Origin: an uncultured bacterium
GTDB lineage: Bacteria > Latescibacterota > MWCZ01 > CAZVGZ01
Assembly: GCA_964627605.1 (NCBI GenBank)
Contig: CAZVGZ010000001.1
Coordinates: 47,325-111,324, forward strand
DNA length: 64,000 bases
Reading direction: 5' to 3'
Of the stretch, positions 1 through 64,000 are shown piece after piece. The translations under genes were made by a program, and so were the position numbers. The notes under the pieces were generated by a model, which saw nothing but the letters and a program-made list of their open reading frames with translations, was not told where the DNA came from and ran no database searches. How positions within the stretch are numbered: position 1 is the stretch's first letter; the number at the start of each line of letters is the position of its first letter.

Positions 1-379
1 GGTCGCTCTTAACCGCAGCCGGTCGATCTCTTCGTTTACACTGGCGTCTTTCTCAATGTAGGTGTCGGTTCTGGGTAGGTACGCCTCAGGCTGGTAGTAG
101 TCGTAGTAGCTGATAAAATACTCAACGGCGTTGTTGGGGAAAAGCTGCTTTAGCTCGCCGTAAAGCTGTGCGGCGAGCGTCTTGTTGTGCGAAATCACCA
201 GCGCTGGTCGATTGATCTTCTCTATCGCCGCCGCGATAGTATACGTCTTACCGCTGCCTGTCACCCCCAACAGCGTCTGCCACCGTTCGTCCAGGTTGAA
301 CCCGGTGACAAGCTCATCAATCGCCATCGGCTGATCGCCCTGCGGCGTGTATTCAGATATCAGTTCGAATTTTGGCATC
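1..379 (-). CDS. uvrB: Excinuclease ABC subunit B, N-terminal part; the gene continues beyond the window start
   Basis: Reverse-complement translation from the ATG at 379 gives [100 protein letters not shown]. This is the canonical UvrB N-terminus with the Walker A motif GVTGSGKT. Confidence 0.85.
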
Positions 380-558
380 GTGTGGTTCTACTATCGACGG
401 TCGACTCACTTAGGGGCCCCAAATTCTCTGCCCGTATAGTTACGCAGGTTGCCCACCAAAGATATACGATCGGCGACTGGACGTCCACCGCTGCCTCGGT
501 GGTGTTGGATGCGTGCAGGTTGGCATCGCAGGTGGCTAGGGGTTACTGATACGCGGCG

Positions 559-933
559 TTGACTACATCCGACAATAAGGGACTGGATGTGGGAATTAAG
601 GAGTTTGTGTGGCTTGGGGTTTTTTGGGCGATGCAGACGACGGCGATGATTCTGTTTAAGTGGGGCAGCACCGAGTCGGGCCGGTGGCTATGGGGATTTG
701 CTGGCGGCCACGTTTTCGGCGTGTCGAGCATCTGGATTTTGATGGTGCTCTACAAATCTATGAACCCCAACGTGGCGATGGGTATAGCTCTGAGCGGCGG
801 TTTTCTGTGCGCGCAGTTGGGTGTTGCGTTGGTCTACCACTCGCAGTTGACGTTCGTGCAGTGGGCCGGTCTGGCAGCAATTGTCGCTGGGATGATGGCG
901 CTGTCGATGGGTGGACGAGCACACTTCGTGTGA
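559..933 (+). CDS. Small integral membrane protein of about 4 TM helices, DMT/SMR-like
   Basis: 124-aa ORF made of hydrophobic helices (FVWLGVFWAMQTTAMILF, VFGVSSIWILMVLY, GIALSGGFLCAQLGVALV, AGLAAIVAGMMALSM). It is divergent from uvrB. I recognise no specific family. Confidence 0.5.
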   Translation: MTTSDNKGLDVGIKEFVWLGVFWAMQTTAMILFKWGSTESGRWLWGFAGGHVFGVSSIWILMVLYKSMNPNVAMGIALSGGFLCAQLGVALVYHSQLTFVQWAGLAAIVAGMMALSMGGRAHFV

Positions 934-1065
934 CACTTCGGGTCTTATTTGGCACACTTCGTTTAGTTTTGGGCCTGCGTCTGCGCCGCCTATGTGGTTC
1001 GGGCTGCTTGTTCAATAGGCCCGACCCGCCGCGTAGAGATAGGTCCATAGATCACACGAAGTGTG
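920..1065. repeat. Cluster of CACAC-N3-GTGTG palindromes and half-sites between two convergent gene ends
   Basis: Full palindrome cacacTTCgtgtg at 920-932 overlaps the stop of the 559-933 gene. Half-sites acacttcg lie at 933-940 and cacacttcg at 953-961. Full palindrome cacacGAAgtgtg at 1053-1065 sits immediately before the stop (1066-1068) of the minus-strand methyltransferase gene. A further half-site gacacttcgtgcc lies at 2188-2200, upstream of that same gene. Confidence 0.5.
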
Positions 1066-2169
1066 TTAGCCGCCGTATTTTTGACCGAGTTCACGGACCA
1101 GGTCCACGAAGGCGCGGTGGTCGTCAAATGAGGTGTCAGGGGGGGTGGCGTGGTCGATGCCTGGGACATAGCCGCCTGATTCGAGCAGTGCCGGGACTTT
1201 GCGCATAACCTCTTTTTTCATGGCATCACCGCCTTCTGCGACGGCGCGTTTGTCTACGCCGCCTAAGAGCGCGAGTTTGTTGCCAAACCGCTTGCGGGCG
1301 TTTTGCGGCTCCATTCCTGCGGCTATCTCGAACGGGCAGATAGCGTCCACACCCGACCCGACGAACATATCGAGCAGGCTGTCGGCGTTGCCGTCAGTGT
1401 CGAGCCAGATGACAGGTATTCCGCACGACTTGATGTGATCGTTTAGCGGCTCGTAGTAGGGCATCATGAATCTTTTTACGAAGTCAGGGGAGATCAACGG
1501 TCCGGTCTTGTGGGCCATATCCTCCCAGAGCAAAATGAAGTCCAAACCCTCGAAGTTGTCAGTGACTCGCGTAATCAGCCGCGTATAAAAGTCCAGCCAC
1601 CAACGCATTATCTCGTGGATGAGGTCGGGGTCGTCGTAGTAGACGTAGGCCAGACGCTCCTCGCCAAAGCAGTTGCGCGGTGTTCCGTAGGCACCGCACA
1701 CAGTCATCCCCAACGGGTAGTCGCGGTCGTAGTAATCCTCGTGCATCTCCGCCCAATCGGGATACCTGGTCGATACATCAGGATCAAGCTGGTTTTTCCG
1801 CATTGTTTCGAAGTCGGCAGGTGTTTCGATGGGGAACTTGAGCCACTGCGGCATGGACCGCTCAGGATGCGTGGCGCTCTGTCGTCGGACTATCCCGTAG
1901 CGGTCCTGATATACAACGTACTTGTCGTCACGTTCGAGCTCTTTATGCTCAAAGGTAGGGTCCAGAGGCAGCATCGTAAAGCCTGAATTGACAGGCAGAT
2001 AGGCCCATTTCTCCATCTCAAAGTAGTCGTGCGCCAAAACGTCCTCTGACAGACCCTCTTTGCGCCATCTGGTTATGGTCTCGCCCCAGAAACCAAGCGT
2101 TTCCCACCTCAGTGGCCGATCGACGCGCTCAAAGCGCATCTGCCTCAAAAACCTCTCCCGCGTATCCAT
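1066..2169 (-). CDS. Uroporphyrinogen decarboxylase (UroD)/MtaA-CmuA family methyltransferase-like protein, paralog 1
   Basis: 367 aa. The N-terminus MDTRERFLRQMRFERVDRPLRWETLGFW parallels the other three paralogs in the window (MSMTDRERFNACMHFESVDHVPDEEFGYW, MTSRERFLRTLSYRDVDRPPLFDD, MTSRQRLTLAMQGKPTDRVPLHVWG). Length and layout fit the URO-D-like TIM-barrel methylcobamide methyltransferase family. Confidence 0.7.
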   Translation of the reverse strand: MDTRERFLRQMRFERVDRPLRWETLGFWGETITRWRKEGLSEDVLAHDYFEMEKWAYLPVNSGFTMLPLDPTFEHKELERDDKYVVYQDRYGIVRRQSATHPERSMPQWLKFPIETPADFETMRKNQLDPDVSTRYPDWAEMHEDYYDRDYPLGMTVCGAYGTPRNCFGEERLAYVYYDDPDLIHEIMRWWLDFYTRLITRVTDNFEGLDFILLWEDMAHKTGPLISPDFVKRFMMPYYEPLNDHIKSCGIPVIWLDTDGNADSLLDMFVGSGVDAICPFEIAAGMEPQNARKRFGNKLALLGGVDKRAVAEGGDAMKKEVMRKVPALLESGGYVPGIDHATPPDTSFDDHRAFVDLVRELGQKYGG

Positions 2170-2295
2170 ACCCTTCGGGCCCTTCTGGACACTTCGTGCC
2201 GTTTTTTTTCAGTGAATCCGAGAGTTTGGCTGGGGTAGCTCCCCTGCGGACAACAGACCCTTCGGGTCACTCTATTCATCGAAAATGTGAGTCTG

Positions 2296-5121
2296 CTAGG
2301 GCAGCGCTCCAACCGACAACAGCGCTTTTGCTGCGGTTTCATTGAGCGCTAACTCTGGTCGACAATCATCTGATTGAGCGTGTCTGAGCAACTGCGAAAG
2401 CATATATCTCGCCTCTGGCCACTTCTGTTCGAGATTTAGTGCGCAGATGATGAGCGCTCCCTGTCCGACGCGCCGCTCAACAAGATAGCCCAGCGGATGG
2501 CAGATGAGATATGAGTGCATGACGCGGATCACCGGGTCGCCATCGTTAAGCCCCAAAGGCGTCAGGTCCAGCGGTGGCGAGTCAGTTATCATCCTGAAAA
2601 ACTGAAGGTCGGTGTAGCCCTCATGGGGCATGTCGCCAAGCATTGGGTGGTCGGCGATGATAGTGCCGTCGTGGCCGTCTTCGTTGGGCGGGTAGTTCGC
2701 TGGTGGTGTAAAAAAATAGTGGCCCTCTTTCATGCCAAACAGCGGACGATATGGACGCACCAACCCCTCTGACGCCACCAGAACGGCGCGGCCACCATCG
2801 TTGAGGTATTCGAGCAGTTGAGCATCGACGCGCTCAGTGAGCAGCACGTTGCCAGGCTGCGCTTTGGACACACCCGCTTGTTCAATTCCGTCTACCGACT
2901 TCAGCCAGGTGTGTTCGGGAGTGCCATAGATACCTGTGTTGGATGGCAGTTGGATTTCGTGTGGAAAAACCCACAGGTCCCACCGGTTTGTGACGACCCG
3001 GTCGCCGTCGGTAATGCAGGCGATTAACCGCGCTGGCGTTGGTGTCATCACTTGCGGTGCAGTGAATTCCACCTGACCTGCAAGGTACGTTCGGTACGGC
3101 TGGTGTGAGGCTTTTACAGTACCAGTAGAGACCACCTCTTTTCCGACGGATAGCTCCCACCCAATAGCACCAAACGACAGCGGCGGGTGCGAGAAATCTG
3201 ACACATGGAGGTCGCAGCTGACCAAGTCGCCTGGTTCGACCACACGGTCATCGAACCCCAGACTGCACATTATCACCGCGTCGCCGTTAGTCTCAAGCCA
3301 AGATGCGGCGTCGGCGATCTTTCGCTCGTAAAACTCGTCGATCACGCCTTGGGGAGATGGGTTCCCATCCATGGCGTTGAAATGGCATATGCCAGCCAGA
3401 TTCTCATAATCCCTGCGACACGCCTCCATCTTGGCTTTGGACTCCAAAAGTTGCAGATGTTGGCTGTTTTTGGCCCCCTGGGCCAGCGTGTGGCTGATGC
3501 CCTGTTTGGCTGCGGCTTTGATGGCGATCTCGGCTGCGTAGGGCCTCATAGCGCCGGAATATCTCTCTATAAGCGCAACATCTGGGAAAGAGCTCCACCA
3601 CTTATACTCATGTTGGATTAACGGCAGCGCGGTATCGCCGTCGCGGGAGGCTTGGTCGTTTACGAAATCTTGGGGCAGATCCTCGTTTAAGCCGCCGTCA
3701 GTCCAGATAACCAGCGCCGTTGGTTTGATTTTCTTTGTGTCGTTGTAGCACTTCCATGCCGAACGCGGAAAATCGGTATCGGCGCCGTATTCATTACTCA
3801 GGCAATAGAGGTTGGCCGATGGGTGATTTACATCGCGTAGGACGACGTTGTTCCACTGTGTTGTGAGAGCGTCGCGGAATCTGGGTGTTGGCTGCGGCCA
3901 CTGGTATACGTGGTCAGGTGTGTTGCCGCCCCACGCTCCTATCGCTCCCATCTCACTCTGAATCAGCAGACCCACCTCGTCAGCGACGTCGTAGTACTCT
4001 GGGGTCTGCGCGTACGACTGTAGCCTGACATAGTTGTAGCCGTAGTCACGAAGCGTTTTCAGCCTTTTACGAAGCCGATCACGGTCGGTGTCTGGGCTGC
4101 CGGTCTCAGGGCAGGGGATAAACTCTCCGGTGCCCCTCATGTAGTACGGCTCGTCGTTGATGAGAAAATGCTTGGCGTCGGTGGACAGGCTCACGAAGCC
4201 GATCCGCTCTGAGACCGCATCCAGAATCCGCCCGTCCTGCACAATCTCTGCATCAACGCGGTAGAGGTTGGGCGAATCGGGGCTCCATGGCTGTGGCGAC
4301 GGTATCGTGATGCGACACTCGGCCAAATTGCCAACGACAGGGGCCTTCACGCTCTGCTCCTGCCTTCCGTTTACCGGCGTTACTGTCGCTCGCAGAGTCA
4401 GATCGGAGATGGTCTTTGGAGAAAGATCGAACTGGGCGGATACATCCACCGCCTGTCCATTCAGGTCAGGACGACAGCGAAGCTGTTCAATCCGTGCCGA
4501 GCCAGCGGAAACGATCTCAACACCGCGATACAGACCCGACCAGTTGCCCTGCCAACTGTAGGCCATCCCAAAAATCCGATCCGCCTCGTGTACCCTCACT
4601 ACAATGTCATTCTGGGCTTTCAAGTTGACTACGTCGGTGATCTCGAACCCGAATGGCACAAACGGCTGTCCGTGGTTGCCTAACTCCACACCGTTCAGCC
4701 AGACTTGAGCAGATGGATGCGCTCCGCCGAACATCATCCACACCCGCTCTGACTCCCACGCGTCTGGCACCTCGAAACTTGAGGCGTACCACCCCGTGCC
4801 TTTGTAAGTCGCGCGAAAAGTCCTGGCCATCAGTCGGAAATCCCACACCATCTCACTCTCGTCGCTTCCGAACCCCTGGCCCTGCCAACATCCCGGCACC
4901 TCTATCGTGTCTTGAAAAATGTCCGACTGCCCAAACCACCCCTCACCGACACCAACGTCTTCTGGATCCAGTCGAAAGCACCACCTCGGGTCCAAACTCC
5001 GTCGCCTCTCGGCTGCATGTGTCAGCACCGGGTTCACTCGCACCGGGGCCAGGACGTTTTCTGCCGCTTCACCCATCTGTCTACCGCCATTTTCCATTGG
5101 GGATTCGCATATCCGCGCCAT
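2296..5121 (-). CDS. Glycoside hydrolase family 2 protein (beta-galactosidase/beta-mannosidase/beta-glucuronidase-like)
   Basis: 941 aa with GH2 architecture: N-terminal sugar-binding beta-sandwich (WYASSFEVPDAWESERVWMMFGGAHPSAQVWLNGVELG), then a TIM-barrel region with the acid/base motif NEYG (YCLSNEYGAD). The start codon is uncertain; M at ENGGRQ or MGEAAENV are alternatives. Confidence 0.8.
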   Translation of the reverse strand: MARICESPMENGGRQMGEAAENVLAPVRVNPVLTHAAERRRSLDPRWCFRLDPEDVGVGEGWFGQSDIFQDTIEVPGCWQGQGFGSDESEMVWDFRLMARTFRATYKGTGWYASSFEVPDAWESERVWMMFGGAHPSAQVWLNGVELGNHGQPFVPFGFEITDVVNLKAQNDIVVRVHEADRIFGMAYSWQGNWSGLYRGVEIVSAGSARIEQLRCRPDLNGQAVDVSAQFDLSPKTISDLTLRATVTPVNGRQEQSVKAPVVGNLAECRITIPSPQPWSPDSPNLYRVDAEIVQDGRILDAVSERIGFVSLSTDAKHFLINDEPYYMRGTGEFIPCPETGSPDTDRDRLRKRLKTLRDYGYNYVRLQSYAQTPEYYDVADEVGLLIQSEMGAIGAWGGNTPDHVYQWPQPTPRFRDALTTQWNNVVLRDVNHPSANLYCLSNEYGADTDFPRSAWKCYNDTKKIKPTALVIWTDGGLNEDLPQDFVNDQASRDGDTALPLIQHEYKWWSSFPDVALIERYSGAMRPYAAEIAIKAAAKQGISHTLAQGAKNSQHLQLLESKAKMEACRRDYENLAGICHFNAMDGNPSPQGVIDEFYERKIADAASWLETNGDAVIMCSLGFDDRVVEPGDLVSCDLHVSDFSHPPLSFGAIGWELSVGKEVVSTGTVKASHQPYRTYLAGQVEFTAPQVMTPTPARLIACITDGDRVVTNRWDLWVFPHEIQLPSNTGIYGTPEHTWLKSVDGIEQAGVSKAQPGNVLLTERVDAQLLEYLNDGGRAVLVASEGLVRPYRPLFGMKEGHYFFTPPANYPPNEDGHDGTIIADHPMLGDMPHEGYTDLQFFRMITDSPPLDLTPLGLNDGDPVIRVMHSYLICHPLGYLVERRVGQGALIICALNLEQKWPEARYMLSQLLRHAQSDDCRPELALNETAAKALLSVGALP

Positions 5122-5273
5122 CCGATTCCAGCATTTCCAAAGCCAAGTGCGTCCAGGTCAGCCGGGTTGGTCGACGCGTCGACCGCACATGGTCGCTTTG
5201 GACACTGATCTTATCTGTAGGTGCGCCGCAAAAGGTCTTACTCTGGGCAACGATGTCCGCACCCCTGTAGTAT

Positions 5274-6074
5274 GTGTGTCGAATCCAGGGTAGCCAACCC
5301 CTGCGCATCGCTATCCTAAATGAAAGAGTTGAGCCGGTGAAAACACCACTGAAAGTCGAGATTTCGCCCAGCCATCCGCTCCTTATCCTGATGGTGGACC
5401 GAGGTCCGCTAGGAGGCGAAGACGAGGGTGCCAAGATGGTCCGGCTGTACGAGGAGTTGGACGATGACATCAGGCCGTATATCACATTACAGATCAAGGC
5501 GGTACGGTCGAGTGACTTCCAGCGGGACGAGATTCTTCTCTCCTACGCCCAAAAAACCAACCTTCCTATCACTCTCCAGATTCAAGGAGATAACGGCGAC
5601 CGGCAGGATACCATGCCGATTGAGACGGTTCGCCGTTTTATTGATGAGTACCCGTGCATTGTCGGCCTTTAGATCGTCGAGGCGAGCCAACGCACGTTCG
5701 CCGATCAACCTGCTGGTCCTGAATACACAATGGGACGTAATGCTCGATATGCCAGAGATGTCATAAAGCTCGCAGGCGAATACGGTCTGTTTATGAGTTG
5801 GCAACTCATGCGGGACAACTACGCCGCCATCGGTTGTTCTGGAGACAACGAAGCGCTGTTTGACACCATCATCGAATACAGCGACTACGTGATCCCGATG
5901 CACGAGATGAACGTCACGACAATCACGCTGGATCAGAGCCCAGGCGGGTATCAGGACTTCGACCAGGGGGCGGCGAAAAAAATATGTCATCGACCCCCAA
6001 TAATCACGTTGGGCGTCGATTCTTTTTTCCGGGGTGCAATGTGTTGGTGGTGGTCTATGCGGCTGGATGGATAA
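5274..6074 (+). pseudogene. Hypothetical protein whose reading frame is interrupted by a single in-frame TAG at 5670-5672 (called as ORFs 5274-5672 and 5730-6074 in the same frame)
   Basis: Both ORFs are in frame 0 (5274 mod 3 = 5730 mod 3 = 0). Reading runs ...FIDEYPCIVGL TAG IVEASQRTFADQPAGPEYTMGRNARYARDVIKLAGEYGLF... The 57 nt between the TAG and the second ATG contain no further stop. There is no convincing SD before the 5730 ATG. I do not recognise the family; the gene is divergent from the GH2 gene. Confidence 0.4.
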
Positions 6075-7554
6075 CGGAACGCAAGGCGGGGTAGATCAGT
6101 CTGTATTTCCCAAACTGCACGTCGTAGAAGCGCGCGCGCTCAGCATCAGGGTCGATCGGATCGCTGTGTACGACCCCACATGACGCCGCCTCTTCGATTG
6201 ACGACCACACCCCCACCCCAACCCCAGCGATGAGCGCGGCCCCGAGCCCAGCCTGCTCTGCAACGTTGGTGGTGACGACTTGACACCCAAGAATGTCAGC
6301 TTGCAGTTGACGCCATAACGGTGAGCGGGCACCTCCTCCCGAGGCAACAACCTGATTCACCTCCGCTCCTAACCCCCGCATAATCTCAAGCCCCTCACGA
6401 AGCCCGTATGTCACACCCTCCATGATCGCCCGCGTCATGTGTGCCCTACTGTGACGCAGCGTCAGCCCCACAAAACCACCACGGGCATGGGGGTCCATGT
6501 GCGGCGTTCGTTCACCAGCCAGGTAGGGGGCGAAAAACAGTCCCTCTGATCCTGCGGCGACAGCGCTAGCCTCGTCTGACAGATCGCTATATGATAGGTC
6601 GTGGCTGGCTTGAAGAACCTGCTCGCGAAACCATTTGAGCGATAGGCCTGCGCTGAGGGTGGCGGCCATCAGATACCACCGATCCGGCGCGGTATGGCAA
6701 AAGCTGTGCGTCCGCAGTTGAGAGTCAACCAAAGGCCAGTCGAGCGACAGGAAAATCTGCCCTCCGGTGCCGATGGTGGATTGAGCTGAACCGTGTTGGG
6801 TGACGCCGTTTCCCACCGCAGCTATAGGTTGGTCGGCACCACCGTACATGACCGGGATACCGCTTCGTAGGCCAACGGATTTTGCGGAGGCATCGGTTAG
6901 CTCACCTGCGATATCAGATGATTCGGCGACAGCTGGCAACCACGACTGAGGCAGATCCAGAGCCCCGAGCATATCCTTCGACCATCGCCGCCGTGCTACG
7001 TCGAACAGTAGCGTGCTCGAAGCATCTGACGCCTCGGTCCCGATCTCTCCTGTGAGTCGATATCTGACGTAGTCTTTGGGCAAAAGTACCGTGTAAATGC
7101 GGTCGGTTATTTCAGGTCTGTGTCGGACAAGCCACAGGAGTGTTGCAGCCTGAAAGCCTGTAGCGATGGGGTTGCTTGTCCAGCGAGCGAGGTTCTCCAG
7201 GCCTACGTTGTCACAGATATACTCAACCTCAGCGGCGCTTCGCTGGTCAGCCCAGATTGTGGCTGGAAGCAGCGGGTCGCCATTGGAATCGAGACAGACG
7301 GTGCCGTGCATCTGCCCTGAGAAACCTATACCTGCTATATCCTGGTCGGAGATGCCGCTCTTGGAGACGACCTTATTGATGGTATCACACGCTGCTTGCA
7401 CCCACGCATCCGGGTCCTGCTCAGCCCAGTCGTCCATCGGTGTGTCAATTCCGTAGCCGACATATGCGGTGTCCGTGACGACGCCGTCCTCGTCCACCAG
7501 CACGGTTTTTGTTCCCGATGTGCCCACATCAATGCCGAGGAGGTATCGGGGCAT
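6055..7554 (-). CDS. xylB: FGGY-family carbohydrate kinase (xylulokinase-like)
   Basis: 499 aa starting MPRYLLGIDVGTSGTKTVLVDEDG, the FGGY N-terminal phosphate-1 motif. Carries ...GFSGQMHGTV... and a C-terminal FGGY_C domain (VASGGGARSPLWRQLQADILGCQV). Confidence 0.8.
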   Translation of the reverse strand: MPRYLLGIDVGTSGTKTVLVDEDGVVTDTAYVGYGIDTPMDDWAEQDPDAWVQAACDTINKVVSKSGISDQDIAGIGFSGQMHGTVCLDSNGDPLLPATIWADQRSAAEVEYICDNVGLENLARWTSNPIATGFQAATLLWLVRHRPEITDRIYTVLLPKDYVRYRLTGEIGTEASDASSTLLFDVARRRWSKDMLGALDLPQSWLPAVAESSDIAGELTDASAKSVGLRSGIPVMYGGADQPIAAVGNGVTQHGSAQSTIGTGGQIFLSLDWPLVDSQLRTHSFCHTAPDRWYLMAATLSAGLSLKWFREQVLQASHDLSYSDLSDEASAVAAGSEGLFFAPYLAGERTPHMDPHARGGFVGLTLRHSRAHMTRAIMEGVTYGLREGLEIMRGLGAEVNQVVASGGGARSPLWRQLQADILGCQVVTTNVAEQAGLGAALIAGVGVGVWSSIEEAASCGVVHSDPIDPDAERARFYDVQFGKYRLIYPALRSVIHPAA

Positions 7555-7629
7555 TACTGGGACCGATGCGGTTGGTGTGAGAACGATTGACCGCCCTGGA
7601 CATCGCTGTGTCGATCGACCATCGGAGGT

Positions 7630-8238
7630 CTATTCGGAGGCGTCTGCGCTCTGATGGGTCAGGGCTCCATAGATGTAGGCCGCCGTGCCGACAATTATAC
7701 TGACGGCTATCAGATAGACCGGGGCACAGACGACCGCCGCCGGCAGCCGATCAAATGACACCAACAACACTGCGGCCGCCCCAAAGAGGATAATTTTAAG
7801 AGCGACCAGGCTAAAGAAAATGGTCCACTTGTGCCCAAAGGTGATCCGGTTGCTATCTGTGAGACACTCCATTGGGCTCAAACCCTTGTCCACCAAGAGG
7901 TAACACGATTGGCTCCACGCCAGAGCTATTATCACTCCGGGAATCACTACGAAAATGAACCCCACGGGCACAGCGATCGACAGTATTGCGACCAGCAGAA
8001 AATAGTCGCCCATATACTGTCTGTAGCGGGCGTTGAATATCTCGGTGGGTGAAAACTGTTCGCCACGACTCATGCTTGCCACAAGTCCGCAAGTTACCGC
8101 TATGGTAGTGCCGACATTTAGGTATGGTATCCAGATTGTCGCAAGCCAGAGAACCATCGCGCCAAGCACTGATGGGAGGTTCTTGAACCCGATGCTTATG
8201 CCACCTGTGATGATTCCGCCGATGGTCAGTTGAGCCAT
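7630..8238 (-). CDS. Polytopic membrane protein of unknown function, translationally coupled downstream of the symporter gene
   Basis: 202 aa with about 5-6 hydrophobic helices. There is a 12-nt gap after the stop of the 8251-9786 symporter. Confidence 0.55.
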   Translation of the reverse strand: MAQLTIGGIITGGISIGFKNLPSVLGAMVLWLATIWIPYLNVGTTIAVTCGLVASMSRGEQFSPTEIFNARYRQYMGDYFLLVAILSIAVPVGFIFVVIPGVIIALAWSQSCYLLVDKGLSPMECLTDSNRITFGHKWTIFFSLVALKIILFGAAAVLLVSFDRLPAAVVCAPVYLIAVSIIVGTAAYIYGALTHQSADASE

Positions 8239-8250
8239 TGCTGCCCCTCA

Positions 8251-9786
8251 TTATTCGCGCGTCCACCAGGTCATGCGGTGAAGCTGCTCTTCGCTAGGCG
8301 GTGGGAAAAAGTAGCTTGATAGGTATCCCACGCCAAAAAGAAGCACGTTTGCCACAACGCCGATAAAGAAGCGCTGGATCGGCAGCGCCATCCATTCAGG
8401 CAACGCCCCCAAAGCGCTCAGACCCGCCCAGAGCGTAAAGGTGAATGTGAGCGCAACTCCGATTAACGCGCCCTGCCAGTTGGTCCTCGTAGATACGAAG
8501 CCCAACAGGAAAAACCCGCCTAGCCCGCCGGTGAGTACCGCCCCGACGAACATCCCCAGATCAAGAATGGTGGTTTCGCCAACCAGAGAGAGTAGATAGG
8601 CGGTCACCACCATTAGCACACCCAAACCGCCTGTGATATAACGAGCGGCTTTGAGGTAGTATTCGTCGCTGCGGTCTAAGGAGATATACCGTCTAAAAAA
8701 GTCTTCAGTGATGACAGTAGCAGAACCATTCATGCTGGAGTCTATGCTGGACATCGCCGCAGCCAGAACAGCCGAAATGACCACGCCGCCAAGGAACGGC
8801 GGCATCCGTGTCAGAATGAAATGCGGATAGACCGCGTCAGCTTTAAGACCTGATACCACCGAATCTGGATGCACCTGGAAATAGACCCACAGGACGGTGC
8901 CCACGAGCATGAACATCCCCCAGATGGGGATGCAACCAAAGCCCACTGTCAGCACCGATGTGAGAGCGCCTTTGTCGTCTTTGGCGGCGGCGTAACGTTG
9001 TATTTTCGTCTGATCGGTGGAGAACTCCTGTACATTGCCCACCAGACCCATGAGGGCAAATGTCCAGAACGTCAGTTTCACCAGGCTGAAATCAAAATCG
9101 ACACTCAGGTTGAATTTGCCAGCGTCCCATGCCTGCCCCACGACCGCCGACACGCCTCCTTCTACTCCCCAAAACACTATCACTAACGTGATGACTCCGC
9201 CGAACATCAGCACAATCGTCTGAAGCACATCGGTCCAGATGACCGCCTCCAAACCCCCTACAGCGGTGTAGAGGACGATTAGCGCTCCCACCACGATCAT
9301 CACGGTCGTCATCCCCCATCCGGTCATCCCGGTGACAGCGATGGAGATCAGGAATAGGATGATACCCATCCGGTATATTGAGCCGAGTATAAACAGCGCG
9401 CTGGCGTAAGATCGCCCCCACGCTCCGAAGCGGCGGTTGAAATACTCATATGCGCTGCGAAATAGCGTCTTACGGTAGAACACGACGAAATAGCGCAGCG
9501 CGATCATCGCTGTCACCGGCAGCATCAATCCTGGAACGAGGCGACTCCAGTCACCAGCGTATGCCGATCCTGGGTATGCCAAAAAGGTGATTGAGCTGAT
9601 GGCGGTGCCCAGCATGGAGAGTCCCACCGCCCAACCCGGGATCGCCCGCCCACCGACGAAAAAGCCCTCTGTACCCTCGGCTTTGATCCGTTTGGAGCTC
9701 CACATAGCCAAAGCCACCATTGAGGCGGCGTAGAGGAAGACTGCGATTCCATCCCAGAACCTTAGGGTCGTGACGGCCTCATTCAT
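8251..9786 (-). CDS. Sodium:solute symporter (SSS family) transporter
   Basis: 511 aa with about 13 TM helices. Has the SSS family signature region (FFVGGRAIPGWAVGLSMLGTAISSITFLAYPGSAY). Confidence 0.85.
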   Translation of the reverse strand: MNEAVTTLRFWDGIAVFLYAASMVALAMWSSKRIKAEGTEGFFVGGRAIPGWAVGLSMLGTAISSITFLAYPGSAYAGDWSRLVPGLMLPVTAMIALRYFVVFYRKTLFRSAYEYFNRRFGAWGRSYASALFILGSIYRMGIILFLISIAVTGMTGWGMTTVMIVVGALIVLYTAVGGLEAVIWTDVLQTIVLMFGGVITLVIVFWGVEGGVSAVVGQAWDAGKFNLSVDFDFSLVKLTFWTFALMGLVGNVQEFSTDQTKIQRYAAAKDDKGALTSVLTVGFGCIPIWGMFMLVGTVLWVYFQVHPDSVVSGLKADAVYPHFILTRMPPFLGGVVISAVLAAAMSSIDSSMNGSATVITEDFFRRYISLDRSDEYYLKAARYITGGLGVLMVVTAYLLSLVGETTILDLGMFVGAVLTGGLGGFFLLGFVSTRTNWQGALIGVALTFTFTLWAGLSALGALPEWMALPIQRFFIGVVANVLLFGVGYLSSYFFPPPSEEQLHRMTWWTRE

Positions 9787-10214
9787 CGCTGTGTGTCCAA
9801 TCAGTTGCGGTGCGTCGGTGTACCGAGGGTTGTTCGTCTAAATGAATCTGACGTGATTGGTAAAGGATAAACGAAACGGGCGCGTCGGTCATGGATAGGC
9901 CGGAGTGTTTTTAACAGATAGCAGGATCAACATCAGGGCGATGCTGACTATGAATCAGATTGACTCTCGTCGCTGGAAAGCGCGATCCAAAGCAGCAAAC
10001 GCTGAAATTCCCGCTGAGAAAATGGTTGCATATCACTGCGGACTTTTTGGTCATCCACCACTGACCGGGGGTGGTTCAACGATCAATCACCGAAATTCAG
10101 CCTGACCGTACCCCATCTCAAGGTACTCACATCACCTCAAAAACCTCCACGCCATACCTCTATCTGTTGTGAACGGGCCAATGTCCTGCGATGCCGATCA
10201 TTGATGGGAGTTTA

Positions 10215-10613
10215 CTACTCCATTCCGTGTTTAGCTCGCCACTTCTTGGCCAGCTCTTCGCGTTTGGGATGGCCTTTCCAGTGGGCAGGCTCTGGCCACG
10301 GGTCAGGTATCTTCATCATCACGTCACCTCCATCCATCCACACCTTGAAGGTAGGTACCGGGTTTCTACCCATCATTGATAGGCCGTCGGTGATCCTCCA
10401 GACGTACTCATGCCTGGGGCATTCGACCAGACAGCCTTCTAATACGGTTCCCAGCGCCAGCGTGCTGCCCTGGTGAGGGCAGTGGTCGTCCAACGCGTAG
10501 AAGCTGCCTTCCACCCTAAACACCGCTACCCTGTGGCCGCAGACTTCCACAGGTGCGGCGTGTCCATCCTCCCACTCATCGACCGATGCTATTTTGATTG
10601 TATTAGCGGGCAT
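10215..10613 (-). CDS. Rieske [2Fe-2S] domain protein (NirD-like small Rieske ferredoxin)
   Basis: 132 aa. CPH at DDHCPHQG, then CPRH 17 residues later (CxH-X17-CxxH). Lies 18 nt downstream of the TIM-barrel gene at 10632-11576. Confidence 0.8.
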   Translation of the reverse strand: MPANTIKIASVDEWEDGHAAPVEVCGHRVAVFRVEGSFYALDDHCPHQGSTLALGTVLEGCLVECPRHEYVWRITDGLSMMGRNPVPTFKVWMDGGDVMMKIPDPWPEPAHWKGHPKREELAKKWRAKHGME

Positions 10614-10631
10614 TGCTCTTCTCCGTTCTTG

Positions 10632-11576
10632 TCATTCGGTCGTCAGCTCGCGCATAAATTCCACGCTGCTCTCAACGTGACGGGCTGCGGTTTCCAGAAC
10701 ATCTTGAGTCACCTCCTGCGATGGCAACCGGATGCCTGTGTCTTCTGGCGTCGTGATGATCTCGTACAGCGGCATATCTGGGACGCATTGCGGAGGCTTT
10801 GGCATTTTTGTCGCATATCCGTAGCACACCTGAATCATCAGACGCTCAAGATGGGGTGCAGCCGCCAATACCTCAACAATCTCAGTCAACGGTATGCGCC
10901 CAGACCCGAGCGCAACACCGGTGGACCAGACCTCTCCATCGTTGTCCCTCACCAGCACATGATCTTTGATATGAGTCGTCCTGGCGTGGGGTGCCAACAA
11001 CCGCGCCTCTTCAATTGGATCCTGGTAGAACGGTATTGAGTTGCCGCTGTCAAATACTGCACCGACCGCTGGCGAGTCCACCAGTTGGAGCAGCTCCACC
11101 AGTTCGCTGGCGGTCAGGTCCTCATGGTTTTCCACGGCCAATGAAACACCGGCGGCTTCATACTGCTCAGCCACCAAAGAGATCCGCGCGGCCTGTTGTT
11201 TGAGGGTAGCACCGATGTCATCCCCGCGTTCGTCGATAGTCGTCCTGACGACATCTGCATCGAGGTTGCGCGCCATCTCCAACACCAGGAGCATTTTTGA
11301 TGGATCGGTACCGCCTGAGGCTATCTCCAACGCGATCCCCAGTTCCGCTGCCCTCGATCCCACGCTCCGGAAATGTTCGGTGGTGCTACCGCTCAGTGCG
11401 CGGTGGTTCGGGCCGTTGATATTGATCTGCAAAGCGGTGAGATCAAGCGCTGTGACGCGGTCTAGCAGCGTGTCTATCGCCTGGTTGTCGTATCGCCAAT
11501 GGAGGTAGTAGCTAAAACTGTCCAGACCCAGCGAGAACCTTTGACCCAAGCTTGAAACCGATTGTGCGCTCATCAA
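10632..11576 (-). CDS. Sugar phosphate isomerase/epimerase (xylose isomerase-like TIM barrel)
   Basis: 314 aa. Has the xylose-isomerase-like TIM motifs (LDSFSYY..., ...LAVENHEDL..., ...HIKDH...). Confidence 0.7.
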   Translation of the reverse strand: MMSAQSVSSLGQRFSLGLDSFSYYLHWRYDNQAIDTLLDRVTALDLTALQININGPNHRALSGSTTEHFRSVGSRAAELGIALEIASGGTDPSKMLLVLEMARNLDADVVRTTIDERGDDIGATLKQQAARISLVAEQYEAAGVSLAVENHEDLTASELVELLQLVDSPAVGAVFDSGNSIPFYQDPIEEARLLAPHARTTHIKDHVLVRDNDGEVWSTGVALGSGRIPLTEIVEVLAAAPHLERLMIQVCYGYATKMPKPPQCVPDMPLYEIITTPEDTGIRLPSQEVTQDVLETAARHVESSVEFMRELTTE

Positions 11577-11621
11577 ACACCAACCTGCTCACTGACAGAT
11601 ATTGCGAGGCTATTAAACACC

Positions 11622-12000
11622 CTATTCGAGTTCACTCGACACGATCGGCGCTTCTTCGGCGCTTTGATCTGGGACATCCGGCCACCATTTATTCAGCGGC
11701 GGCGGAGTGTCTGGCTCGACCGACTCTCCTGGTCGGGGCACGGAAACAGAAACGCCCCCCCTCTTCGCAGCGACCAACAATCGCTCGACGGGTTCAGTCC
11801 AGGAGTGCAGAGCGAGATCAAATGTCCCCCAATGGACAGGTATATAAAGACCGCCTCCCAACATCAGATTGGCACGAACAGCCTGCTCTGGCCCCAGGTG
11901 CATATCAGCCCAGAGCGAGTCGTAGGCCCCTGCGTCCATTAGGGTCAGATCGAACGGCCCCAATCTTTCGCCGATCTCCGCAAAATAGGGGACATACCTG
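11622..12000 (-). pseudogene. C-terminal remnant (about 125 aa) of a NAPE-PLD-like MBL-fold metallo-hydrolase; no N-terminal half present
   Basis: Minus-strand translation gives ...[73 protein letters not shown]... This parallels the C-terminal half of the full-length gene at 58065-59156 ([49 protein letters not shown]...IHWGTFRL). A TAA stop lies immediately upstream, and the HxHxDH N-terminal part is absent. Confidence 0.6.
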
Positions 12001-12316
12001 TGTCACCGCTGTAAAACACACTCTTCCTCGTACTCAATACCTGCCGCGCAGTTTTGGCAACAACTTAAAGCCGCCACAACACGGCATTCCTGGACATGGG
12101 CTGTGATGACCGTTCAAAATGGTGTTTGAGATGATTCAACCGATGAGGTACGAGCGGTGGATTGAGACGACTTCGGTCTCAGCGTCACCTGACCTGTTGG
12201 CAACGTCGCAAGCGGGCAACCGGGTGTCCGTCAGAATCAGTCACGATCGGCAATTATCGTCACCTCACCGCCAGGACAGAAACCCACATAGAGGCCGAGG
12301 GGCGACGAAATTCGCG

Positions 12317-13147
12317 TTAACGGTCACAGTATTGAGATTGGCCAGGCCTGTCCCACCTAAAGGACCACAGTGCGTTGTCGTCGTGCTCAGTGACGTAGAC
12401 TGTCTGCCGATCCTCGCCAACAAAATGGACGTTGGATGGCCTCTCAAACGGCGTTTCTATCGACTCCTTCCAGTTTCCATCCGGGTCGAATACTTCGATG
12501 GCACCGCTGCCCCAATGCGTTGCCAAGAGGTTGCCGTCTTCGTCGAAATCCATTCCGTCTGGGCCGCCTTCCAAATCCCCCGGGAGCTTGCCCCAAAGCC
12601 GCTTGTCAACAGCCTTGCCTGGTCCTTCAATATCGTAGGCCCACAGGGATTTTGTCGGCGTCTCAGCGATTATCAGTGTCGAATCGTCGCCTGTGACAGC
12701 GATTCCGTTGCAGAACTGGTAGCCACCATCTATTCTGGTGACTTCGCCATCAAGCGCCCGGCAGAACAGTTCACCTACCGGCTTGCCTTCGCCTGAACCT
12801 CCCGGTGCTGTAATCCACAAGTTGCCATTGCCATCGAACGCACAGTCGTTACAACCTCTTATCGGTTCCCCAGCAAACGTCGCGACTTCGTGATGGACGG
12901 TGCCATCAGGCTCAACGCGAAAAACGCCGAGTCTCATGTCGGCGATCCAGATGTTGTTCTCCTTGTCGCACTGACATCCCGCTGGGATGCCACCGGTATC
13001 GGCGTGCGTGGTCACTTGGCCGCCTTCGGTTACCTGAACCAACAAGCCGTCGTTTGGGGCCACCATGAAGAACCGACCATCCAGATCAAGAACAGGTCCT
13101 TCTGCACCTGGGATGTTCTCAGCGATTTTTTTGAACTCACGCGACAT
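12317..13147 (-). CDS. SMP-30/gluconolactonase/LRE-like beta-propeller protein
   Basis: 276 aa with repeated propeller blades carrying DxxGNLW-type motifs (FDGNGNLWITAPGG, FDEDGNLLATHWGSG, ENNIWIADM). Confidence 0.7.
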   Translation of the reverse strand: MSREFKKIAENIPGAEGPVLDLDGRFFMVAPNDGLLVQVTEGGQVTTHADTGGIPAGCQCDKENNIWIADMRLGVFRVEPDGTVHHEVATFAGEPIRGCNDCAFDGNGNLWITAPGGSGEGKPVGELFCRALDGEVTRIDGGYQFCNGIAVTGDDSTLIIAETPTKSLWAYDIEGPGKAVDKRLWGKLPGDLEGGPDGMDFDEDGNLLATHWGSGAIEVFDPDGNWKESIETPFERPSNVHFVGEDRQTVYVTEHDDNALWSFRWDRPGQSQYCDR

Positions 13148-13270
13148 ACTGCACCTCCAAAAACTCTCTTCGCATTACAGCCTCAAAAAAGGGGCTTCAA
13201 ATAAAGGCAGCAAGTCTGTTGACGGTGCACCAAACGGCGCGAATCTTTACCAACACAGGGCTGATGGTTC

Positions 13271-14338
13271 TTAAATCTGATAGTGCCTGAAATTTTCACG
13301 TAACGTGCTGATTATCACCACAACTATATTCGTGACAGGAACGGCGATTATCATAGCCGCTAGACCACCTAGGCTTCCGGCGATGAGCACCACTGCGAAC
13401 ACAGCGAGCGGATGCATATTTACGCTGCGGCCGAGAATAAACGGCTGCAAGAAAATATTATCAACGATCTGGACTATGCCGAACACCGCCAAGACCCACA
13501 TGATCGATTTCCCTGTCACCACGGCAACAATCGAGCCGATGATCGCTCCGCTGGCAGGACCGACGTAAGGGATCAGGTTGGTTAGGCCAGCAACTGTTCC
13601 CACGATAACCGCGTATTCCAGTCCCACGATTTTAAGCCCTATCACGGCCAACAAGCCCACCACGAACGACTCCGTAATCTGGCCGCCGACATATCCGCCG
13701 ACTGCGTTATCAATCCGCGATATGAGGCTCAATGTCATCTCAAAATACCGGTTTGGCACCAGAGCGATGAAAGACCGCTTTATGTTGCGACCATCTTTGA
13801 GGATAAAAAACGCCACGAAAGGTACCACTACGAAATAGCTGATCACAGACAAAAGATTGGAGAAAAAGCCCTGGATCATGTCAGGTACGCGGTCGAGCAC
13901 TTCGCTTGCCGCGCTTCTAATGGTTTCGCCCAACTGGTTGCCGAGATTTGCATCGCCGAACAGGGTTTGACTCAATTCTGGGAAGCGCCCCTGGACCCAC
14001 TTTTGAATATCACCAGAACCGGTCAGGATTAGTTCGGCAAAATGTTGGATGTTCTCGCGCAAAGCCCCTATCTCTTCGATGAGTACCGGGATGAGAAATA
14101 TCAGCCCGATGACCACGCCACCGAGCATGATGAGGTACACGCCCACGATAATAGCCCAACGGGGCAGTCGCTGCCGCTCGCCGAGATCGACAATCGGACT
14201 CAGCACATAGGCGACCATGAACGCGGCAACAAAAGGAGCTAATATCGCCCCCAACCAGTAAATCGCACCGCCTGCGACCGCCAAAAATACAACCACTCCA
14301 GCTAGGCCTGCCCACCGTCTCCCTTCGTCAGACATCAT
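13271..14338 (-). CDS. AI-2E family transporter (PerM/YhhT-like)
   Basis: 355 aa with 8 predicted TM helices and typical AI-2E layout. Its start overlaps the stop of the cNMP-binding gene (ATGA overlap at 14335-14338). Confidence 0.8.
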   Translation of the reverse strand: MMSDEGRRWAGLAGVVVFLAVAGGAIYWLGAILAPFVAAFMVAYVLSPIVDLGERQRLPRWAIIVGVYLIMLGGVVIGLIFLIPVLIEEIGALRENIQHFAELILTGSGDIQKWVQGRFPELSQTLFGDANLGNQLGETIRSAASEVLDRVPDMIQGFFSNLLSVISYFVVVPFVAFFILKDGRNIKRSFIALVPNRYFEMTLSLISRIDNAVGGYVGGQITESFVVGLLAVIGLKIVGLEYAVIVGTVAGLTNLIPYVGPASGAIIGSIVAVVTGKSIMWVLAVFGIVQIVDNIFLQPFILGRSVNMHPLAVFAVVLIAGSLGGLAAMIIAVPVTNIVVVIISTLRENFRHYQI

Positions 14339-14904
14339 TCGGCCCGCTCCTCGGCGTCTTCCCTGCGCCGACCCTGATTTTGGGCTTCCGATTCTTCCAA
14401 AGAGTTGGTAATCTCGGATAGCCGCTCATTCGTAAACCGCAAACGTGTCACTATGAGCTGGGACAGCGGAATTAGCACCTTGACGCCTAGAGCGGTGTTG
14501 CGCTGCATCAATTCGAGCAGGTCTGGCCTAGAGATGGCCACAATGTTGGTTGGTCGTGAAGCGACAGCCGAAGCGGAGCGGGGCGATTCGTCCAGCAGCC
14601 CAAGTTCTCCGAAAAACTCGCCCTCGAGGATTGAAGCCAACACACGGTCATCGCCGCCTTTTTCATCGCGCTGCACGATGTTCACCTTGCCCTCCAGCAC
14701 GATATACATCGCCACACCGGGGTTATCCTGGTGGAAGATCGCTTCGCCGGACTGGTAAGTGCGAAAATGTACGATCCTCTCAACGTCATTTCGCTCCGAG
14801 CGGGAGAGGCCTTCGAATAGATGGATAGCCCCAAGTGTCTCGTCCAAGGATTCTTCTGATGGGCGGAGTCGCTGGATCACGCTTGTCCAGATACCCGAAA
14901 TCAT
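14335..14904 (-). CDS. Cyclic nucleotide-binding domain protein with no DNA-binding domain
   Basis: 189 aa. cNMP-binding fold motifs (FFGELGLL..., ...RSASAVA...) followed by a charged C-terminal helix. No HTH. Confidence 0.75.
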   Translation of the reverse strand: MISGIWTSVIQRLRPSEESLDETLGAIHLFEGLSRSERNDVERIVHFRTYQSGEAIFHQDNPGVAMYIVLEGKVNIVQRDEKGGDDRVLASILEGEFFGELGLLDESPRSASAVASRPTNIVAISRPDLLELMQRNTALGVKVLIPLSQLIVTRLRFTNERLSEITNSLEESEAQNQGRRREDAEERAE

Positions 14905-15701
14905 CGTGCTCCTCCTTGCCCTTTCCGGCCTGGGGCGAATGTAATTATGATTCTACCTGTCTGGTCAGCCGTGTTGGCACCAGACGGAAGTGGATCGAAG
15001 TGGCTCGCTCGCAAGAACGCCCTTGCGAACTCCTCCAAATCTGGGTCCTCTTTTCTAAGCGGTATGGCATCCACAACAGTTCCGTCGGCTGAGACTATGA
15101 GCGAAAACTGGAGTCTGGTGCGCGGCGGCAGGTCGATGAGGGTGCGCCCGGTTGCTGCGAAGAATTCGCGGCCCTGGAGCTGTCCTTCAATCTTGATTAC
15201 CGGCTCGACATCACCGCCAATCGCTTCGGATTCCATCGAACCTGCCGTACCGATGCCCTGATCAATGTCAATACTAGCCCCGGTATAGGCGATTTTCCTG
15301 TCCCCAAACAGGCCTCGGGGGTTGGTTTTGCGGGGGCTGGTAACCATCCGCCGGGGTTCGGTCACTTTGTCGTCTGCACTTGATACGCGGTCAGGAAGCA
15401 CGAGGCGCTCTTGATCGGTAACCCGCACCGACGGCACTTCGACCTCTGGGAGTTTACGATCCGGCGCTGCTTCCTGTCGATCGTCACTGGCGTCGGTGCC
15501 GCTAAAGGATCTGTCCAAAATCCTCGAAAGCCGCTCCGGTGATATCCGTCCTAGATTCAGTTCTACAAACTCCGTCGGCTTCTGTCTGTGGTTGACAGTA
15601 ACAGCCGCCGATAAGGCCGCCATCCCAACGAGCAGACCCACCGTAACAGCGCCGCTGCCATACTCTCTAATACGTTTCTTTGACAGACTTATCGAGATCA
15701 T
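14901..15701 (-). CDS. tonB: TonB-family energy transducer
   Basis: The preferred start is the ATG at 15701 (MISISLSKKRIREYGSGAVTVGLLVGMAALSAAV, an N-terminal TM anchor). A proline/charged linker follows, then a TonB_C-like C-terminal domain (VDAIPLRKEDPDLEEFARAFLRASHFDPLP). Overlaps the cNMP gene start by 4 nt. Confidence 0.6.
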   Translation of the reverse strand: MISISLSKKRIREYGSGAVTVGLLVGMAALSAAVTVNHRQKPTEFVELNLGRISPERLSRILDRSFSGTDASDDRQEAAPDRKLPEVEVPSVRVTDQERLVLPDRVSSADDKVTEPRRMVTSPRKTNPRGLFGDRKIAYTGASIDIDQGIGTAGSMESEAIGGDVEPVIKIEGQLQGREFFAATGRTLIDLPPRTRLQFSLIVSADGTVVDAIPLRKEDPDLEEFARAFLRASHFDPLPSGANTADQTGRIIITFAPGRKGQGGAR

Positions 15702-15799
15702 TTTTGGCTTTTTTTCTGGTGCGCCGCCCTGTGTCCAACAGCCCACCATAACATCCGTCACCCTAGAAAAAGATGTTCCAACCCACCCCTGTAATCCGA

Positions 15800-16207
15800 C
15801 TATCCGGTACTCCGCACGGATTCGGTGGCTATGAGAAATCTCTCCCACCCAGCGCTTCTGGCGAGGTCCATCACATCAACTACCGCCTCGAGCGGAAGAC
15901 GGCGATCGGCTCTCAAAACAATGATCTGATTTGGGTCTACGAGCCTCTGCCTAAGCTCCTGAATCAGCATCGGGCGGGTGAAGGACTCGTCATTGAGATA
16001 TATTGTTTGGTCGAACGCAACCGACAAGACGATGGATCTCTCCGAACTGATATCCCCGGCCACCGATTCTGGGAGTCGGACTTTGATGCCCAACTGAAGG
16101 AAAAAAGTGGACGACAGCAGAAAAAACACCAGCAGAAGGAACACGATGTCCGTCAGGGAGATCGCTGCGAACCCGGTAAGCAGCGGCTGGTTGGTGCGTA
16201 GCTTCAC
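15800..16207 (-). CDS. exbD: Biopolymer transport protein ExbD/TolR
   Basis: GTG start at 16207 overlaps the exbB stop (GTGA). The product VKLRTNQPLLTGFAAISLTDIVFLLLVFFLL... matches the ExbD N-terminal TM segment and periplasmic domain. About 136 aa. Confidence 0.75.
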   Translation of the reverse strand: MKLRTNQPLLTGFAAISLTDIVFLLLVFFLLSSTFFLQLGIKVRLPESVAGDISSERSIVLSVAFDQTIYLNDESFTRPMLIQELRQRLVDPNQIIVLRADRRLPLEAVVDVMDLARSAGWERFLIATESVRSTG

Positions 16208-16827
16208 GAAGACGACCCGCTGTCGGTGAGTATGGGGATGACCGCTCCCACTGCGGACTCCAAGTCGTTCGAGAACCGTTGGACCCGACTCACAAGATAG
16301 TTGTACGCCACCGTCGCCAAAATTCCGACAGACAGTCCAAACGCCGTGGTGACCATCGCCTCCCATATGCCACCTGCCAGTATCTTCGCTGTGACGTTCC
16401 CGATGACATACTCTATATCCTGGAAAGCTCGGATCATACCGGTCACGGTGCCCAAAAAACCGATGAGCGGTGCCACACCAGATATCGTTGCCAACACTCC
16501 GAGCTTGGCCTCAAGGGTGTAGGCAGCGCGGTTGCCCTCGTTTTCCACCGCCTCTTTTATCGTGTCGCGGTCGCGGTCTCGAACGCTGACCGCAGCCAAG
16601 ATCACCCCAGCGACCGGATCGTCCTCTACCTCCAAAATATGTTGGGCATCTTCAGGTCGCCCGCTTTTAAGAGCCTCAATCGCCTGCCCTACAGTCGAAT
16701 CGCCACTCGCCCTCAGCCTCGTATACGCCCAAGCCCTGTCTATCGTCACCCATATCGCAGTTGCTAGGCAGACGGCGATGGGGATCATGAGCCAGCCGCC
16801 CTTTGTCAGCATTGCCCACACTGTCAC
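16204..16827 (-). CDS. exbB: MotA/TolQ/ExbB proton-channel family protein
   Basis: 207 aa with 3 TM helices and the conserved ExbB C-terminal region (LATISGVAPLIGFLGTVTGMIRAF...GGIWEAMVTTAFGLSVGILATVAYNYL). Confidence 0.8.
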   Translation of the reverse strand: MTVWAMLTKGGWLMIPIAVCLATAIWVTIDRAWAYTRLRASGDSTVGQAIEALKSGRPEDAQHILEVEDDPVAGVILAAVSVRDRDRDTIKEAVENEGNRAAYTLEAKLGVLATISGVAPLIGFLGTVTGMIRAFQDIEYVIGNVTAKILAGGIWEAMVTTAFGLSVGILATVAYNYLVSRVQRFSNDLESAVGAVIPILTDSGSSS

Positions 16828-16852
16828 GTTGATGCTCCTTGTGTCATGATGT

Positions 16853-18568
16853 CTACCACTCCCTGCCGACGCCGAGAGCCAGTGTTAGGCCTGGTTCGAC
16901 AAACCCTTCCCACCGCTCGTAACGAGTATGGAAGATATTATACAACCAGAGCCGACCATAGAGGCCATGCCGCATGGGATGCTGGGCACCGATATCCATT
17001 ACCGCGTAGCTGCCCATCTTCACTCGTTTGCCCTGGGAATCTGCGTGGGGTCGGCGACCAATCCACGTCAGACGAGGCATCAGCCTTAGGTTCTCCCACA
17101 AGTCCATACTTGAGGAGACTTCGTGGTGGAAGTCAGGCACGTATGAAACTCCAGACCGTTCTTGGTAGGCTGACCAGAAGACCCTCAGCTTGCTTGCTAT
17201 GGACACCTTTGGTCCGACTCGATGTTGAATCGTAAGATATCCGGTGCGGATCGACACGTTGTCTTCATCATAGGTCAACTCGAAATCGGGCGTCGCGGCC
17301 CTGTCAGAGACCCCAGCCGTCGATCTATCCAACGCCGGAACAGCCCAGGGCTTGTCCCACACAGGGTAGTTCCTGATGAGGTTGAAGCGGAAGCCTGCGG
17401 TGATATGCCGTCCCTCGCCGCGCTGTGCGTCCACCCTGATGTCCAAGTCCGCCCTGTGGATAATCGGTTTGAGTGGTGTGTCGATGAAAAGAAACGGGTT
17501 GTCCCGGTAGGCTTCCCACAGGCCATATCGCTCAACACGCCCGCCTCCCCCGAATCGCGCCGTGAGCTTTAGCCACGACGTAACTCTCGCCCACGCATAT
17601 GCTTGAGCATACGGTTTTCTTATAGAGTCAGCGTCTGACGTAGCATCGAACGGGTTGACGCTGAAAAGTGTTACCCCCAACCCTCCGCCGTACCTTTCCT
17701 CCGGCCGGGTGAGCGCTTCGGCTCCAACGCTGGCTATCGTGGTGACACCTCCAGAGCTCTGGCCTCTCGATAGCGATGTGCGGTCGTAGCTCGCCTTGCC
17801 ACGGACGTAGAACCGCCGCCCGGCACGTTCTCCGTAGCCCTCAATAAGAACGCCGTTTTCTGTTCCACCACCGACCGGCTCCAGAGAGTCTTTGATGTTC
17901 CTACGGTCTATCTCAATCGAACCGTGCAGCTCGGTATCATCGACAGCACCGTCGCCTGCTATTTTGACAGCGATCCGGTTGAACGATCTCTCTCTATCAT
18001 CGCTCAGACTCCACACCCCGTTCATCCCCTCAATCAGCTTGAAACCGACAGCGCCAGCGGTGCGGTAGGGAAGCCGCCTGCCTGCGTCGATTGAAGCCAC
18101 GACCTTTCGGTGGGACGCTCCATCGCGATGCCCCGGGCCACCGCGTAGGCCAAATGATCCTGCAAGCTGCCACCCAGACCTCTCAGCGCGGCCACCGGCT
18201 TCAAGGGCCACGTTGCCTTGGTGGTTGATTAGCCCAGCGGCGTCAGCGGCGAAATCGCGCCCTGCTCGAACGATCCTGGGCAAAGCTATTTTGCCCCCAA
18301 CCTGCGGTAGCACCTCTAGACCTCTCATAGATGGTCGGTGGAACTCGCGGGACTGCGGCAGGGCGTAGCCGTAGGCCGATTCCAGCTTGTTTCCTTCGGT
18401 CTGAAGCTCCACCGCGCCCTGGCCGGTGATCACCAGCGAATCGGGCATGTCGAGGCGCATTCGCTGATCGGTGGGGTCGCTCTGTTGGGCCTGGATGTGT
18501 GGCGCATATATCAGAACCTGCCACACGAGAACCAGCGTCCATCTACCGCATGTTTTCAAGTCGCTCAC
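16853..18568 (-). CDS. Outer-membrane beta-barrel protein (short TonB-dependent-receptor-like)
   Basis: 571 aa. Signal peptide (WTLVLVWQVLIYAPHIQAQQ), a TonB-box-like DSLVITG near the N-terminus, Gly/aromatic-rich amphipathic beta-strands and a C-terminal aromatic residue (…LALGVGREW). At 571 aa it is shorter than typical TonB-dependent receptors. Confidence 0.55.
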   Translation of the reverse strand: MSDLKTCGRWTLVLVWQVLIYAPHIQAQQSDPTDQRMRLDMPDSLVITGQGAVELQTEGNKLESAYGYALPQSREFHRPSMRGLEVLPQVGGKIALPRIVRAGRDFAADAAGLINHQGNVALEAGGRAERSGWQLAGSFGLRGGPGHRDGASHRKVVASIDAGRRLPYRTAGAVGFKLIEGMNGVWSLSDDRERSFNRIAVKIAGDGAVDDTELHGSIEIDRRNIKDSLEPVGGGTENGVLIEGYGERAGRRFYVRGKASYDRTSLSRGQSSGGVTTIASVGAEALTRPEERYGGGLGVTLFSVNPFDATSDADSIRKPYAQAYAWARVTSWLKLTARFGGGGRVERYGLWEAYRDNPFLFIDTPLKPIIHRADLDIRVDAQRGEGRHITAGFRFNLIRNYPVWDKPWAVPALDRSTAGVSDRAATPDFELTYDEDNVSIRTGYLTIQHRVGPKVSIASKLRVFWSAYQERSGVSYVPDFHHEVSSSMDLWENLRLMPRLTWIGRRPHADSQGKRVKMGSYAVMDIGAQHPMRHGLYGRLWLYNIFHTRYERWEGFVEPGLTLALGVGREW

Positions 18569-21566
18569 GCGCCTCTACCCCCAATTCGTCGTCTTCGTGA
18601 GCGCGCATGACTTCGGTAAACAGGGTTTCAGCGCGGGACAGGTTGCCCATTCGCCTGTACACCTCACCGGCACCTAATCTGCCTCTGGCTGCCCAATGCT
18701 CGAAACTGTCGTATACGAGCGCGACTTTGAGGTAGGCATCTAACGCGCGGCCCTGGTCGCCCTGGCGTACAGAAATCTCTCCAAGGAGAAACTGTGCTTC
18801 CGCCGCGATCTCGTCGGCTCTTTCAGATATTACCGATTCAGCCTCACGGCTTGCGTCGTCATGTCGCCCGGACTCCATTATAAGCCTCACCAGCGCTATT
18901 CGGGCCGTCCCCCCGGAAAGACCTGTTCCACCAAGGCCAGCAGCCTCTCTGAACAGCGCTTCTGCCGTCTCAGAGTTGCCTGCGCTGCCATAAATGCGGC
19001 CCACTCTGATAAGGACGGCTGCACGCTTGGGGTGGGTCGGGAATTTTTTATGGTATCTGTCATATGCCGTGAAAGCTCCCACGGTGTCGCTCAGTGTCAG
19101 GTAGACCTCGCCAATCTGTTCCTGGGCGTCGGCAGCGATCTCCTGGGTCGAGTTTGCGACCTCAGCGAAAAGTGCGATCGCCGCATCGGTCCTGCCCAAC
19201 TGTACGAGACTTTTGGCCTCCCAGAACCTTGGTGATGATGGCAGCGGCGCGCTGGGAAAGTCTACCCAGACGCGGTGATACTCTACGGCGGCCTCGTCAT
19301 ACCTCTGGCCCTGGTAGAAAAGATCCGCACGCCTCAGTAGTAGCTGCGCCGACACCGGGCTTGTCGGGTTGTCGGTCACAAATCGGTCGGTCCGAGCTAT
19401 TGCCCCTTCCAAGTCGTTGAGCTGGATATAGGCCCACCAGATGCTTTTGATCGCATCGGGAACTTGGCGGACGGTGGGCCACCGGCGGAGCATCTCTTCA
19501 TACGCGTCGATCCCTTGGCGGTACTTGCCTTGGTTGTAGTACGCCTCTCCCATACCGAACTGCGCTTCTGGCGCTTTCGGGCTGCGAGGATATCTCACAA
19601 CAACGGCTCTAAAAGCACCAAGCGCCTGTTCGTACTCGTCGCGCTTAAAGTGCGCCCAGCCGATCATGAACTGCGCTTCGTCAACCTGTTTGGCATCTGG
19701 AAAGCGTTTGACGACCTCCCTATACGCCGCTACAGCCTCTGGAGCACGGTCGAGCCAGAGCAAACACTGCCCAACCTGGAACTGCGCACGGGCTGCCGCT
19801 TCGCCGGTCTCAACCGACACTACGAGCGCCCTGTACGATTCCAAAGCACGTTCGTAGTCGGCCTGGTTGAAATAGGCGTCACCGATGCGCAGGAGTGCGT
19901 CGTACTGGATTTCCGGTGATTGAGTCTTTGTCCGCGCCGATTCGAACTCGGTGATGGCTTCATTGAAGCGTCCTTGCTTGAACGCCGACCAGCCCATGCC
20001 ATAGTGCGCCTGCCCGGCGCGGTCGCTGTCAAGGTGGTTGGTTGTGACACGTTGATAGCTCTTGGAAGCTTCGCCAAAACTGCCCAGTGCGTAGAGAGCC
20101 TCTCCGATGAGAAAATGGGCGTCCGCTTCAAGAGCGTGTCCCGGCCACTCAAGTGTGACGCGGCGAAAGTCGCGCAGCGCCTCGTCGTATTCTGTGCGCT
20201 GGTAGAAGCACCAGCCCCTTTGAAACAGCGCGTTGGGCAGCATCGGCGAGATGCTGTCGGCTTTGACCACCACCGTGCTGTATGCGCCGATGGCATCAAG
20301 CAACCTCTGCTGTGCCAACCGGGTCTCCCCGAGCATGAAAAACCCACGCATCACCAACGGCCATTCCCCATATCGCGATGTCAAAATCTCAAAAGCGTCC
20401 GCAGCGGTTTCAAGCGCATTGCGATCGAACGCCAATGCGCCCCATTCAAACGCCGCGTCATCGGCAAGTGTGTCGGTGGGGAAATCGTCTACGAAGCTGC
20501 GCATCGCCTCTTCCGCCGCTTGGCGAAGCCCGATCTCTTTGTGCAGCATCGCCCTTCGAAAAACGGCCTGCGGTACCACAGGAGCATTCGGCCATCTGGA
20601 GGCAACCTGCCCAAAGGCGTCGATCGCGGAAGTCAAGTCTTTCTGCTCTGTGTAGGTCCAACCAACGCCGTATTGGGCTTGCGGGGCCAGAGGGGAGATA
20701 GGATGCTGAGAGACCACCTGTGTGTACGATGCTCGAGCGCGGTCAAACTCGCCCAACGCGAACTGACTTTCGCCCACCAGGTAGGATCCTTTTGCTCTCA
20801 CCGAGGGGTCCTCGACCACCTCTAAAACCTGTTCGAGCGCCCTGATCGCGTCGGAGTAGGCCGCCTGTTCAAACAGGCACTCGCCAAGCCCGAAACGGCT
20901 GTGGTCCACCAAAGAGTGCTCTGGGAACCTGGCGATTACCCCCTGATACGCCTCGGCGGCCTGTGTACAGTTTTGCCTCTTCTGCTGGACCCATCCAAGC
21001 GAATAGAGCGCGTAAGGCACCACATCGCCCTCACCGGTGGCGGCGATGGAGTAGTTGGATGTGGCATCTTCATGCTGTTCCAACGCCAGTTGCGCCTCGC
21101 CCAACCAGTACCTCGCCTCCCATATCAGGTCGCTATCGGGGTATTCGTCGGTGAGCTGGCCAAACGCCTGAGCGGCTTCTTGGGGTTGCTGGACACAATA
21201 GTGGCTCTGGCCGATCCTGTAGAGCGCATCGTCGTCCAGGGGTGACGCGCCATATTCGATGCGGAACTGGCCGAATCTGGTCAGGGCGGCTCTGTACCTC
21301 TCCCGGTGGAAATCGCACTCAGCAAGAAGAAAAGTGACGCTGGGTAGTAGCGGGCTGGAAGGGTGACGCCGCTGAAAATCTTTTAGTGCGGTCTCTGCGA
21401 GGTCGTAGTCGCCAGCTTCATGGAGGCGCTTGGCATATTTGTAATCTCGGGCTTCAACGCTGACGGGTTGGGCGTTGGAGGTCGCCCATCCTGACAACAG
21501 CAAAACCGATATCCACGCCATTCTTCGACGCAGGGTCATAGCGGCCAGGTTGGGAGTTGCCGACAT
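18543..21566 (-). CDS. Large secreted tetratricopeptide-repeat (TPR) protein
   Basis: 1007 aa. N-terminal signal peptide (MAWISVLLLSGWATSNAQP), then more than 20 TPR-like repeats (…A.Y..G…Y..A…F…P…). It is the first gene of the TonB-system operon. Confidence 0.8.
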   Translation of the reverse strand: MSATPNLAAMTLRRRMAWISVLLLSGWATSNAQPVSVEARDYKYAKRLHEAGDYDLAETALKDFQRRHPSSPLLPSVTFLLAECDFHRERYRAALTRFGQFRIEYGASPLDDDALYRIGQSHYCVQQPQEAAQAFGQLTDEYPDSDLIWEARYWLGEAQLALEQHEDATSNYSIAATGEGDVVPYALYSLGWVQQKRQNCTQAAEAYQGVIARFPEHSLVDHSRFGLGECLFEQAAYSDAIRALEQVLEVVEDPSVRAKGSYLVGESQFALGEFDRARASYTQVVSQHPISPLAPQAQYGVGWTYTEQKDLTSAIDAFGQVASRWPNAPVVPQAVFRRAMLHKEIGLRQAAEEAMRSFVDDFPTDTLADDAAFEWGALAFDRNALETAADAFEILTSRYGEWPLVMRGFFMLGETRLAQQRLLDAIGAYSTVVVKADSISPMLPNALFQRGWCFYQRTEYDEALRDFRRVTLEWPGHALEADAHFLIGEALYALGSFGEASKSYQRVTTNHLDSDRAGQAHYGMGWSAFKQGRFNEAITEFESARTKTQSPEIQYDALLRIGDAYFNQADYERALESYRALVVSVETGEAAARAQFQVGQCLLWLDRAPEAVAAYREVVKRFPDAKQVDEAQFMIGWAHFKRDEYEQALGAFRAVVVRYPRSPKAPEAQFGMGEAYYNQGKYRQGIDAYEEMLRRWPTVRQVPDAIKSIWWAYIQLNDLEGAIARTDRFVTDNPTSPVSAQLLLRRADLFYQGQRYDEAAVEYHRVWVDFPSAPLPSSPRFWEAKSLVQLGRTDAAIALFAEVANSTQEIAADAQEQIGEVYLTLSDTVGAFTAYDRYHKKFPTHPKRAAVLIRVGRIYGSAGNSETAEALFREAAGLGGTGLSGGTARIALVRLIMESGRHDDASREAESVISERADEIAAEAQFLLGEISVRQGDQGRALDAYLKVALVYDSFEHWAARGRLGAGEVYRRMGNLSRAETLFTEVMRAHEDDELGVEARERLENMR

Positions 21567-21789
21567 GGGTGCGTAAGGTCTTCAGTCACGTTGGAGTGAG
21601 TCGACTGTCTGCTTGCGGAGGTCCCAAGCCAATACAGTAAAATAGGCTGCGACCCTATCGGCGTCAATCCAAACCCTGGAGTTGGGCGTCACAATAATGC
21701 CGATATGTCGGCTTGATCAAGTCCCCTGTTCGCCCGGTCTGGCTGGGTCTACTATTCTTTATAGCAACGCTCTATGATCCGCATTTTCT

Positions 21790-21807
21790 TTGGTAGCATT
21801 CGCTACC
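21790..21807. promoter_or_regulatory. 18-bp perfect palindrome TGGTAGC-ATTC-GCTACCA in the divergent kamA/TPR intergenic region
   Basis: 7-bp arms with a 4-nt spacer, about 85 bp upstream of the 21893 start codon. Confidence 0.3.
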
Positions 21808-21892
21808 ATCTAGAGTTCTCTCGCGGCCTTCCTCTATCGTCAAACTAAACGCAGGCCACGGGTTTGGGGTCGCAAGGCTTTTCTTATATAGA

Positions 21893-23083
21893 TTGAGGCA
21901 CACGATGGCAGACACCGCTGACGCTCGTCTTGAGTTTATCGCTGACCTGAAACGAAGCGCCGATTGGAGCGATTGGCGTTGGCAACTGCGCAACAGGATA
22001 TCGTCGGTAGAAAAACTTTCAAAATACATCAGTCTGTCGGCTGAAGATCAGGCAGGTGTTAAGAGTGCTGGCGACGCCTTTCGCTGGACTATTACCCCTT
22101 ACTACGCCTCTTTGATGGATCAGGACGATCCGGCCTGTCCGCTGAGGCGGCAGCAGATCCCTTCACTGAGCGAGATGTCTGATGACGCCGGTGTCTCCGA
22201 TCCGCTAGGAGAGCAACGAAACTCGCCGGTGAAATCCATAGTCCACGTCTATCCTGACCGCGTAGCTCTCAAAGTGACAAACGTGTGTCCGACGTACTGC
22301 CGATACTGTTTCAGGGAGTATTTCGTCGGCGATCAACAAGCGCATCCACCTGCCGATCAGGTTGATGCAGCCATCGACTACGTGAGGCAACACACTGAGA
22401 TAAGAGATGTGCTGCTCACCGGGGGCGATCCCGCACTGCTTAGTGATGAGAGGCTTGAGGATATTTTTCGGAGGCTCAGAGCCATCTCTCATGTGGAGAT
22501 CATCCGTCTGGGTACAAGGACACCGTGTACTCTTCCTCAACGGATAACCGAGGGTTTCGCCAGCATGCTAGCCGCCTACCATCCGGTCTGGCTGAATACA
22601 CATTTCAATCATCCAGATGAGGTCACACCAGAAGCGACGCAGGCGTGCGATAGGCTGACTCGCGCAGGCGTTCCTGTGGGAAATCAATCGGTGCTTCTTA
22701 AAGGGATCAACGACGATCTTGATGTGATGCGCGATCTAGTTCATGCACTGGTGAAGATTCGCGTCCGGCCATATTACATCTTTCAGTGCCAGCTACTCAA
22801 GGGCACCGCCCATTTTCGCACTCCGATTGAACAGGGGATGTCAATCGTCGAACAACTCTGCGGTCACACTACAGGTTTTGCGGTTCCTCAATACATCCTC
22901 GATACCCCCCATGGCAAAGTGCCCATATCGTCCAACTATGTCGCTGGGCGCGATGGGGAGTTGGTCGTCCTCAAAACATGGGGCGGGCGTCTGTGGAAGG
23001 AGCCCAACGAGCAAGATGGAAATCAGGACTTGACACTACCGCAGATCAAAGCACCAGATGCCGAAACCATGGACACTTTTTAG
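21893..23083 (+). CDS. kamA: KamA/EpmB-family lysine 2,3-aminomutase-like radical SAM enzyme
   Basis: 396 aa. Radical SAM cluster motif CPTYCRYC (CxxxCxxC) and the KamA-family N-terminal region (YASLMDQDDPACPLRRQQIP). There is no C-terminal Zn Cys cluster. Confidence 0.85.
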   Translation: MRHTMADTADARLEFIADLKRSADWSDWRWQLRNRISSVEKLSKYISLSAEDQAGVKSAGDAFRWTITPYYASLMDQDDPACPLRRQQIPSLSEMSDDAGVSDPLGEQRNSPVKSIVHVYPDRVALKVTNVCPTYCRYCFREYFVGDQQAHPPADQVDAAIDYVRQHTEIRDVLLTGGDPALLSDERLEDIFRRLRAISHVEIIRLGTRTPCTLPQRITEGFASMLAAYHPVWLNTHFNHPDEVTPEATQACDRLTRAGVPVGNQSVLLKGINDDLDVMRDLVHALVKIRVRPYYIFQCQLLKGTAHFRTPIEQGMSIVEQLCGHTTGFAVPQYILDTPHGKVPISSNYVAGRDGELVVLKTWGGRLWKEPNEQDGNQDLTLPQIKAPDAETMDTF

Positions 23084-23178
23084 AAAGAGCTCGGCGGCAC
23101 CCGCTGGAAGATACTGCGACCCGGCCCAAACGCTGCGTCGCCCCAGGCTACACAATCGTTCCAGATTTGAAAGCGGTG

Positions 23179-26100
23179 TCAGGCGGCGGGTGCATCAACA
23201 TACCTATCTCTTGTCTCCGGGGTCAGGGCGCGCCAGACGAGGAACTGACGCCTGATCTCATTGAGAAGCGCCCGGCATCCGCGTCGCCACGAATCTCTTC
23301 CGCCGCTGTGCCTTAGCATCAGAATGTCCACAGCCAACATCCCCTCTTCGTCTTCGCGTGTACGCAGTGTCAGCTTCTGGCTAATTCCCAAATCAAACGG
23401 GGCTAGCCATACATCCACATTCAGAACATGCGGCATTTCCGTGTCTGGATCGGTCGACAGGGCGGCTGATTGCGTCGAAAAAGTCTCACCGATGGAACGG
23501 TCCTCGTACATCTCGAAGTACTCGCGCAGGAATGGCATTACACCGTCGGCATCGCGCCTGCTCAACATGAATGGCAACGGAGTGCGCAGGAGATCGCCCT
23601 CTGGCTCAGGCGGGGTCCACGAACGTTCAATCCCAGGCACGCACATCTGCGATGCGAGTTTTGCTGGCCAGATCGAAGATGACATGACCACGGCCATAAC
23701 CAGTACAATTGTCCCCACCGCCGATACTGATGAGTAGTTGAGTGTCAATCCCGGGAGGATGCCTGTCGCTGTGATGATTGTCGCGGCCACCTGCCCCAGC
23801 AGGTAGCCCAGTATGGCACCAATAGTCGAATAGACCGCCGCCTCAGCAACAAAAAGTCCGGCTACATGGGCAGGCGCCAACCCGATTGCGTTCAACACTC
23901 CTGTCTGTGTAGTTCGTTCGTATACTGCACCGAGCATCGTGTTGGTGACTATCAGCACCACTAGCACGATGGGAATAACGACTTCCCGCTCTCCCCGTAC
24001 GCTGGTCAACCCAACCGAGCGCATCACATATCGCGCTCCGTCTATCCCGGCGTAGATATTGATCCCTAAAGCTGGCATCCACTCATCAGCGGCCTGCGTA
24101 GTCGCTTGGCTGTCTGGCAACCTGACAGCCACCGACCTGACTGTTCCCCCCAACCTCAGCGCCCACACCGCAGGAACCACAACCAGTTCATCGCCCTTGA
24201 GGTGAACATAGATTGATGCCGACCCTGAACGCGACATCCCCACTGACGTTCTCTGCTCCACGGTCTGCTGCGCATCCGGTTCGAGAGGGGTGATCGGTTC
24301 TCCGTTCAGGTCCTGGACATCTGTGAATGCGGCAGAATCGATGATTCCCACCACGCGGAAATGACCGCCCAAAGTTGTGACCTGCGCCCTACCGACGTCT
24401 TGAGGCCCAATCTCAAGGCGGTCTGCCAACAGCTCGGACAGAATGCAACTCTGTTCATCGGGTTCATTGAACCAGCGTCCAGTGATGAGTGCTCGAGGGG
24501 GTACTGTAAGTTGGCTTTCGGTTGGCGACAGGCCCAACAAGCCTTGAATTACTGCCGACTTCGTTGGGCCGTCAGTGCGGCGCAAGACCATCGTGCTTCG
24601 TGCCCCCGCCGATGCTCGTGCCGGGCGCCATACCCTTTTGGCGGTGGTCGCACCTGGGGTGTAGCGAAACCGGTCCTCTATCCGCCGGGCTACTGGCGAC
24701 TCCAAGATGGCCCAATTGGGCAGACGAACGAGGAGGCCGTTGTAGGGGGCGTCCCTCCCGATCTCAATCTTGTTGAAACGAAGCGTCGAGCGGATAGATG
24801 TGAAGGAGAGAACAACGAATGTCAGGATCACTATTGTTCCGGCAGTCAGCCCTGTCCTCATCGGGCGGCGGCGCATCTGTCCGATCCCAAGCCTTGTGGC
24901 GGTGAAAAACACTCCTAATCGGCTCACGTCTGCGGTATGGTTCGTGACCTGTTCGCTGAGCGACTGGTGGAGTCGATGATTGAATTTTGAGACAGCGATG
25001 CCTGTCACAGCAAGGCTGAGCGCGAGGATGATGAACGAGAGGAGAAGAACCGACGGTGAGATAGCCAACGAGAATGCCGGGTGAGCCCACCTCAGGACCA
25101 GGAATGCCAGAGTAAACACGAAGGTCGCACCCAATATGCGCCCTCTTGTCCCTCTAGCGTCGATCAGAAGTCTCTCCACCATGTATGAAAACGGCAGCAA
25201 CATCGCCAGAAAGAACACCACACCGTGGACCACATCGTCGGTTGTTCCCCTCACATCGGTGTAGGCCCTCGACGTGTATCCCCACGCAGCGCGGGATGCT
25301 ACGATAAACCTCCCATACTCCCGGTTCTCAAGCGTCTCTCTGGCTTGTTCCAGAAGCTCTCCTGACCCGTAGTGCATCGATTGGAGCCGCGGATTGTCTA
25401 TCCCGTGGGACGCTAACAGGTCCAGCCGAATGCCGTTGAGCCTGTGGGTATCCGATCCAATCTGATAAGCCGATCTAGTTATCCTGCCGTTTCTGTCGGT
25501 GTCGAAACCGACCCCTGTTGGGTGTGCGTTGTCCGTATTTAGCGCTACAAGACGGCGGCCAAGGCCCAACTCTCCAAGGGTCATCACGAGTTTGAGGCGA
25601 ACGCCAGGTTGACCGAACGCAACTGCGATCGGCTCTACATCTGAGCCGAGATAGGTCTTGCGGCCACCGAATCCGAATATGCCTGCCTCCAGCGGTGTCA
25701 GTGGCAGGCTCGCACCAAACTTGACCGGTTCAGCCTCCCGGCCTGCCTCGACGACCATCATGTTGTCTAGGGTCAGCAGATACCGCGGGTCAACGATGTC
25801 GTACAGAGTTGCTGGCTGCGCTCGGAAGGCGACCACGGTCACTTTCATGTGACGACGATCCATCCTGACGCCTATCGGGTTACGCAGATCACCGTCGATC
25901 CCTAGGTCCGGGACATACTCTATAGCACCGGTTGTCGGATTGATCCCGTAGGCTTCAAAAACGAACGGCTTGTCGCTTCTGTAGATCCGGTCGTACTCCA
26001 TGCCAGGCACAACGAAACGGCCATCGCTGTCAGTGACGGTGATAAACTCCCCACGCACCGCAGACACGGATTTCATTTTCATCCGAGGGCGGACGATCGC

Positions 26101-27681
26101 CTCCACTATAGGTGTATTTGGGAACGGGCCTTCGGTGGGTTCAAATCGAACCACGCGACCCCTTACCACGCCAAGATGGTTTTTAGCCCGTTCTGTTGGA
26201 AAATCTGAGCGGGGGCCGTCAAAGGTTCTGATGAGATAGACTAGAAATCGCACCTGCTCGACCAGATTGGGGAGATTCAGCCTGTCAGGCGTGTCCAAGG
26301 GCGTGTCCATGTACTGACGGTCGTCGTTGCCGGTTACCGCAGTAACGGCGAGCCACCCATTTAGGGCGAAAGGCGCGGCATCTGTAGGAATCGCCTCAGC
26401 AGCAGTTGATCCAAGATACTGTCTCTCCTGCGACCTGCGGATTACTCCGCTTACTATCTTGAGAGTATCCAGATGGGCGAGCCTTTCATACGCCTGCGCT
26501 GTCGCCACCAGTTCTTCGGCATCATCGCCGAACTGAGTGGAGCGATGGTCGTTGGCGAGCACCGAATAGGGTGGGCCACCTTTCTGGAACCCGATGTGCT
26601 TGTCAGCCGTGGTGAGGTCTAATCCGACAAACGTCACCGGATTCAACCGCGCCACATCGTCTAACGTCAGCGTGCCCGCAGGAAGTTGCGACGGTACGAT
26701 CGTGTCGAACTCGCCCTCCCACAAACTGTCGAGGTGGGCTACGACATATCTCGCGGCGTTCTGCGCTTGAAAATGGCCTGGCATCGCCATCAGAATCACC
26801 GGGCGAGCGACGGGCCTGTGGGTCAGTGCGCGGACCATCTCCATCATACCAGCCATCCCGCAGGCGGCTTGTGCCCCTGGAGATAGGGCAGGAATTACAG
26901 ATGGTGCATCGTAGTACGCCGACAACACTATCGGCTGATCGGCTAGGTTGTCGTCGTGCCCTTCTATCAAACCGAGCAGCACGTCCGCTCGGACTCTTTG
27001 CCATTTCATGTCAGCCAAGATGTGGGCTCGGGGTGCCCGATCAGTCAAAAGCCTGAGCTGCTGAGCGGTTTCAGGCGGCGCGTAGAATCGGGGAAGGTCG
27101 GCGACGTTGGTTAGGAAAGTGTTGGACGCCTCTTTGCGATGGACATCATGTGGTGCCAGGAAAACCACCGCGTTCGCACCTAGATCAAACGCATCGGGCC
27201 ATCTCAATTGCCCAGGAAAATCAACGAGCGCTATCGATCCTTCGACAGGGAGTCCATCGAAATCGCCGTAGGACCCTGATTTGCCGTAGATCAGTGCGCC
27301 GGACAACCCTTTAGGCGGTGTCTGCGAGGTTCGCACAGCGTTAGGCCATACTGAGTGCAGCGGCCATTTCTTCCCGTCAACCTCAATTGACGCTCCCAGA
27401 TCCACTGGCATGACACTCGGCGCTGCCCAACGACCCAATCGGCCAACTCCCATTCTTCGCCATTCGCTCTCAATCCAATCTGCTACGGCCACCGCACCAG
27501 GGTAGCCTGTCGTCCGCGACCTGTGGGAGGTGAGCGCGGTGATCGTTCGCATAAGGCTGGTGGTATCCACTCTACTCGCCAGCTTGAAAAAAGGCTCGTC
27601 ATTTTCGGCCCTGGTCGTCGCCAGACTCAGCATCACAACGCCAACCACCAGCCTGAACGACGCAGGCGTAGACAACGTCAC
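23179..27681 (-). CDS. Giant fusion protein: N-terminal M28-like (PA-domain) peptidase domain, carboxypeptidase-regulatory-like Ig domain, and C-terminal MacB/FtsX-type ABC-transporter permease domains
   Basis: 1500 aa. Signal peptide at the N-terminus. The M28/transferrin-receptor-like region is (…GYPGAVAVADWIESEW…ALVDFPG…VVFLAPHD…). The C-terminal part has multiple TM helices with FtsX-like segments (VVIPIVLVVLIVTNTMLGAVYERTTQTGVLNAIGLAPAHVAGLFVAEAAVYSTIGAILGYLLGQ). No ABC ATPase gene is adjacent. Confidence 0.65.
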   Translation of the reverse strand: MTLSTPASFRLVVGVVMLSLATTRAENDEPFFKLASRVDTTSLMRTITALTSHRSRTTGYPGAVAVADWIESEWRRMGVGRLGRWAAPSVMPVDLGASIEVDGKKWPLHSVWPNAVRTSQTPPKGLSGALIYGKSGSYGDFDGLPVEGSIALVDFPGQLRWPDAFDLGANAVVFLAPHDVHRKEASNTFLTNVADLPRFYAPPETAQQLRLLTDRAPRAHILADMKWQRVRADVLLGLIEGHDDNLADQPIVLSAYYDAPSVIPALSPGAQAACGMAGMMEMVRALTHRPVARPVILMAMPGHFQAQNAARYVVAHLDSLWEGEFDTIVPSQLPAGTLTLDDVARLNPVTFVGLDLTTADKHIGFQKGGPPYSVLANDHRSTQFGDDAEELVATAQAYERLAHLDTLKIVSGVIRRSQERQYLGSTAAEAIPTDAAPFALNGWLAVTAVTGNDDRQYMDTPLDTPDRLNLPNLVEQVRFLVYLIRTFDGPRSDFPTERAKNHLGVVRGRVVRFEPTEGPFPNTPIVEAIVRPRMKMKSVSAVRGEFITVTDSDGRFVVPGMEYDRIYRSDKPFVFEAYGINPTTGAIEYVPDLGIDGDLRNPIGVRMDRRHMKVTVVAFRAQPATLYDIVDPRYLLTLDNMMVVEAGREAEPVKFGASLPLTPLEAGIFGFGGRKTYLGSDVEPIAVAFGQPGVRLKLVMTLGELGLGRRLVALNTDNAHPTGVGFDTDRNGRITRSAYQIGSDTHRLNGIRLDLLASHGIDNPRLQSMHYGSGELLEQARETLENREYGRFIVASRAAWGYTSRAYTDVRGTTDDVVHGVVFFLAMLLPFSYMVERLLIDARGTRGRILGATFVFTLAFLVLRWAHPAFSLAISPSVLLLSFIILALSLAVTGIAVSKFNHRLHQSLSEQVTNHTADVSRLGVFFTATRLGIGQMRRRPMRTGLTAGTIVILTFVVLSFTSIRSTLRFNKIEIGRDAPYNGLLVRLPNWAILESPVARRIEDRFRYTPGATTAKRVWRPARASAGARSTMVLRRTDGPTKSAVIQGLLGLSPTESQLTVPPRALITGRWFNEPDEQSCILSELLADRLEIGPQDVGRAQVTTLGGHFRVVGIIDSAAFTDVQDLNGEPITPLEPDAQQTVEQRTSVGMSRSGSASIYVHLKGDELVVVPAVWALRLGGTVRSVAVRLPDSQATTQAADEWMPALGINIYAGIDGARYVMRSVGLTSVRGEREVVIPIVLVVLIVTNTMLGAVYERTTQTGVLNAIGLAPAHVAGLFVAEAAVYSTIGAILGYLLGQVAATIITATGILPGLTLNYSSVSAVGTIVLVMAVVMSSSIWPAKLASQMCVPGIERSWTPPEPEGDLLRTPLPFMLSRRDADGVMPFLREYFEMYEDRSIGETFSTQSAALSTDPDTEMPHVLNVDVWLAPFDLGISQKLTLRTREDEEGMLAVDILMLRHSGGRDSWRRGCRALLNEIRRQFLVWRALTPETRDRYVDAPAA

Positions 27682-27888
27682 AAAATTCTCTTCCGCTGTT
27701 CGGGAGACAGTCTACCGTAGACACCAACATTCGCCAACAATAGACTCCGTGTCACGGGGTGTCAGCTTGTGCTTTGTGGCTCTACGTGTCTATCTTGCTT
27801 GGAGCCACGCCAACTCCCGCTCTCGCAAGAGCACCTCAAGATCGTCCCACAGCATCTTGGCTTCCAAAGAAAAGGTCCGCACGAATAG

Positions 27889-29088
27889 ATGACACGCCAA
27901 ACCCGGCTGGCCACTCTCACCCTGTTCGTCGCACTCCTGGCCGGATATTTTGGCGTCCTGCCACTATTCGGCCAGTCGCTTCAAACATACTTTGACATCA
28001 CCCTGAGCCAGTATGGCGTGCTGCTGAGTATCGGACTTGTGCCGTCTGCATTGGCAGCTTTGGCAGCTGGTCAGATGGTTGACCGGTTGGGCCCTCGGCG
28101 CACGCTTCGCGTGGGTTTCGCGGGAACAGCAGCGGCTCTTGTGATCGCGGCGTTGGGTTGGAACTGGAAAGTAATGCTGGCGGCGACGATGATCGCCGCG
28201 TGCTTCGCGTCGGCGATTTTTTTGGCCGTGCAGGCCTATTTAGCGCAGACGTTTCCAGGTAGGCGACGCAGAGTTATATCACTTCATTTGGTGTCACTGT
28301 CGCTGTGGGGTGTGGTGCTGCCGTTGTGGGTCGAACTGTTGACCGACCTGGAAGCGGGGTCACCTAACCTAAGCTTTTCGACAGTTCTCCACGCTCCGTT
28401 TGGAGCGATTGCGGTGTTGATGGGTTTGGCGGCGCTGCTATATCGACCGTCATCTATACCCGCCGTGGCCGCAAAAATCCCTGATGTGGGTCCAACCGAG
28501 AACTCCCGGCTGTTTGGAGGTGGAGTATTCTGGTTGGTGGCGATGATGGTTATGCACGGTACTTGCGATAGCGCAGCCCACATGTGGATGGCGCGGGTTT
28601 GGGATAGCGAACCCTTCGCCGCATCTCCGATTAGATCAGGTGTTGTTCTGGCGGCCTATAGCGCCGCGTATGCCGGTGGTCGTTCGCTCCTCAGTATTCT
28701 TCCTGAACGGTCTGGGCGCAAAACTCTACTGATCGCTCCAGGCATAGTAGGTGGAGGGTTGTTTGCCTTGGGGATGTTGCTCGAATCACCAACAGCCGCT
28801 GCCGTGGGCTATGTAGCTGGCGCAGCGATCTGGTCAGTGGAGTTTCCAGTAGCTGCGGCGATGATCGCCGAGGTGGCTCCGAGACGGATGGGGCGTCTGC
28901 TAGCGATAGCTCAGGCTGGTGAAGGGTTTGGAGCTTTCGCAGTGCTGAACGGTATGGGGTTGGTTGGGCAGTCGCTCCCAGGTGGTTCACTGTGGACGAT
29001 TCTGTTGATACCCGCCGTCGGATTCCCGGTGGTTGGCCTGTGTGGAGGATGGTGGTTGTTGAGACATGGAAACCGTAGAGTTGATTAG
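27889..29088 (+). CDS. Major facilitator superfamily (MFS) transporter
   Basis: 399 aa with about 12 TM helices and an MFS-like loop motif (GQMVDRLGPRRTLRVGF). Confidence 0.75.
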   Translation: MTRQTRLATLTLFVALLAGYFGVLPLFGQSLQTYFDITLSQYGVLLSIGLVPSALAALAAGQMVDRLGPRRTLRVGFAGTAAALVIAALGWNWKVMLAATMIAACFASAIFLAVQAYLAQTFPGRRRRVISLHLVSLSLWGVVLPLWVELLTDLEAGSPNLSFSTVLHAPFGAIAVLMGLAALLYRPSSIPAVAAKIPDVGPTENSRLFGGGVFWLVAMMVMHGTCDSAAHMWMARVWDSEPFAASPIRSGVVLAAYSAAYAGGRSLLSILPERSGRKTLLIAPGIVGGGLFALGMLLESPTAAAVGYVAGAAIWSVEFPVAAAMIAEVAPRRMGRLLAIAQAGEGFGAFAVLNGMGLVGQSLPGGSLWTILLIPAVGFPVVGLCGGWWLLRHGNRRVD

Positions 29089-29105
29089 ACGCCGGACATA
29101 TCCGT

Positions 29106-30041
29106 TTGCCAGGAGGCCCAATGACTGATGTGACAACCCGCTACCCGCAAAGCCTTCTGGCTGCGTGTCTTATCCCGTGGACCGAGTCGTACGAATTTGA
29201 CGTGCCGGTATTTGAGAGTCACGTCAATAAAGTGATTGATTTGGGCTACACAAACCTGTACATCATGGGCACCGCCGCTGAGGGTTATGCAATCACCGAC
29301 ACACGATTCAAGCAGGTGGTTGAAAGTTTTGCGTCGTTGATCGACCGCAAAGGGTTGTCGGCGCAGGTGGGAGTAATAAGCCTCTCGATGGAGCAGGTGA
29401 TCGAGCGGATCGGGTTCGCCTACGATCAAGGCATACGGTTTTTCCAGGTATCGCTCCCAAGTTGGGGAGCCCTGGACGAAGGTGAGACACTGGTTTTTTT
29501 TGAGACTGTTTGCGGCGCGTTCCCCGACTCGCGTTTCCTGCACTACAACCTGCCTCGCGCCGGACGGATAGTAGATGGCAACGAGTACCGAGCTATCGCA
29601 GACGCGGTGCCCAATCTTGTCGCCACAAAAAACAGCACCTCTGACTACGCCCGCACCGCCGACCTGATGAAACATTCACCCGATCTGCAACACTTTTTTC
29701 TTGAGAACAACTGGGCTTTGGGATGTACGTTGGGGGAGTGCTCGTTTCTCACCAGCCTCGGACTGCTTTTTCCGAACACCGCCAGAGCTCTCTACGACTC
29801 AGGGCGTAGCGGTGACCTTAATAAAGCGTTCGCTATTACAGAACGGCTTCGGACAGTGGTTCCGACGCTGTTTGGACACTGTTCGCGAAAGATGATCGAC
29901 GGCTCTTACGACAAAACATTTGCGTGGCTCAAGGACCCCAAGTTCTCATACCGCCTGCTTCCACCCTACCAGGGTTTAAATGACGAAGAAGCTGCCGAAT
30001 GCCGCCGACGGTTCGATGCCAACTACAGCGATCTGAGCTGA
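29106..30041 (+). CDS. Dihydrodipicolinate synthase/N-acetylneuraminate lyase family class I aldolase
   Basis: 311 aa with the DHDPS-family N-terminal pattern (YIMGTAAEGYAITDTRFKQVVESF…). Confidence 0.7.
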   Translation: MPGGPMTDVTTRYPQSLLAACLIPWTESYEFDVPVFESHVNKVIDLGYTNLYIMGTAAEGYAITDTRFKQVVESFASLIDRKGLSAQVGVISLSMEQVIERIGFAYDQGIRFFQVSLPSWGALDEGETLVFFETVCGAFPDSRFLHYNLPRAGRIVDGNEYRAIADAVPNLVATKNSTSDYARTADLMKHSPDLQHFFLENNWALGCTLGECSFLTSLGLLFPNTARALYDSGRSGDLNKAFAITERLRTVVPTLFGHCSRKMIDGSYDKTFAWLKDPKFSYRLLPPYQGLNDEEAAECRRRFDANYSDLS

Positions 30042-30195
30042 CAGGTTTTTGCTTTCAGGGGGTTATAGACAGGCCCGACGCATCCACGCCTGGGTGGATC
30101 AGTATTCGATCGACACGAGCCTGGTACCGCCGGGCGTTGGGTGCTCGGTCCCTCTCAAATCGATCTCTGTCTCATTTAGTCGCCAAGGTTGGCGA

Positions 30196-31194
30196 TCACC
30201 GTGTTGGTGGCGGACCTACAAGGTTTAGGCCCATTGAGCCTCTGACTTCCTCCATCGTCTCCTCTGCCACCGGTCGGCACTTTGCGGCACCAGCCTCCAG
30301 CACAACCCTCACGTCATCAGGTTTGGCCTCCAGCTCCGAATAGCGCGCCTGTATCGGCCCGAGAAGGGTGTCCATCTCTTTCGCCAGCGCTTTCTTGCAG
30401 TCTATACAGCCGATTCCAGCCGACCTGCACCCCTCATCAGCCCAGGCAACCGTTTCCGACGGCGAAATCAGCCCGTGATAGCTAAAAATATTGCAGATTT
30501 TGGGATCGCCAGGATCGGTTCGTTTGATCCGCGCCGAGTCGGTAGGTGCCGGTGCTAGCTTTTGCCAGACGGTTTCAGAGCTGTCCAGAAGCCCGATCTG
30601 GTTGCCCAGGCTCTTGCTCATCTTCCGCTCGCCGTCCAGCCCAAGGACCTTCGGTGTTTTGGTAGTATGCCCCTTCGGTTCAGGGAAGGTCTCCCCGAAT
30701 CGGGCGTTGTATTTCCTCGCAATCTCCCGTGTGAGCTCAAGATGTTGCAGTTGATCCTCCCCCACAGGCACGGCTTCAGCTTTGTAGAGCAGAATGTCAG
30801 CGGCCTGGAGTACCGGGTAGGCCAGCAGGCCTAGGTTAATGTTTTCGGCCTGATCCTGCGACTTCTCCTTGAACTGCGTCATGTTGGTTAAGCGACCCAT
30901 CTGGGCGACCGTTGAGTAGACCCAGGCGAGCTCGGTGTGCTGAGGGATGTGCGACTGGACGAAAAGTGTGCACTTGTCGGGGTTTATCTCGCATGACAGA
31001 AGTATCGCCGCCAGTTCCCACACCATCTGAGGCATCACATCGGTGTCGTAATCCTGTGTGATGGCGTGATAGTCAACGATGCAGTAGATCGCGTCGTACT
31101 GCTCCTGCAGCGCCACCCAGTTGATGAACGCTCCAAAATAGTTTCCAAGATGCGGCTCGCCGGTCGGTTGTATCCCGCTAAATAGACGTGGCAT
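30196..31194 (-). CDS. trpS: Tryptophan--tRNA ligase
   Basis: Start at the ATG at 31194 (MPRLFSGIQPTGEPHLGNYFGA, HIGH-type motif region). Class I KMSKS motif present (KMSKSLGN). Confidence 0.9.
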   Translation of the reverse strand: MPRLFSGIQPTGEPHLGNYFGAFINWVALQEQYDAIYCIVDYHAITQDYDTDVMPQMVWELAAILLSCEINPDKCTLFVQSHIPQHTELAWVYSTVAQMGRLTNMTQFKEKSQDQAENINLGLLAYPVLQAADILLYKAEAVPVGEDQLQHLELTREIARKYNARFGETFPEPKGHTTKTPKVLGLDGERKMSKSLGNQIGLLDSSETVWQKLAPAPTDSARIKRTDPGDPKICNIFSYHGLISPSETVAWADEGCRSAGIGCIDCKKALAKEMDTLLGPIQARYSELEAKPDDVRVVLEAGAAKCRPVAEETMEEVRGSMGLNLVGPPPTR

Positions 31195-31424
31195 GGGTTT
31201 TCGCCTCCAAAATATGTCGGTACAAAGAAAAGCCGTGAGCGTTGGTTTTGAGCCGCCCACGGCCAGATAGGTCTGCGTATACCTGCGTGATTCAATGCAT
31301 ACGTACGCCAGAGGGCGGCGGCGTTAACCGCCATCGCCACACCCAAGAGCACCTTGTCGGTCTTTGTGTACGTACCTGTCGTTCGATCATTGCGCAACCC
31401 TGTCAGATTCCGCCGATATGGATT

Positions 31425-32144
31425 TCAACCCGAAGCAGCCATCAGTGCGCCGTTGAGCTCATTCATGAGCACGCCGCTGCGCTGCGACTCCGCGGATTTG
31501 GGGAACTCCCTGAGTAGACGGTCCAACACTTTCTTGGCCCTGTCGAACTCGTCTGCATCGATGAAAGACAGCGCGGCCTGCTCCAACGCTATCGGGGCCC
31601 AACCTGATTCAGCGCGGCCGCTCTCAGCGTATTTTTCGAGAAGAATACCTGAGCGGCGCGGCTGGTTCTGCTGCCTCAAAGCAGCGGCAAATCCTAAATA
31701 CGCATGAAAAAGGTCCATCGGCGGGCCATCAAAGTCATCAATCCATATCTCGAAGTAGTAGCTCGCCGGGCGTGTGCCCGATTGATCGACGCTGTCGCCG
31801 AACTCCATCATCAAGTCGCCCTTGCCCAGAATGGCCAGCCGCTCTGCAATCCCATCGTACTCCGTGCGAATCCGGTCCATCTCTTTGATCGCGCCTTTGG
31901 GATCGCCAAACGCCGCCTGTTGGTAGGCCGAAACTATGTCGGCGGTGCCTCTCCAGTCGGTCTTGTCAACGCCTGTAAACCGGTCCACAAAAAATGAACC
32001 TGCCAGCATAAGCGCCACCACACCAGCCGCCACTTTGGGCCATTCGACCTTCAGCCAGGCGCGCGCTTCGTTGATAAAGACCAGGAAAGGGTCCTGTTTT
32101 TCCGATTGACGTTTCTTGATTCGTGCTACCGGTTTCATCTGCAT
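31425..32144 (-). CDS. Membrane-anchored TPR-like protein (YfgM-like)
   Basis: 239 aa with a single N-terminal TM helix (VAAGVVALMLAGSFFV) followed by a helical-repeat periplasmic domain. Confidence 0.45.
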   Translation of the reverse strand: MQMKPVARIKKRQSEKQDPFLVFINEARAWLKVEWPKVAAGVVALMLAGSFFVDRFTGVDKTDWRGTADIVSAYQQAAFGDPKGAIKEMDRIRTEYDGIAERLAILGKGDLMMEFGDSVDQSGTRPASYYFEIWIDDFDGPPMDLFHAYLGFAAALRQQNQPRRSGILLEKYAESGRAESGWAPIALEQAALSFIDADEFDRAKKVLDRLLREFPKSAESQRSGVLMNELNGALMAASG

Positions 32145-32223
32145 TTTTTGTTTCCTTATGTCGTCTTCGACGATATTGTCAGATCAATCTCTGCCGCCGC
32201 CAAACTCTCTCAAATGCACCTAC

Positions 32224-33765
32224 TTACCCGTGATGGCGGGCCACGACCTCAGATGCGTTGGCAAAAGGTTTTTTTAGTGCCGGGTATAGTTCGCGAAACA
32301 GCCCATACCCGTCATCGTAAGCGTTTCTTACAGCCGGATTCGGCTCGGCCGTGGTTACAACCGAAACAAACTCGTCTGCCGCTTCGGCCAAGTCGTCAAA
32401 AACACCACCAGCGACACCACCCATGAGCGCCGCTCCCATCGCCGGTCCCTCTCCGCTGTTCACGGTCACAACAGGGGCATTGTAGATATCGGCCTGCATC
32501 TGGAGCCAGAAATCGCTCTTGGCTCCTCCTCCGGTGCACCTGATCTGATCTATGGGGATCCCCAAATCGCGGATGATCTCCATGGAGTCGTGCAGCGCGT
32601 AGGTGATTCCTTCAAACGTCGCCCGGATTAGATGTGACCTGCCGTGGCGTAGAGTCAGTCCCACATATGCTCCCTTGGCCGAAGCGTCCTTATGGGGGGT
32701 CCTTTCACCAGCCAAGTAAGGCAGAAAACTCAGACCCTCACTTCCCGCTGCCACATCGCCAGCGCGATCTGCCAGAACGTCGTAAGGGTCCTGGCCAACG
32801 GTTGCCACAGCGGCCCTCTCGCCGTCGGCTACCACATCTCTAAACCATCTCAGCGATCCCCCGGCGCTCAGGACCACGCCCATCAGATACCACTGATCAG
32901 GAACGCTGTGGCAAAACGTGTGAACTCTCATATCGGGGTCAACCGCCACACTGGTCGTCGGGGCGAACACAACGCCTGACGTTCCCAGGCTGGAAAGAAC
33001 CCGCCCTGGTGTCACCACGCCGCAACCTGTCGCGCCGCAAGTGTTGTCAGCGCCACCTCCGGCGACCACCGTCCCAGCTTTGAGCCCCGTCGCTGTTGCT
33101 GCCTTTTTGGTTATCTGTCCGCAATCGTCCACCGATTCTCTGACCTGAGGCAAAATGGATGGATCGACACCTATTTTTGAGAGCAGTTCGTCGGACCACC
33201 TGCGCTGGATAACGTCGAACATCGCAGTGCCCGCCGCGTCGGAGACCTCCATCAGTTTTTCGCCGGTCAGCTGAAAACGGATATAGTCTTTCGCCAGCAG
33301 GAGTGTCTTTAGTTTGGCGTACTCCTCGGGTTCTTCATCTCTTAGCCAGATCACTTTGGGGACAGTGAAACCTTCGAGCGCCGGGTTGGCGACCATATCC
33401 CTCAAAGCGTTTTTACCACCTGCGGCGTCGGTTATCCACTCGCGTTGGGCGGTCGTCCTGCCGTCGCACCATAGGAGTGCCGGGCGGATCACTTCGTCGG
33501 CTTCGTCAAGGAACACGCTGCTATGCATCTGCCCAGATAGCCCAACGCCGGCGATATCTTCAGCGCTCACCCCTTCAGCCAAAACGGCCTGAATCGTTTC
33601 GACTGTAGCATCCCACCAGTGGGCAGGCTCCTGCTCGGCCCAACCAGGGTGCGGTGTCGACATCGGGTACTCAGACGTGTGCGCGGCGACAGTCCGGCCA
33701 TTTTGATCTATAAGCAGCGCTTTCGTGCCGGTCGTTCCAATGTCCAGCCCGAGCAGATATGCCAT
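32224..33765 (-). CDS. FGGY-family carbohydrate kinase (second xylulokinase-like paralog)
   Basis: 513 aa starting MAYLLGLDIGTTGTKALLIDQNG. Same FGGY motifs as the 6055-7554 gene (GLSGQMHSSVFLD; C-terminal TGGGAKSDFWLQMQADIYNAPV). Confidence 0.8.
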   Translation of the reverse strand: MAYLLGLDIGTTGTKALLIDQNGRTVAAHTSEYPMSTPHPGWAEQEPAHWWDATVETIQAVLAEGVSAEDIAGVGLSGQMHSSVFLDEADEVIRPALLWCDGRTTAQREWITDAAGGKNALRDMVANPALEGFTVPKVIWLRDEEPEEYAKLKTLLLAKDYIRFQLTGEKLMEVSDAAGTAMFDVIQRRWSDELLSKIGVDPSILPQVRESVDDCGQITKKAATATGLKAGTVVAGGGADNTCGATGCGVVTPGRVLSSLGTSGVVFAPTTSVAVDPDMRVHTFCHSVPDQWYLMGVVLSAGGSLRWFRDVVADGERAAVATVGQDPYDVLADRAGDVAAGSEGLSFLPYLAGERTPHKDASAKGAYVGLTLRHGRSHLIRATFEGITYALHDSMEIIRDLGIPIDQIRCTGGGAKSDFWLQMQADIYNAPVVTVNSGEGPAMGAALMGGVAGGVFDDLAEAADEFVSVVTTAEPNPAVRNAYDDGYGLFRELYPALKKPFANASEVVARHHG

Positions 33766-34126
33766 GCTTTGTTCCAGCCAGATAGGGTGGGGAGTGCTGT
33801 TGAGACAACGCAGTCGAACGTAGTAATTTATGTCGCCCCTGGTGTCGGGTCAATCAAAGTGCAGCCACGGCAAACGTGACAGACTCCGATGTCGCTCACC
33901 GTATCACTAGTAGAAGGCGAATTGATCGGGCTCGCAACATCTCCATCGACTACAGAGCTGGCGCGACTACGAAACAGCGGTTGGCCAACTGTGATCTCCG
34001 AACCCGCGTCTTGCAGCCCTGGCAGTCACTGGCTGCGATGGGACATAGGGCGTACGGAGCACATCACGCACCTATATTTTCTTGGTTGCCCACATACTTA
34101 CTCGACCAGAAAAAGGAAACTCATTG

Positions 34127-35794
34127 ATGTTGTCGGACTTGGACATTGCACAGCAAGCAACGCTCGCACCTGTAGAAGAGTGCGCCTCGAAACTCAACCT
34201 TGGCGTTGATGATCTGGAGTTTTACGGCCCATACAAAGCCAAGATATCTCAGCAGACAGTCGCCCGTGCGCAGTCGAACCCCACTGGCAAACTTGTCTTG
34301 GTCACCGCCATGAACCCGACCCCAGCCGGTGAGGGCAAAACGACTGTCGCCATCGGTCTGGCGCAAGCGCTGGACCATCTCGACAAAAAGACCGTCGTGG
34401 CTCTAAGGGAGCCGTCACTTGGGCCGGTTTTTGGCCGTAAAGGCGGCGCGACTGGTGGTGGTTACTCCCAGGTGCTGCCCATGGAGGACATCAATCTTCA
34501 TTTCACCGGCGACCTTCACGCCGTCACCGCCGCGCAAGATCTGTTGGTGTCGATGTTGGACAACCATCTTCATCACGGAAACGATCTGGGTATAGACTCG
34601 AGGACGGTCACACTCAAACGAGCGATGGACATCAACGACCGTGCGCTTAGAAACATCAAGGTTGGTTTGGGTGGTACCGCGAACGGCGTGCCCCGCGAGA
34701 CCGGCTTTGAGATCACCGCAGCGTCAGAAGTCATGGCGTGTGTCGCACTTGCAAGAGACATCTCTGACCTCAAGGAGCGACTCAGCAGGATCAGGGTCGC
34801 ATACACCACATCGGGTCGCCCTGTCGCCGCAAAAGACCTGGATGCCACCGGCGGGATGGCTGCGCTGCTCAAAGATGCTGTCAAACCCAACATCGTTCAG
34901 ACGATTGAGGGCACTCCAGCGTTGGTGCATATGGGGCCGTTCGGGAATGTGTCCACCGGCTGCAACAGCATTATCGCCACCAAACTTGGGATGCGGCTGG
35001 CTGACTATACCGTCACAGAGGCGGGCTTTGGCTCGGATCTAGGTGGGCAGAAGTTTATGGACATCATCTGCCGTGCTGGCAACTTTATGCCTGACGCTAT
35101 TGTGCTCGCCGCAACGGTCCGAGCGCTCAAGATGCACGGTGGCTGTGCCCAGCAGAAGCTTCATATCACCGAATGTGATCGCGTAGAACAGGGATTGCCA
35201 AACCTTCTTCAACACATCGACCACGTTAGTCAGTATGGCATCCCGGTGGTGGTAGCCATCAACCGTTTTACCAACGATAGCGACGAGGAGTTGGAGATCA
35301 TTCGAAAGGCTTGCGCCGAGATGGGCAAGCCGGTCGCTGAGGCGACTATCTGGGCTGACGGCGGCAAGGGCGGCGTCGAGCTGGCGAATGAGGTCCTCGC
35401 AGTCTGCGACCAGCCCTCGGAAGGCAAATATCTTTACAACATCGATCTACCGCTGCGCGAGAAGATAGAAACGATCTGTAAGAGAGTCTACGGTGCTGAC
35501 GGTGCCAATTTCTCAGCCAAGGCCGCAAAGAAGATCGACGCGGTGGAAGCTGAGGGGCTTGGTCGGATGCCGGTCTGCATCGCAAAGACGCAGGATTCGC
35601 TTTCCGACAAAAAGACTCTTCTCGGGCGACCAAAAGGGTTTACTGTACAGATAGCGGATGTTCGTGCTGCGACAGGGGCTGGCTATCTGATCGCGTATGC
35701 AGGCAGCATTATGACTATGTTCGGCTTTAGCAAAAGTCCTGCTGCCGTCAAAATAGATCTGAACGACGACGGCGAGATTGTAGGGCTGTTCTAG
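34127..35794 (+). CDS. fhs: Formate--tetrahydrofolate ligase
   Basis: ATG at 34127 preceded by an aaggaa SD. Product MLSDLDIAQQATLAPVEECASKLNLGVDDLEFYGPYKAKIS… with the P-loop TPAGEGKTT. Full-length FTHFS of about 555 aa. Confidence 0.9.
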   Translation: MLSDLDIAQQATLAPVEECASKLNLGVDDLEFYGPYKAKISQQTVARAQSNPTGKLVLVTAMNPTPAGEGKTTVAIGLAQALDHLDKKTVVALREPSLGPVFGRKGGATGGGYSQVLPMEDINLHFTGDLHAVTAAQDLLVSMLDNHLHHGNDLGIDSRTVTLKRAMDINDRALRNIKVGLGGTANGVPRETGFEITAASEVMACVALARDISDLKERLSRIRVAYTTSGRPVAAKDLDATGGMAALLKDAVKPNIVQTIEGTPALVHMGPFGNVSTGCNSIIATKLGMRLADYTVTEAGFGSDLGGQKFMDIICRAGNFMPDAIVLAATVRALKMHGGCAQQKLHITECDRVEQGLPNLLQHIDHVSQYGIPVVVAINRFTNDSDEELEIIRKACAEMGKPVAEATIWADGGKGGVELANEVLAVCDQPSEGKYLYNIDLPLREKIETICKRVYGADGANFSAKAAKKIDAVEAEGLGRMPVCIAKTQDSLSDKKTLLGRPKGFTVQIADVRAATGAGYLIAYAGSIMTMFGFSKSPAAVKIDLNDDGEIVGLF

Positions 35795-35930
35795 GGCACC
35801 CCTACCGATCAACGTCAGGGACGGATATACTTCGTCCTTCTTTACAGCACTGGCCTCACTCTCTAGTGGATTTTAGGCCATATCACTGTTATGGGGCATC
35901 ACGCCCCGTTCTTCATCTGGAGCGAAAAAC

Positions 35931-37073
35931 ATGTCAATGACCGACAGGGAGCGATTCAACGCCTGTATGCATTTTGAATCTGTGGATCACGTCCCTGACG
36001 AAGAGTTCGGCTACTGGGAAGAGGTGTTCCCGATCTGGCACGAGCAGGGCTTGCCAGAGTGGGTAACCGACAACGGCAAAGCCGATCAGTATTTCGGGTT
36101 CGCCACGAAAGGCGGGCTGCCGGGGAATATCGGCATCATGCCGGGATACAAGACGCGGGTGATCGAAGAGGATGATCGACGCATCTTGCTCGAAGACGGT
36201 GACGGAGCACTCAAAGAGGTAGCCAAAGACGGACACTCGACCATCCCGCGCTATCTCAGATTTCCCATCGAGACCAAGGACGACTGGAAGCGGTTTCGGG
36301 ACGAGCGGTTTGATTCTTCAAATCCCGATCGTCGCGACATCGATTGGGATTCTGTCATCAAACAGCATGAGGGGCACGACTATCCTCTGGGCCTCAACTG
36401 CGGAAGCCTGTTCGGATGGATACGCAACTGGATGGGTTTTGAAAATGTGAGCATCGCCTGCGTAGAAGACCCGGACTGGATAGAGGAGATGATGGACGCC
36501 ATCACCGACATGGTGCTGACGATGCTAGACGACACGATCTCCCACGCAGGTCACCTTGGCCTCGATTACGCCAGTTTTTGGGAGGATATGGCCTTCAACC
36601 ACGGCCCGATCATCTCCCCGGCGATGTTTGAGAGGTGGCTTACACCTCGCTACAAGAAGATTACGGACAGACTAAGGGAAGCTGGTGTCGATGTTTGCAT
36701 CGTTGACTGCGACGGGAACATCAATGTCGTAGTCGAACACTGGCTGGCTGGCGGGGTCAATGTCATGTTTCCGCTGGAAATCAGAGGTGGAACCGATCCT
36801 GTGACCATTCGTGAGAAATACGGCCACGATGTTCTCTTGGCTGGTGGAGTGGACAAGACTCAGCTCATTGAAGGCAAAGAGGCGATCCGTAAAGAGCTAA
36901 ACCGCATTGAGAGCACCATTGCCGACGGTGGATTCATCCCCCATGTCGATCACAGATGCCCACCGGACGTGACATACGACGACTACCTCTACTACGTAAA
37001 AACCAAGCGCGAGATGTTGGGCATTCCAGAGCCAGTCTCTTACGAAGATCGGAAAGCAGCGGGGTTGGTTTGA
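35931..37073 (+). CDS. UroD/MtaA-CmuA family methyltransferase-like protein, paralog 2
   Basis: 380 aa. The N-terminus MSMTDRERFNACMHFESVDHVPDEEFGYW is paralogous to the 1066-2169, 37165-38139 and 62050-63162 genes. Confidence 0.7.
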   Translation: MSMTDRERFNACMHFESVDHVPDEEFGYWEEVFPIWHEQGLPEWVTDNGKADQYFGFATKGGLPGNIGIMPGYKTRVIEEDDRRILLEDGDGALKEVAKDGHSTIPRYLRFPIETKDDWKRFRDERFDSSNPDRRDIDWDSVIKQHEGHDYPLGLNCGSLFGWIRNWMGFENVSIACVEDPDWIEEMMDAITDMVLTMLDDTISHAGHLGLDYASFWEDMAFNHGPIISPAMFERWLTPRYKKITDRLREAGVDVCIVDCDGNINVVVEHWLAGGVNVMFPLEIRGGTDPVTIREKYGHDVLLAGGVDKTQLIEGKEAIRKELNRIESTIADGGFIPHVDHRCPPDVTYDDYLYYVKTKREMLGIPEPVSYEDRKAAGLV

Positions 37074-37164
37074 GAGACAGTCGCTACTTGCCGAAACTGG
37101 GTTCCCTCGGCTGGAACAGTGGAGCCCAGCCAGGCTTTCCGCACAGTTTGACAGGTGAGATATC

Positions 37165-38139
37165 GTGACCAGCCGCGAGCGGTTCCTAAGGACACTATCC
37201 TACAGAGATGTGGATCGCCCACCCCTGTTCGACGACGGACTACGCGAAGATGTCTTGGAGCGCTGGAGCAATGAAGGGCTCCCTCAGGGCACCGATCTCG
37301 ACAGCCTTTTCGCCATCGACCGAAGGGAGGAGATTCAGCCAAACCTCCATCCTGCCAAATCTTTCTCCCCGCTATCCGAACCAGGGCAGCTAGATCGTTT
37401 TGAGGAGTTTTTTGTCTCTGACGGTCGTCAGCCTGAAGATTGGTCCCAGCGGGTCGAAGAGTTAAACGATCGCTCATGGACAGCAGGTCTGGTTGTTTGG
37501 CGAGGGTTGCTTCAGATGTTGGGGATCGGCGACTGGACGACTCTGGTTGATGTCCTCACCGGCATAAAAACCCAACCAGAGGTGGCTGAGTGCGCTCTGG
37601 GCAAGATAACCGATGTCATACTGGAGACTATCGAGCCGATGCTCCGGCAGGTGAGATTCGACTACGTCGTGTTCAGCGAGCCGATAGCAGGCAGCGATGG
37701 GACGGTGGTTAGTCCAGAGATGTATCGCCACTTCTGTGTTCACCATTGTCGTCGGCTTTCAGAGCTCGCCAAAAGGTGTGGTGTCTCGGTGATCGTTTTC
37801 AGGTCGTGGGGACGGTCTACGTCGCTACTGCCAGCGGCGATGGATGCCGGGATGAACGCTTTTTGGTGCGGTGAGACGGGTTTGGCCGGGGTGGACTACT
37901 CCCGGCTCAGGAGGCAGCACGGTCGCCGACTCAGGCTTATCGGCGGCGTGGATGTGCACTCTTTGGTTGAGAGCGAGAAGAAAACGGGCAGAGCTTTGGG
38001 CGATCTATTGCCGGAACTGTTGGCGGATGGCGGTTACATCCCGCTGGCCGACGGTAGAATTCGCGCCGAGGTGGGTTTCTCTGCCTACAGCCACTATAGG
38101 CAGCAACTCGAAAAGCTGTGCAACGCCGGAAAGAAGTAG
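37165..38139 (+). CDS. UroD/MtaA-CmuA family methyltransferase-like protein, paralog 3
   Basis: 324 aa starting MTSRERFLRTLSYRDVDRPPLFDD. Its stop lies 9 nt before the PTPS-like gene start. Confidence 0.7.
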   Translation: MTSRERFLRTLSYRDVDRPPLFDDGLREDVLERWSNEGLPQGTDLDSLFAIDRREEIQPNLHPAKSFSPLSEPGQLDRFEEFFVSDGRQPEDWSQRVEELNDRSWTAGLVVWRGLLQMLGIGDWTTLVDVLTGIKTQPEVAECALGKITDVILETIEPMLRQVRFDYVVFSEPIAGSDGTVVSPEMYRHFCVHHCRRLSELAKRCGVSVIVFRSWGRSTSLLPAAMDAGMNAFWCGETGLAGVDYSRLRRQHGRRLRLIGGVDVHSLVESEKKTGRALGDLLPELLADGGYIPLADGRIRAEVGFSAYSHYRQQLEKLCNAGKK

Positions 38140-38148
38140 TGAGGCGTA

Positions 38149-38562
38149 ATGCCAACCACCATCACCAAAAGTTTTCGCTTTGAGGCGGCGCACCGTCTGT
38201 ATGATCCGACTCTAAGCGACGACGAAAACACAGAGCTTTACGGCCCCTGTGCGCGGCTGCATGGTCATAGTTATGAGGTCCGGGTGACAGTCGGCTCCAA
38301 CGAGCTGCAACACGGCATGGTCATCGACTTCACTCATGTATCGGCGCTGGTAAATGAAGAGATCATAGGGAAATTCGATCATCAGGTCCTGAGCGATTTG
38401 CCGATACTCTCTGGTATTATTACGACCGCCGAGGAATTGGCGTCGTGGATATGGGACCAGCTAGCTCAAAAGTTCGACGATCGTGGTGTATTTTTGCGTA
38501 GAGTCGAAGTGTGTGAAACCGTCGATGCCTGGGCTACAGTGACAGCAATTACGGAACATTAG
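38149..38562 (+). CDS. 6-pyruvoyl-tetrahydropterin synthase / QueD-family protein
   Basis: 137 aa with the CxxxHGH zinc/catalytic motif (CARLHGHSYEV) and a PTPS-fold layout. The SD gagg lies 6 nt upstream; the gene is coupled to the preceding methyltransferase. Confidence 0.8.
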   Translation: MPTTITKSFRFEAAHRLYDPTLSDDENTELYGPCARLHGHSYEVRVTVGSNELQHGMVIDFTHVSALVNEEIIGKFDHQVLSDLPILSGIITTAEELASWIWDQLAQKFDDRGVFLRRVEVCETVDAWATVTAITEH

Positions 38563-38621
38563 GCACAGAAGGCGTCTAAGGTGTTGGCGTACTGCTGAGG
38601 GTGGGCGTACGCTTGACGTAT

Positions 38622-38641
38622 GGGTATTTGTTATTCGAAAG
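38622..38641. promoter_or_regulatory. AT-rich imperfect palindrome TTGTTA-ttcgaaag-TAACAA upstream of the corrinoid protein gene
   Basis: 6-bp inverted arms flanking a TTCGAA core, in an otherwise GC-rich spacer about 90 bp upstream of the 38729 ATG. Confidence 0.35.
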
Positions 38642-38728
38642 TAACAATGTTCGTGCCCAGGCCGGATTGTGGAGGTTTCCCGCTGGCTGGAAGGGCGTAA
38701 GCGCGCGCACGGCAAGGAGGTAACTCGC

Positions 38729-39367
38729 ATGGCCGATTATCAGGCGATTGCGGATGAAATCATCGTAGGCAACCGAACAAAAGTAGTTGAACTGGTAGAC
38801 GCCGCACTCGACGAAGGGGCGCCGGCCAAAGATATCTTGGATCATGGCATGATCACGGGAATGTCCGTGGTCGGCGAGAAGTTCAAGAACTGCGAGTTTT
38901 ATGTCCCCGAAGTGTTGGTGGCCGCCCGTGCGATGCACGCAGCGCTCGACGTACTTCGACCGCTACTCGCCGACTCCGATGTCCAGCCCGAAGGCACAGT
39001 GGCCATCGCCACCGTCAGAGGCGATCTCCATGACATTGGCAAAAACCTTGTGGCGATGATGCTTGAAGGCGCTGGCTTTGAGGTCGTTGACCTTGGTGTC
39101 GATGTCTCGCCTGAAGGTTTTGTCAATGCGGTCAAGGAGCAGGGCATTAACGCGATCTGCCTCTCGGCGCTTTTGACAACGACTATGCCCGCTATGCAGG
39201 ATACAGTGACTGCACTCGAAGCCGCTGGAATACGCGACACTGTCGCCGTGGTTATCGGCGGTGCTCCAGTGACGCAGAAATATGCCGACCAGATCGGTGC
39301 CGATGGCTACGCCGCCGATGCCGCCAGCGCAGTGGACGTAGTCAGAGAGGTCATGGTTAAGGCCTAA
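38729..39367 (+). CDS. Cobalamin-binding corrinoid protein of a methyltransferase system (MtaC/MtbC/MttC-like)
   Basis: ATG at 38729 with an aaggagg SD. N-terminal helical B12-binding-2 domain, then a Rossmann B12-binding domain with the DxHxxG motif (GDLHDIGKN) and …LSALLTTTMP…GGAP…. Confidence 0.85.
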   Translation: MADYQAIADEIIVGNRTKVVELVDAALDEGAPAKDILDHGMITGMSVVGEKFKNCEFYVPEVLVAARAMHAALDVLRPLLADSDVQPEGTVAIATVRGDLHDIGKNLVAMMLEGAGFEVVDLGVDVSPEGFVNAVKEQGINAICLSALLTTTMPAMQDTVTALEAAGIRDTVAVVIGGAPVTQKYADQIGADGYAADAASAVDVVREVMVKA

Positions 39368-39483
39368 CTCCACTTGAGCCAAATGGTCGCTGATTCCATC
39401 GATGAATGGGGTGCTCTCCAAAAAGGGGTGGCATCCCATTTCTCTTTGCTGTCGGTGGGTCCGCAGCGAAACCTGAGAGGGAG

Positions 39484-40539
39484 ATGAAAATGAGTGAGAC
39501 GGAGTACACGGTACATCCTCATTTAAGAAGTCGATGGGATGCGGTGGGGCGAAAGTTGAGATTTATCGCCACCACTAAAGGTGAATGGGAGACATGGCGA
39601 GAGGCGACTAGCGCGAAGCTTAAGGAACTGACCGGCTACAACACGATGGTCGGCAGTGAGTTGCAGCCCAAAATCACCGATGAAGTGGTATTCGACGACT
39701 ACATCCGTCAGCGTGTTGAGATAAACACAGAACCCGATGTGGTAATGACGCTCTATGTCATGATTCCAACCACGGGCACCCCGCCATTCCCAGCCGTCTT
39801 GGCCCCCCACGGCCACGGCAGCGGAGGGAAGTACTCCGTCGCAGGGATAACCGATCACGGCGACGACATCGCAAACGCCGTCAAACACTACAACTACGAC
39901 TACGGAATCCAATTCGCCCGTGCTGGTTTTATCACTTTCTGCCCAGACGCCCGAGGGTTCGGAGAGCGGCAGGAGGAGGGTGCTAAAAACAGCATTCTCA
40001 ACTCATCATGTCAGCTGATAAACAACATGGCGCTTCCATTGGGACAGACGGTAACGGGCATGTGGGCGTGGGACCTGCATCGACTGATCGACTATGTAGA
40101 GATGCGTGACGACGCCAGGTCGGAGGGCGTCGGGTGCGGCGGTCTATCCGGGGGAGGGCTCCAGACGCTATGGGCGTCAGCACTTGATGAGCGGATTACG
40201 TGCTCGGTCGTCAGTGGTTATATGTACGGCTATCGCGAGTCGCTTCTGGACCTTCACGGCAACTGCTCATGCAACTATGTGCCTCATCTCTATGAATACG
40301 TTGACATGGGCGACATCGCCGCTCTGATCGCCCCGAGACCGCTCCTTGTGGAGACAGGCGACCAGGACCCGCTCAATGGTGCCAGCGGAGTCGCCAACAC
40401 CGAATCGCAAGTAGACATCGCCTGTCGCGCCTTCCGCCTCTTGGGCACAGAGGATTCACTATCACACGACATATTTGAAGGCGAACACCGCTGGAATGGC
40501 GTTGAGGCGATCCCGTGGATGGTCAAACATCTTCAGTAG
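39484..40539 (+). CDS. Alpha/beta-hydrolase fold esterase (acetyl-xylan-esterase/dienelactone-hydrolase-like)
   Basis: ATG at 39484 (MKMSETEY) with a gagggag SD. Nucleophile elbow GLSGGG (GxSxG). About 350 aa. Confidence 0.65.
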   Translation: MKMSETEYTVHPHLRSRWDAVGRKLRFIATTKGEWETWREATSAKLKELTGYNTMVGSELQPKITDEVVFDDYIRQRVEINTEPDVVMTLYVMIPTTGTPPFPAVLAPHGHGSGGKYSVAGITDHGDDIANAVKHYNYDYGIQFARAGFITFCPDARGFGERQEEGAKNSILNSSCQLINNMALPLGQTVTGMWAWDLHRLIDYVEMRDDARSEGVGCGGLSGGGLQTLWASALDERITCSVVSGYMYGYRESLLDLHGNCSCNYVPHLYEYVDMGDIAALIAPRPLLVETGDQDPLNGASGVANTESQVDIACRAFRLLGTEDSLSHDIFEGEHRWNGVEAIPWMVKHLQ

Positions 40540-40743
40540 GTGACAGATTGATCGCTTACATAAGATCGCTTGTGTGCCAGTTGGAACCCCATCAACCGCA
40601 GAACACTAGTCGAAGGGCTCGATGGGTTAGGCGGCCACCTCTACCTCGGAATTACGAGAGGTCGCCGCTGCATAGTCGGCTGCAGGCTGGACATGAGGCA
40701 CATCAACCACTAGCTTTTGGTCGATCGATTTATAAAGAAAGCC

Positions 40744-42492
40744 ATGCCGGGAAACCAGAGCGCTATGTCAAACGAAGGGTCAGCTATCAGCAGCATAGAA
40801 TCCCCTCATATAGATCGTGCGAGCATCCCTACGGAAAGCTCATCTTCGGCTGCCACAAGGGTTCTGTTTGTCTACCCGCCAGTGCGTCTAAATCAGCCTC
40901 CCAGGTTTCCGCCGTTTGGGATGATGTATCTCGGCGCTGCGCTCGAAGAGGCCGGGATACATGTGGAGTTGATAGACATCAACCTGCTGCGAGTGCCGTT
41001 TGAAGAGGTGATGGCGATCATCGAAAGTCGCCAGTTCGACGTGATCGGCATCGGTGGCATGACGACTGTCTACTACTATATAAAGGCGCTCTCGCTACAT
41101 CTGAAAAAACGTTTCCCAAATATACCCATTATGGGCGGCGGGAGCGCTGTGTCCGCTTCTCCCGATCTGGTTTTGACAAATACCGGTATTGATGTGGCGT
41201 GTATAGGGGAAGGCGAGCCGATAATTGTTCAACTCGTTCGCCACCTTTCAGAAGGCCAAGACCTCGACGACATTCCAGGAATCGCCTATCGACTTGCTGA
41301 CGGATCGATCCGCCACACCGCTCCGCGACCTCGCTTTCTTGATATCGACAGTCTACCCTTTCCGGCCTACCATCTTGTGGACCTGGAACCCTATATCAGC
41401 AACAACATTAAAGTGAACGGGCGAAGCCCACAGATCCAAGCGCGTGTAGAGCAGCTGGGGATCGACCCAGTGAAAGCAAGCAGGCCGATACCACTCTTCA
41501 GCAAACGAGGCTGCCCTTTCGGGTGCAACTTCTGCTACCGCAATTTCGGGAGGAAGACAGCCCAGGCGTCGGTCGATTCCGTGCTCGACCACATGAGCAT
41601 GTTGGAGGAGAACTACAACACGGTGTTCTTCGTCTTTTCTGATGAGATATTCAACGTCAGCAAGCGATGGGTGACGGAATTTTGCGAGCGGATAATAGCT
41701 GAAGACCGCAAATACATCCTCGCTACCAATAACGCCATGCGTGCGAATACGGTCGACAGAGAGATGTTGGTGATAATGAAAAAGGCCGGATTTTGCCAGA
41801 TAGCGATCGGAGTCGAATCTTTCTACGATCCTACCCTCAAAGCCATGGAAAAGAACCAGACGGCTGAGACGGTGGCAAACGCCCTTCGATTGGCGCGCGA
41901 GTGCGACATGTTTACAAATGGGGCACAGCTCCTGTTCGGGTACGAAACCGACGGACGCGAGTCGATGGAAGCCAACGTCAAAGCGCTGACAGAGTTGGGA
42001 TTCTCGTCGGTTGGGTTCGCAATCCCATGCCCCTACCCGGGCACAGCCCTGTACGATATAGCCCAAAAGCGCGGTCTGCTCGGAGACGAAGAGGGGTGGT
42101 TGCTTGAGCTGGCGGATCGGGACATCTCAGACCGGATGGTGAACCTCTCTAAAATGTCCGATGGTGAGATCCTTCGGCACATCGAGTGGGGAAACGATCA
42201 GCTGGAGATCAACCTGATCCGCAAGAAGCACCCCATCGTAGCATGGATTTTGGACTACCTTCAACCTGCGCTAAGGAGGCTTGGCGGTCTAAACGTCACC
42301 GCCCTCTGGACTCAGGTGTGGTCCATTTTGCGTTACCAGCGGCGGCTTGTAAGGCCCGAAAGCGTCTATTTTGACACAGGCCACGACCGTACAGCGCTTC
42401 GCGATGAGGTATTCGACCTCCTTGAGGAGTTGGACAGGGAGAAAAACGAGACTCAGTCACAAGAAGTGCGTCGGTTGGAACCGCTCACCTAG
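40744..42492 (+). CDS. B12-binding domain-containing radical SAM protein
   Basis: N-terminal B12-binding Rossmann region (RVLFVYPP…FGMMYLGAALEEAGIHVELIDIN…DVIGIGGMTT), then a radical SAM motif CPFGCNFC (CxxxCxxC) and elp3-type core. The start codon is uncertain; 40717 and 40765 are alternatives. Confidence 0.8.
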   Translation: MPGNQSAMSNEGSAISSIESPHIDRASIPTESSSSAATRVLFVYPPVRLNQPPRFPPFGMMYLGAALEEAGIHVELIDINLLRVPFEEVMAIIESRQFDVIGIGGMTTVYYYIKALSLHLKKRFPNIPIMGGGSAVSASPDLVLTNTGIDVACIGEGEPIIVQLVRHLSEGQDLDDIPGIAYRLADGSIRHTAPRPRFLDIDSLPFPAYHLVDLEPYISNNIKVNGRSPQIQARVEQLGIDPVKASRPIPLFSKRGCPFGCNFCYRNFGRKTAQASVDSVLDHMSMLEENYNTVFFVFSDEIFNVSKRWVTEFCERIIAEDRKYILATNNAMRANTVDREMLVIMKKAGFCQIAIGVESFYDPTLKAMEKNQTAETVANALRLARECDMFTNGAQLLFGYETDGRESMEANVKALTELGFSSVGFAIPCPYPGTALYDIAQKRGLLGDEEGWLLELADRDISDRMVNLSKMSDGEILRHIEWGNDQLEINLIRKKHPIVAWILDYLQPALRRLGGLNVTALWTQVWSILRYQRRLVRPESVYFDTGHDRTALRDEVFDLLEELDREKNETQSQEVRRLEPLT

Positions 42493-42744
42493 CCTATTGG
42501 CGAACGGGGTATTTAGCACACCTGCGCTACCGAATCTGTATTCGGGGCAGGGAGGCCCGGTGGCAGTGCCTGGACCGGTCAACTGGCATGGTGCGAATGG
42601 TAGAAGTCGCCTGAGCTAGAGCGACTGATTTCGTCGGTGGGCCACCATTGCGCCTGAAAACTCTGTTCGTCGCCACGTGTCCGCTCATCACGACTGGGGG
42701 TCAGAAGCTGCTCAGCGGTCAAGGAGATCGCCGAGTACACCCTG

Positions 42745-42954
42745 GTGGTCGATTCGTTGGAACTGAGATACCGCGTAGGAAGCGCCACCGGTGAGGTGAT
42801 AATCACTACAATCGGACACCCGACATTCGCACAGGATGACATCTTCGGCGAACCGGTCGACTTGGCGTTCCAGATGCTGGGACGCGCCAAGTGCGTTGAT
42901 GCTGGCTACTGCCTATGTCCCACAACTCTGGCCGAGACAGGACAGCGCGTGTAG
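42745..42954 (+). pseudogene. Remnant of a class III adenylate/guanylate cyclase catalytic domain (C-terminal about 60 aa only)
   Basis: Product …RYRVGSATGEVIITTIGHPTFAQDDIFGEPVDLAFQMLGRAKC… matches the cyclase pattern vGihtGevv.G.iG....ytvfGdtVNlAaRle. An upstream in-frame stop lies at 42655-42657, with no N-terminal cyclase sequence before it. It sits inside a 630-bp non-coding stretch. Confidence 0.45.
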
Positions 42955-43119
42955 ACCGGCTCAGCGGGATGTATTTTAGACAGGCGACTTCTGTACGCCG
43001 TTTGCTCGTAGCGGCCAAACCTGCCATATGGCTCCCGCCAACGCCCACCCGTAATCCAACCGAGACCTGCCGCCGACATTCAAGTGACTCAGTCTGGTGT
43101 ATGAGGGTTGTTGTTGTTT

Positions 43120-43995
43120 CTAACCCCGCAACCCCAACTCCTTGAGAATCACCAACCAGTTGTCAAGGCAGAGGCGCGTGGCGAATTCGCCGGATTCGGA
43201 GAAAGCAGCGCCGCCAGGGCGGTTGAGCTGGTCCTCAGAGAGCGATTGAGGCCGCCAGTGGGTCTCTAGGGAGACATAACCCTCGTAGCCGTCGTGGATC
43301 AGCGCTTGGAGTTGACCAGGCATGTCCACCGCGCCATCGCCGATGGGGGTGCACTCCGGTTCGCCGGTTTCGGCGTTTAGATGGGCGTCTTTGAGGTGCA
43401 TGTGCGGCATTCGGTCCTTAATCGCCTCGTAGCCGTCAGGATAGGGTATCTCTCCAGCAGTGTCGAAAATGTCATTGGCTGGGTCCCACATTGCGCCTAC
43501 GCGGTCGCTGTCGAGGTCTGACAAGAACCGGGCCAACACCCGGCCGTTGCCAACCATAGTGCTGGCTTCGTTTTCAATCGCCAGCGTCTTGTTATAGCGC
43601 TCCAAGATTTCCAATGGCTCATCAAATGCCGACAGAATCTCGCCCCACCGGTCGTCAGGGTTGCCTTTGAGCCAAAAGGTGAATCCGCGTATGATGTCGC
43701 AGTCGAAAACATCGGCCAGCTTGCAGCAGCTCTCAAGAATTGCGAGATGTTCGGCACGCTCGGCTGGGGAATCTATGTCGCACTTGTAGAACGGTGCCGC
43801 GATGCTGCATATCGCCAGCTTGGAGCCTTTGAGCATCTCCCGCATGTCGCGGATATCACGGTTTTCCAACTCGTGCGGCGGCTTGTCCCACGCCGAGCGC
43901 ACCTCCAACCCGTCTAACCCATACTCCTGAGCCAACTCCACCGCTGCACCAAAATCTTGCGAAACCTCGTCGGTGAATACACCCAATTTGAACAT
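43120..43995 (-). CDS. Sugar phosphate isomerase/epimerase (xylose isomerase-like TIM barrel), second paralog
   Basis: Start at the ATG at 43995 (MFKLGVFTDEVSQDFGAAVELAQEYGLDGLEV) with an aggag SD. Carries …LAIENE… and …HLKD… motifs. Confidence 0.75.
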   Translation of the reverse strand: MFKLGVFTDEVSQDFGAAVELAQEYGLDGLEVRSAWDKPPHELENRDIRDMREMLKGSKLAICSIAAPFYKCDIDSPAERAEHLAILESCCKLADVFDCDIIRGFTFWLKGNPDDRWGEILSAFDEPLEILERYNKTLAIENEASTMVGNGRVLARFLSDLDSDRVGAMWDPANDIFDTAGEIPYPDGYEAIKDRMPHMHLKDAHLNAETGEPECTPIGDGAVDMPGQLQALIHDGYEGYVSLETHWRPQSLSEDQLNRPGGAAFSESGEFATRLCLDNWLVILKELGLRG

Positions 43996-44153
43996 GAAAC
44001 AACTCCTGCGTGTGATGGGGAACACATACATGAAATTGTACGGGCGCGAAGGTTAGACTAGCAAGTCGAAGCTTCCTTGACCCGCCGCTGGGTTTTGGAT
44101 ACACTACGTCACGTAAATCCAAAGAGGCTCCCATCGGCTGTTATCCGGGTCCA

Positions 44154-46862
44154 TTGATGCTTGACGAGTCGTTCGCAACCGCCCTGTCGCACCTACCTGT
44201 GGCGGTGCTGACTGATCCCGCCGAATGTTTGGTCTACTCAGGCGACGCCTCCCTCTGTCAGGGGCTTCCCGCCGCAGTCATTCTGCCTGAAAACCTCGAA
44301 GAGATCTCCGCCGCGATGAAACTGGCGGCTGAGCATGGCGTCTGCATTGTCCCCCGTGGCGCTGGCACCGGCTTGGTTGGTGGCGCGGCACCGAGCGATC
44401 AGGACGTTATAATCGCCCTCAATCGAATGCGCTCAATTGATGACAGCCACATTGCTGATGGGTTGCTCTTGGCCTCCCCTGGCGCAACCGTTCAGGAGTT
44501 GGAGACCACAGCAGCGCAGAGCATGTGGCATTACGCACCGGACCCAGGCAGCGGACAGACTTGTACCGTTGGCGGCACGGTCTCTACTAACGCCGGTGGC
44601 CCCCACGCCTGGACGGGCTATTCGACTAGGGATGCGGTTTCCCAGATCACGATGGTGTTGGCGGACGGCAGCAGTACGAGGCTCGGCGGCCTGACGAGCG
44701 AATGGCCGGGAGTCGATCTTGCGGGGTTGGTGTCAGGGAGTGAGGGCACTCTGGGAATCATCGCAGGTGCTGCCTTGCGGTTGTCGAGGCCGCAGCAGGC
44801 GTGTGCAGGGCTCGTGGCAGTTTTTGATGAGCTAGTGGACGCGGTAAGTGCAGGAGTGGCGCTGAGCGGCGACGGCGTGGATATCGATGCGATCGAAGTG
44901 GTGGACGCGCTCTTGGTAGACACGGTCAACCCTGAGAGGCGAGGGCTTCCTTCATCTGGTAGTCACGCTGTACTGCTCGCTCAAGTGTGCGGCAGCAGTG
45001 ATAGCCTCACTGGTGCCCTTGACCGCATTGCGCTTCTCTGTGGGCGTGAAGGAGCGCTCAATATGGGCAGGCACACCGGGGAAGACGGTGGGCGTCAGAT
45101 GTGGGATGGTTGGCGTAAGACGATAGGATCGGTCGGTCGGCTGGCCGCGCCCACAAGGTGGGTGGGTTTGGCGACGAAACCGAGCAAGCTCGTGGAGACT
45201 ATAGAGGGGTTGCAGAAGCTGGCGCGCGATCATCAGCGGGAGGTGGGTTGGCTCATCCACGCTGGCGACGGAGGGATTCAGGCCGCAGTGCCTACGACAC
45301 TTGATGCGGCCAGCGCCGACCCCTTTGTGGAGCAGATGTGGCGCCTATGCAGTTCGTTTGGCGGCGTTCCCACCGGTGAGCACGGGGTTGGCAGGCTCAA
45401 TAAGGCTGCGCCAGCCATTGTGCTTTCAGAAGCAACCTTCGAAGCAAAGCGGGGAATAAAGCGGATTTTTGATGACCGGGTGTGCCTAAATCGTGGTACT
45501 TGGCCTCCAGAGCGGGCCGACCGGCGGGTTGATAGGTCTGACGAGGCGGTTGAGTACCGCACGGTGGTACACCTCACTGAGTTGATTAGCTCGGTCGCGG
45601 CGTCCAGCGAGGCAACCGCAGTAAAGCCGAATTCAGCGAAGGAGGTCGCCAGAACGCTGAGAGCCGCAGCATCCGACGGCGTTTCACTCGCTGTGCATGG
45701 TACCCCGAGCGACCGCGTGGTGGACATACAGTTAGATCGACTCTCAGAGATCGGCCCATGGAACCCAGAAGATCGTGCGATAACTGTGGGGCCTGGCGTC
45801 AAAGTTTGTGACCTTGATAAACTCGTCAGGTCGCTGGGTTGGAGGTGGCCTGTAGATCCTCCAGCTGTGATGGGGGAAACCGTTGGGCAGGCCCTGGCGT
45901 ACAGGCGCACCGGCCCGCAGAAACTTGGTTGGGGTGACATACGTGAGCATGTTTTGGGTGTTGAGCTCGCAACCACGCGCGGCGACCTGATCCGATGTGG
46001 TGGCCCAACGATACGCCACAGGGCTGGCTATGACCTGAGAGCGCTCGCTGTGGGAGCACGCCACAGTTTGGGCGTAATTACCGAAGCGACACTGCGATTG
46101 AGGCCACGGCCAGATGCCCAAGGGGCGCTAATCGCTGTGTTCGACACGGTGGATGGTTGTGGGCTCGCAGCCAAGACGTGGCTGAAGTTGGGTGGAGGCA
46201 CCGCTTCTTTGCACCCGACAGCGGTTGTGGTGATGTCGGTCTCAGGTGAACTCACACTTGACAGAGATTGGCAGATGGTGCTTGATGCCGACCGATATAC
46301 CGCAGTCGTGGGGTTTGAAGGTACTGAGGAGTCTGTCAAAACTCAGCTAAACTCCGCCGCCGCTGTGGGGCGAACATTCGAAATGACAGACCAGGTGCTC
46401 CTTAAGGAGAGTCGTGCCGACAATGTGTGGACCGCGATATCGATGATGCGCGGGACCGAAGGTGTCGATTGGCGTACGAATACGCGGGCGCGGTTCCATA
46501 TACCGACCTCCCTCGGCGTCTGGCTCTTGGAAGTTCTCCAGAATCGGCTGCCTGACAACAGCGAGGCCGAGATTGTCGGGGATGTCGGTTGCGGAGTCGT
46601 CGAGCTGGTTATAGGTCATGACGACGACGGCTGGTTGGCGGGTTGGCTCTACGATCAGGGCGAACTGGTGGTTGAGGATGGTGGCTGGTTGGAAGTTGTA
46701 GATGGCCCCTATTTAGGAACTGTAATCGCCGACGAAGACCCTGTAGCTACGCGTTTGGCATGTGACCTCAAAAGTGAGATGGACCCATCGGGTACTCTTC
46801 CTGAATGGAAACACACCGCCCCCAGTCTGCCTGCTTCTGACAGCTCTTCAGACACCGAATGA
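44154..46862 (+). CDS. FAD-linked oxidase with two tandem FAD-binding (PCMH-type) halves (GlcD/GlcE-like fusion)
   Basis: 902 aa. The N-terminal half has the FAD-binding domain (VCIVPRGAGTGLVGGAAP…). The second half repeats a FAD-binding domain (SLAVHGTPSDRVVDIQLD…). A BBE/GlcD-like cap follows each half. Confidence 0.7.
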   Translation: MMLDESFATALSHLPVAVLTDPAECLVYSGDASLCQGLPAAVILPENLEEISAAMKLAAEHGVCIVPRGAGTGLVGGAAPSDQDVIIALNRMRSIDDSHIADGLLLASPGATVQELETTAAQSMWHYAPDPGSGQTCTVGGTVSTNAGGPHAWTGYSTRDAVSQITMVLADGSSTRLGGLTSEWPGVDLAGLVSGSEGTLGIIAGAALRLSRPQQACAGLVAVFDELVDAVSAGVALSGDGVDIDAIEVVDALLVDTVNPERRGLPSSGSHAVLLAQVCGSSDSLTGALDRIALLCGREGALNMGRHTGEDGGRQMWDGWRKTIGSVGRLAAPTRWVGLATKPSKLVETIEGLQKLARDHQREVGWLIHAGDGGIQAAVPTTLDAASADPFVEQMWRLCSSFGGVPTGEHGVGRLNKAAPAIVLSEATFEAKRGIKRIFDDRVCLNRGTWPPERADRRVDRSDEAVEYRTVVHLTELISSVAASSEATAVKPNSAKEVARTLRAAASDGVSLAVHGTPSDRVVDIQLDRLSEIGPWNPEDRAITVGPGVKVCDLDKLVRSLGWRWPVDPPAVMGETVGQALAYRRTGPQKLGWGDIREHVLGVELATTRGDLIRCGGPTIRHRAGYDLRALAVGARHSLGVITEATLRLRPRPDAQGALIAVFDTVDGCGLAAKTWLKLGGGTASLHPTAVVVMSVSGELTLDRDWQMVLDADRYTAVVGFEGTEESVKTQLNSAAAVGRTFEMTDQVLLKESRADNVWTAISMMRGTEGVDWRTNTRARFHIPTSLGVWLLEVLQNRLPDNSEAEIVGDVGCGVVELVIGHDDDGWLAGWLYDQGELVVEDGGWLEVVDGPYLGTVIADEDPVATRLACDLKSEMDPSGTLPEWKHTAPSLPASDSSSDTE

Positions 46863-47299
46863 ATCACGACACTATGGAATCCAATCGACCAGATTATGGC
46901 CAGCAGTTTGGGCCTCTAACCGCAGAAGTCAGGCTTGAGCCTCTAGGTCCGGGCAAACCGAACGAAAAGGCCGCCGAGGTCTTTGGGAGAATCAGCGTCA
47001 AAACGGCGTTTGATGGAGTAGCGGTGGCCGACAATGCGATGGCGCAGGCGGGTGTTTGGCTCTACCACGGCTATCTCGATGAATCCCATCGGCTATGCCA
47101 GAGTATTGACACCCCCACTGGAAGCTACTGGTACGGTATCATGCACCGCCGCGAGCCGGATGCATCCAACGCCGCCTACTGGTTTGGCCGGGTAGGGGAT
47201 CACCAAATATTCGGCGCACTCACGACGAGCTCCGCATCTTTAGCAGCAGAGATGGGCACCGACGACGAACCAAATTTTCTTCGAGATCAGGTCCATTGA
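46859..47299 (+). CDS. Hypothetical protein, translationally coupled to the FAD oxidase
   Basis: 146 aa. Its ATG overlaps the oxidase stop (ATGA at 46859-46862). No recognised motifs and no Cys cluster. Confidence 0.45.
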   Translation: MNHDTMESNRPDYGQQFGPLTAEVRLEPLGPGKPNEKAAEVFGRISVKTAFDGVAVADNAMAQAGVWLYHGYLDESHRLCQSIDTPTGSYWYGIMHRREPDASNAAYWFGRVGDHQIFGALTTSSASLAAEMGTDDEPNFLRDQVH

Positions 47300-47488
47300 G
47301 ATCCCTTCGAGATCATCTCTCTGTGCGAGGCGGCCCGTGTCGGCACGAACTCGGCGAACGAAGGGCTCTGTGTCAGGGTGCCGCAGTTGGAGTGGGAACT
47401 TCTTTTCGATCACTGCTACAGCGCGACTGTAGGGCGATAGTGGAGTCCCCGACAGCTAAACAGATAGCTACACGATAGGAGACGAACT

Positions 47489-48493
47489 GTGGACAGAGTC
47501 CGAGCGGGACTGATTGGGTGCGGGCCCATGGGCCGAGATTTGATTTCGCAGGCGAAAAGCTTGTCAGATATCGCCGAAGTGGTCGCCGTCTGTGACATCG
47601 ACGCGGCTCTTGCGAAGAAAACCGCGTTCGAGCTTGGCAGTGAGGCTATGACCAGCTCTGCCGAACTCATCGCCAGGGACGACGTGAATGCCCTTTTTGT
47701 GGCGACTCCGGGATACCTGCACGCCGAACCGGTTTTGGCGGCGGCTGGAGCGGGCAAACATGTATTTGTCGAAAAGCCGATGGCGCTTCGTGTTGAGGAT
47801 TGCCAGGCTATGATCGATGCTGCCGATTCCAACGGTGTTAAACTGATGGTGGGCCAAGTGCTTAGGTACACCGACGTGTTTCAGTTCGCCAGAGACCACA
47901 TAGCAGCAGGTGATTTGGGAGAGGTATTCGCTGCACGGATAACAAGGACCGGCAGTGGCTGGGGAAGTTGGGGCCGCTCCTGGCGCACGAAAAAAGAGCA
48001 GAGCGGTGGGGTACTGTTTGAGTTCAGCGTCCACGAGTTGGACTTCATGCGGTGCTGTCTAGGCGACGCCGAGAGCGTTTATGCCGTGGAGAGTCATCGC
48101 GTCCACCACGATCTCGACTACGCCGACACCTGTTTTCTAACGATCAGATTCCGCAGTGGCGGCCTTGGTCAGTTGGCAGCAGGATTGGCGGATCATGTAG
48201 GAACATATCGTGGTGAGATTCTGGGCACCGATGGCGCGATCCATTTCGACAAATCAGCCGGGAGTGTGCGCTACCGGTTTGGAGATCAAGAGACCCAGAG
48301 TATGGATATCAACGCCCTGGAAACGCCGTCAGCCGTGAATCGAGAGGTCAGGGAGTTCATAGAAGCGGTTGGAGGCGACGGAGCGGTGACTATTCCAGGA
48401 AAAGAAGGTATGGCTGTTGTGGAGATCGCGTCAGGCGCTGGCGTCTCGGCGCAGACCGGCGAGGTGGTGCCGCTGACAGTGAAGACCAGGTGA
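47489..48493 (+). CDS. Gfo/Idh/MocA family NAD(P)-dependent oxidoreductase
   Basis: 334 aa. N-terminal Rossmann motif (RAGLIGCGPMGRD) and …EKPMA… motif. Confidence 0.85.
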   Translation: MDRVRAGLIGCGPMGRDLISQAKSLSDIAEVVAVCDIDAALAKKTAFELGSEAMTSSAELIARDDVNALFVATPGYLHAEPVLAAAGAGKHVFVEKPMALRVEDCQAMIDAADSNGVKLMVGQVLRYTDVFQFARDHIAAGDLGEVFAARITRTGSGWGSWGRSWRTKKEQSGGVLFEFSVHELDFMRCCLGDAESVYAVESHRVHHDLDYADTCFLTIRFRSGGLGQLAAGLADHVGTYRGEILGTDGAIHFDKSAGSVRYRFGDQETQSMDINALETPSAVNREVREFIEAVGGDGAVTIPGKEGMAVVEIASGAGVSAQTGEVVPLTVKTR

Positions 48494-49162
48494 CCGGCTG
48501 GCGAAGCAGCTGATTCACTACCCTGGCATGATCGACGTGGGACTGAATTACCCCTTTGATGGATATTCTCAGGCATAAACGAGATCATTGCCGTAATCTT
48601 CCACTGAGTGCCGCAGCAGGAGGCATCTTGCGGCTAGTCAGGCGATGATCTTGGTCGTTGCGATCGTATCTCATGACCAAACGTCGCAGTCGCCAAGAAA
48701 CCCTAGCTGTTTTCGGCAGGGCGTTTGGGACCGGTTCAAAGGGATCATACCGGAGCGCGTTTCGCCTGCGATTAGTCGATGAGTGGCGCTAGCTGGAAGT
48801 CTATGTGATGCTAGCCACGGTCAGCGCTGGGGCGATCAGTTTGATTACTCCTGCGTCTATCATCGCTCGTACTGGCTGGTTTGCTCTGGATGGCACATCG
48901 GTTGCATTTGGAGGGCCACTTCGACGATGTGACATGAATGAACCAGATAGCCCATCGGTGTCAGGTGACGCTGTCCCATGCCCGGTAGCTAGAGGTCGGT
49001 TCGGAGGGGTCGATGCGATGTAGGCCCGTTAGGCGCGAGCACATCACAATGAACATATTTGTGGCCCGCCGTCCGATAGAGTCTCGTTAGATTCCGCTAG
49101 CTCCTCGGTTTTCCCGACTTGAGAACACGCACGATCCTCCCTGCCTGACCAGCTAGTCGATC

Positions 49163-49208
49163 GATAGCATCATCGTATGGTAGCCATTGCACCCTTGACG
49201 ATGCTATC
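49163..49208. promoter_or_regulatory. 9-bp inverted repeat GATAGCATC / GATGCTATC with a 28-nt spacer, upstream of the 49265 gene
   Basis: Arms lie at 49163-49171 and 49200-49208. An adjacent TCGATCGA palindrome and three GCTAGC palindromes occur elsewhere in the same spacer. Confidence 0.3.
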
Positions 49209-49264
49209 CATAGTGTCGAGCCTCGCAGAATTCACTACAACAGAACGCCTAGACGGAGAGATTC

Positions 49265-51253
49265 ATGCCCTGGACCACGACGCTGCCCTATTCGTACGCA
49301 ATCGATTACGGACAGAAACATCTTGGCAACACCGAGTATCTGAAGCAGATCGAGGAGGGCAGGCCGCAACTGCTCCACGTTTTTCAGGACACTCCGCTCA
49401 ATTCATGGACCGGTAACTCGATACATACCGGTGGTGAGGAGTTTCGTCGGATAACCGCCGATGAGGTGCCTGCACATGTCGATGCGATTAAGAAGTTCGT
49501 CCAAGACGCGCACGAATCTGGTGCCGCCAAACTGATTCCCTACATCTGCACGATGATAATGGTTGGAAACGCTGAGACTCGCGACGGCTTCTGGAACCTC
49601 TATGACAACTGGGAAGATTTCGAGCATTTGGGCATCGGGCCCAAACCGGAAGACGACCCGATTGAATGGCTCCAAAAAGGCGCAACACCTCTGGGTAATC
49701 CACGCCTCAACCACCACGAACCATCAATCCATCACCCAGGGTGGCGGCAGTTCCTGAGGGCATGCGCCAATCTTGTTGCAGAGTGCGGATACGACGGCGC
49801 GTTTCTGGACGTGAACTCGCTTGCGAGCTATCTCGAATGCGACCGCATCGTGTTTGCCGAATATCTCGCCGACCGCTTTTCACCCAATGAGCTGAGTGGG
49901 CTACTGAACTTCTCATCCGTTGACGATGTGGTATTGGGAGAGCCCGGTGACGGGCTATTATGGTTTGAGACTGCGCGGTTCAGATCGTGCGCAATGGGCA
50001 AGCTTTTTGAGGAACTGAGAGACATCGGGCGTCAGCATGTCGAGGATTTCTTCGTCATCGTCAACAACTCGCCGATGAGCGCTCTCGAAGGGTTTTGGGA
50101 TCGTCGTAGGTATGGCCTCGGCGTCGGCCCACTGCACGAATACACTGCGGCAGTGATGTTCGAAGAGATGCAGCAGGCTGGTCGGTTTGGGATGGACTAC
50201 ATCAACGACAACATTCTTCAGTTCAAGTACTCGCTCGCCCACGGTGCCAAAGGGGTGACACTTCTCTACTTCGCCGGGCATACCGACGCGTGCAATCTGG
50301 CGAACGCTGAGGCCGCTTCAGGCGGCGGCGGAGCGTTTGTCCATCCAGGATTCGTCGGAATCCCTGAGATGCGGGCGTGGGGCGACTGGTTCACCGACCA
50401 CGCCGCTATGTACGACGGCAAGGAAGCGGTCCACGATGTCGGCGTGCTGTTCTTCGCCGAGCAGATGTACTGGGAGAACCACGACCACATCGACGCGGTC
50501 TACAGAATTAGGATGTCGTTGTCCGACAACCATATCCTTTTCAATTTTCTTGTCGAACCGCATTTCACACTTGAAGCGCTGAAGACTTTTGAGGTCGTGA
50601 TCGTCCCTGATGTGAGCCACATGAGTCAGGATCAGATTGATGTCCTGGTGGCGTACGCTGAAGGGGGCGGAAAAGTTCTCATAGTCGGCGAATGTGGATT
50701 GTTTGACGACCGCGGAATCGCCCACGCCACACCGCTGTCCGATCTGCTGGCGAAGCATTCAGACAACGTAACCTTTTGCGACAAGCTGGATTCTGCGGTT
50801 CCCGCTCGCGGCCAGGAGATATACGACTTGCCCCATGGCGAACTCAATACATTCGAATATTTCCCAGAGATGACCGACCGGGTTGCGTCGATAGAAGAGG
50901 CGCAAGCTGCGCGAAACCATCCGCTGATCGCTGTTCTTGATGAGATGGCAGGCAGGCGGCTGTCCTGTCTGAACGACGATGCGCCCTACACTTTGCGGGT
51001 GGACGCCTACAAAGATCCAGACGACGAAACCAAAACGCTAGTCCATCTGGTGAACTACGATTTATTGGTGACGGAGCGAGGCAAAACCGAGCCGCTGATC
51101 CCAGCGACTGACGTTCTTGTCAAGATACCGGCCAAGTCCGCTCGTATCTGGATGTCGGGGGGCACCGAGGGCGAGCCGCTCAACGCTGGTGTCGACGGCG
51201 TTCAAATCCCAGCGGTAGACTGCTACGCTATCGTCGAGATGACCAACGCGTAG
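49265..51253 (+). CDS. Hypothetical protein, possibly glycoside-hydrolase-like
   Basis: 662-aa uninterrupted ORF with an aromatic/acidic-rich sequence. I do not recognise the family with confidence. Confidence 0.5.
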   Translation: MPWTTTLPYSYAIDYGQKHLGNTEYLKQIEEGRPQLLHVFQDTPLNSWTGNSIHTGGEEFRRITADEVPAHVDAIKKFVQDAHESGAAKLIPYICTMIMVGNAETRDGFWNLYDNWEDFEHLGIGPKPEDDPIEWLQKGATPLGNPRLNHHEPSIHHPGWRQFLRACANLVAECGYDGAFLDVNSLASYLECDRIVFAEYLADRFSPNELSGLLNFSSVDDVVLGEPGDGLLWFETARFRSCAMGKLFEELRDIGRQHVEDFFVIVNNSPMSALEGFWDRRRYGLGVGPLHEYTAAVMFEEMQQAGRFGMDYINDNILQFKYSLAHGAKGVTLLYFAGHTDACNLANAEAASGGGGAFVHPGFVGIPEMRAWGDWFTDHAAMYDGKEAVHDVGVLFFAEQMYWENHDHIDAVYRIRMSLSDNHILFNFLVEPHFTLEALKTFEVVIVPDVSHMSQDQIDVLVAYAEGGGKVLIVGECGLFDDRGIAHATPLSDLLAKHSDNVTFCDKLDSAVPARGQEIYDLPHGELNTFEYFPEMTDRVASIEEAQAARNHPLIAVLDEMAGRRLSCLNDDAPYTLRVDAYKDPDDETKTLVHLVNYDLLVTERGKTEPLIPATDVLVKIPAKSARIWMSGGTEGEPLNAGVDGVQIPAVDCYAIVEMTNA

Positions 51254-51287
51254 GTAGCTTTTGCGCGGAAACCAAAAACTTCTGATG

Positions 51288-51319
51288 TGGGCGGCTATTC
51301 AGTCTGAATAAGCCGCCCA
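51288..51319 (+). terminator. GC-rich near-perfect hairpin immediately after the 49265-51253 gene
   Basis: tGGGCGGCTATTCAG-t-CTGAATAaGCCGCCCa forms a 14-bp stem with a 1-nt bulge, 35 nt after the stop. The following T-tract is weak (gattt). Confidence 0.4.
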
Positions 51320-51510
51320 TCCAGTCGGATTTGAGTGTTCTAGTCGATCTGCTAATCGCCCATTGGATCATTCTCCCAAACAGAGTTCCGGTAGTAAATT
51401 CCAAAAAAACATTACAACTGTTCCACTGAGCAACCGACTATCTCCAAATTTGGCGCGATATGGTGGGCATTCATTATGTCAACCACGCTCTCCAACATAC
51501 CTAGAGGACT

Positions 51511-52050
51511 GTGACAACAGACCTGATCTATCGCGACGACTCTGAACGTGGACAGCTCGACGTGATGCTGCCTGAAAGAGGCGATGCACCGTTCCCGATG
51601 GTTGGTGCTATCCATGGCGGCGGATGGATGGGTGGTGAGAAGGAGGCGATGCACCTCTACGGCCATCGCCTCACCGATATGAGGATAGCATGTGTGCTGC
51701 CCAACTACCGCCTGACAGGTACACACAACCATCCAGCGCAGCAGGACGATATTTTTTCGGTCCTCGATTGGGTGGCGGCCAACTGGGACAGATGCGGCTC
51801 CCCGATCTCCCATATCCATCCCCAAGCGCCGCCCTGTCTTATGACCCACGGCGCGGCGGACTCTCTGGTGCCAGCAAACCAGTCCACGATCTTAGTCGAA
51901 GCCCTGACCGCAATCGGTGTGGAGGCTGAGGCGATCTTGGTGCCAGGCGTAGACCACGCTGCAACAATGCCAGATATCTCCCCAGAAGAGCCGTTGGGCG
52001 GAATCGCTTCGTTCCAAACATTTTGGCGTCGCCACCTCCTGTCCGACTGA
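51511..52050 (+). pseudogene. Alpha/beta-hydrolase (HGGG-type esterase) with an apparent internal deletion of the nucleophile region
   Basis: 179 aa. The oxyanion HGGGW motif is present (AIHGGGWMGG), as is the C-terminal …HGAADSLVP… region. No GxSxG nucleophile elbow, and the protein is about 100 aa shorter than HGGG-type esterases. Confidence 0.4.
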
Positions 52051-52059
52051 CCTAGAACG

Positions 52060-53406
52060 ATGCCGCCGAACATCTTGTGGTTGATGACCGACGAACAGCG
52101 TACCGACTCGATGGGCTGTTATGGCAGCCCGTGGGCTCAGACCCCGTGTCTTGACCGGTTGGCAGGCCAGGGCGCGCTGTTCAAGAACGCTGTGACGCAA
52201 GCTCCCGTCTGTGGTCCGGCCAGGGCTGCCATTCTGACCGGCGAGTATCCCTCAAAGAGTGATGTTTGGTACAACAGCCCAGCGACAACGTTTCAGAGTC
52301 ACCTCACCGACGTATTTCGCAGCGCGGGATACCAGACCGCGTCATTCGGCAAACAGCACTATGTCGCGACCAATCAGGCGTTCGACGACGAAGGGCACTT
52401 CGTGCTCAGCGATCAGGTCTCCTACTTCAAGTACAACGACCAGTTCAATCCCGACGATTTCGGTGCGGTGACATATCCGCCTGAGCCGTACGGATGGATA
52501 TTCGGCGGTCGATTTCCAGGCGGTGCAGATCAGACGTCCGAAGCGAAATCGGTAGCTGCCGCAAAAAGCTGGCTCGAAGACAGGTCAGGCGAAGAGCCGT
52601 TCCTCCTCCGTGTGTCGTTCAACGGCCCCCACACCCCTGCAGTACCGCCAGAGCCGTTCGACACAATCATCAACGGGGATCATATCGTTTTTCCGCCTGA
52701 AGTCGAATCGATCACGCAAGGCGAGTCAGACTGGATAGCCTCATCACTCAGGCCGATGGCGGACTTAAATCGGCTCACCCAGACCCAGATCAGCGCGATG
52801 CGGCGCTACTACTACGGCGAGGTCGCCTACCTCGATTCGCTGATAGAAGAGCTTACCGACTGGATGGGCGTGTGCGGATTTTTGGACAACACAATAGTCA
52901 TGTTCGTATCGGACCACGGTGCTCACTTAGGCGATCATTTGCTCGTTCAGAAGCAGACTTTCTATGAGCCTTCGGTCACGGTACCGTGTTTCATCACCCA
53001 TACTCAGACAGTCAACGGCGGGCAGGTCGTTGAGACGCCGGTGGAGACGCGGTGGCTTCTGCCTACCCTGTTGGAGTTGTCGGGTCTATCAGCGCCGGAC
53101 CATCTGTCCAATTGCAGCATGTCCATACCACTTGCCGGCGGTGTGGAACCACCCAGCGTACCGGTATTCAGCGAGTTCACATTGGGATCGTTTGGTATCC
53201 GCCACGATGACAGGTTGGTCATGGTCAGGGACGGCAACTGGAAGCTTTCCATGTGTTTGGACCCCACGCCGCATGATTCGGCACTCTACAACCTGGGAAC
53301 CGATCCTTTTGAGTTGACGAATCTGGCCGGACTAGCGGAATCCCACCACATCGAATCCAGGCTTTCAGGCTTGATAGAGAACCATATCAGCGAGTCCTCG
53401 ACATAA
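52060..53406 (+). CDS. Formylglycine-dependent sulfatase (arylsulfatase family)
   Basis: 448 aa. N-terminal NILWLMTDEQRTD, and the sulfatase signature CGPAR within APVCGPARAAILTGEYP (C-x-P-x-R). Confidence 0.85.
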   Translation: MPPNILWLMTDEQRTDSMGCYGSPWAQTPCLDRLAGQGALFKNAVTQAPVCGPARAAILTGEYPSKSDVWYNSPATTFQSHLTDVFRSAGYQTASFGKQHYVATNQAFDDEGHFVLSDQVSYFKYNDQFNPDDFGAVTYPPEPYGWIFGGRFPGGADQTSEAKSVAAAKSWLEDRSGEEPFLLRVSFNGPHTPAVPPEPFDTIINGDHIVFPPEVESITQGESDWIASSLRPMADLNRLTQTQISAMRRYYYGEVAYLDSLIEELTDWMGVCGFLDNTIVMFVSDHGAHLGDHLLVQKQTFYEPSVTVPCFITHTQTVNGGQVVETPVETRWLLPTLLELSGLSAPDHLSNCSMSIPLAGGVEPPSVPVFSEFTLGSFGIRHDDRLVMVRDGNWKLSMCLDPTPHDSALYNLGTDPFELTNLAGLAESHHIESRLSGLIENHISESST

Positions 53407-53437
53407 ACTTCAATTTGCGGCATATGGAGGTAGTCCA

Positions 53438-54808
53438 GTGCACCTCACAGTAACAAACCCCTTCGACGGACAGACGGTATGCGAACTGCCATACGACACC
53501 CAAGAGACGATTGACACAAAACTCACGCAGGCTCGCCAAGCCTTCGATGTGTGGCGAAAAATGTCTCTCTCTCAGCGTATAACGAAAATTGAGAGCAGTT
53601 TGGCAAGTTTCGCTCAGAATATCAATATCGCTCGCGATGTGACTCTCCAGATGGGCAAGCCGATCGCGCAGTCCCGAGGCGAGATCGACGGGTTTTTCCT
53701 TCGCGCTGAGAAGATGATTTCCATCGCCGAAGAGGCGCTGTCGCCTGATGTTCTACCCCAAAAACCCGGGTTTGTGAGGCGTGTTGAGCATGCTCCTCTG
53801 GGTGTGGTATTCAACATCGCAGCCTGGAACTATCCGCTGTTGACCCCTGTAAACGTCGTGATTCCGGCGCTGCTTGCAGGGAACGTCGTTCTTCTTAAGC
53901 ACAGCGCAAAGACACCGCTCTGTGGTCGTCATATCGCCGCTGCGTTTGAGGGCATCGGTCCTCCAGGCTTGGTTTCCGATCTGATTGTCACCCACAAACA
54001 GACCGACCAGATCATCGCGGACCCACGAGTAGATCATCTGTCCTTCACCGGCTCGGTTGACGGAGGTCGCCAACTCTACTTGGGTGCCGCAGAACGTCTT
54101 ATAGATGTCGGGCTTGAGCTTGGCGGCAACGACCCAGCCTATGTCTGCCAGGACGCTGATCTTGAGTTCACAGTGGAAAATGTCGTTGACGGCGCCTGTT
54201 ACAACGCCGGGCAGTCGTGCTGTGCTGTGGAGAGGGCTTACGTCCACACCTCAGTCTATGACGGGTTTCTAAGCCGTGCTCAGCAAACTATGGCGGCCTA
54301 CTGCCTTGGCGACCCGATGGACGACGCGACTACGATAGGGCCGTTGGCAACCCGTTCAGCGGTAGACCTGCTCCAACGGCACGTTGACGACGCGGTCAAC
54401 CGGGGCGCGCGACTTCTGTGTGGGGGCAAACACCGATCAGGTACCCAGTTCTACGAGCCGACACTTCTGGCAGATGTGCCCCAGGAAGCGGCGATAATGC
54501 GCGAGGAGTCCTTCGGCCCGATTCTGCCGGTCCAGTGCGTGAGCGACGACGAAGAAGCTGTGTTGCGCATGAACGACAGTGATCTTGGGCTGACCGCGTC
54601 GATCTGGACCACCGACAGTGCGCGGGCCGAACGCATCGCGGCGCAGCTCGACGCAGGCACTATCTACCAGAACCGCTGCGACTATCTCGATCCTGCACTG
54701 CCCTGGACCGGATGGAAAGACAGCGGCTCAGGCTCCACCCTCTCCCCCTACGGCTTTCACCACCTCACCCGCCGCAAATCGGTCCATTTTCGCACGAGCG
54801 TGGTATAA
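53438..54808 (+). CDS. NAD(P)-dependent aldehyde dehydrogenase family protein
   Basis: 456 aa (GTG start). ALDH glutamate site ELGGN (GLELGGNDP) and catalytic Cys region (NAGQSCCAVER). Confidence 0.85.
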   Translation: MHLTVTNPFDGQTVCELPYDTQETIDTKLTQARQAFDVWRKMSLSQRITKIESSLASFAQNINIARDVTLQMGKPIAQSRGEIDGFFLRAEKMISIAEEALSPDVLPQKPGFVRRVEHAPLGVVFNIAAWNYPLLTPVNVVIPALLAGNVVLLKHSAKTPLCGRHIAAAFEGIGPPGLVSDLIVTHKQTDQIIADPRVDHLSFTGSVDGGRQLYLGAAERLIDVGLELGGNDPAYVCQDADLEFTVENVVDGACYNAGQSCCAVERAYVHTSVYDGFLSRAQQTMAAYCLGDPMDDATTIGPLATRSAVDLLQRHVDDAVNRGARLLCGGKHRSGTQFYEPTLLADVPQEAAIMREESFGPILPVQCVSDDEEAVLRMNDSDLGLTASIWTTDSARAERIAAQLDAGTIYQNRCDYLDPALPWTGWKDSGSGSTLSPYGFHHLTRRKSVHFRTSVV

Positions 54809-54837
54809 GCCTATCGCAAGAGGCTGAGGGCATGGAG

Positions 54838-55694
54838 TCACGTCGGGAGCTGGTGCAGTACTGCTCCCACAGCATCGTTTCGGGCCAACGAAGTCTTGAT
54901 GCAACTCGAAAATGCAGGCCAGTTGCAGACAACTTCCCCCAAGTCGCTGCCGCCTGAGAACAATGATCCTAAAACCCACGCGCCTGCGTTCAAGTCGCCG
55001 CCGCGCACATCTGCGGCCCGTGCCAGATTAACGAATACTGAAGCGATGTCGTCATCGTCATCAACCGAGCGCCCAATGAACGCAGCCCAACTTTCGGCGA
55101 TGCGCCGAATCCACAGATCGACAGGCTGTAAAAACCGGGGTGGCTCCTCATCCAACGCGCAGTACCATGCTACATCTCGCAGGTAGAACGCCGCGATTTT
55201 CGGCCCAATACCCCTGATTTTGAGCAGTTCCGATGTGGCTTCTTCGGCTCTGCCATGCCTCACCATGTCGGCAGCCCACAGCAGAATGTTGCAATTGTGT
55301 TCTTGGTGGGCAAGCACAAACTGGGTTGACGAAACCGTAGCGTTGCCTCTGGACCACTTCAGCGGATTGCAGTTCGGGTTGGTCCCGATCCCCTTGGCTT
55401 TCGCCAGCATATCAAACTCATTCCAAGTGTCATAGGGGAGTTGTTGGGAGGGACGCGGCTGGCCTTTTCCACTTGTTTCGAGCGCCTGTGTGGCGAATAT
55501 CCGGTATTGCGGGGCGGCCCCCTGCCGTTCACTAGCGTAGTTGGTGTGAAATAGGACGAGTGCATGTAGCCAGCCGTTCTCAGCTTGTGCGAACTCTTTT
55601 TTTTTGGGTAACAGTCTTCACTCCAGTAGATATTGGACAGCTGCGCAATAGCACTTACGATCTTGAGAATGTCATTGGGATACTCGTGGGGCAT
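54838..55694 (-). pseudogene. HhH-GPD superfamily DNA-glycosylase-like gene split by a frameshift at an A9 homopolymer (called as ORFs 55359-55694 and 54838-55410)
   Basis: The upstream ORF ends …SEDCYPKKK at the poly-A (plus-strand T9 at 55597-55605). The downstream frame is open directly from that same tract (PKKKEFAQAENGWLHALVLFHTNYASERQ…MLAKAKGIG…). Downstream motifs are the helix-hairpin-helix LLKIRGIGPKIAAFYL and a catalytic-Asp-like VDLWIRRIA. Confidence 0.5.
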
Positions 55695-55793
55695 CGGGTC
55701 TCTTCCCTTCCTAGTAGACTCAGACCTCAGTGAGGCTGGCGTGCTGACCGATCAAAACCGTTGTTTGGACGGTGTCTTTTTCCGGACCAGTAG

Positions 55794-56567
55794 TCACTCC
55801 GGCGTCACGTACGCCGCTGTGATCCCCCCATCGGCTGTAAATGTCGCACCGGTGACATAGCTGGATTCGTCGGATGCCAGGAACAGCGCCGCTTTAGCCA
55901 TCTCCGAGGCTTCACCGAACCGACCCATGGGCACATGGACCAGCCGCCGCTGCTTCTTCTCTTCGGTGTCGAGGAACGCCATCAGAAGCTCTGTCTTGAG
56001 CGGGCCTGGGCAGAGGGCGTTGACGCGGATGTTTTCGCGGGCATGTATCACCGCAAGTTCGCGGCTCATGGCAAGCACGCCGCCCTTGCTGGTGGTATAG
56101 GCCAACTGTGGTGTCGCCGCTCCTACAATAGCAACGAACGACGCGGTGTTGACGATAGAACCGCCTCCTGCCCGGCGAATAGCTGGTATCCCATATTTAC
56201 ACCCTAAATAGACACCCTTGAGGTTGACGCTCATAGTCAGATCCCAAACGTCTTCCTCAGTCGCTTGCGAGTCGCCATCATCGCCGTGCATGATGCCAGC
56301 GTTGTTTAACAGCACCGACAGCGATCCGAACCTTTTTTCGGCGACATCCACCATCTTCTCGCATTCGTCGGCCTTAGAGACATCCGCATGCGCGAAAACA
56401 GCACTACCACCCTGGCTCTCAACGAGCTCGACCGTCTCCTCTCCTGCGTCATCGTTCACATCTACCACCACCACCCGCGCTCCCTCTCTCGAAAAAAGCA
56501 GCGCTGACTCCCGCCCGATACCGCTGCCTGCGCCGGTAATGAGAGCCACTCTCTCCTCTAACCGCAT
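55794..56567 (-). CDS. Short-chain dehydrogenase/reductase (SDR)
   Basis: 257 aa. TGAGSGIGR cofactor motif, NNAG, and catalytic YTTSK (YxxxK). Confidence 0.85.
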   Translation of the reverse strand: MRLEERVALITGAGSGIGRESALLFSREGARVVVVDVNDDAGEETVELVESQGGSAVFAHADVSKADECEKMVDVAEKRFGSLSVLLNNAGIMHGDDGDSQATEEDVWDLTMSVNLKGVYLGCKYGIPAIRRAGGGSIVNTASFVAIVGAATPQLAYTTSKGGVLAMSRELAVIHARENIRVNALCPGPLKTELLMAFLDTEEKKQRRLVHVPMGRFGEASEMAKAALFLASDESSYVTGATFTADGGITAAYVTPE

Positions 56568-57307
56568 TACGATGCCTCCTGCGAAATGCCCCTGAATTCA
56601 ACCGCTGCCCTTGCGAGTCCATCGAACAGCCTTTGCTGGGCCGGGTCGTCAGCCGCCGTCAACTCTGGATGCCACTGAACCGCCAGAAACCAGCTTTGAC
56701 CAGGCATCTCAAACCCCTCAATCATCCCATCCGCCGCACGGGCCACCACCTCAAGCCCTGGTGCAGTGTTCTTCAAAGCCTGATGGTGCCACGATTGAGA
56801 TGTCGTTTCCGTGCATCCCATGACTCGCGCCAGCATCGAACCAGGCTCAATCGACATCGGATGAGGAGTCGGCTCTCTCGGCGGCAATCGATGCGCAACC
56901 TGCGTGCCAAATTTTTCGGGCAGATGCTCGAAAAGGTCTCCCCCCAGCGCGACATTCACTACCTGCGCCCCTCGGCAGATCGCCAAAATCGGCATGTCTA
57001 TTTCGAGCGCTTTCAAAGCTAGCTTGAATTCCAGATCATCCCGTTCAGTGTCCACCATGTAGGTTCTTTCATGCCCAACACCACCGAACCGTTGTGGCTC
57101 AATATCCCCGCCACCTACCAGCACCAATCCGTCGATGGGCCCCAGCATCTCGTCGGAATACTCTCCGCACGACGGCAGAACCACCGGCAGCGCGCCTGAT
57201 CTTCGCACCGAATCGACATACTCCGATGGAAGCGTCAAGACATTTTTTCTATCACGACCGTACGTGGTTATTCCGATCACTGGCGATCTTTTTCCCATTC
57301 TATTCAT
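56567..57307 (-). CDS. Class I glutamine amidotransferase-like / peptidase C26 (gamma-glutamyl-GABA hydrolase PuuD-like)
   Basis: 246 aa. The IGIT N-terminus, the catalytic Cys motif AICRGAQ, and the WHPE His region. Confidence 0.75.
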   Translation of the reverse strand: MNRMGKRSPVIGITTYGRDRKNVLTLPSEYVDSVRRSGALPVVLPSCGEYSDEMLGPIDGLVLVGGGDIEPQRFGGVGHERTYMVDTERDDLEFKLALKALEIDMPILAICRGAQVVNVALGGDLFEHLPEKFGTQVAHRLPPREPTPHPMSIEPGSMLARVMGCTETTSQSWHHQALKNTAPGLEVVARAADGMIEGFEMPGQSWFLAVQWHPELTAADDPAQQRLFDGLARAAVEFRGISQEAS

Positions 57308-57598
57308 TGACTCCTTACCGGCCCTTCAGGCTCTTCGAGGCCCTTCGGGTTCCTGCCGTCCCTGCTTGTACCACGGATTTCAGAGGGCACATCCGCAGCA
57401 TATCCCTAGAGTACGCGGGTCCGGCGAGGCGCACGGGCTACCAATCAGCGCAATGTGCTATTGCAGTTCTCCGCTAACGACGTGCCTGGATGGAACAACT
57501 TACGCACAGATGAGCGTTGAAAGCCACTGTGGCTTGACCGCAGAGAGCACTGCGGCATACTCTCATCTGCCGCTCAACCAACCAAACGACTTACACGC

Positions 57599-57616
57599 AA
57601 AAAAATCGGGGGGGGG
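57599..57616 (+). repeat. Homopolymeric A7-tc-G9 tract ending 4 nt upstream of the 57620 start codon
   Basis: Sequence gcAAAAAAAtcGGGGGGGGGaacATG. The G9 run lies at 57608-57616 and occupies the Shine-Dalgarno position of the PTPS-like gene. Confidence 0.6.
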
Positions 57617-57619
57617 AAC

Positions 57620-58057
57620 ATGGAGACACTAAGAGCTCAGGCCTACTTTCACGCGGCGCATCGGCAGATCGGATACCCAGGCAAATGCCGACACGTCCAC
57701 GGCCACACCTGGCGCGGCGTGATTGTCGTCAGCGCAGAGAGGCTCCCACGCAACGATCTGGACATGGCGGTAGATTTCGGCGACCTCAAAGACATCCTGC
57801 GGTCGCTCGACCATAAGATGATGGTCTCTCAGACCGATTCAGTGTTTCTGGATGAATCGCTGTTCGACCAGGATGGCGTGGTACTGATTCCAGGCAACGG
57901 CCCGTCGGTGGAAAATATCTCCAACTACGTCTATGACAGAGTCGCCGACGTGATCAGACGGCAATACCCCGATCTTGGCATATCCTACCACATCTTTGTG
58001 GAGATTCAGGAGACGGACAACAACTTCATGGTAGTTGAAGGCGACGCGGTTATCTAG
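57620..58057 (+). CDS. 6-pyruvoyl-tetrahydropterin synthase / QueD-family protein, second paralog
   Basis: 145 aa with the CxxxHGH motif (CRHVHGHTW). Its stop lies 8 nt before the MBL-hydrolase start. Confidence 0.75.
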   Translation: METLRAQAYFHAAHRQIGYPGKCRHVHGHTWRGVIVVSAERLPRNDLDMAVDFGDLKDILRSLDHKMMVSQTDSVFLDESLFDQDGVVLIPGNGPSVENISNYVYDRVADVIRRQYPDLGISYHIFVEIQETDNNFMVVEGDAVI

Positions 58058-58064
58058 GTCAAAA

Positions 58065-59156
58065 ATGCGCAAACGCACCTTGTTTTGGCCCATCCCAGCG
58101 CTTTCGGTCGTCTGGTTGATCACAGCAATGGCAGGCGACGAAACCCCAAAAACAGCCGTGAGGCGACCGGCCCACCATACGGATGGTGGGTTCAGAATCC
58201 CCTGGGACGCATCCACTGACAAAAGCTTCTCCCAACTGATGCGCTGGCGATGGGACGTATGGACAAAAGGCAGACCCGACACCCCACCCGCAGCAAGCTT
58301 CCCCCTCGCCAAGATCAACCACGCCCTCATCGACACAAACCCTACGCAGTTTACAGCGACGTGGATCGGTCACGCCACGCTTTTGGTGCAGATGGACGGC
58401 CTAAACATCCTTACCGATCCGATCTTTTCGGACAGAGCGTCGCCTATATCGTGGTTTGGGCCCAAACGGGTATCCGATCTGCCGGTCGATTTAGACAGCC
58501 TTCCACCGATTGATGTGGTGATAATCTCTCACGACCACTACGATCATCTTGACGCGCCGACTATCGACCGTCTAGGTGACAGACCCCACTATCTGGTTCC
58601 GCTGGGCTTCAAAGAGTGGCTAGCTGATCGCGGGATCATCAGGAAAGTGACCGAACTCGACTGGTGGGAAGGCGTGGAGATTAGAGGCGTGCGGTTCGTC
58701 GCGACGCCGTCGCAGCACTGGTGCGCGCGTTCCCACATTGACCGCAACGAGCGGCTGTGAGCGTCGTGGGCGGCCATCGGCCCAACAGCAAAGCTCTTTT
58801 TCGGCGGTGATACTGGCTACTTTGGTGGGTTTGAAGAGATTGGCCGTAGGTTCGGTCCGTTTGATCTAGTGGCGCTGCCGATCGGTGACTACGAGCCGCG
58901 CTGGTTCATGAAAAACTCCCACATGAACCCCAATGAGGCGGTTAGGGCGTTCCAAACCCTGGGGGGCAGAACGCTAGTCGGTATACATTGGGGAACGTTT
59001 CGTCTCACCGATGAGGATATGCTTGAACCGCCGGTTCGCACTCGTGCCGCGTGGGATTCGGTCGGCCTGCCTCCTGAGCGGCTGTGGGTTCTGAAGCATG
59101 GTGAGTCGAGGGTAGTGCCCACGACGGGTGAAAGTCCAGACGTGACTCTGCAATGA
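58065..59156 (+). pseudogene. NAPE-PLD-like MBL-fold metallo-hydrolase with an in-frame TGA at 58758-58760 replacing a conserved Trp (called as ORFs 58035-58760 and 58869-59156 in the same frame)
   Basis: Signal-peptide-like N-terminus (MRKRTLFWPIPALSVVWLITAMAG). Has the HxHxDH motif (ISHDHYDHLD). Reading runs …[72 protein letters not shown]… Eukaryotic NAPE-PLD has …[24 protein letters not shown]… at this position, so the TGA sits exactly at the conserved W. Confidence 0.6.
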
Positions 59157-59200
59157 CGACTCGTGGTGGACTGCACTTAGCACAGGTAGTTGCTGCGTCT

Positions 59201-61429
59201 TCACCTCCCGCTGGGCTCGGGTTCCCCGACTGACCTCTGAGGTTGGAGGCCTAGCTGGGAGTACATCTCTTTCACTTCGGTCACAGGCAGTTGGCAGGCG
59301 TAGTTGCGGCAGACATAGGCGGTTGGCAATCCGCCTAACATGGGGCGGCCTGCGGTCATCGGCGAAATCGCTTCGACTTTGGGGTCGCCTGCCAGAGCAA
59401 CAACCTTGTGCGGTACGAACGGTTCGCCCAGACCCTCCACTAGCTCGGCGAACCCTTCACTATTCGGTTCGCCAGCGAGCACAATCTCAAACAGCCCCGC
59501 CAGCATGAGTTCCAGATTACTTAACATCTGCGCGTGCCCCGGTGGATAGGAGGCGATCTGATCGGCGAATGCCGCGAACACCGAATCTGCCCGCTCACGC
59601 CACATGGTGTCACCGGTGATCTCCCCCAACTTAAGCAGGACTTCGCTTGCCGCAGCGTTGCCTGAGGGCATCACTCCGTCATAGATCTCTTTGGGCCTAA
59701 TCGGTACATCGGCCTGGTCGGTAAAGAAATACCCGCCATTCTCCTGGTCCCAGAATCTTTTTCCCATCTGCGACGCCAGCTCAGTCGCCCACAGAAGCCA
59801 GTTCGCATCGAAAGTGATCTCATAGAGATCGATCGCAGCCGAGGCCATGAGGGCATAGTCGTCCAGAAATCCGGGACCAGAGAGCCCATCGTCCATCCAA
59901 CGCCTGTAGAGCGCCTTGTCCTTCCACATTCGCCCTTTGACGAATCTGCCAGCGTTGGTCGCCGCTTCCCGATACCTCTCGTCGTGGAGCACCGAATAAC
60001 CTTTGGCGAACGCCGAGATCATGAGAGCGTTCCAGGACGCGAGCCTCTTTTCATCGCGCAGGGGCGGTTCGCGCAGCCTGCGGGCCGCCAGAAGAGCAGC
60101 ACGGCCCCGATTGAGTGTTTCCCCAACGTCGTCAACCGTGCGATCCATACTCTGGGCGAACTGCTCCTCAGTCATCGCGACATACAGGACGCTGCTGCCG
60201 CCCTCAAAGCTGCCGATATCGTCAACGTGATAGTACAGGCAAAGAAGCTCACCATCATCGTCGCCGAGGATTTTCTTTATCTCTTCGGGGCGCCAAACGA
60301 AAAATGTGCCCTCCTCCCCCTCGCTGTCAGCGTCGGTCGCTGTGTAAAAGCCGCCGCCAGGGCCTGTCATTCCGGCCAGGACATATTCGAGAGTTTTTGT
60401 CGCGATCTGGGAGTAGAACTGGTCGCCGGTTACCTGGAAAGTCTCCAGATACAGCTCTGAAAGCTGAGCATTGTCATAGAGCATTTTTTCAAAGTGCGGC
60501 ACCCTCCAGTATCTATCTATGGAATACCGGTGAAACCCGCCTTCCAGATGGTCGTGGAGGCCGCCTTGCGCCATCAACGTCAGCGTCTTTTCCACCATTT
60601 CAAGCGCTTTGGGTTCCTTCGTGCGGTACCAGTGCCGAAGCAGGAACGCCATGGTCGGTGGAGACGGGAATTTGGGAGCATTGCCAAACCCTCCCCACCT
60701 CTCGTCAAATTGATTCTGAAGGGTTCGGAACGCTGTATCGACCGTCGAACTGTCGAGTACTGTTTCGCCAGATGCAACGCTGATAGCGTGTTTGGAGGTG
60801 GCGTCCATCAACTGCTTGGCGACGCTCAAAATGTTCGATCTGTCGGTCCGCCATGCCCGTTCAATCCCGGTGAGAACGTCCATCAGGCCAGGCAGCCCGC
60901 CTCGCGCAGTTGGCGGAAAATATGTACCGCCAAAAAACGGCTCCTTGTCCGGTGTGATAACAACGGTAAGCGGCCAGCCGCCACGCCCTCCCATGATCTG
61001 GACGGCTGTCATGTATACGTTGTCAATGTCGGGTCTCTCTTCCCTGTCCACTTTGACCGATATAAAATGCTCATTGAGGAACCTGGCGACCTCCTCATTC
61101 TCGAACGACTCCTCCTCCATCACATGACACCAGTGGCATGTCGAATATCCTATGGACAGAAAAATCGGGCGATCCAATGCTTTCGCTTCCGCAAAAGCTT
61201 CTTCGCCCCAGGGATACCAGTTGACCGGGTTGCCTGCGTGCTGCTGGAGATAGGGGCTGGCCTCGCCGCCTAGGTGGTTGCGAGATACCGCGCCATCTGC
61301 GGAGTTGGTCGTTCCCGCCAGAGTGGTAGCCATCAACGGCCAGTACTCTGACCCATAGACAGCGAGAAATGCCGCCAGAGCCGCAGCGATTACCAACGCA
61401 ACGATTGTCAACTGCGACGAAAAGGACAT
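59201..61429 (-). CDS. Thioredoxin-domain protein of the DUF255/YyaL family (N-terminal thioredoxin-like domain plus C-terminal six-hairpin glycosidase-like domain)
   Basis: 742 aa with an N-terminal TM/signal segment. Thioredoxin-like motif ([18 protein letters not shown]), and …GGWPLTV…FFGGTYFP… typical of the family. Confidence 0.8.
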
Positions 61430-61604
61430 GTTTCGGGCCTTGGAAAACCGGGAGAAAGGTAATCACGCCTACGTTTGGTACCAACGTCAAGTCGGTACAC
61501 AGGGTTCCAACTGGCTCCGAGTGAAACAGAGGATGGGCTCTAGGGTCATGCGCCAACACCAGACGCCTGATGCGTCTCGCCGGTCAACCTTTTCCAAAGA
61601 GTGC

Positions 61605-62069
61605 CTAGGGAATGATTGTTGTTGCGACACCGAAGGGCACCCGCTTTAATTCGCTGCCCTGGCACACCCAAACTACCGCGTATGTTCCGTAGCTCTCAAA
61701 TGACATCGAGTGGACGTCGATCGTCAGTGCGATGGCACTATCCATCCTACCCGCTGGTGGATCGGCGACATTTATGACCCCTGCGAACGGTGAAGCAATT
61801 TTGCCACCGTGGTCATCGATGACCTGGAGCGAGATATCTTTGGATCCGGTCTCGACACTGGAGAATCGCAGTCGCATGACAGCAAAAAAACGGGCGGTGG
61901 TGTAGGGAAGCTCAGGCGAATAGATCGTGTCAAAACCGATCCCCAACGCCTGGAGTTTTCCCGAACTGTCAGCGTGGTCACACAAAAACGCAAAGTCGAT
62001 TTCCATATTAACTCTCCAGAGGGACCTTCGCCCCGTATTCGATTCCGGCTCAATAGTGCCCGTACTCAA
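61605..62069 (-). CDS. Hypothetical small protein
   Basis: 154-aa ORF; the likely start is the internal MEIDFAFL… M. Overlaps the start region of the 62050-63162 gene by 20 nt. No recognised motif. Confidence 0.35.
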   Translation of the reverse strand: MSTGTIEPESNTGRRSLWRVNMEIDFAFLCDHADSSGKLQALGIGFDTIYSPELPYTTARFFAVMRLRFSSVETGSKDISLQVIDDHGGKIASPFAGVINVADPPAGRMDSAIALTIDVHSMSFESYGTYAVVWVCQGSELKRVPFGVATTIIP

Positions 62070-63162
62070 GTGCCGTGTCGATCATCGCCATGTAGTTGTC
62101 CACTACCAAGGGCGAGAGTTTCGGGTTGTAGGGAGAGGCCGTGGGGCAGAGGATAAACCTTCCGCCTCCACCAGCGTCATCTATCGCGGCTTTTACCATT
62201 CCCCGTATTACGTCCGGGGTCTCTGCGAAAAGATCGCCTACCTGAATATTGCCGTGGAGGCATACTTGGCCGCCAACCCTCTGTTTTGCTTCAGCCAGTG
62301 GTGTATCGCCTAGTGGTGGCGCTTCGATGGGATGCAGGCAGTCCGCACCAAGCTCAACCATGTCCTCCAAAATCTCCTGCATCGGACCGTGGCAGTGGAC
62401 ATGCACCAAGCTACCTGCGTCGTGAACCACTTTGGCGATCTTTGTCATCGGCTCAGTGACAAACTCACGGAAATCTTTTGGGCGTTGGAGTGGCGGTCCG
62501 GCGTACTCCGCGCCTAAAAACGCGAAAACGCCTTTGACGCCGCCAGATATGAGGTACTCAACAAATTCCAGAATCCGCTCCTCAAACAGCCGCACGAGGC
62601 CTATCACTGCATCTCGCCGCTCGACACTCCAGATCGCCATCGTCTCAGAGCCCAACAGCGAATGGACGTTCATCACAGGGTCGTCCAGGGAGATAAACAC
62701 CACCCCGCTCTCACCTATCTCCTCATCATACGCCGTAAAACCGCCAAGGTCCGGCTTTGGCGGGACATACGGCACCGACAGAAAGGCTTCTAAGTCGTCA
62801 GCGGTTTTGACTGGAAACTCCTGCTGAAGGCTTGGATAGTCGCTATGGCTTATCTGATCCACCAGTGTCAACTCGCCTTTGGGAGTGCTCCAGGTTGTGG
62901 TGACCAGGTCCCAATCGTCTATAGGGCTCACGCTTTGTCGGGCCTCCACTTCGTCGCTGTCGGTGAGAAACCAGCCGCTAGGCACCCCCCACCCGCAGCA
63001 GTGGTCGCCATGCTCCCTCACAGCGTCTATTAGCGGTTCCCAGCTCTCGTGACGGTCGTTAACCCACGATTCGTCATAGGGCCGCACGCCCCAAACATGG
63101 AGCGGCACTCGGTCGGTCGGTTTTCCTTGCATGGCAAGGGTGAGCCGTTGGCGCGATGTCAT
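62050..63162 (-). CDS. UroD/MtaA-CmuA family methyltransferase-like protein, paralog 4
   Basis: 370 aa starting MTSRQRLTLAMQGKPTDRVPLHVWG; same family layout as the other three paralogs. Confidence 0.7.
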   Translation of the reverse strand: MTSRQRLTLAMQGKPTDRVPLHVWGVRPYDESWVNDRHESWEPLIDAVREHGDHCCGWGVPSGWFLTDSDEVEARQSVSPIDDWDLVTTTWSTPKGELTLVDQISHSDYPSLQQEFPVKTADDLEAFLSVPYVPPKPDLGGFTAYDEEIGESGVVFISLDDPVMNVHSLLGSETMAIWSVERRDAVIGLVRLFEERILEFVEYLISGGVKGVFAFLGAEYAGPPLQRPKDFREFVTEPMTKIAKVVHDAGSLVHVHCHGPMQEILEDMVELGADCLHPIEAPPLGDTPLAEAKQRVGGQVCLHGNIQVGDLFAETPDVIRGMVKAAIDDAGGGGRFILCPTASPYNPKLSPLVVDNYMAMIDTALEYGHY

Positions 63163-63446
63163 CAGATTATCTCGGCTGACCTATTTTGACGTTAGTTTGA
63201 CCGGAACGCTCTTCTAAAAAAAGCCACGGCAATATCGTGGGGCAAGCGCTCCGTCCACCGGCGTGGATCGCAAGAACTGGAGGGGTGCTACACCCACACA
63301 AAGATCGTCAGTACGTATAGGCGGATCAATCATCAACCGGGTTTGGTGGAGTCGAAAAGAACAGGGCGAGAGGCGAATTTTGCCACCTCGCGCCCGAATG
63401 TTTTCCTGGAAATCAATAAATCTTTGCTGGTGCTTCAAGCTGGAAC

Positions 63447-63773
63447 TTAGCGATCTGACCTTCTAAGTCCTGAACCAGTTCGTTCAGCCCGTCGGCGGTC
63501 TTGACAGCTGAGTGGACAACGTCTGAGATCTGCTCCAAGCCAGCGTTGACCTCGCCTTTGTAGTACCTGTGCCCTTGAAAAGGATACGTCCTGAGTACCG
63601 GTGTGCATTGCCCGCCTGAACGGCAGTGTGGGAAGCGATTCGGGGTAGGCGTTTGTGAACCTTACCGACTCCCTGGCGAACGCGTCTAGGCGCGGTGTAA
63701 AGACAACGTCGCTGCCGTACGCCCCAAGATGATCCTGTCTAAGCGAGTCGAAAATAACGAGGACAATGTTCAT
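63447..63773 (-). pseudogene. N-terminal fragment of a sulfatase-like (alkaline-phosphatase-superfamily) hydrolase that loses frame after about 75 aa
   Basis: Product MNIVLVIFDSLRQDHLGAYGSDVVFTPRLDAFARESVRFTNAYPESLPTLPFRRAMHTGT carries Thr, not Cys, at the CxPxR position, as in T-L-P-F-R. Downstream residues in this frame are low-complexity. The +1 frame shows RTYPFQG (RYP.R.G-like), suggesting a frameshift, but that frame ends after about 45 more residues. Confidence 0.4.
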
Positions 63774-63841
63774 CGAGTACCTACAAAGAAGTTCGCCTTC
63801 GACCCCCTGCCTAATGCGCGGCTGGATCAATCCGGCGGACA

Positions 63842-64000
<159 letters not shown>

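Follow-up and report, generated by a model that had tools for sequence, protein, structure and literature searches.

The 64,000-nucleotide stretch of DNA analysed here (the window), from a Candidatus Latescibacterota MAG, carries four genes of the uroporphyrinogen decarboxylase (UroD) superfamily, denoted P1, P2, P3, and P4, which raises the question of what the four encoded proteins do. The preliminary description took them for substrate-specific methyltransferases of the MT I type that all feed one corrinoid carrier. The explanation that we favor, with moderate confidence, is a set of three clades in which P2, and by homology P1, would act as a corrinoid-dependent MT I on a core resembling a split MetH, while P3 and P4 would have other roles.

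Four genes in three clades of the UroD superfamily

All four open reading frames were found exactly where they had first been placed, within the length range given (324-380 aa). They scored above the gathering score of 23.9 bits for the Pfam URO-D family (PF01208), with 54.7 bits for P1, 46.6 for P2, 34.9 for P3, and 69.5 for P4; in P1-P3 the match was confined to the C-terminal two-thirds of the protein or less. The fold is the UroD-type (beta/alpha)8 barrel (UroD/MetE-like TIM barrel), and a comparison of structures gave HemE, MtaA, and, after them, MetE as the only top matches. Four URO-D genes among the ~55 genes of the window are far more than one HemE per genome, and comparable expansions are common in these phyla, such as four within 7 kb at locus L015 and five within 10 kb at locus L004. 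The paralogs are clearly diverged, as had been noted, with mutual identities of 18-35% (P1 is 35% identical to P2, 25% to P3, and 18% to P4). The N-terminal pattern described as common to them is present loosely (MDTRERF, MSMTDRERF, MTSRERF, and MTSRQRL, then (V/T)D(R/H)(P/V)P); it is a superfamily trait and not specific to this set, because MtaA (4ay7) begins in the same way.

Table 1 Genes of the window discussed in the text.
Feature	Position	Strand	Description
P1	1066-2169	-	367 aa, UroD-fold, divergent member of the P1/P2 clade
GH2 glycoside hydrolase	2296-5121	-	Pfam; directly upstream of P1, co-directional, 126-nt gap
FGGY kinase	6055-7554		Pfam; further upstream of GH2
DUF975	7630-8238		Pfam; further upstream of GH2
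SSF symporter	8251-9786		Pfam; further upstream of GH2
FTHFS, formate-tetrahydrofolate ligase	34082-35794	+	PF01268, 811 bits; first gene of the central string
P2	35931-37073	+	380 aa, UroD-fold, large conserved clade; candidate MT I-type methyltransferase dependent on a corrinoid protein
P3	37165-38139	+	324 aa, short UroD-fold protein, separate conserved clade
PTPS/QueD-like T-fold protein	38149-38562	+	PF01242, 126 bits; starts 9 nt past P3
Corrinoid (cobalamin-binding) methyl-carrier protein	38669-39367	+	PF02607 + PF02310 (B12-binding_2 + B12-binding)
Alpha/beta hydrolase	39406-40539	+	Abhydrolase_7, weakly glucuronoyl-esterase-like
B12-binding radical-SAM protein (B12-rSAM)	40717-42492	+	PF02310 + PF04055; closes the central string; CxxxCxxC at 266
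DUF6941 gene	61605-62006	-	PF22091; downstream of P4
P4	62050-63162	-	370 aa, UroD-fold, third clade; stand-alone gene

Database names for these proteins read 'uroporphyrinogen decarboxylase family protein', their C-terminal parts weakly resemble HemE chains, and His341 of P2 aligns with HemE His339, whose equivalent is kept only in P1 and P2. The chance that the four are genuine HemE enzymes or decayed copies is nevertheless negligible. Against a cut-off of 302.95 bits, the HemE model TIGR01464 gave 22.8 bits for P1, 21.5 for P2, and 27.0 for P4, about one-tenth of the cut-off, and did not match P3, so that superfamily membership without HemE identity stands as first proposed. Conservation of the HemE substrate-binding residues suggested for comparison, in the human enzyme Arg37 and Arg41 (RQAGR motif), Asp86, and Tyr164, was not found. 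Profile alignments to human UROD, consistent with PDB alignments, start only at about residue 150-182 and leave the N-terminal half with the substrate arginines and Asp86 unalignable, and no RQAGR-like motif follows (V/T)D(R/H)xP in any of the four. A haem-pathway context is absent. Decay is not indicated, because each paralog's family is conserved across phyla at 35-60% identity.

The four paralogs form three uncharacterised clades, P1 with P2, P3, and P4, which are separated by family HMM cross-scores and by distinct invariant residues. The P1/P2 clade comprises at least 400 clusters (50% identity, E<=1e-30) and matches at least 583 species genomes. The P2 clade is annotated at present only as 'uroporphyrinogen decarboxylase family'. 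Its signature, D-x-D-G…E…D-H, lies at the barrel-top positions that hold the zinc-binding H-x-C…E…C of MtaA, and was kept in 134 of 140 clade representatives. P1 (D257-T-D259-G…E281…D339-H340) is predicted to belong with P2 from their 35% identity and this shared signature; its 402 bits against the P2-family HMM come from a model with P1 itself among the 121 sequences that built it, and its closest relatives anywhere are only 43-45% identical. The invariant site of P4 is H256-x-H258-G…H277-x-x-E280, in which H256-C-H258 aligns with H-I-C of MtaA and an invariant Ala342 replaces the third Cys. In the P3 family, with 499 homologues that are 35-47% identical, the ligand positions are occupied by R-T-Y-A-N. 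P3 itself reads R-S-W at the H-x-C positions, is devoid of metal-ligand residues there, and is missing the N-terminal beta-hairpin insert, while conserved arginines mark its family (R6, R18, R27, R88, R249, R257, R298, and R300). The Glu that aligns with the fourth zinc ligand of MtaA is kept in all four paralogs.

The zinc site H-x-C…C is absent in all four proteins (D-x-D and D-H in P1/P2, H-x-H and Ala in P4, none in P3). Such an absence had been expected to indicate HemE or inactive homologs. That conclusion does not follow, because zinc is not obligatory among UroD-type MT I enzymes, CdmB and a Moorella O-demethylase being zinc-free (PMC13222342). None of the four reached the cut-offs (235-600 bits) of the MtaA/CmuA/MtbA models (TIGR01463, PRK06252, and equivalogs); the best score was that of P4 to PRK06252 (51.8 bits), and P1-P3 scored 16-33 bits.

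Gene neighborhoods in the window

P2 and P3 lie in a close-spaced plus-strand string, FTHFS–P2–P3–PTPS–corrinoid protein–hydrolase–B12-rSAM, with gaps of 9-177 nt. As first described, only one corrinoid protein is encoded in the window: a single gene joins B12-binding_2 and B12-binding domains and has the DxHxxG motif (D119-L-H121-D-I-G), and the sole other B12 domain belongs to the radical-SAM protein. The corrinoid gene shares the strand of P2 and P3, is the third gene after P2, and begins 530 nt past P3. Its best NCBIfam matches were of the MtgC/MtbC type, every one below cut-off, and translation probably starts some 60 nt further in (212 aa in a related member of its cluster). The PTPS-like protein scored under the NCBIfam QueD cut-off, and the B12-rSAM protein is BchE/HpnJ-like with scores far under the cut-offs. 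The hydrolase was considered as a CE15 glucuronoyl esterase and rejected: its nucleophile elbow reads G-L-S-G-G-G (at 246), unlike the CE15 motif G-C-S-R-x-G around the nucleophile Ser, and its GCE_fung match was weak and partial (42.7 bits).

RACo, DUF1638, MeTr, and homocysteine methyltransferase genes are all absent from the 64-kb window. Neither an MT II nor an ATP-dependent reductive activase (RACo/RamA) was detected in the window or in ~10 kb past its P1 end, and on the P4 side the search reached ~1.2 kb past P4, to the end of the contig retrieved there. Nearby, pterin binding is represented only by an ordinary DHPS gene.

Within the window, a cognate DxHxxG corrinoid protein is encoded near P2 and P3 only. 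P1 is the last gene of a sugar-uptake and catabolism string, after GH2, an order that is repeated on an independent contig (L011). The corrinoid gene is 35 kb from P1 and 23 kb from P4, in both cases on the opposite strand and in an unrelated gene string. The small ORF said to overlap P4 is a TTG-start artefact: the first Met of the long ORF is at codon 22, and DUF6941 begins with the ATG at 62006, 43 nt past the P4 stop, as called at locus L012. DUF6941 adjoins P4-family genes in this organism only.

Corrinoid and C1 genes beside P2 orthologues

We surveyed P2 orthologues at 80 species-level loci from other genomes (at least 583 genomes matched). A corrinoid protein was encoded nearby at 13 of the 80, always on the same strand and six times within 60 nt. 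RACo was present at 7 loci, DUF1638 at 7, homocysteine S-methyltransferase at 8, a MeTr-like Pterin_bind gene at 4, and FTHFS at 4, where it adjoins the P2 orthologue (L051, L057, L022, and L015). At least one of the corrinoid, RACo, DUF1638, SMT, MeTr, and FTHFS genes occurred at 19/80 P2 loci versus 0/80 P4-family loci (Fisher p = 1.1e-6); in the other 61 P2-family loci, many on short contigs, the retrieved DNA held no corrinoid or C1 gene. Tight same-strand operons of these genes with the P2 clade recur in at least six phyla. Examples are Corr–SMT–MeTr–P2–FTHFS (L022), Corr–RACo–DUF1638–P2–UroD–SMT (L025), SMT–Corr–RACo–DUF1638–P2–UroD (L090), and, in Chloroflexota, UroD–FGGY–AP_endonuc_2–P2–Corr–GalK-like–GFO within a sugar island. 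From this linkage, P2, and by homology P1, is most likely a methyltransferase that depends on corrinoid and is joined to a core resembling a split MetH. The MT I type is the best reading of P2, whose sequence does not separate MT I from MT II. The window's own arrangement is not a conserved unit: beside P2 orthologues elsewhere, adjacency of P2–P3, P3–PTPS, or the rSAM gene was not found, PTPS was missing from all 80 loci, and no true P3 orthologue occurred.

The part of the preliminary description that assigned several MT I enzymes to one carrier stands for P2, which is co-directional with the sole corrinoid protein and FTHFS and whose orthologues recur in corrinoid/C1 operons of several phyla. 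Its extension to all four paralogs, with a broad demethylating repertoire loading the one corrinoid protein, is improbable. Several UroD paralogues do surround a single corrinoid protein at L077, L003, L004, and L015, where four UroDs, including orthologues of P4 (50% identity) and P2 (60%), accompany DUF1638, Corr, MeTr, SMT, and FTHFS; the retained fourth-ligand Glu also fits. However, corrinoid protein, RACo, DUF1638, SMT, and MeTr occurred in 0/80 P4-family loci (0.74 Mb), no corrinoid gene stood beside P3-family genes in four other contexts, the ligand sets of the three clades differ or, in P3, are missing, and P1 and P4 are distant from the corrinoid gene.

A further alternative, slightly less probable again, is that the P2 clade is the methyl-THF or methyl-pterin:corrinoid methyltransferase module of a split methionine synthase, in place of the pterin-binding module. 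The SMT–Corr–RACo–DUF1638–P2 operons of L090 and L025 have no Pterin_bind gene in the retrieved DNA, FTHFS is adjacent at four loci and in the window, PTPS is in the window string, and L015 has a Mur_ligase_C fragment resembling folylpolyglutamate synthase. At L015, L022, L046, and L077, however, a MeTr-like pterin-binding gene is in the same string as P2, and P2 therefore comes on top of it at these loci. This alternative would also leave unexplained why a GalK-like kinase and a sugar island accompany P2, and the operons often hold two or more different UroD paralogues.

Known systems resemble the P2 strings in part. In Phaeobacter and Ruegeria, MtgBCDE joins a catabolic MT I, MtgB, to a common split-MetH core (PMC12478193; PMC5764234), and a RamA-like protein and DUF1638 work in B12 reactivation (PMC5764234; PMC12478193). 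The strings of P2 relatives likewise have a corrinoid protein, a homocysteine methyltransferase (PF02574), a PF00809 MeTr-like gene, RACo, and DUF1638, but the donor module is UroD-fold where MtgB is of the MttB family (PF06253), and the window has no SMT, MeTr, RACo, or DUF1638. For substrate:corrinoid-protein methyl transfer by P2, our working model is the UroD-type MT I enzymes of bacterial and archaeal three-component demethylases, OdmB, VdmB, MtvB, MtoB, and CdmB (PDB 9rui), since P2 relatives also have a corrinoid protein, activase, and THF methyltransferase encoded nearby. The neighborhoods differ (sugar genes and split-MetH parts around P2), as do the hosts, which are acetogens for the three-component demethylases and polysaccharide-degrading Latescibacterota, Armatimonadota, and Chloroflexota here. 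In the PDB search, CdmB had no detectable relation to P1-P3 or the P2-family profile, and matched P4 only at E=0.54. The methylcobamide:coenzyme M methyltransferases MtaA, MtbA, and MtsA (structure 4ay7) are alike in the N-terminal motif, the conserved Glu after strand 7, and the corrinoid gene beside P2, but unlike in their zinc-thiolate site and CoM context. Type 1 mlp clusters encode Mlp1-3, a corrinoid protein, and RACE (Kountz & Balskus preprint, PMC10418091) and share with the present case multiple UroD-superfamily paralogues around one corrinoid protein, no dedicated THF methyltransferase, and an unassigned substrate (PMC10418091). They differ in that the window has no RACE and a carbohydrate/C1 context instead of sulfur or selenium. 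Mlps branch with CoM methyltransferases and share ~30% identity with MtaA/MtbA, from which the window proteins, judged by their scores against the MtaA/MtbA models, are far more distant.

Candidate reactions and methyl donors

Fold, clade signatures, gene order, and the linkage statistics across genomes are observations, whereas catalysis, the direction of methyl flow, the metal, and the substrate are predictions from them. In the mechanism that we favor, P2 would transfer a methyl group to the corrinoid protein in its Co(I) state, much as MtgB is joined to MtgC/D/E, the core of a split methionine synthase, and its acidic/His site (shared with P1) would perhaps hold a metal or polarise the leaving group. 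From the corrinoid protein the methyl would pass into the C1 pool on tetrahydrofolate, where the FTHFS would act; in relatives of P2, homocysteine would take it instead. As donor, our preferred guess is an O-methylated sugar freed in polysaccharide breakdown. The aromatics, sugars, amines, and halides proposed earlier are guesses, of which context favors sugars only: GFO_IDH_MocA genes were found at 20-22 of the 80 P2 loci, DUF2961 at 9, BNR_2 at 8, and GalK-like kinases at 7, and such sugar-catabolic neighborhoods suggest methylated carbohydrates. An acidic pocket lined with Trp would be as fitting for cationic methyl donors as for sugars.

A more specific version, rather unlikely and offered tentatively, is that the P1/P2 clade consists of corrinoid-dependent O-demethylases for methylated sugars, alkyl methyl ethers such as O-methyl-galactose or 4-O-methyl-glucuronate. 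The methyl group would be stripped inside the cell and passed via the split-MetH-type corrinoid core either to tetrahydrofolate, from which FTHFS would give formate and ATP, or to homocysteine, yielding methionine; the demethylated sugar would be handed to the neighboring kinases. A P450 route exists for 6-O-methyl-galactose, and the clade, if so, would be its oxygen-independent counterpart. In Latescibacterota, Armatimonadota, Chloroflexota, and others, it would also tie the degradation of polysaccharides to C1 metabolism and to a demand for B12, a connection that has so far gone unrecognised.

Sugar genes could also mean that most or all of the four are not methyltransferases, with P1, P2, and P4 as metal-dependent and P3 as metal-free TIM barrels that use sugars or sugar acids directly as substrates (for example, as isomerases, epimerases, decarboxylases, or lyases); the corrinoid genes linked to some P2 orthologues would then be a side story. 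TIM-barrel isomerases and epimerases of sugars typically have a carboxylate/His site at the top of the barrel, and HemE, the founding member of the fold, is a cofactor-free decarboxylase. GFO_IDH_MocA, AP_endonuc_2, kinases, GHs, and sulfatases dominate the neighbors, corrinoid genes are missing from most loci, and the aerobe Fervidibacter sacchari has a P2 orthologue with no corrinoid neighbors. We consider this unlikely: the corrinoid operons of the P2 clade would be hard to account for otherwise, and no sugar-converting enzyme with a UroD fold was among the structural matches.

Under the favored reading of P2 as an MT I, the lid-less, ligand-less, and arginine-rich P3 may, speculatively, be an accessory protein or a partner for a second half-reaction in this lineage, and P4, a His-site enzyme that is not corrinoid-linked, probably does something else. 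At the conservative end, it would be wrong to count the four genes as HemE or as a set of four MtaA-like MT I enzymes, and P3-type and P4-type proteins should be handled as separate unknowns. If the P2 clade does consist of corrinoid methyltransferases with a new ligand set and donor class, a very widespread unnamed family would gain a function, and a methyl (C1) branch and an extra B12 requirement would have to be built into metabolic models that are derived from the genomes of abundant uncultured heterotrophs. The fate of algal and plant polysaccharide methyl ethers under anoxia, for which we know of no worked-out account, would become testable. The two CACAC-N3-GTGTG palindromes near P1 (920-932 and 1053-1065), previously described as flanking the gene, both lie on its 3' side.

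Four UroD-fold paralogs in three clades

The preliminary description had placed four diverged UroD-family paralogs in the window, and we found all four open reading frames (denoted P1 to P4) exactly where it put them. An exact sequence match put the window on a 276-kb contig of a Candidatus Latescibacterota MAG, whose assembly includes MDP6124220.1. Each paralog scored above the 23.9-bit gathering threshold of Pfam URO-D (P1, 54.7; P2, 46.6; P3, 34.9; P4, 69.5), and all four are genuine UroD folds. Their divergence was borne out, with P2, P3, and P4 sharing 35%, 25%, and 18% identity with P1, respectively. The common N-terminus attributed to them, (T/S/D)R(E/Q)R(F/L)…(V/T)D(R/H)xP, does exist, though only in a loose form. 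It is a mark of the superfamily, since MtaA carries the same motif.

Positions of the paralogs and of other features (window coordinates unless a contig is named)
Feature	Coordinates	Strand	Remark
P1	1066-2169	-	367 aa
P2	35931-37073	+	380 aa
P3	37165-38139	+	324 aa
P4	62050-63162	-	370 aa
Formate-tetrahydrofolate ligase (FTHFS)	34082-35794	+	first in P2/P3 string
QueD-like T-fold protein (PTPS)	38149-38562	+	after P3 in string
Corrinoid carrier protein (Corr)	38669-39367	+	D119-x-H121-x-x-G
Alpha/beta hydrolase	39406-40539	+	after corrinoid gene; motif G-L-S-G-G-G
B12-binding radical-SAM protein (B12-rSAM)	40717-42492	+	end of P2/P3 string
Second PTPS paralogue	57620-58057
Peptidase_C26	56567-57307		gamma-glutamyl-hydrolase-like
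MBL-fold gene	58035-58760
CACAC-N3-GTGTG palindromes	920-932; 1053-1065		perfect
CACACTTCG, third copy	953-961
FAD-linked oxidase	44154-46862		902 aa
Permease-domain ORF	23179-27681	-	1500 aa
Sulfatase-like short ORF	63447-63842	-	131 aa
BD-FAE/Abhydrolase_3 fragment	51511-52050	+	179 aa
Full sulfatase	52060-53406
KamA-family aminomutase	21893-23083	+	radical-SAM
Dihydropteroate synthase	L011 13007-13882		contig with P1-string gene order; 4 kb beyond window
Compact P2 cluster	L015 4085-16224		all one strand; Armatimonadota bacterium SJ283, JADLDR010000072.1
MtaB-like cluster	L003 4923-14269 / L004 1-9030		Armatimonadota MAGs
DUF6785	L008/L009 4825-6933
DUF6785	L175 9148-11070 / L176 3671-5593
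P2 orthologue of Candidatus Fervidibacter sacchari PD1 (L034)	NZ_CP130454.1 ~1,489,326-1,490,435

HemE was rejected as an identity for P1 to P4. Scores against the hemE equivalog were 21-27 bits, about one tenth of the NCBIfam cut-off of 303, and alignment to HemE chains and to human UROD covered the C-terminal half only, the N-terminal half being unalignable. The substrate arginines and Asp86 of HemE lie in that N-terminal half, for which alignment gave no counterpart in any of the four. Membership of the MtaA, CmuA, and MtbA families was likewise rejected, as the best score was 51.8 bits (P4) against NCBIfam cut-offs of 235-600, and the zinc-thiolate site H-x-C…C is missing in all four paralogs. 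The preliminary description proposed that absence of the zinc ligands, together with conservation of the HemE substrate-binding residues, would indicate true decarboxylases or inactive homologs. This does not follow, because UroD-type MT I methyltransferases without zinc are documented (PMC13222342).

Homologue searches and family HMMs split the four proteins into three clades. P2 had 2431 matches, the top ones 50-61% identical and found in Armatimonadota, Latescibacterota, Chloroflexota, and Acidobacteriota; identity to P1 reached only 43-45% in its closest relatives, and 400 clusters (50% identity) had E<=1e-30. Among 140 diverse representatives of the P1/P2 clade, D-x-D-G was kept in 134, and E216-D217, E281, D339-H340, R135, R165, K307, and W35 (P1 numbering) were at least 90% conserved. 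W29, W36, W217-E218-D219, D259-C-D261-G, E283, and D340-H341 were invariant in close P2 orthologues. Aligned via P4, D259 and D261 of P2 fall at the H and C positions of the MtaA H-x-C, E283 at its Glu position, and H338/D340/H341 around its third Cys. The P3 family is conserved (~325 aa, 499 matches, 35-47% identity), lacks the N-terminal beta-hairpin insert, and carries R-T-Y-A-N at the ligand positions together with many invariant arginines. Invariant in the P4 family (261 matches) are H256-x-H258-G, H277-x-x-E280, and an Ala at the position of the third MtaA Cys.

Genomic context of P2, P3, and P4

P2 and P3 lie within a single co-directional string, FTHFS–P2–P3–PTPS–Corr–hydrolase–B12-rSAM, with intergenic gaps of 9-177 nt. 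Its corrinoid carrier is the only one in the window, as had been noted. We found no gene in the 64 kb for a RACo/RamA reductive activase, DUF1638, a pterin-binding methyltransferase (MeTr), or a homocysteine methyltransferase (SMT), and Rfam and tRNA scans gave no match, with no cobalamin riboswitch found. A pterin-binding gene lying 4 kb beyond the window was rejected as the missing MT II, being an ordinary dihydropteroate synthase (TIGR01496, 296 bits). The hydrolase was considered as a CE15 glucuronoyl esterase, which would lead to 4-O-methyl-glucuronate; this was unsupported, as it has no CE15 motif and only a weak partial match. Besides the PTPS gene of the corrinoid string, a second paralogue sits between the Peptidase_C26 and MBL-fold genes, and the two paralogues together with the dihydropteroate synthase hint that genes for folate or pterin supply are dispersed about the C1 cluster.

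We then surveyed other genomes, taking one genome per species. A P2-clade gene was present in at least 583 genomes, and 80 loci (1.14 Mb) were analyzed. Corr was found in 13 of the 80, on the same strand in all 13 and within 60 nt in 6. SMT (PF02574) was found in 8 loci, RACo and DUF1638 in 7 each, and MeTr-like PF00809 and FTHFS in 4 each; at least one of these six components occurred in 19/80.

Gene orders around P2 orthologues in other genomes
Locus	Lineage	Order or content
L022	Abditibacteriales	Corr–SMT–MeTr–P2–FTHFS
L025	Latescibacterota	Corr–RACo–DUF1638–P2–UroD–SMT
L090	Armatimonadota	SMT–Corr–RACo–DUF1638–P2–UroD
L046	Latescibacterota	UroD–Corr–DUF1638–RACo–MeTr–P2
L015	Armatimonadota	four UroDs (P4 and P2 orthologues among them), DUF1638, Corr, MeTr, SMT, FTHFS
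L051, L057	Latescibacterota	FTHFS–P2, same as window

Of the loci available, the compact cluster of L015 is the best model for the P2 system. It runs UroD, P4 orthologue, nitroreductase, UroD, DUF1638, Corr, P2 orthologue, Mur_ligase_C fragment, MeTr-like, SMT, FTHFS. A further cluster, in Armatimonadota MAGs, places the P2 orthologue with an MtaB-like methanol methyltransferase and with two or three additional UroD paralogues. A 590-aa UroD::corrinoid fusion is encoded there as well as a stand-alone corrinoid protein, and so are a NIR_SIR protein and an Fe-S-domain aldo/keto reductase.

In contrast, none of 80 P4-family loci (0.74 Mb) contained Corr, RACo, DUF1638, SMT, MeTr-like, or FTHFS genes. 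For the difference from the P2 loci, Fisher tests gave p = 1.4e-4 when corrinoid proteins alone were counted and p = 1.1e-6 when any component was; the P4 loci in this comparison were shorter and came from a metagenome collection, the P2 loci from genomes of single species. The most suitable label for P4 is a putative stand-alone His-site metalloenzyme. Corrinoid genes were absent from the four P3-family contexts examined, and no true P3 orthologue was found beside a P2 orthologue in other genomes. The P2–P3 tandem, the P3–PTPS pair, and B12-rSAM were rejected as conserved parts of the system, as they were not found beside P2 orthologues elsewhere. In one lineage a P4 orthologue, and in a second a P3 orthologue, adjoins a large DUF6785 protein, which is a possible partner or transporter common to these orphan UroD-like proteins.

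Sugar genes recurred around P2 orthologues. GFO_IDH_MocA was found in 20-22 of the 80 P2-family loci, DUF2961, BNR_2, and sulfatases were also recurrent, and in three Chloroflexota lineages P2–Corr–GalK-like lies within a sugar island. The cultured aerobic hyperthermophile Candidatus Fervidibacter sacchari PD1 has a 54%-identical P2 orthologue. A GFO_IDH_MocA gene adjoins it, and no corrinoid gene lies closer than 10 kb; P2-type genes go unmentioned in the paper on the species. This orthologue would be a useful experimental handle.

Predicted function of P2 and P1

Multiple UroD-like paralogues beside a corrinoid protein are a known theme in O-demethylases and mlp clusters (PMC10418091). A RamA-like activase and DUF1638 have been tied genetically to B12 reactivation of split methionine synthase (PMC5764234), and in Ruegeria the corrinoid core MtgC/D/E is common to split methionine synthase and the catabolic MT I MtgB (PMC12478193). 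P2 orthologues hold the place of an added methyl-donor module, as MtgB does. The best-supported prediction for P2 is a corrinoid-protein-dependent methyltransferase, and the same is predicted for P1 by homology to P2. The methyl group would pass to the tetrahydrofolate pool, through FTHFS, or to methionine. The replacement of His and Cys by carboxylates and His suggests that the site may act as a harder Lewis acid or may activate an oxygen leaving group by hydrogen bonding to it directly.

We favour methylated carbohydrates as the candidate methyl donor, because sugar genes surround P1 and many P2 orthologues. Cationic donors would also fit the pocket, which is acidic and lined with Trp, and we regard sugar methyl-ether demethylation by the P2 clade as a tentative and rather doubtful reading. 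We found no curated family, solved structure, or paper for any of the three clades. Literature on sugar and polysaccharide demethylation by corrinoid/UroD enzymes, and on corrinoid methyltransferases of Latescibacteria and Armatimonadota, yielded nothing on the P1/P2 clade. On this basis, the repeated attachment of this clade to split-MetH/FTHFS modules, as seen in polysaccharide degraders, appears not to have been described before.

Surroundings of P1 and P4 and the rest of the window

P1 ends a string that also comprises genes for an SSF symporter, DUF975, an FGGY kinase, and GH2. The CACAC-N3-GTGTG palindromes had been said to flank P1; both in fact lie 3' of it (2 observed, 0.14 expected), with the third CACACTTCG copy between them. 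The outer two palindromes can pair mutually over ~130 nt (MFE z = -2.4). The region has no Rfam family match; it may serve as a terminator or represent a REP-like element.

P4 is flanked by a sulfatase fragment and DUF6941/DUF255 genes. Its reported overlap with a small ORF disappears once DUF6941 starts from its ATG at 62006. DUF6941 was rejected as a functional partner, as there is no overlap and the adjacency occurs in this organism only.

The remaining window mostly holds sugar and uronate catabolism genes, including a second FGGY kinase, two AP_endonuc_2, GFO_IDH_MocA, an SMP-30 lactonase, a DHDPS-like aldolase, a sulfatase, and an aldehyde dehydrogenase. The FAD-linked oxidase is a GlcD-like/GlcE-like fusion, and such oxidases occur near P2 orthologues in 5/80 loci. 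The sulfatase-like short ORF matches the sulfatase domain over its first 65 residues only, and the BD-FAE/Abhydrolase_3 fragment immediately precedes the full sulfatase; for both, a gene remnant or a mis-assembled start is possible. The permease-domain ORF has a C-terminal FtsX-like domain and a weak M28 peptidase match and is otherwise unannotated. The aminomutase, unrelated to the UroD finding, adjoins a 1007-aa TPR protein and best matches glutamate 2,3-aminomutase (473 bits, under the 650-bit cut-off).

Follow-up and report, generated by a model that had tools for sequence, protein, structure and literature searches.

In the pyrrolysine-containing methylamine methyltransferase genes (mtmB, mtbB, and mttB), homology continues across an in-frame TAG codon. 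The locus described here, from an uncultured member of the Latescibacterota, likewise carries an in-frame TAG with continuous homology, and the window, by which we mean the whole 64-kb stretch of DNA analyzed, also holds components of corrinoid-dependent methyltransferase systems. However, its protein family is unrelated to those methyltransferases, the TAG is not conserved in homologs, the window lacks pyl machinery, and TAG often serves there as a true stop. With bacterial pseudogenes formed by nonsense mutation and deletion the locus shares several features: its stop replaces a conserved sense codon and differs from the ancestral codon by a single transition, most of the coding length is gone, the remnant abuts another remnant, and other genes of the genome are disrupted. 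The one oddity here is the in-frame join that the deletion made between the two remnants. We consider it very probable that the locus is a recently inactivated, truncated pseudogene that has suffered both a nonsense mutation and a 3' truncation and is fused in frame to a frameshifted second remnant. It is a pseudogene remnant of an already known and ordinary kind.

Two described enzyme families are relevant to the parts of this remnant. The first is glycoside hydrolase family GH98 (PF08306; for example, Sp4GH98 from S. pneumoniae, PDB 2wmf), to whose middle domain, the catalytic barrel, the remnant and its full-length homologs are weakly similar. The locus also has a carbohydrate-use setting, with a GH2 gene adjoining the remnant and a xylulokinase gene adjoining it both here and in relatives. 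Compared with GH98, the family of about 750 aa is uncharacterized and differs in its C-terminal part, and the copy in the window appears to be a dead fragment. The second is the formaldehyde dehydrogenase/dismutase family (TIGR02819; PDB 1kol, 4jlw, and 2dph), whose last ~30 residues, ITLDxAPxGYxxFDxGxxKKFVIDP, are recognizable at 5913-6000. In contrast to these enzymes, the gene is represented here by no more than its C-terminal ~8%, in frameshifted form, which leaves a remnant and not a gene.

The ORFs at 5274-5672 and 5730-6074 lie in the same frame on the forward strand with a single TAG (5670-5672) between them, across which the translation reads ...EYPCIVGL*IVEASQRTF.... No further stop occurs in the 57 nt behind the TAG, and position 5730 is without an independent start signal. 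The 267-codon frame contains only 2 stops, the terminal one included, whereas mononucleotide shuffles of it contained 11.6 ± 3.2 (2 or fewer in 0 of 2000); the remaining two forward frames over the same stretch contain 10 and 12. Because of the difference from the shuffles, the open frame is considered to be derived from coding sequence and not from chance. The preliminary description had reported an in-frame TAG dividing one reading frame, and the sequence, the translation, and the shuffles agree with it. The open frame of 266 codons given there is real, but it is not one gene, as the GH98-like homology stops at 5912. The start that it placed at 5274 is less likely than the GTG at 5337, which corresponds to residue 1 in alignments with the homologs and was chosen by the gene callers (111-aa product). 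We regard this GTG as the most likely biological start, and the TAG at 5670-5672 is then codon 112 of the remnant, where it replaces a conserved Gln (CAG). An antisense ORF at 5487-5990 (167 aa) was rejected as spurious, since Pfam gave no match for it and gene calling had passed it over.

The upstream part of the frame (5337-5912, forward strand) was assigned by tblastn and alignments as a GH98-like remnant comprising codons 1-192 of about 750, with its likely start at GTG 5337. A word-indexed protein search returned two homologs, P0001 and P0002, which read I(I/V)GLQIVEASQRTF over the TAG position and whose similarity to the window stops exactly at ...VIPxHEMN. The scanned genome and metagenome contigs contained 30 related loci, nearly all of which match query residues 1-192/195 only; the exception (L006) has a match listed to residue 240 with 53% identity, which resembles a weak extension seen with P0002. 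The intact family members are 735-785 aa in length (L001-L003 and most representatives in the exhaustive search), and in 13 metagenome loci 735-755 codons follow the point where the match starts. Homologs therefore do not span the 266 aa of the interrupted frame as such: their similarity covers its residues 1-192/195, and the proteins themselves continue to 735-785 aa. When the 752-aa homolog P0003 was compared with the whole window by tblastn, only its residues 1-200 were found, at 5337-5915, with no other piece anywhere, and thus no more than the first quarter of the gene survives in the window.

The enzyme family of these proteins should be treated with caution. PF08306 (Glyco_hydro_98M) matched the remnant weakly, near the N terminus, with 16.8 bits, and the full-length P0003 with 20.9 bits, both under the gathering threshold of 23, although precomputed tables assign PF08306 to P0001 and P0002. 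In a PDB sequence search with a full-length homolog, the best GH98 match had an E value of only 0.28, and the NCBIfam search with such a homolog returned no family. For these last two reasons the enzyme family stays tentative, and the proteins are described here as distant relatives of GH98 only. In other Latescibacterota, intact GH98-like genes of ~750-780 aa are located directly 3' of a xylulokinase gene (L002 and L003 8457-14628, L022, L024, and L025), and in L002/L003 they occur as two tandem paralogs. This neighborhood of the intact members fits a role of the family in carbohydrate use, and we suggest, on the basis of sequence comparison, that the ~750-780-aa proteins form an uncharacterized putative glycoside hydrolase family. 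Two GH98-like copies, L025 2713-3525 and L027 2903-3781 (the locus of P0001), end early, after 270 and 292 codons, and the tail of P0001 appears to be out of frame; these early ends may have arisen by frameshift or by faulty assembly, in populations unrelated to the present one.

At the TAG position, the homologs read through with GLQI(V)EASQRTF. Among 27 homologous loci, the aligned codon encodes Gln in 23 and Glu (GAG/GAA) in 4, and it is TAG in none. The Gln codon is CAG in at least 20 of the 23 loci and CAA in one, with two for which no codon was printed. The closest relative of the remnant (L019), which shares 73% amino acid identity but no synteny with it, carries CAG. A single C-to-T transition, CAG to TAG, at the conserved Gln codon 112 would account for the stop. 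A nonsense mutation and pseudogene had been among the options of the preliminary description, and this option is the one that the Gln (CAG) codon and the 735-785-aa length of the homologs bear out; alignment of the TAG with homologs, which had been suggested there as a check, shows a position conserved as Gln or Glu and never as TAG in the 27 loci. What had been missed is the truncation and the chimera with the tail of a second gene.

The second gene begins where the first breaks off. The GH98-like homology stops at ...VIPMHEMN, with the N encoded at 5910-5912, and the alignment with 2dph begins at MN(I/V), which places a deletion or recombination junction between the two remnants at 5907-5915 (ATGAACGTC) on the forward strand. 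The residues MN at the junction are common to both protein families and may reflect microhomology. After HEMN the frame reads VTTITLDQSPGGYQDFDQGAAKK. Its residues 209-239 matched NCBIfam TIGR02819 (fdhA_non_GSH) at profile positions 361-391 of 397, with an E value of 2.8e-5 and a score of 22.9 bits, which falls below the curated cutoff of 636.95 bits. A run of seven A at 5976-5982 causes a +1 frameshift relative to the fdhA frame: with seven A the frame reads GAAKKICHRPP..., whereas with six it reads GAAKKYVIDPQ*, like the KKFVIDP C terminus of the solved enzymes, and one A less lets the frame continue as YVIDPQ* to a TAA stop at 6001-6003. The run was the same in all assemblies compared. The frameshift-corrected peptide MNVTTITLDQSPGGYQDFDQGAAKKYVIDP matches PDB 2dph at 362-391 (E value of 1.4e-6) and also 4jlw and 1kol. 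From these matches, which span only ~30 residues, we identify 5913-6003 on the forward strand as the predicted frameshifted 3' end of an fdhA-type gene, that is, a 3'-terminal remnant of ~30 codons of a glutathione-independent formaldehyde dehydrogenase/dismutase gene. Past this tail, up to 6074, the frame merely reads on into the 3' end of xylB.

The following course of events is proposed. A C-to-T transition in the first 192 codons of a GH98-like gene of ~750 residues would have turned Gln codon 112 from CAG into TAG, and a deletion or illegitimate recombination would have taken away the other ~560 codons together with all sequence that preceded the last ~30 codons of fdhA. The join would have fallen in frame by chance and created the illusion of one 266-codon frame, and a 1-nt insertion in the A7 run would have shifted the frame of the fdhA tail. 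The order of these steps and the size of the deletion are part of this proposal; we infer the deletion from the homology boundaries and have not reconstructed it, because no close genome with the intact arrangement was found. Nothing functional would be made from such a locus, or at most a 111-aa N-terminal fragment without most of the catalytic barrel. The stop aside, just one of the 76 columns with at least 90% conservation differs from the family consensus in the remnant, compared with 0-9 in intact homologs. Accumulated degradation is thus not seen in the remnant, and the inactivation is therefore considered to be recent relative to the divergence of the family. The good preservation fits a recent inactivation, with which residual selection on the 111-aa fragment would also be compatible.

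The two remnants lie between two larger genes. Upstream is a GH2 gene of 941 aa (2296-5121, reverse strand; Pfam), which is divergent from the remnant and separated from it by an intergenic region at 5122-5336 (ORF list and Pfam) in which no sigma-70-type promoter match was found. Downstream is the convergent xylB gene for xylulokinase (6055-7554, reverse strand), which matched TIGR01312 at 519 bits, above the cutoff. Between the fdhA tail and xylB there is a terminator-like hairpin at 5989-6020, whose stem has one mismatch, followed by a T-run at 6021-6030; the element (5989-6030) can be read on both strands. Folding of 5983-6030 gave -16 kcal/mol on the forward strand (z of -4.86, with 0 of 200 shuffles as stable) and -21.8 kcal/mol on the reverse strand (z of -2.55), where a U-run also follows the hairpin. 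The hairpin is prominent only when 5983-6030 is folded, and the wider segment 5965-6040 gave a different, nonsignificant structure; a consensus terminator scan over 5000-6200 listed nothing. The hairpin and T-run would probably have been kept as a terminator also of the convergent xylulokinase gene, and if the predicted hairpin still acts in this way, this would plausibly explain the survival of the fdhA scrap. The intact ancestral order (GH2, GH98-like gene, fdhA, and xylB) was not found in the 30 related loci, and neither was a closely related genome with both an intact GH98-like gene and an intact fdhA; the only synteny in these loci is that of xylB beside GH98-like genes, in the other orientation, with 44% identity and without fdhA.

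It could be argued that the locus instead consists of a pair of real small genes, for products of 111-132 aa and 88-114 aa, or of a retained functional N-terminal fragment. Annotation pipelines indeed call both parts as hypothetical proteins (MDP6125386.1 and MDP6125385.1), and the sequence of the fragment is well conserved. However, the database proteins of these lengths (~111/132 aa and ~88/93/114 aa; P0013, P0058, and the cluster members) are the same locus, with at least 90% identity, and every other relative is a single protein of 735-785 aa. The separate families of about 130 and 115 aa that would speak for two real genes were thus not seen in the databases, where proteins of such lengths come only from this locus. 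Half of the second "gene" is GH98-like interior and the rest is the fdhA tail and out-of-frame read-on, and it would have to begin at 5730 with no independent start signal. We therefore regard this explanation as very unlikely. Equally improbable in our view is that the 111-aa N-terminal fragment, or an amber-suppressed product of 190-250 aa, is still expressed and has been kept for a new function; if it were true, the product might be, for example, a noncatalytic binding or regulatory fragment beside the GH2 enzyme, with a suppressor or near-cognate tRNA inserting Gln at the TAG with low efficiency.

Even less probable than two small genes or a retained fragment is that the amber codon is read as pyrrolysine, or is otherwise subject to programmed read-through or suppression, to give a continuous protein of 246-266 aa. 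The options of pyrrolysine and programmed read-through had been raised in the preliminary description, and they draw on the 57 nt of open frame beyond the TAG, on the homology that runs on across it, and on the genes of corrinoid-methyltransferase type in the window (URO-D/MtaA-like, B12-binding protein, and FTHFS). This methyltransferase content does not include a gene of the MttB, MtbB, or MtmB type: none of these, nor PylS, PylB, PylC, or PylD, was found with Pfam among 40 ORFs of the window, ARAGORN found 0 tRNAs in the 64 kb, and Rfam gave 0 matches over the same length. The interrupted frame itself matched only the weak GH98M and the fdhA tail in Pfam and NCBIfam, which agrees with the earlier remark that the protein is unlike MttB, MtbB, and MtmB. 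With Gln or Glu in 27 of 27 aligned loci, read-through has no counterpart in the homologs, and its product would keep only 192 of ~750 residues and end in a 30-codon tail that is unrelated and frameshifted. In addition, TAG is the stop of 14 of the 42 large ORFs in the window, full-length conserved enzymes among them, including FTHFS, which matches its profile at 2-556 of 556, and XylB, which is above its NCBIfam cutoff. No report of pyrrolysine use in Latescibacteria was found in the literature, where the papers naming both do not connect them. Pyrrolysine and programmed read-through are therefore not supported, in view of a TAG that is absent from the homologs and common as a genuine stop. 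Reassignment of TAG as a sense codon was also considered and is contradicted by the conserved FTHFS and XylB that end in it.

The window carries a corrinoid-dependent methyl-transfer set at 34082-42492 (forward strand) and 1066-2169 (reverse strand), without a gene of the MttB, MtbB, or MtmB type. It comprises FTHFS (34082-35794), two URO-D/MtaA-like genes (35931-37073 and 37165-38139), a B12-binding corrinoid protein (38669-39367), and a B12-binding radical SAM protein (40717-42492), all on the forward strand, and an MtaA/CmuA-like gene (1066-2169) on the reverse strand. The substrate-specific methyltransferase of this set is not obvious among the genes of the window.

The locus is reproducible across assemblies. 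An XylB protein identical to that of the window is encoded on eight contigs, which come from different samples and assemblers. The DNA at 5122-6054 (933 nt) is 100% identical in five assemblies (L009-L013, with the match in L010 covering 5150-6054), and L017 and L018, two additional contigs from JGI, share the TAG, which makes seven or more assemblies in total. SNPs elsewhere mark these as separate assemblies of a polymorphic population and not copies of one assembly. The cluster members, whose names (MDP6125384-87) refer to Candidatus Latescibacterota, represent two protein haplotypes (R22 and P22), both ending ...CIVGL at the TAG. A sequencing or assembly error behind the TAG and/or the junction, the former having been an option of the preliminary description, is thus the least probable explanation and practically excluded: metagenome assemblies can hold errors and chimeras, and P0001/L027 and L025 from other samples appear to be frameshifted or truncated, but the 933 nt are identical across different samples and pipelines, the TAG recurs in the two JGI contigs, the neighboring SNPs indicate independent assemblies, and two haplotypes both end at the TAG.

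Other decayed genes were observed in the same organism. On L009, uvrB is split into ORFs of 325 aa and 318 aa at 9588-11553; position x of this contig corresponds to window position 9966-x, so that the 5' end of uvrB is at window 1-378 (reverse strand) and the lesion is ~600 nt to the left of the window, where one contig spans the site. The first frame corresponds to residues 4-322 of PDB 2fdc and the second to residues 335-656, which means a predicted deletion of ~12 codons and a frameshift immediately ahead of the DESH motif. At window 11622-12050 (reverse strand) there is the C-terminal remnant of a gene for an MBL-fold hydrolase (113-aa ORF with a Lactamase_B_2 match); it has a piece just upstream (..VFYSGDTG..) in another frame and no visible N-terminal HxHxDH region, and it is probably a frameshifted, truncated pseudogene. 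A 179-aa alpha/beta-hydrolase of the esterase type (BD-FAE/Abhydrolase_3) at window 51511-52050 (forward strand) has profile matches that skip from ~81 of 215 to the C-terminal region, and the segment with the GxSxG nucleophile is seemingly absent; it has possibly undergone an in-frame internal deletion. The pattern of a decayed uvrB, MBL-fold gene, and esterase fits ordinary gene decay and not recoding. Several large ORFs of the window were without a match: one of 1500 aa at 23179-27681 (reverse strand) in NCBIfam, one of 662 aa at 49265-51253 (forward strand) in both Pfam and NCBIfam, and two on the reverse strand, of 571 aa (16853-18568) and 315 aa (14901-15848), in Pfam.

The in-frame joint of two gene remnants at a deletion can mimic a long interrupted ORF, and for the Latescibacterota the result is a negative one: the amber codon found in frame here does not speak for pyrrolysine, read-through, or a change of the genetic code. 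The proper annotation of the locus is therefore a pseudogene, in place of the two hypothetical proteins listed in public records. The cluster of decayed genes that includes uvrB may have a bearing on gene loss in this uncultured lineage, which is a separate and modest question.

Follow-up and report, generated by a model that had tools for sequence, protein, structure and literature searches.

This locus raises the question of how a permease of the MacB/FtsX type could be driven when it shares one polypeptide with a peptidase-like ectodomain and no ABC ATPase gene lies beside it. We have analyzed a stretch of 64 kb, called here the window, in which one uninterrupted ORF of 1500 amino acids with no internal stop occupies 23179..27681 of the minus strand (stop codon at 23179-23181). 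Its start codon is GTG, with GGAAGAG, a plausible ribosome-binding site, upstream. A previous sequence-only reading had described the product as an M28/PA peptidase domain fused to a MacB/FtsX-type permease, and the single ORF, the HMM matches above their cut-offs and the structure models confirm that the fusion is real. Full-length relatives have 31-42% identity over 97-100% of the query and, since they are collinear over that length, a missed stop or frameshift is excluded. Independent assemblies lead to the same result. Specifically, the identical 1500-aa product with the same flanks is found in several independent metagenome assemblies, and the same sequence, or variants with a single residue changed, was recovered from several samples. 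The flanks had also been described correctly: a KamA-like radical SAM gene (21893..23083, plus strand) is convergent with the large gene and an MFS gene (27889..29088, plus strand) is divergent from it. The 207 bp intergenic region common to the two divergent genes (27682..27888) is the presumed promoter region, and its minus strand has one sigma-70-like match, which does not exceed the chance expectation.

The two halves of the protein were modelled with pLDDT values of 89 and 89.6. The N-terminal half resembles PA-bearing M28 aminopeptidases, the transferrin receptor and GCPII, and the C-terminal half resembles MacB, LolC/E, YtrF, HrtB, YbbP and FtsX. All the features that follow are on the minus strand. 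A predicted signal peptide or signal anchor (aa 1-24; 27610..27681), with a hydrophobic peak at aa 3-21 and then TTRA/EN, would lead into an extracytoplasmic region of ~790 residues. This begins with the PA and M28-fold domain (aa 25-500; 26182..27609), which Foldseek matched to 2EK8 (E 3e-21), BSAP 6HC6, PaAP, TfR1 and GCPII with E values ranging from 1e-21 to 1e-15. The family profile found 2EK8 in the PDB at E 4e-26, with the PA insert included, and Pfam Peptidase_M28 (PF04389) scored 24.6 bits, above its cut-off of 21.3, although the match is confined to positions 10-63 of the 193 in the profile. The second part is beta-rich (aa 501-735; 25477..26181), with strands between 503 and 713 by DSSP of the model, mostly at pLDDT above 90, and without Pfam match at E <= 5. 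An Ig-like or CarboxypepD_reg domain had been proposed here; it found no HMM support, and the model shows just a beta-rich region at aa ~503-735. Within the domain annotation suggested earlier, FtsX, MacB_PCD and, over part of its profile, M28 were recovered and CarboxypepD_reg was not. A stalk of long helices (aa 736-815; 25237..25476; model helices 737-758, 764-785 and 789-827) leads into the membrane.

There, three extra transmembrane helices (aa 816-900; 24982..25236) are indicated by hydrophobicity peaks at 817-838, 849-867 and 879-897 and are helical in the model. They carry the family-conserved residues E836-R837-L838 and H867-P868-x-F870, and MacB, LolC and FtsX lack them. A putatively cytoplasmic linker with a conserved MRRRxxRTxLT motif comes next, followed by TM1 of the FtsX-type module (aa 901-963; 24793..24981); the family profile aligns this stretch to the pre-TM1 region of MacB. 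Between TM1 and TM2 there is a MacB-type periplasmic core domain (aa 964-1230; 23992..24792), matched by MacB_PCD (PF12704) at E 2.4e-7 when scanned alone. The FtsX domain, TM2 to TM4 (aa 1231-1344; 23650..23991), has sequence matches in the PDB to LolF, YtrF, MacB and LolC, and the FtsX-domain match on which the earlier reading depended is present in this C-terminal TM region (PF02687 on aa 1236-1344, 45.9 bits against a cut-off of 25.5, E 7e-12). The protein thus has the four TM helices and the extracytoplasmic core domain between TM1 and TM2 of a permease. Its predicted topology ends with a conserved cytoplasmic alpha+beta domain of ~155 residues (aa 1345-1500; 23182..23649), of helix-grip, KA1 or Bet v 1-like fold and belonging to no Pfam family. 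The M28 fold had been placed in an enlarged MacB periplasmic domain. This is not so: the ectodomain is a separate N-terminal unit, which the three extra TM helices anchor, and the MacB periplasmic domain itself is normal and intact. The extra helices, the C-terminal domain, the size of the family and the polytopic partner genes of relatives had all gone unmentioned before.

The module is like MacB, LolC-LolE, YtrF and HrtB in its four TM helices, in the core domain between TM1 and TM2 and, for the family at large, in a coupling helix of ER..EIG type, from which our protein deviates (see below). Compared with them, the protein of the window adds ~940 residues in front and the cytoplasmic domain behind, and NCBIfam equivalog scores are far under the cut-offs (MacB 16.6 against 966, LolCE 14 against 362). 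Two other assignments were rejected. The cell-division protein FtsX (of FtsEX) is one, FtsX_actino giving 9.1 bits against a cut-off of 250 and the other FtsX models no match at E <= 1. The other is the ADOP-type 'orphan' permease (TIGR03434), which has two FtsX domains and no M28-like ectodomain, whereas Pfam finds in our protein a single FtsX stretch and there is no ADOP match. The ADOP permeases are MacB-like and commonly without an adjacent ATPase gene, hence their name.

The fusion is not restricted to this genome. Relatives are similar collinearly through the extra TM helices and the C-terminal domain, and on this count the protein belongs to the same unnamed family. With clusters at 50% identity, aa 1-940 matched 1784 cluster representatives at E <= 1e-3 and 894 at E <= 1e-30, and we count the family as at least 894 clusters; 120 of the 146 newly listed representatives are at least 1300 aa long. 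At least 598 species genomes encode a relative. The architecture had been proposed for a taxonomic survey, which found it in Armatimonadota, Latescibacterota, Gemmatimonadota, Omnitrophota, Planctomycetota, Pseudodesulfovibrio and one Asgard archaeon.

We have checked the neighbourhood of the large gene in 44 well-flanked loci, each with 8 kb or more on either side. The usual partners are one or two polytopic membrane proteins of ~650 aa, from DUF6785/DUF6784 (here D), from an unnamed family (S) or from both, and S or D was found within 10 kb in 42 of the 44. Some relatives' genomes also carry a LolD-type ATPase, a short FtsX and a PqqD-like protein beside the large gene. A dedicated ATPase is nearby in only 11 of the 44 loci, the other 33 being without, so that ATP dependence of the whole family is inferred rather than shown. 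The orders are short FtsX, ATPase and large gene, with gaps of a few bases, in Pseudodesulfovibrio; large gene, S, a ~300-aa protein, PqqD, short FtsX and ATPase in Armatimonadota; and ATPase, D, large gene and S in Latescibacterota. The ATPases are 68-78% identical across phyla. Between the Pseudodesulfovibrio and Armatimonadota clusters the ATPase identity is 68%, whereas the large protein of either lineage shares only ~30% with that of the window. One genome has two copies of the large gene, with an ATPase beside only one (L081 as against L082). The second, short FtsX subunit of some relatives recalls the pairing of LolC with LolE, as does their LolD/MacB-type ATPase; no MacA/TolC-type or LolA-type partner genes were seen. 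In the closest relatives the order is large gene, S, D, a TPR gene, ExbB, ExbD and a TonB-domain gene, and in the window large gene, opposite-strand kamA, TPR gene, a gene for a 571-aa non-membrane protein, ExbB and ExbD, with S and D missing from the syntenic position. Across the 64 kb the genes for short FtsX, S and D are all absent, none of the sizeable ORFs has an ABC_tran domain, as already claimed for the adjacent genes, and tblastn gave no match to the relatives' ATPases; a cognate ATPase is neither fused to the protein nor encoded alongside it in the window. The partners proposed for this organism are predicted from relatives, none having been observed in the 64 kb.

The copy in the window is an intact but divergent member of the family without neighbouring partner genes. 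It retains all 38 family-invariant columns, which are spread over all regions, and 89% of the highly conserved positions, compared with 94-100% in most aligned members. It is at most 41-42% identical to any relative found. The ER..EIG motif of the coupling helix is kept in ~190 of 203 members; here the family consensus YERxxEIG reads YERTTQTG, with E1255 and R1256 present and the nearly invariant E1259 and I1260, each retained by ~190 of the 203, changed to Q and T, substitutions that each occur in only 3/203. These rare changes, together with the lower conservation, could mean an altered or relaxed coupling.

For the ectodomain, the best structural and profile matches, PA insert included, are the PA-domain M28 aminopeptidases (Aneurinibacillus AM-1, 2EK8; Bacillus subtilis YwaD/BSAP; Pseudomonas PaAP). 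These soluble enzymes have a di-zinc site and the set H, D, E-E, D, H, whereas the window protein has Y256, D258, Q271, H303-F304, D355 and D459. Fold and HMM match place it with the M28 metallopeptidases, but the catalytic Glu (H303 at its position) and four of the five zinc ligands are replaced. Throughout the family H/D/E/E/D/H has become Y/E/H/F/D/D, and the canonical set was found in 0 of 203 members, so that a standard aminopeptidase, and with it the 'protease module' that had been suggested, is unlikely. The substitutes are well kept (D258 in 201/203, D355 in 179, H303 in 177, D459 in 151 and E at 271 in 136), the Gln at the bridging position of our protein being shared by only 4/203. 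Among M28-fold proteins, the transferrin receptor, nicastrin and nicalin act as non-catalytic receptors or membrane-complex subunits. The likeness extends to a membrane-anchored M28(-PA) fold without the canonical enzyme site and to polytopic membrane proteins, to which the large gene of relatives is genetically linked. The family profile matches nicalin (E 5e-9), TfR1 (2e-7) and nicastrin (4e-4). They are eukaryotic, single-pass and without ABC module, and as the sequence tie is weaker than to the bacterial aminopeptidases we regard this as an analogy of use, not family membership. The ectodomain is more likely to have a role in ligand binding or presentation, the ligand probably being the terminus of a peptide or protein.

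Putting these data together, we think that the protein is probably a mechanotransmission subunit of a type VII ABC system, driven by an ATPase in trans, and that its ectodomain probably serves for binding or as a scaffold. If it works like MacB, LolCDE and FtsEX, an ATPase of LolD/MacB type would dock on the coupling helix between TM2 and TM3, and ATP binding and hydrolysis would shift the TM1/TM2 stalk helices and the periplasmic domain. The tethered M28-like ectodomain could then receive this movement, as could the one or two polytopic partners that most relatives have. For the protein of the window, the ATPase would be supplied from elsewhere in the genome. An ATPase encoded in trans had been one of the options offered before and it fits the data, a dedicated LolD/MacB-type ATPase being clustered with the large gene in relatives of three phyla. 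A MacB-fold membrane engine with a hydrolase-fold protein outside the membrane is also the arrangement of FtsEX with EnvC, PcsB, RipC or CwlO and of YbbAP-TesA, described in PMC7668044, PMC10694151 and PMC12646458 as mechanotransmission and not transport across the membrane. In those systems the hydrolase or activator is a separate protein on the periplasmic domain, whereas in our protein one polypeptide comprises both the engine and the hydrolase-fold domain, which has the M28 fold and TM anchors of its own and lacks the canonical catalytic residues.

The conserved substitutes (E271, H303, D355, D459) could instead form a new metal or catalytic centre, and 'binding only' would then be wrong. 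Such an active non-canonical metallohydrolase, with a remodelled, perhaps mononuclear site (E/Q271, H303, D355, D459) gated by the ATP-driven MacB-type module, appears rather unlikely to us. Its site residues are strongly conserved and not decayed, and in the Aeromonas aminopeptidase catalysis is compatible with a His as general base, the variant E151H having been published as 'functional' (Bzymek et al. 2005, through the references of PMC3426542); the structure of this variant, 2ANP, is the top-scoring entry of that enzyme for the family profile. Hydrolase-controlling type VII ABC systems are established, going by the papers mentioned above, and such an enzyme would correspond to the FtsEX-hydrolase or YbbAP-TesA arrangement with its parts covalently fused, the protease module of the earlier reading. 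However, essentially all members lack the two His and the Glu that serve as ligands in the di-zinc site, the bridging carboxylate is Gln in our protein as well, and the Pfam M28 match spans only about a quarter of the profile.

The absence of an ATPase gene from 33 of the 44 loci and from the window could also mean that no ABC ATPase is involved at all. The FtsX-type module would then only hold the ectodomain and the polytopic partners in the membrane, as a scaffold or for dimerisation, with the conserved domain after TM4 in place of a nucleotide-binding domain, and the ADOP permeases provide a precedent. We hold this to be improbable: the family as a whole conserves the coupling-helix motif, tight operons in three phyla combine the large gene with a dedicated and highly conserved ATPase, and members with the ATPase have the C-terminal domain too, so this domain is no substitute for the ATPase. 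Very improbable, in our judgement, is that the copy of the window is a decaying or redundant paralogue, not yet disrupted, left after the loss of S and D from the syntenic position. Its fewer conserved residues, its low identity to any relative and the rare substitutions at the bridging residue and the coupling helix agree with decay. Against it are the 4.5 kb open reading frame with its plausible ribosome-binding site, the invariant columns all kept, the confident models of both halves and the recovery of practically one sequence from several samples, while copies without S or without ATPase also exist in other genomes (L082, L019, L037). As judged from the relatives, the protein of the window is no one-off, and the fusion is the rule in a large, uncharacterised family.

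The large gene (window 23179..27681, minus strand) is a single open reading frame of 1500 codons with no internal stops, and its GTG start is preceded by GGAAGAG. An identical protein (P0001) was predicted on several independent metagenome contigs with unchanged neighbours, and the only close variants were two that differ from it by one residue each. Homologues are 1400-1900 residues long and their alignments cover 97-100% of its length. The uninterrupted frame, the identical independent products and the full-length alignments all indicate one unsplit gene, as the sequence-only reading had it. The FtsX domain that it placed in the C-terminal transmembrane (TM) region is there as well (PF02687, aa 1236-1344, 45.9 bits where the cut-off is 25.5, E 7e-12). 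The flanks also agree with the first description: on the plus strand, 21893..23083 is a KamA-like radical SAM gene and 27889..29088 an MFS gene. Our Pfam scan of the sizeable ORFs of the 64 kb found no ABC ATPase, bearing out the claim that none lies beside the large gene, and neither a second FtsX nor a DUF6785 protein.

We have delimited the domains of the large protein from hydrophobicity, two structure models (pLDDT 89.0 and pTM 0.90 for one, pLDDT 89.6 for the other) and family conservation. A signal peptide or anchor (aa 1-24) is followed by the PA and M28-fold domain (aa 25-500), a beta-rich region for which no fold was named (aa ~501-735), long stalk helices (aa ~736-815) and three extra TM helices (aa 816-900) with conserved E836-R837-L838 and H867-P868-x-F870. 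Then come a cytoplasmic linker (aa 901-944) with MRRRxxRTxLT at its end, TM1 (aa 945-963), TM2-TM4 (aa 1234-1340) and a conserved cytoplasmic alpha+beta domain (aa 1345-1500). Since this layout puts the M28-like domain at the N-terminus with its own three-helix anchor, it is a separate ectodomain and not the enlarged MacB periplasmic domain originally proposed; the standard periplasmic domain is intact. The Ig-like or CarboxypepD_reg domain that had also been suggested lacks HMM support, aa 500-815 giving no match at E <= 5. Fold and topology are those of a type VII ABC membrane subunit. The protein has the fold and domains of these permeases, but it falls far short of the named equivalogs (16.6 bits against 966 for MacB, 14 against 362 for LolCE and 9 against 250 for FtsX). 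With a single FtsX domain, it is not an ADOP protein either.

In a Foldseek search with the N-terminal half, the PA-bearing M28 aminopeptidases 2EK8, BSAP (6HC6/6HC7) and PaAP (8AC*) came first and transferrin receptor and glutamate carboxypeptidase II after them (range E 3e-21 to 1e-15). The family profile matched the enzymes 2EK8 (E 4e-26), BSAP (5e-22) and the Aeromonas aminopeptidase (1e-11), as well as nicalin (5e-9), TfR1 (2e-7) and nicastrin (4e-4). The protein has the M28 fold, but not the metal ligands that define these peptidases. We mapped the site by residue-level profile alignments and the family alignment, counting among 203 family proteins of at least 1200 aa. The His of the HxD motif corresponds to Y256 in the window protein (Y 131, H 25 and F 18 in the family), the bridging Asp to Q271 (E 136, D 32, Q 7) and the catalytic Glu to H303 (H 177, E 1). 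The ligand Glu is replaced by F304 (F 98, with E outside the eight commonest residues) and the second ligand His by D459 (D 151, with H outside the eight commonest), while the ligand Asp is kept as D355 (D 179). Few members share the bridging Gln of the window protein, and YQHFDD as a whole pattern occurs in 4 of the 203. Checked for catalytic competence, as the sequence-only reading had advised, the canonical M28 set was found in 0 of the 203, and the family is therefore not one of standard di-zinc aminopeptidases. TfR, nicastrin and nicalin are precedents for the use of the M28 fold in binding or as a scaffold. With them in mind, we favour a role of the ectodomain in ligand binding or as a scaffold over an enzymatic one.

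The family is large. An exhaustive search with aa 1-940, the portion without the FtsX module, matched 1784 cluster representatives at E <= 1e-3, of which 894 reached E <= 1e-30. Fusion is the rule in the family, judging by length: 120 of the 146 newly listed representatives have at least 1300 residues, and most of those listed have 1400-1900. When one genome per species was scanned, relatives turned up in at least 598 genomes, the best 80 of them belonging mainly to Latescibacterota, Armatimonadota, Omnitrophota and Gemmatimonadota; further members come from Planctomycetota, Pseudodesulfovibrio and one Hodarchaeales archaeon. Among the matches listed, no relative exceeds 41-42% identity to the window protein. 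A fragment that falls into its 90% cluster is named as Latescibacterota, so the window organism probably belongs to this phylum. Database labels of members read only "FtsX-like permease family protein" or "M28 family peptidase", and our literature search found no relevant paper on a fusion of FtsX and M28. The Asgard relative (locus L009, Hodarchaeales contig JBSWNS010000051.1) is shorter, with 1233 aa, and its match to the M28 profile is the best preserved (positions 1-182 of 193), with PGADE at the bridging position and no recognisable partner genes within 8 kb. Its form could reflect horizontal transfer or an older state of the fusion.

Gene neighbourhoods and tblastn over the fetched loci revealed conserved partners. 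Directly 3' of the large gene and on the same strand, 38 of the 70 loci with enough sequence carry a gene for a polytopic membrane protein of ~660 aa, here called S, which shows 40-48% identity across phyla and has no Pfam or NCBIfam match. The other common partner, D, is a polytopic DUF6785/DUF6784 protein of ~650 aa. Neither S nor D had a sequence or profile match in the PDB, no mention of DUF6785 or DUF6784 was found in the literature, and hhalign gave a probability of homology between the two of 72% with one alignment pair and 20% with another. A subset of loci also contains a LolD/MacB-type ATPase (TIGR02211, 231 bits), an FtsX protein of 205-223 aa with four TM helices and without the periplasmic domain, a PqqD-family protein and a ~300-aa protein. 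In the 44 loci whose flanks both extend for 8 kb or more, scoring partners within 10 kb, S or D was present in 42, a dedicated ATPase in 11 and no partner in 2. The ATPases of Pseudodesulfovibrio, Armatimonadota and other lineages are 68-78% identical, and thus form one dedicated orthologous group. In Pseudodesulfovibrio the order is short FtsX, ATPase and large gene, successive genes lying a few bases apart. The large gene occurs twice on one Latescibacterota chromosome (L081 and L082), one copy beside the ATPase, D and S and the other beside D alone, direct evidence that a genome with a complete cluster can also contain a copy that has no ATPase nearby. A 208-aa ORF upstream of the L081 ATPase was considered as a short FtsX and discarded, having no hydrophobic segment.

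In the clusters of relatives, the PqqD-like protein is always paired with the ~300-aa protein, which lacks a Pfam match (L004:4053-5954, minus strand; L006:14773-16314, plus strand). The Pseudodesulfovibrio cluster also encodes a 205-aa protein whose N-terminus has one hydrophobic segment, and a TatA gene is present in an Armatimonadota locus. Together they hint that the substrate handled by the system is a peptide or protein.

S and then D follow the large gene in both of the closest relatives that we examined. In one of them, L091, a TPR gene, ExbB, two successive ExbD genes and one with a TonB domain come after D. Next to the large gene of the window lies the kamA-like gene, on the opposite strand, and beyond it are genes for a TPR protein, a non-membrane protein of 571 aa, ExbB, ExbD and a protein of 315 aa. 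S and D are absent from the precise position where they were expected, and no gene for either was found anywhere in the 64 kb. Two ORFs were considered as the missing partners and rejected: the 571-aa protein (16853..18568) matches neither S nor D, has no TM segments and begins with what resembles a signal peptide, and the 662-aa product of 49265..51253 (plus strand), without Pfam match, has no similarity to S and is not membrane-like. Of 134 highly conserved positions, the window protein keeps only 119 (89%), whereas most aligned members keep 94-100%. Two of the deviations, E1259Q and I1260T, each found in only 3 of 203 members, fall in the ER..EIG motif, which in MacB-type proteins makes up the coupling helix in contact with the ATPase. 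These replacements are compatible with a changed or loosened coupling, without demonstrating loss of function. The window copy is an ordinary, divergent member without its usual neighbours. The cluster at window 14901-21566 (minus strand), with a 1007-aa TPR protein, the 571-aa protein (possibly an outer-membrane protein), ExbB/MotA, ExbD and the 315-aa single-TM protein, looks like a Ton/Tol-type energy-transducing system. L091 and L030 have a similar block of TPR, ExbB, ExbD and TonB genes after their large gene, S and D; being linked in only these 2 of ~80 other loci, it was taken as lineage synteny and not as part of the system.

Elsewhere in the window there are four URO-D-family (MtaA/CmuA-like) genes (1066-2169, 35931-37073, 37165-38139 and 62050-63162), together with genes for a B12-binding protein (38669-39367), a B12-binding radical SAM protein (40717-42492) and a formate-tetrahydrofolate ligase (34082-35794). 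This combination suggests a corrinoid-dependent methyl-transfer metabolism in the organism. A 902-aa protein (44154-46862, plus strand) with two FAD_binding_4 stretches and one FAD-oxidase_C domain may be a fused or duplicated flavoprotein of the glycolate/lactate-oxidase type, and a 179-aa ORF (51511-52050, plus strand) with only partial matches to the BD-FAE, Abhydrolase_3 and Peptidase_S9 profiles may be a truncated esterase gene or have a mis-called start.

Linkage to the polytopic partners is conserved in the family, and linkage to the LolD-type ATPase and short FtsX in part of it. The large protein is probably a divergent type VII ABC subunit with its ATPase in trans and an ectodomain for binding or scaffolding. 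By analogy with MacB, LolCDE, FtsEX and YbbAP, two ATPase subunits would bind a dimer of FtsX-type modules, either a homodimer or, where the short FtsX is present, a heterodimer like LolC-LolE. ATP binding would then shift the TM1/TM2 stalk and the periplasmic domain, and this motion may act on the tethered ectodomain and on S and D. In the case of the window protein the ATPase would be supplied from elsewhere in the genome. The PqqD-like neighbour of some clusters hints at a peptide as the ligand of the ectodomain.

Three other explanations have been weighed. It is unlikely that the ectodomain is an active non-canonical hydrolase gated by the ABC module. The canonical set is missing throughout; the residues that replace it are strongly conserved, so a remodelled site is conceivable, either with one metal centre or as a pocket for binding. 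In the Aeromonas enzyme published as "functional E151H" (listed among the references of PMC3426542), His at the general-base position reportedly supported catalysis, and the structure of this variant, 2ANP, was the top-scoring Aeromonas aminopeptidase entry for the family profile. A scaffold working independently of any ATPase appears improbable beside the ATPase linkage of part of the family. Least credible of all is a decaying paralogue: the window protein retains 38 of 38 family-invariant columns.

Beyond the divergent type VII subunit that we favour, we tentatively consider a wider possibility, that an undescribed envelope machine of several components has the large protein as its signature subunit and is driven by a type VII ABC module and with a new E-H-D-D site for a peptide or protein substrate outside the membrane. 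Its other components would be one or two polytopic proteins of ~650 aa (DUF6785/DUF6784 and the S family), the LolD-type ATPase, the short FtsX without periplasmic domain and the PqqD-like peptide-binding protein. Mechanotransmission would drive the M28-fold ectodomain, whose conserved E-H-D-D site would bind or process the substrate. Such a machine would occur in Armatimonadota, Latescibacterota, Gemmatimonadota, Omnitrophota, Planctomycetota, some Desulfobacterota and one Asgard archaeon.

The type VII ABC systems MacAB, LolCDE, FtsEX, YbbAP, BceAB and HrtBA serve as the model of how ATP drives mechanical work in the bacterial envelope, and, to our knowledge, every known example puts its periplasmic domain to a different use. 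The engine is familiar here; we know of no description of the pseudo-peptidase ectodomain fused to it, of the extra TM helices, of the helix-grip domain in the cytoplasm or of the conserved polytopic partners. The family would add a different type VII design, in which a hydrolase-fold domain with its own membrane anchors is fused in cis. A cytoplasmic domain and polytopic partners, both conserved, would be part of it, and for the partners neither a function nor a solved relative is known. It is abundant in several poorly studied phyla and provides a prokaryotic M28 fold without the canonical zinc site. The value of the window copy is as a pointer to this wider family, which is the more interesting object.

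Follow-up and report, generated by a model that had tools for sequence, protein, structure and literature searches.

In the MtvABC, Odm, Vdm and CdmBCA systems (PMC13222342), a substrate:corrinoid methyltransferase (MT I) of the UroD superfamily is encoded beside a corrinoid protein (CP) with B12-binding_2 and B12-binding domains, the methyl group is passed to tetrahydrofolate by a pterin-binding MT II, the ATP-dependent RACE activator can be encoded elsewhere, many MT I paralogs are scattered through each genome, and an MT I may lack the His-Cys-Cys zinc site. CdmB is itself an MT I of UroD fold that serves as a scaffold without a catalytic metal, and the cdmBCA genes of Acetobacterium dehalogenans lie apart from the gene for the activator (PMC13222342). 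The locus described here resembles these systems in the traits listed, with UroD-fold genes upstream of the CP gene as candidates for MT I and with the pterin-binding MT II found at two homologous loci, L023 and L107. However, its two UroD-like proteins, UroD-A and UroD-B, show only remote similarity to the solved or named members, its host is a glycan degrader of the Latescibacterota and not an acetogen or organohalide respirer, its relatives lie among glycoside-hydrolase and sugar-kinase genes, the module includes a PTPS paralog, and neither MT II nor activator is encoded within 64 kb. The type 1 mlp clusters (PMC10418091) likewise combine several UroD-superfamily genes with a CP, without an H4folate methyltransferase, in anaerobes; there the Mlps are about 30% identical to MtaA/MtbA and always accompanied by a RACE gene, whereas the proteins of this locus resemble MtaA only marginally (26-33 bits) and no RACE gene is found. 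The same source reports that S-methyltransferases of the superfamily use His-Cys-Cys, that carboxylates or non-coordinating residues replace the Cys ligands in O-methyltransferases, and that the Mlp zinc site was read as fitting methyl-sulfur or methyl-selenide substrates (PMC10418091). Mlps probably keep His-Cys-Cys, whereas the zinc ligands are here replaced by Asp-x-Asp (UroD-A) or lost (UroD-B). The methanogen MtaABC and MtbA systems share a CP of the same family (MtaC, MtbC and MtgC models, 121-218 bits) and, in MtaA, the closest solved fold to UroD-A, but MT I enzymes of the MtaB, MttB, MtbB or MtmB type and a thiol-activating zinc site are absent here, and the host is bacterial and the context folate-linked. 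On balance, the present locus is probably an O-demethylase-type MT I/CP module that feeds folate C1 metabolism, with its MT II and activator encoded elsewhere.

The window, that is, the whole 64-kb stretch of DNA that was analysed, comes from a Candidatus Latescibacterota genome with many glycan-degrading genes. Inspection of its sequence together with Pfam and NCBIfam scans confirmed seven plus-strand open reading frames, with gene starts refined using Shine-Dalgarno sequences and called genes; all seven occupy the positions, and carry the motifs, given in the original prediction. The run is flanked on the minus strand by an FGGY kinase upstream (32224-33765) and a xylose-isomerase-like TIM gene downstream (43120-44031). 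The 9-nt spacer between UroD-B and PTPS was confirmed, and the "short gaps" first described are borne out in part, the intervals from fhs through the radical SAM gene measuring, in order, 136, 91, 9, 166, 122 and 225 nt. Promoter and terminator scans of the locus performed no better than on shuffled sequence. The Pfam searches that had been proposed returned matches to URO-D, B12-binding, B12-binding_2, PTPS and Radical_SAM, and placed the hydrolase in Abhydrolase_7. Domain identities, folds, conserved residues and the conservation of gene order constitute the demonstrated part of this account. In the favoured reading, the functional unit comprises four genes: UroD-A, UroD-B, a QueD-like PTPS paralog and a small CP.

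The CP (38729-39367, plus strand) combines PF02607 (B12-binding_2, 65.7 bits) with PF02310 (B12-binding, 98 bits), carries its DxHxxG motif as GDLHDIGKN, and is preceded by AAGGAGG 7 nt before the ATG. Its best NCBIfam match is MtgC_2 at 218 bits, below the cut-off of that model, and by its domains it is a small MtaC/MtgC-like methyl carrier, a standard methyltransferase-cognate corrinoid protein. Homologs 72% identical to it share the same PTPS neighbour in three places: L023 (UroD-B at 38%, PTPS at 44%, CP, MTHFR_C, MTHFR and Pterin_bind), L103-105 (GFO/IDH/MocA, UroD-B, PTPS, a UroD protein with an H-x-C dyad, and CP, with 4-nt gene overlaps) and L107 (PTPS at 50%, CP, MTHFR_C, MTHFR and Pterin_bind). 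A corrinoid-dependent methyl-transfer module, as first proposed, is present, and the suggested check of gene neighbourhoods linked UroD-A, UroD-B and PTPS, although not the esterase or the radical SAM enzyme, to this CP clade elsewhere, in what are small samples of related loci.

Both UroD-like genes lie upstream of the CP gene, and at L023, L028 and L103 homologs of theirs are likewise linked to a CP. Both families have a UroD-type TIM barrel closest to MtaA and HemE. The MtaA/CmuA-family label is weak: the NCBIfam matches (33 and 26 bits) fall far below cut-offs of 235-244, and across TIGR01463, NF004889 and NF040654, with cut-offs of 235-400, the two proteins reach 32.9 and 25.7 bits at best. 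A profile search of the PDB with the two proteins returned HemE alone, at E 0.007. Identity with HemE was rejected, since UroD-A reaches 21.5 bits on the hemE equivalog TIGR01464 against a cut-off of 303 and UroD-B has no match to that model. HemE bears an RQAGR-type N-terminal motif, and none was seen by eye in the N-terminal sequences of either protein. The MtaA/MtbA/CmuA type of zinc methyltransferase was likewise rejected: the His-x-Cys ... Cys site is replaced by D-C-D and H-x-D-H in UroD-A and by R-S-W and L-A-D-G in UroD-B. Where the retention of decarboxylase residues or of the Zn-binding His-Cys-Cys had been put forward as the deciding point, the zinc ligands are thus not kept and the hemE equivalog test also failed. 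Neither UroD-like family has the His-Cys-Cys zinc site, which speaks against a thiol methyl acceptor "as in MtaA systems".

UroD-A (35931-37073, plus strand; Pfam URO-D 46.6 bits) yielded a predicted model with a pLDDT of 90.5, the best Foldseek match of which is MtaA (4ay7, E 9e-13), followed by HemE. The L-H-I-C-G-N of MtaA aligns with V-D-C-D-G-N in UroD-A, and both of these Asp residues are kept in all 120 homologs compared, as part of an invariant carboxylate/His site (D-C-D plus H-x-D-H); D259, D261, D340, H341, E218 and D219 are all kept in 120/120. This site matches the pattern reported for O-demethylases, and UroD-A is predicted to be an MT I of O-demethylase type. In L028 a 54% homolog is followed by RACo and a CP (62%). 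Among the five loci examined, three have a UroD-A homolog standing alone with no corrinoid protein nearby, which was counted, together with the failure to find MT II and activator in 64 kb, against the O-demethylase-type reading. Relatives of UroD-A neighbour GH2 (twice) and PfkB in L004 and GH4 in L007, and a paralog within the window (1066-2169) follows genes for GH2, an FGGY kinase and an SSF transporter; this carbohydrate link comes from few neighbourhoods, in phyla in which genes of this sort are ubiquitous.

UroD-B (37165-38139, plus strand; URO-D 34.9 bits) is a paralog without a metal site. The same MtaA segment aligns with F-R-S-W-G-R, the second site reads L-A-D-G, and no His or Cys is conserved across 120 homologs; seven Arg are invariant. 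It is predicted to act either as a scaffold-type MT I or as the partner subunit of a metal-bearing paralog. In L023 it is most simply an MT I, because that locus, alongside a Pterin_bind MT II and MTHFR, offers no second candidate for the role. Several UroD-B homologs also stand alone, and since homologs of this kind lie far from any CP, some members of the UroD-A and UroD-B families may act without a corrinoid.

The PTPS gene (38149-38562, plus strand; PF01242 126 bits) belongs to COG0720, has GAGG ahead of its ATG, and encodes a single T-fold domain of about 140 residues. In common with QueD/PTPS-I (PMC5041015) it has the CxxxHGH motif (GPCARLHGH), and its catalytic set is complete, with three Zn-binding His, the catalytic Cys, D77-H78 and E123, H15 also being present. 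Types PTPS-II (CxxxxxHGH) and PTPS-III (ExxHGH) were rejected on the CxxxHGH spacing and on the residue three before the first His, which is Ala and not Glu. The folate type has ExxHGH (PMC5041015), and the QueD-type motif was counted against the O-demethylase-type reading. The protein differs from QueD in scoring 80.3 bits on the equivalog TIGR03367, below the 89.25 cut-off, in an LSDxEN insertion typical of animal PTPS (the best PDB match is human PTPS), in falling within its own seven-member clade among 164 sequences, in having a second COG0720 paralog 19 kb away (57620-58057), and in adjoining UroD-B and the CP gene and not queC, queE or folE; no match to QueC, a QueE-type enzyme or FolE was obtained among the 47 Pfam-scanned ORFs of the window, the PTPS neighbours included. 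All four clade members with known neighbours lie beside the same CP clade, and the PTPS-fold gene thus stands, as was first suspected, as a genuine conserved partner. A rare PTPS beside a CP is the one reproducibly odd feature of the module.

It is possible, if rather unlikely, that this adjacency is inherited synteny, with an ordinary queuosine or pterin gene lying next to a CP that cooperates with perhaps one UroD-like gene. The full set of catalytic residues, the QueD-type motif and the score just under the QueD cut-off would fit such a coincidence, as would the 122-225 nt that separate most of the genes, and, because the CPs of all PTPS-CP loci are 72% identical to the window CP, these loci may share one lineage. 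However, the surrounding genes vary (UroD-A here; MTHFR and MeTr in L023 and L107; GFO/IDH/MocA and another UroD in L103), the PTPS proteins share just 44-50% identity and the GC content of the loci spans 56-64%, so the adjacency has survived much rearrangement. Further, P0265, the nearest relative outside the clade, has no CP neighbour, and with two COG0720 paralogs in the window one is free for another role.

An alternate scenario would make the locus self-contained and non-canonical, UroD-A acting as MT I while UroD-B and the coupled PTPS replace MT II, methylating a pterin made on the spot. The 9-nt spacing of the two genes, which becomes a 4-nt overlap in L103, would suit this arrangement, and a UroD-B without a metal site and with seven invariant Arg could accommodate an anionic or pterin ligand. 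In addition, UroD-B adjoins a UroD paralog with a potential metal site in four of seven loci, as expected of an MT I/MT II pair, the PTPS clade is specific to CP loci, and the window contains no Pterin_bind gene. Yet L023 joins UroD-B and PTPS with a normal Pterin_bind MT II and MTHFR, and L107 has PTPS, CP, MTHFR and Pterin_bind with no UroD-B, so that PTPS tracks the CP and folate genes and not UroD-B; the MT II enzymes named in PMC13222342 are, moreover, all of the pterin-binding TIM type. This scenario, which takes up the core of the original prediction, is accordingly considered unlikely; its acceptor would be a tetrahydropterin other than folate, for example a 6-carboxy- or 6-pyruvoyl-tetrahydropterin derivative. 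A pterin other than H4folate, raised as acceptor in the original prediction, may still be used, although no finding here demands one.

The absence of an MtrH/AcsE-like MT II and a RACE activator from the locus was borne out, as neither occurs anywhere in the 64-kb window: Pfam scans of 47 likely genes among the 69 ORFs of at least 150 residues gave no Pterin_bind/MtrH or RACo/DUF4445, and RACo, Pterin_bind and MTHFR protein queries gave no tblastn match in its six frames. The conclusion once drawn from this absence, a non-canonical pathway, does not follow, because homologous modules carry Pterin_bind and MTHFR (L023, L107) or RACo (L028), and both RACo and Pterin_bind are absent within 6 kb in 7 of 14 related CP loci (those flanked by 5 kb or more on each side, detection being by tblastn with single queries). 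RACo adjoins the CP gene in L020-L022, L024-L026, L028, L033 and others. MT II and activator are presumably encoded elsewhere in this genome.

The two genes downstream of the CP had been proposed as parts of the pathway, a role that the comparisons do not bear out. The alpha/beta hydrolase (39490-40539, plus strand; Abhydrolase_7 53 bits; motif GLSGGG) is by sequence an Abhydrolase_7 protein, a relative of carbohydrate esterases; it has a 42.7-bit GCE_fung match over about 50 residues and no signal peptide obvious by eye at its N-terminus. The nucleophile motif of CE15 is GCSRxG. Assignment as a CE15 glucuronoyl esterase was rejected on the GLSGGG motif and on an alignment to OtCE15A (E 1e-5) confined to residues 186-302; the Abhydrolase_7 protein 3nuz, a "putative acetyl xylan esterase" and the best PDB match (E 1e-8), fits better. 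No esterase homolog was present in any related locus examined, and the gene probably lies outside the conserved module. The radical SAM enzyme (40765-42492, plus strand) has B12-binding and Radical_SAM domains with CxxxCxxC as CPFGCNFC. BchE or another named class B enzyme was rejected, since the best NCBIfam match, BchE, reaches 177 bits where the cut-off is 481; the best PDB match is TsrM (6wte, 59 bits). None of the other six genes occurs within 10 kb of nine homologs at 38-60% identity, drawn from eight MAGs (labelled Planctomycetota, Bacteriovoracaceae, Prolixibacteraceae (three), Bacteroidia, Bacteroidales and Desulfovibrio) and one Azospirillum isolate, and this class B enzyme is probably an unrelated neighbour. 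As neither gene is conserved with the module in the rSAM or PTPS/CP loci, both are read as neighbours and not components. The same finding weighs on a biosynthetic reading, in which formate would pass through methyl-THF and CP to an acceptor methylated by the UroD-like enzymes, the seven genes forming an operon with product tailoring by esterase and radical SAM enzyme. Methyl transfer via corrinoids can run in both directions, fhs, MTHFR and MeTr can operate reductively, and the same-strand class B enzyme belongs to a group predominantly linked to methylation (PMC13142503). However, in addition to the lack of conservation, the UroD-A relatives examined occupy degradative sugar loci. The UroD-like family is not known to carry out physiological O-methylation through a corrinoid protein, and reverse flow is regarded as very unlikely.

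The folate C1 link does recur, as fhs, MTHFR and Pterin_bind genes are found near related CP loci. The fhs gene, a formate--tetrahydrofolate ligase (34127-35794, plus strand; FTHFS 811 bits; NCBIfam equivalog 821 bits, over the 652 cut-off), ends 136 nt upstream of UroD-A, and in L057 and L085 the distance between fhs and a related CP gene is 4-8 kb. It is probably a functionally related C1 neighbour serving methyl oxidation to formate and ATP, or the reverse. The O-demethylase-type reading proposes that UroD-A and UroD-B, singly or paired, would bring an O-methylated substrate to the CP in its Co(I) state. The CP would take the methyl group, and a pterin-binding MT II from another part of the genome would hand it on to tetrahydrofolate. 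Oxidation via MTHFR and related enzymes, with the adjacent Fhs last, could then provide formate and ATP, and oxidised Co(II) may be repaired by a RACE-type activator also encoded elsewhere. PTPS would be a dedicated accessory of this corrinoid/folate hub and would most likely supply the pterin moiety of the C1 carrier by synthesis or salvage. Methyl flow in this direction, an O-methylated substrate, an MT II and activator elsewhere in the genome and the task given to PTPS are inferences about a module that is broadly familiar, its unusual feature being the PTPS partner.

Seven plus-strand genes, predicted originally at 34127-42492, are borne out by the ORFs and by Pfam and NCBIfam domain calls, with start codons adjusted using Shine-Dalgarno sequences and gene calls on identical public contigs. 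The run begins with fhs (34127-35794; FTHFS, 811 bits) and the genes for two UroD-superfamily proteins, UroD-A (35931-37073; URO-D, 46.6 bits) and UroD-B (37165-38139; URO-D, 34.9 bits), and continues with a COG0720/QueD-like PTPS paralog (38149-38562; PF01242, 126 bits), a small corrinoid protein, CP (38729-39367; B12-binding_2 plus B12-binding, GDLHDIGKN), an alpha/beta hydrolase (39490-40539; Abhydrolase_7, GLSGGG) and a B12-binding radical SAM enzyme (40765-42492; CPFGCNFC). Minus-strand genes for an FGGY kinase (32224-33765) and a xylose-isomerase-like TIM protein (43120-44031) form its left and right boundaries. From fhs to the radical SAM gene the intergenic gaps are 136, 91, 9, 166, 122 and 225 nt, so that only the UroD-B/PTPS pair is tightly coupled. 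Between 33.7 and 43.2 kb, predicted promoters and terminators were no more numerous than in shuffled sequence, and alignment of three PTPS-CP intergenic regions revealed no conserved element. Rfam at its gathering threshold had no match across the entire window or the related metagenomic loci L023, L103 and L107, and riboswitches of the cobalamin, THF and preQ1 classes are among the elements not found. GH2, sulfatase, GFO/IDH/MocA, esterase and sugar-kinase genes also lie in the window, and the Fhs protein is labelled as from Candidatus Latescibacteria/Latescibacterota. To the right of the run, a 902-aa protein (44154-47299, plus strand) with two FAD_binding_4 regions and an FAD-oxidase_C domain is read as a fused GlcD/GlcE-like oxidase, and is overlapped and followed by a 146-aa ORF with no family match.

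Neither a pterin-binding methyltransferase (MT II; Pterin_bind/MtrH) nor a reductive activator (RACo) was found by Pfam among the 47 of 69 window ORFs of at least 150 aa that were selected as likely genes, and six-frame tblastn of the whole window with RACo, Pterin_bind and MTHFR queries gave no match. The related loci place this in context. Neighbourhoods were searched from four different anchor genes, sampled by 12 exact look-ups and two collection scans, and for CP 80 metagenomic loci were fetched whose CPs are 50-72% identical. With tblastn and a single query each for RACo and Pterin_bind, both were missing within 6 kb in 7 of 14 CP loci having at least 5 kb on each side, so that a CP locus without the two is common. 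Many further close CPs do adjoin RACo or Pterin_bind, and more distant ones adjoin MTTB, MtaB, S-methyl_trans or other URO-D genes. The locus with the closest CP, L023 (72%), encodes in order a UroD-B-like protein (38%), PTPS (44%), CP, MTHFR_C, MTHFR and Pterin_bind; L107 encodes PTPS (50%), CP (72%), MTHFR_C, MTHFR and Pterin_bind, with no UroD gene; and L103-105 carry GFO/IDH/MocA, UroD-B (37%), PTPS (45%), a 398-aa UroD and CP (72%), with 4-nt overlaps between successive genes. The conserved unit is thus PTPS plus CP, usually with UroD-B, and around it stand folate-branch genes or further UroD paralogs. L028 (CP 62%) has a UroD-A-like gene (54%) followed by RACo and then CP; a 372-aa ORF directly 3' of its CP (10655-11773), with no Pfam or PDB match, could be an additional unrecognised component.

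The last two genes of the run do not travel with this unit. Nine homologs of the radical SAM enzyme (38-60% identity), one of them from an Azospirillum isolate and eight from metagenome-assembled genomes with the labels Planctomycetota, Bacteriovoracaceae, Prolixibacteraceae (in three cases), Bacteroidia, Bacteroidales and Desulfovibrio, occur at loci (L011-L019) with no neighbours in common and always as a lone gene, and the other six genes of the window locus are absent within 10 kb of all nine. The enzyme, whose best named relative is BchE at a score far under the cut-off, is most simply an unrelated neighbour of the module. A function as a QueE-like enzyme or as a PTPS-linked pterin methylase was rejected, as none of these nine homologs adjoins PTPS. 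For the hydrolase, no homolog was present in approximately 100 related loci fetched, the one Abhydrolase_7 gene seen lying some 7 kb from a UroD-B homolog on another contig. By sequence, the solved structure nearest to it is 3nuz, an Abhydrolase_7 protein. Its alignment with CE15 glucuronoyl esterases is confined to the surroundings of the nucleophile elbow, and a CE15-type activity on 4-O-methylglucuronate esters was rejected because the similarity is local, the motif is another one and the hydrolase gene does not accompany the module elsewhere. A biosynthetic operon running in the reverse direction would enlist both the esterase and the radical SAM enzyme, which share the strand of the other five genes; we consider it very improbable. 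The original prediction, which took the missing MT II and activator as signs of a non-canonical pathway employing these two enzymes, therefore finds no support, both from their lack of conservation and from the frequency of CP loci without either partner. Its emphasis on PTPS as a partner and on a link through fhs to C1 metabolism, by contrast, is upheld.

Models of UroD-A and UroD-B are UroD-type TIM barrels (pLDDT 89-90.5), and the two are clearly related (hhalign E 4.5e-60, 24% identity), with an extra beta-rich insertion in UroD-A. The nearest folds to UroD-A are MtaA (4ay7), then HemE, and more distantly MetE and the MetH homocysteine domain. In sequence both proteins are remote from every named or solved protein; a PDB search with the single UroD-A sequence returned nothing, and one with its family profile only HemE (E 0.007). 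When the zinc ligands of MtaA were mapped by alignment to a fragment of that protein (4ay7), its H-x-C dyad (L-H-I-C-G-N) corresponded to V-D-C-D-G-N in UroD-A and F-R-S-W-G-R in UroD-B, and its APGC motif to PHVDH and PLADG, respectively. D259, D261, D340, H341, E218 and D219 are invariant in 120 UroD-A homologs, and among 120 UroD-B homologs no column is at least 80% His or Cys. PMC10418091 reports His-Cys-Cys ligands in UroD-superfamily S-methyltransferases and, in O-methyltransferases, replacement of the Cys ligands by carboxylates or non-coordinating residues, and CdmB, a UroD-fold substrate:corrinoid methyltransferase (MT I), is described as a scaffold with no catalytic metal chemistry (PMC13222342). 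The residue pattern of the window proteins, as judged from alignment, fits that reported for O-demethylases. Of the alternatives envisaged previously, namely retained decarboxylase residues or an MtaA-type zinc site, neither is present, and this O-demethylase-like pattern is found instead.

In four of seven independent loci UroD-B adjoins a UroD paralog whose dyad could bind metal: D-x-D in the window, H-x-C in L103 and H-x-H in L100 and L102. HemE is a dimer. CdmB is also dimeric (PMC13222342), and as solved UroD-fold enzymes commonly form dimers, a heteromeric MT I composed of one active and one degenerate subunit would be a reasonable inference. In three of the loci the UroD-B homolog is followed by its dyad-bearing paralog (L100, 5588-7665; L102, 8001-10060; L103, 6330-8934), separated by 2 nt in L100 and overlapping by 4 nt in L102 and L103. 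Further folate or T-fold neighbours of the UroD-B family are a 5-formyl-THF cyclo-ligase, which with an Amidohydro_2 gene adjoins UroD-B homologs in L009 (2867-4513) and on the contig of P0130, two related contigs, and a QueF-like T-fold gene (L100, 7680-8078) convergent to the UroD pair of that locus.

PTPS has kept all three Zn-binding His residues as well as the catalytic Cys, an Asp-His pair and a Glu, and by the rules of PMC5041015 its CxxxHGH signature is of the PTPS-I/QueD type, with neither the type II (CxxxxxHGH) nor the type III (ExxHGH) signature. It nevertheless departs from an ordinary QueD: it scores 80.3 bits on the QueD equivalog, below the cut-off of 89.25 (a genuine Thermotoga QueD scores 105.7), has an LSDxEN insertion as in animal PTPS, and finds human PTPS as its top PDB match. 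Neighbour joining of 164 COG0720 proteins, calculated without bootstrap support values, groups the four CP-linked PTPS with P0260, P0404 and P0405 in a clade that contains nothing else. Included in this tree were single-domain matches that HMMER had retrieved in exhaustively searching 1.84 billion representatives. The query, a 3-sequence PTPS profile, matched mostly PTPS proteins with tandem domains, and the scores showed no sharp drop; two added single-domain representatives fall within the CP-linked clade. All four clade members whose neighbours were examined adjoin this CP clade, and the next-nearest relative, P0265 (44%), has no CP neighbour. Such an association might be inherited synteny devoid of functional meaning, which we regard as unlikely. 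Because the constant partners of PTPS are CP and, in L023 and L107, MTHFR and Pterin_bind, a role in pterin supply is favoured, whereby PTPS would make or salvage the pterin part of the C1 carrier; a direct role with UroD-B is conceivable. A second COG0720 paralog in the window (57620-58057, plus strand; 145 aa, GKCRHVHGH; 62 bits on the QueD equivalog, under the cut-off) is divergent to Peptidase_C26 (56567-57307) and SDR (55794-56567) genes and is followed by an ORF with a metallo-beta-lactamase fold. Where a genome has two COG0720 paralogs, their roles usually differ (PMC5041015).

Homologs form at least 2,431 clusters for UroD-A and about 500 for UroD-B, with source labels, available for a minority of matches, of Armatimonadota, Latescibacteria, relatives of Chloroflexota, Acidobacteria and Deltaproteobacteria. 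Of the five UroD-A loci examined, three lack a neighbouring CP and carry carbohydrate genes instead: two GH2 genes and a PfkB kinase (L004), a GH4 gene (L007), and DUF4434 with a GH99-like gene (L006). Acetogens similarly possess many scattered MT I paralogs served by a common CP, MT II and activator (PMC13222342), and the carbohydrate surroundings suggest O-methylated carbohydrates or related compounds as possible substrates of the family. A third UroD-like gene in the window (1066-2169, minus strand), 33% identical to UroD-A and with an L-D-T-D-G-N dyad, ends a minus-strand run (1066-9786) of SSF transporter, DUF975, FGGY kinase, small ORF and GH2 genes, which resembles an operon for sugar use that includes a candidate demethylase. 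The fourth (62050-63162, minus strand) is the most MtaA-like (36 bits to 4ay7), shows H-C-H at the position of the H-x-C dyad and adjoins a DUF6941 gene (61605-62069).

Taken as a whole, the domain identities, folds, residue patterns and conserved gene order observed here make an O-demethylase-type MT I/CP mechanism somewhat probable. UroD-A and/or UroD-B would bind an O-methylated donor and pass its methyl group to Co(I)-CP, upon which a Pterin_bind MT II encoded elsewhere would form methyl-H4folate, to be oxidised by MTHFR, FolD and the adjacent Fhs to formate with a gain of ATP, while a RACE activator, also encoded elsewhere, would repair Co(II). In this scheme the flow direction, the substrate, the partners placed elsewhere and the function of PTPS are inferred. 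In operation the architecture would parallel the aromatic O-demethylase and chloromethane systems, and type 1 mlp clusters are similar to it. It is also conceivable, if quite unlikely, that the locus is self-contained, UroD-B and the tightly coupled PTPS standing in for MT II and methylating a pterin other than folate. PTPS occurs together with Pterin_bind in L023 and L107. MtqA-type MT II enzymes are pterin-binding and not UroD-like (PMC13222342). A broader proposal, to which we assign only a small likelihood, is that UroD-B and PTPS constitute a new second methyltransferase step, in which a tetrahydropterin produced on the spot takes the place of folate as acceptor of the methyl group carried by the corrinoid, and that the scattered UroD-A-type paralogs are anaerobic O-demethylases for methylated sugars that neighbouring glycoside hydrolases set free. 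Judged by defining features, the locus proteins fall outside the MtaA/Mlp, HemE, QueD-equivalog, CE15 and BchE families, and literature searches on PTPS with a corrinoid protein, corrinoid with methylated sugar, and Latescibacteria with corrinoid found no description of the module. What sets it apart is the pairing of an MT I/CP module, built from two uncharacterised branches of the UroD superfamily, with a rare PTPS paralog dedicated to it.

On the ordinary reading, the locus would be one more incomplete MT I/CP cluster with its partners elsewhere. If the O-demethylase mechanism holds, two large uncharacterised UroD branches would gain a testable role as corrinoid-dependent O-demethylases, and the dedicated PTPS would be a new accessory of the corrinoid/folate methyl-transfer hub, giving COG0720, already a textbook case of mis-annotated paralogs, another functional subgroup. 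UroD-A members beside glycoside hydrolases further point to how strict and facultative anaerobes may demethylate sugar methyl ethers, a step for which only oxygen-dependent P450 enzymes have been described to date (PMC6292453), to which UroD-A-type sugar O-demethylases would, if real, be the oxygen-free counterpart.
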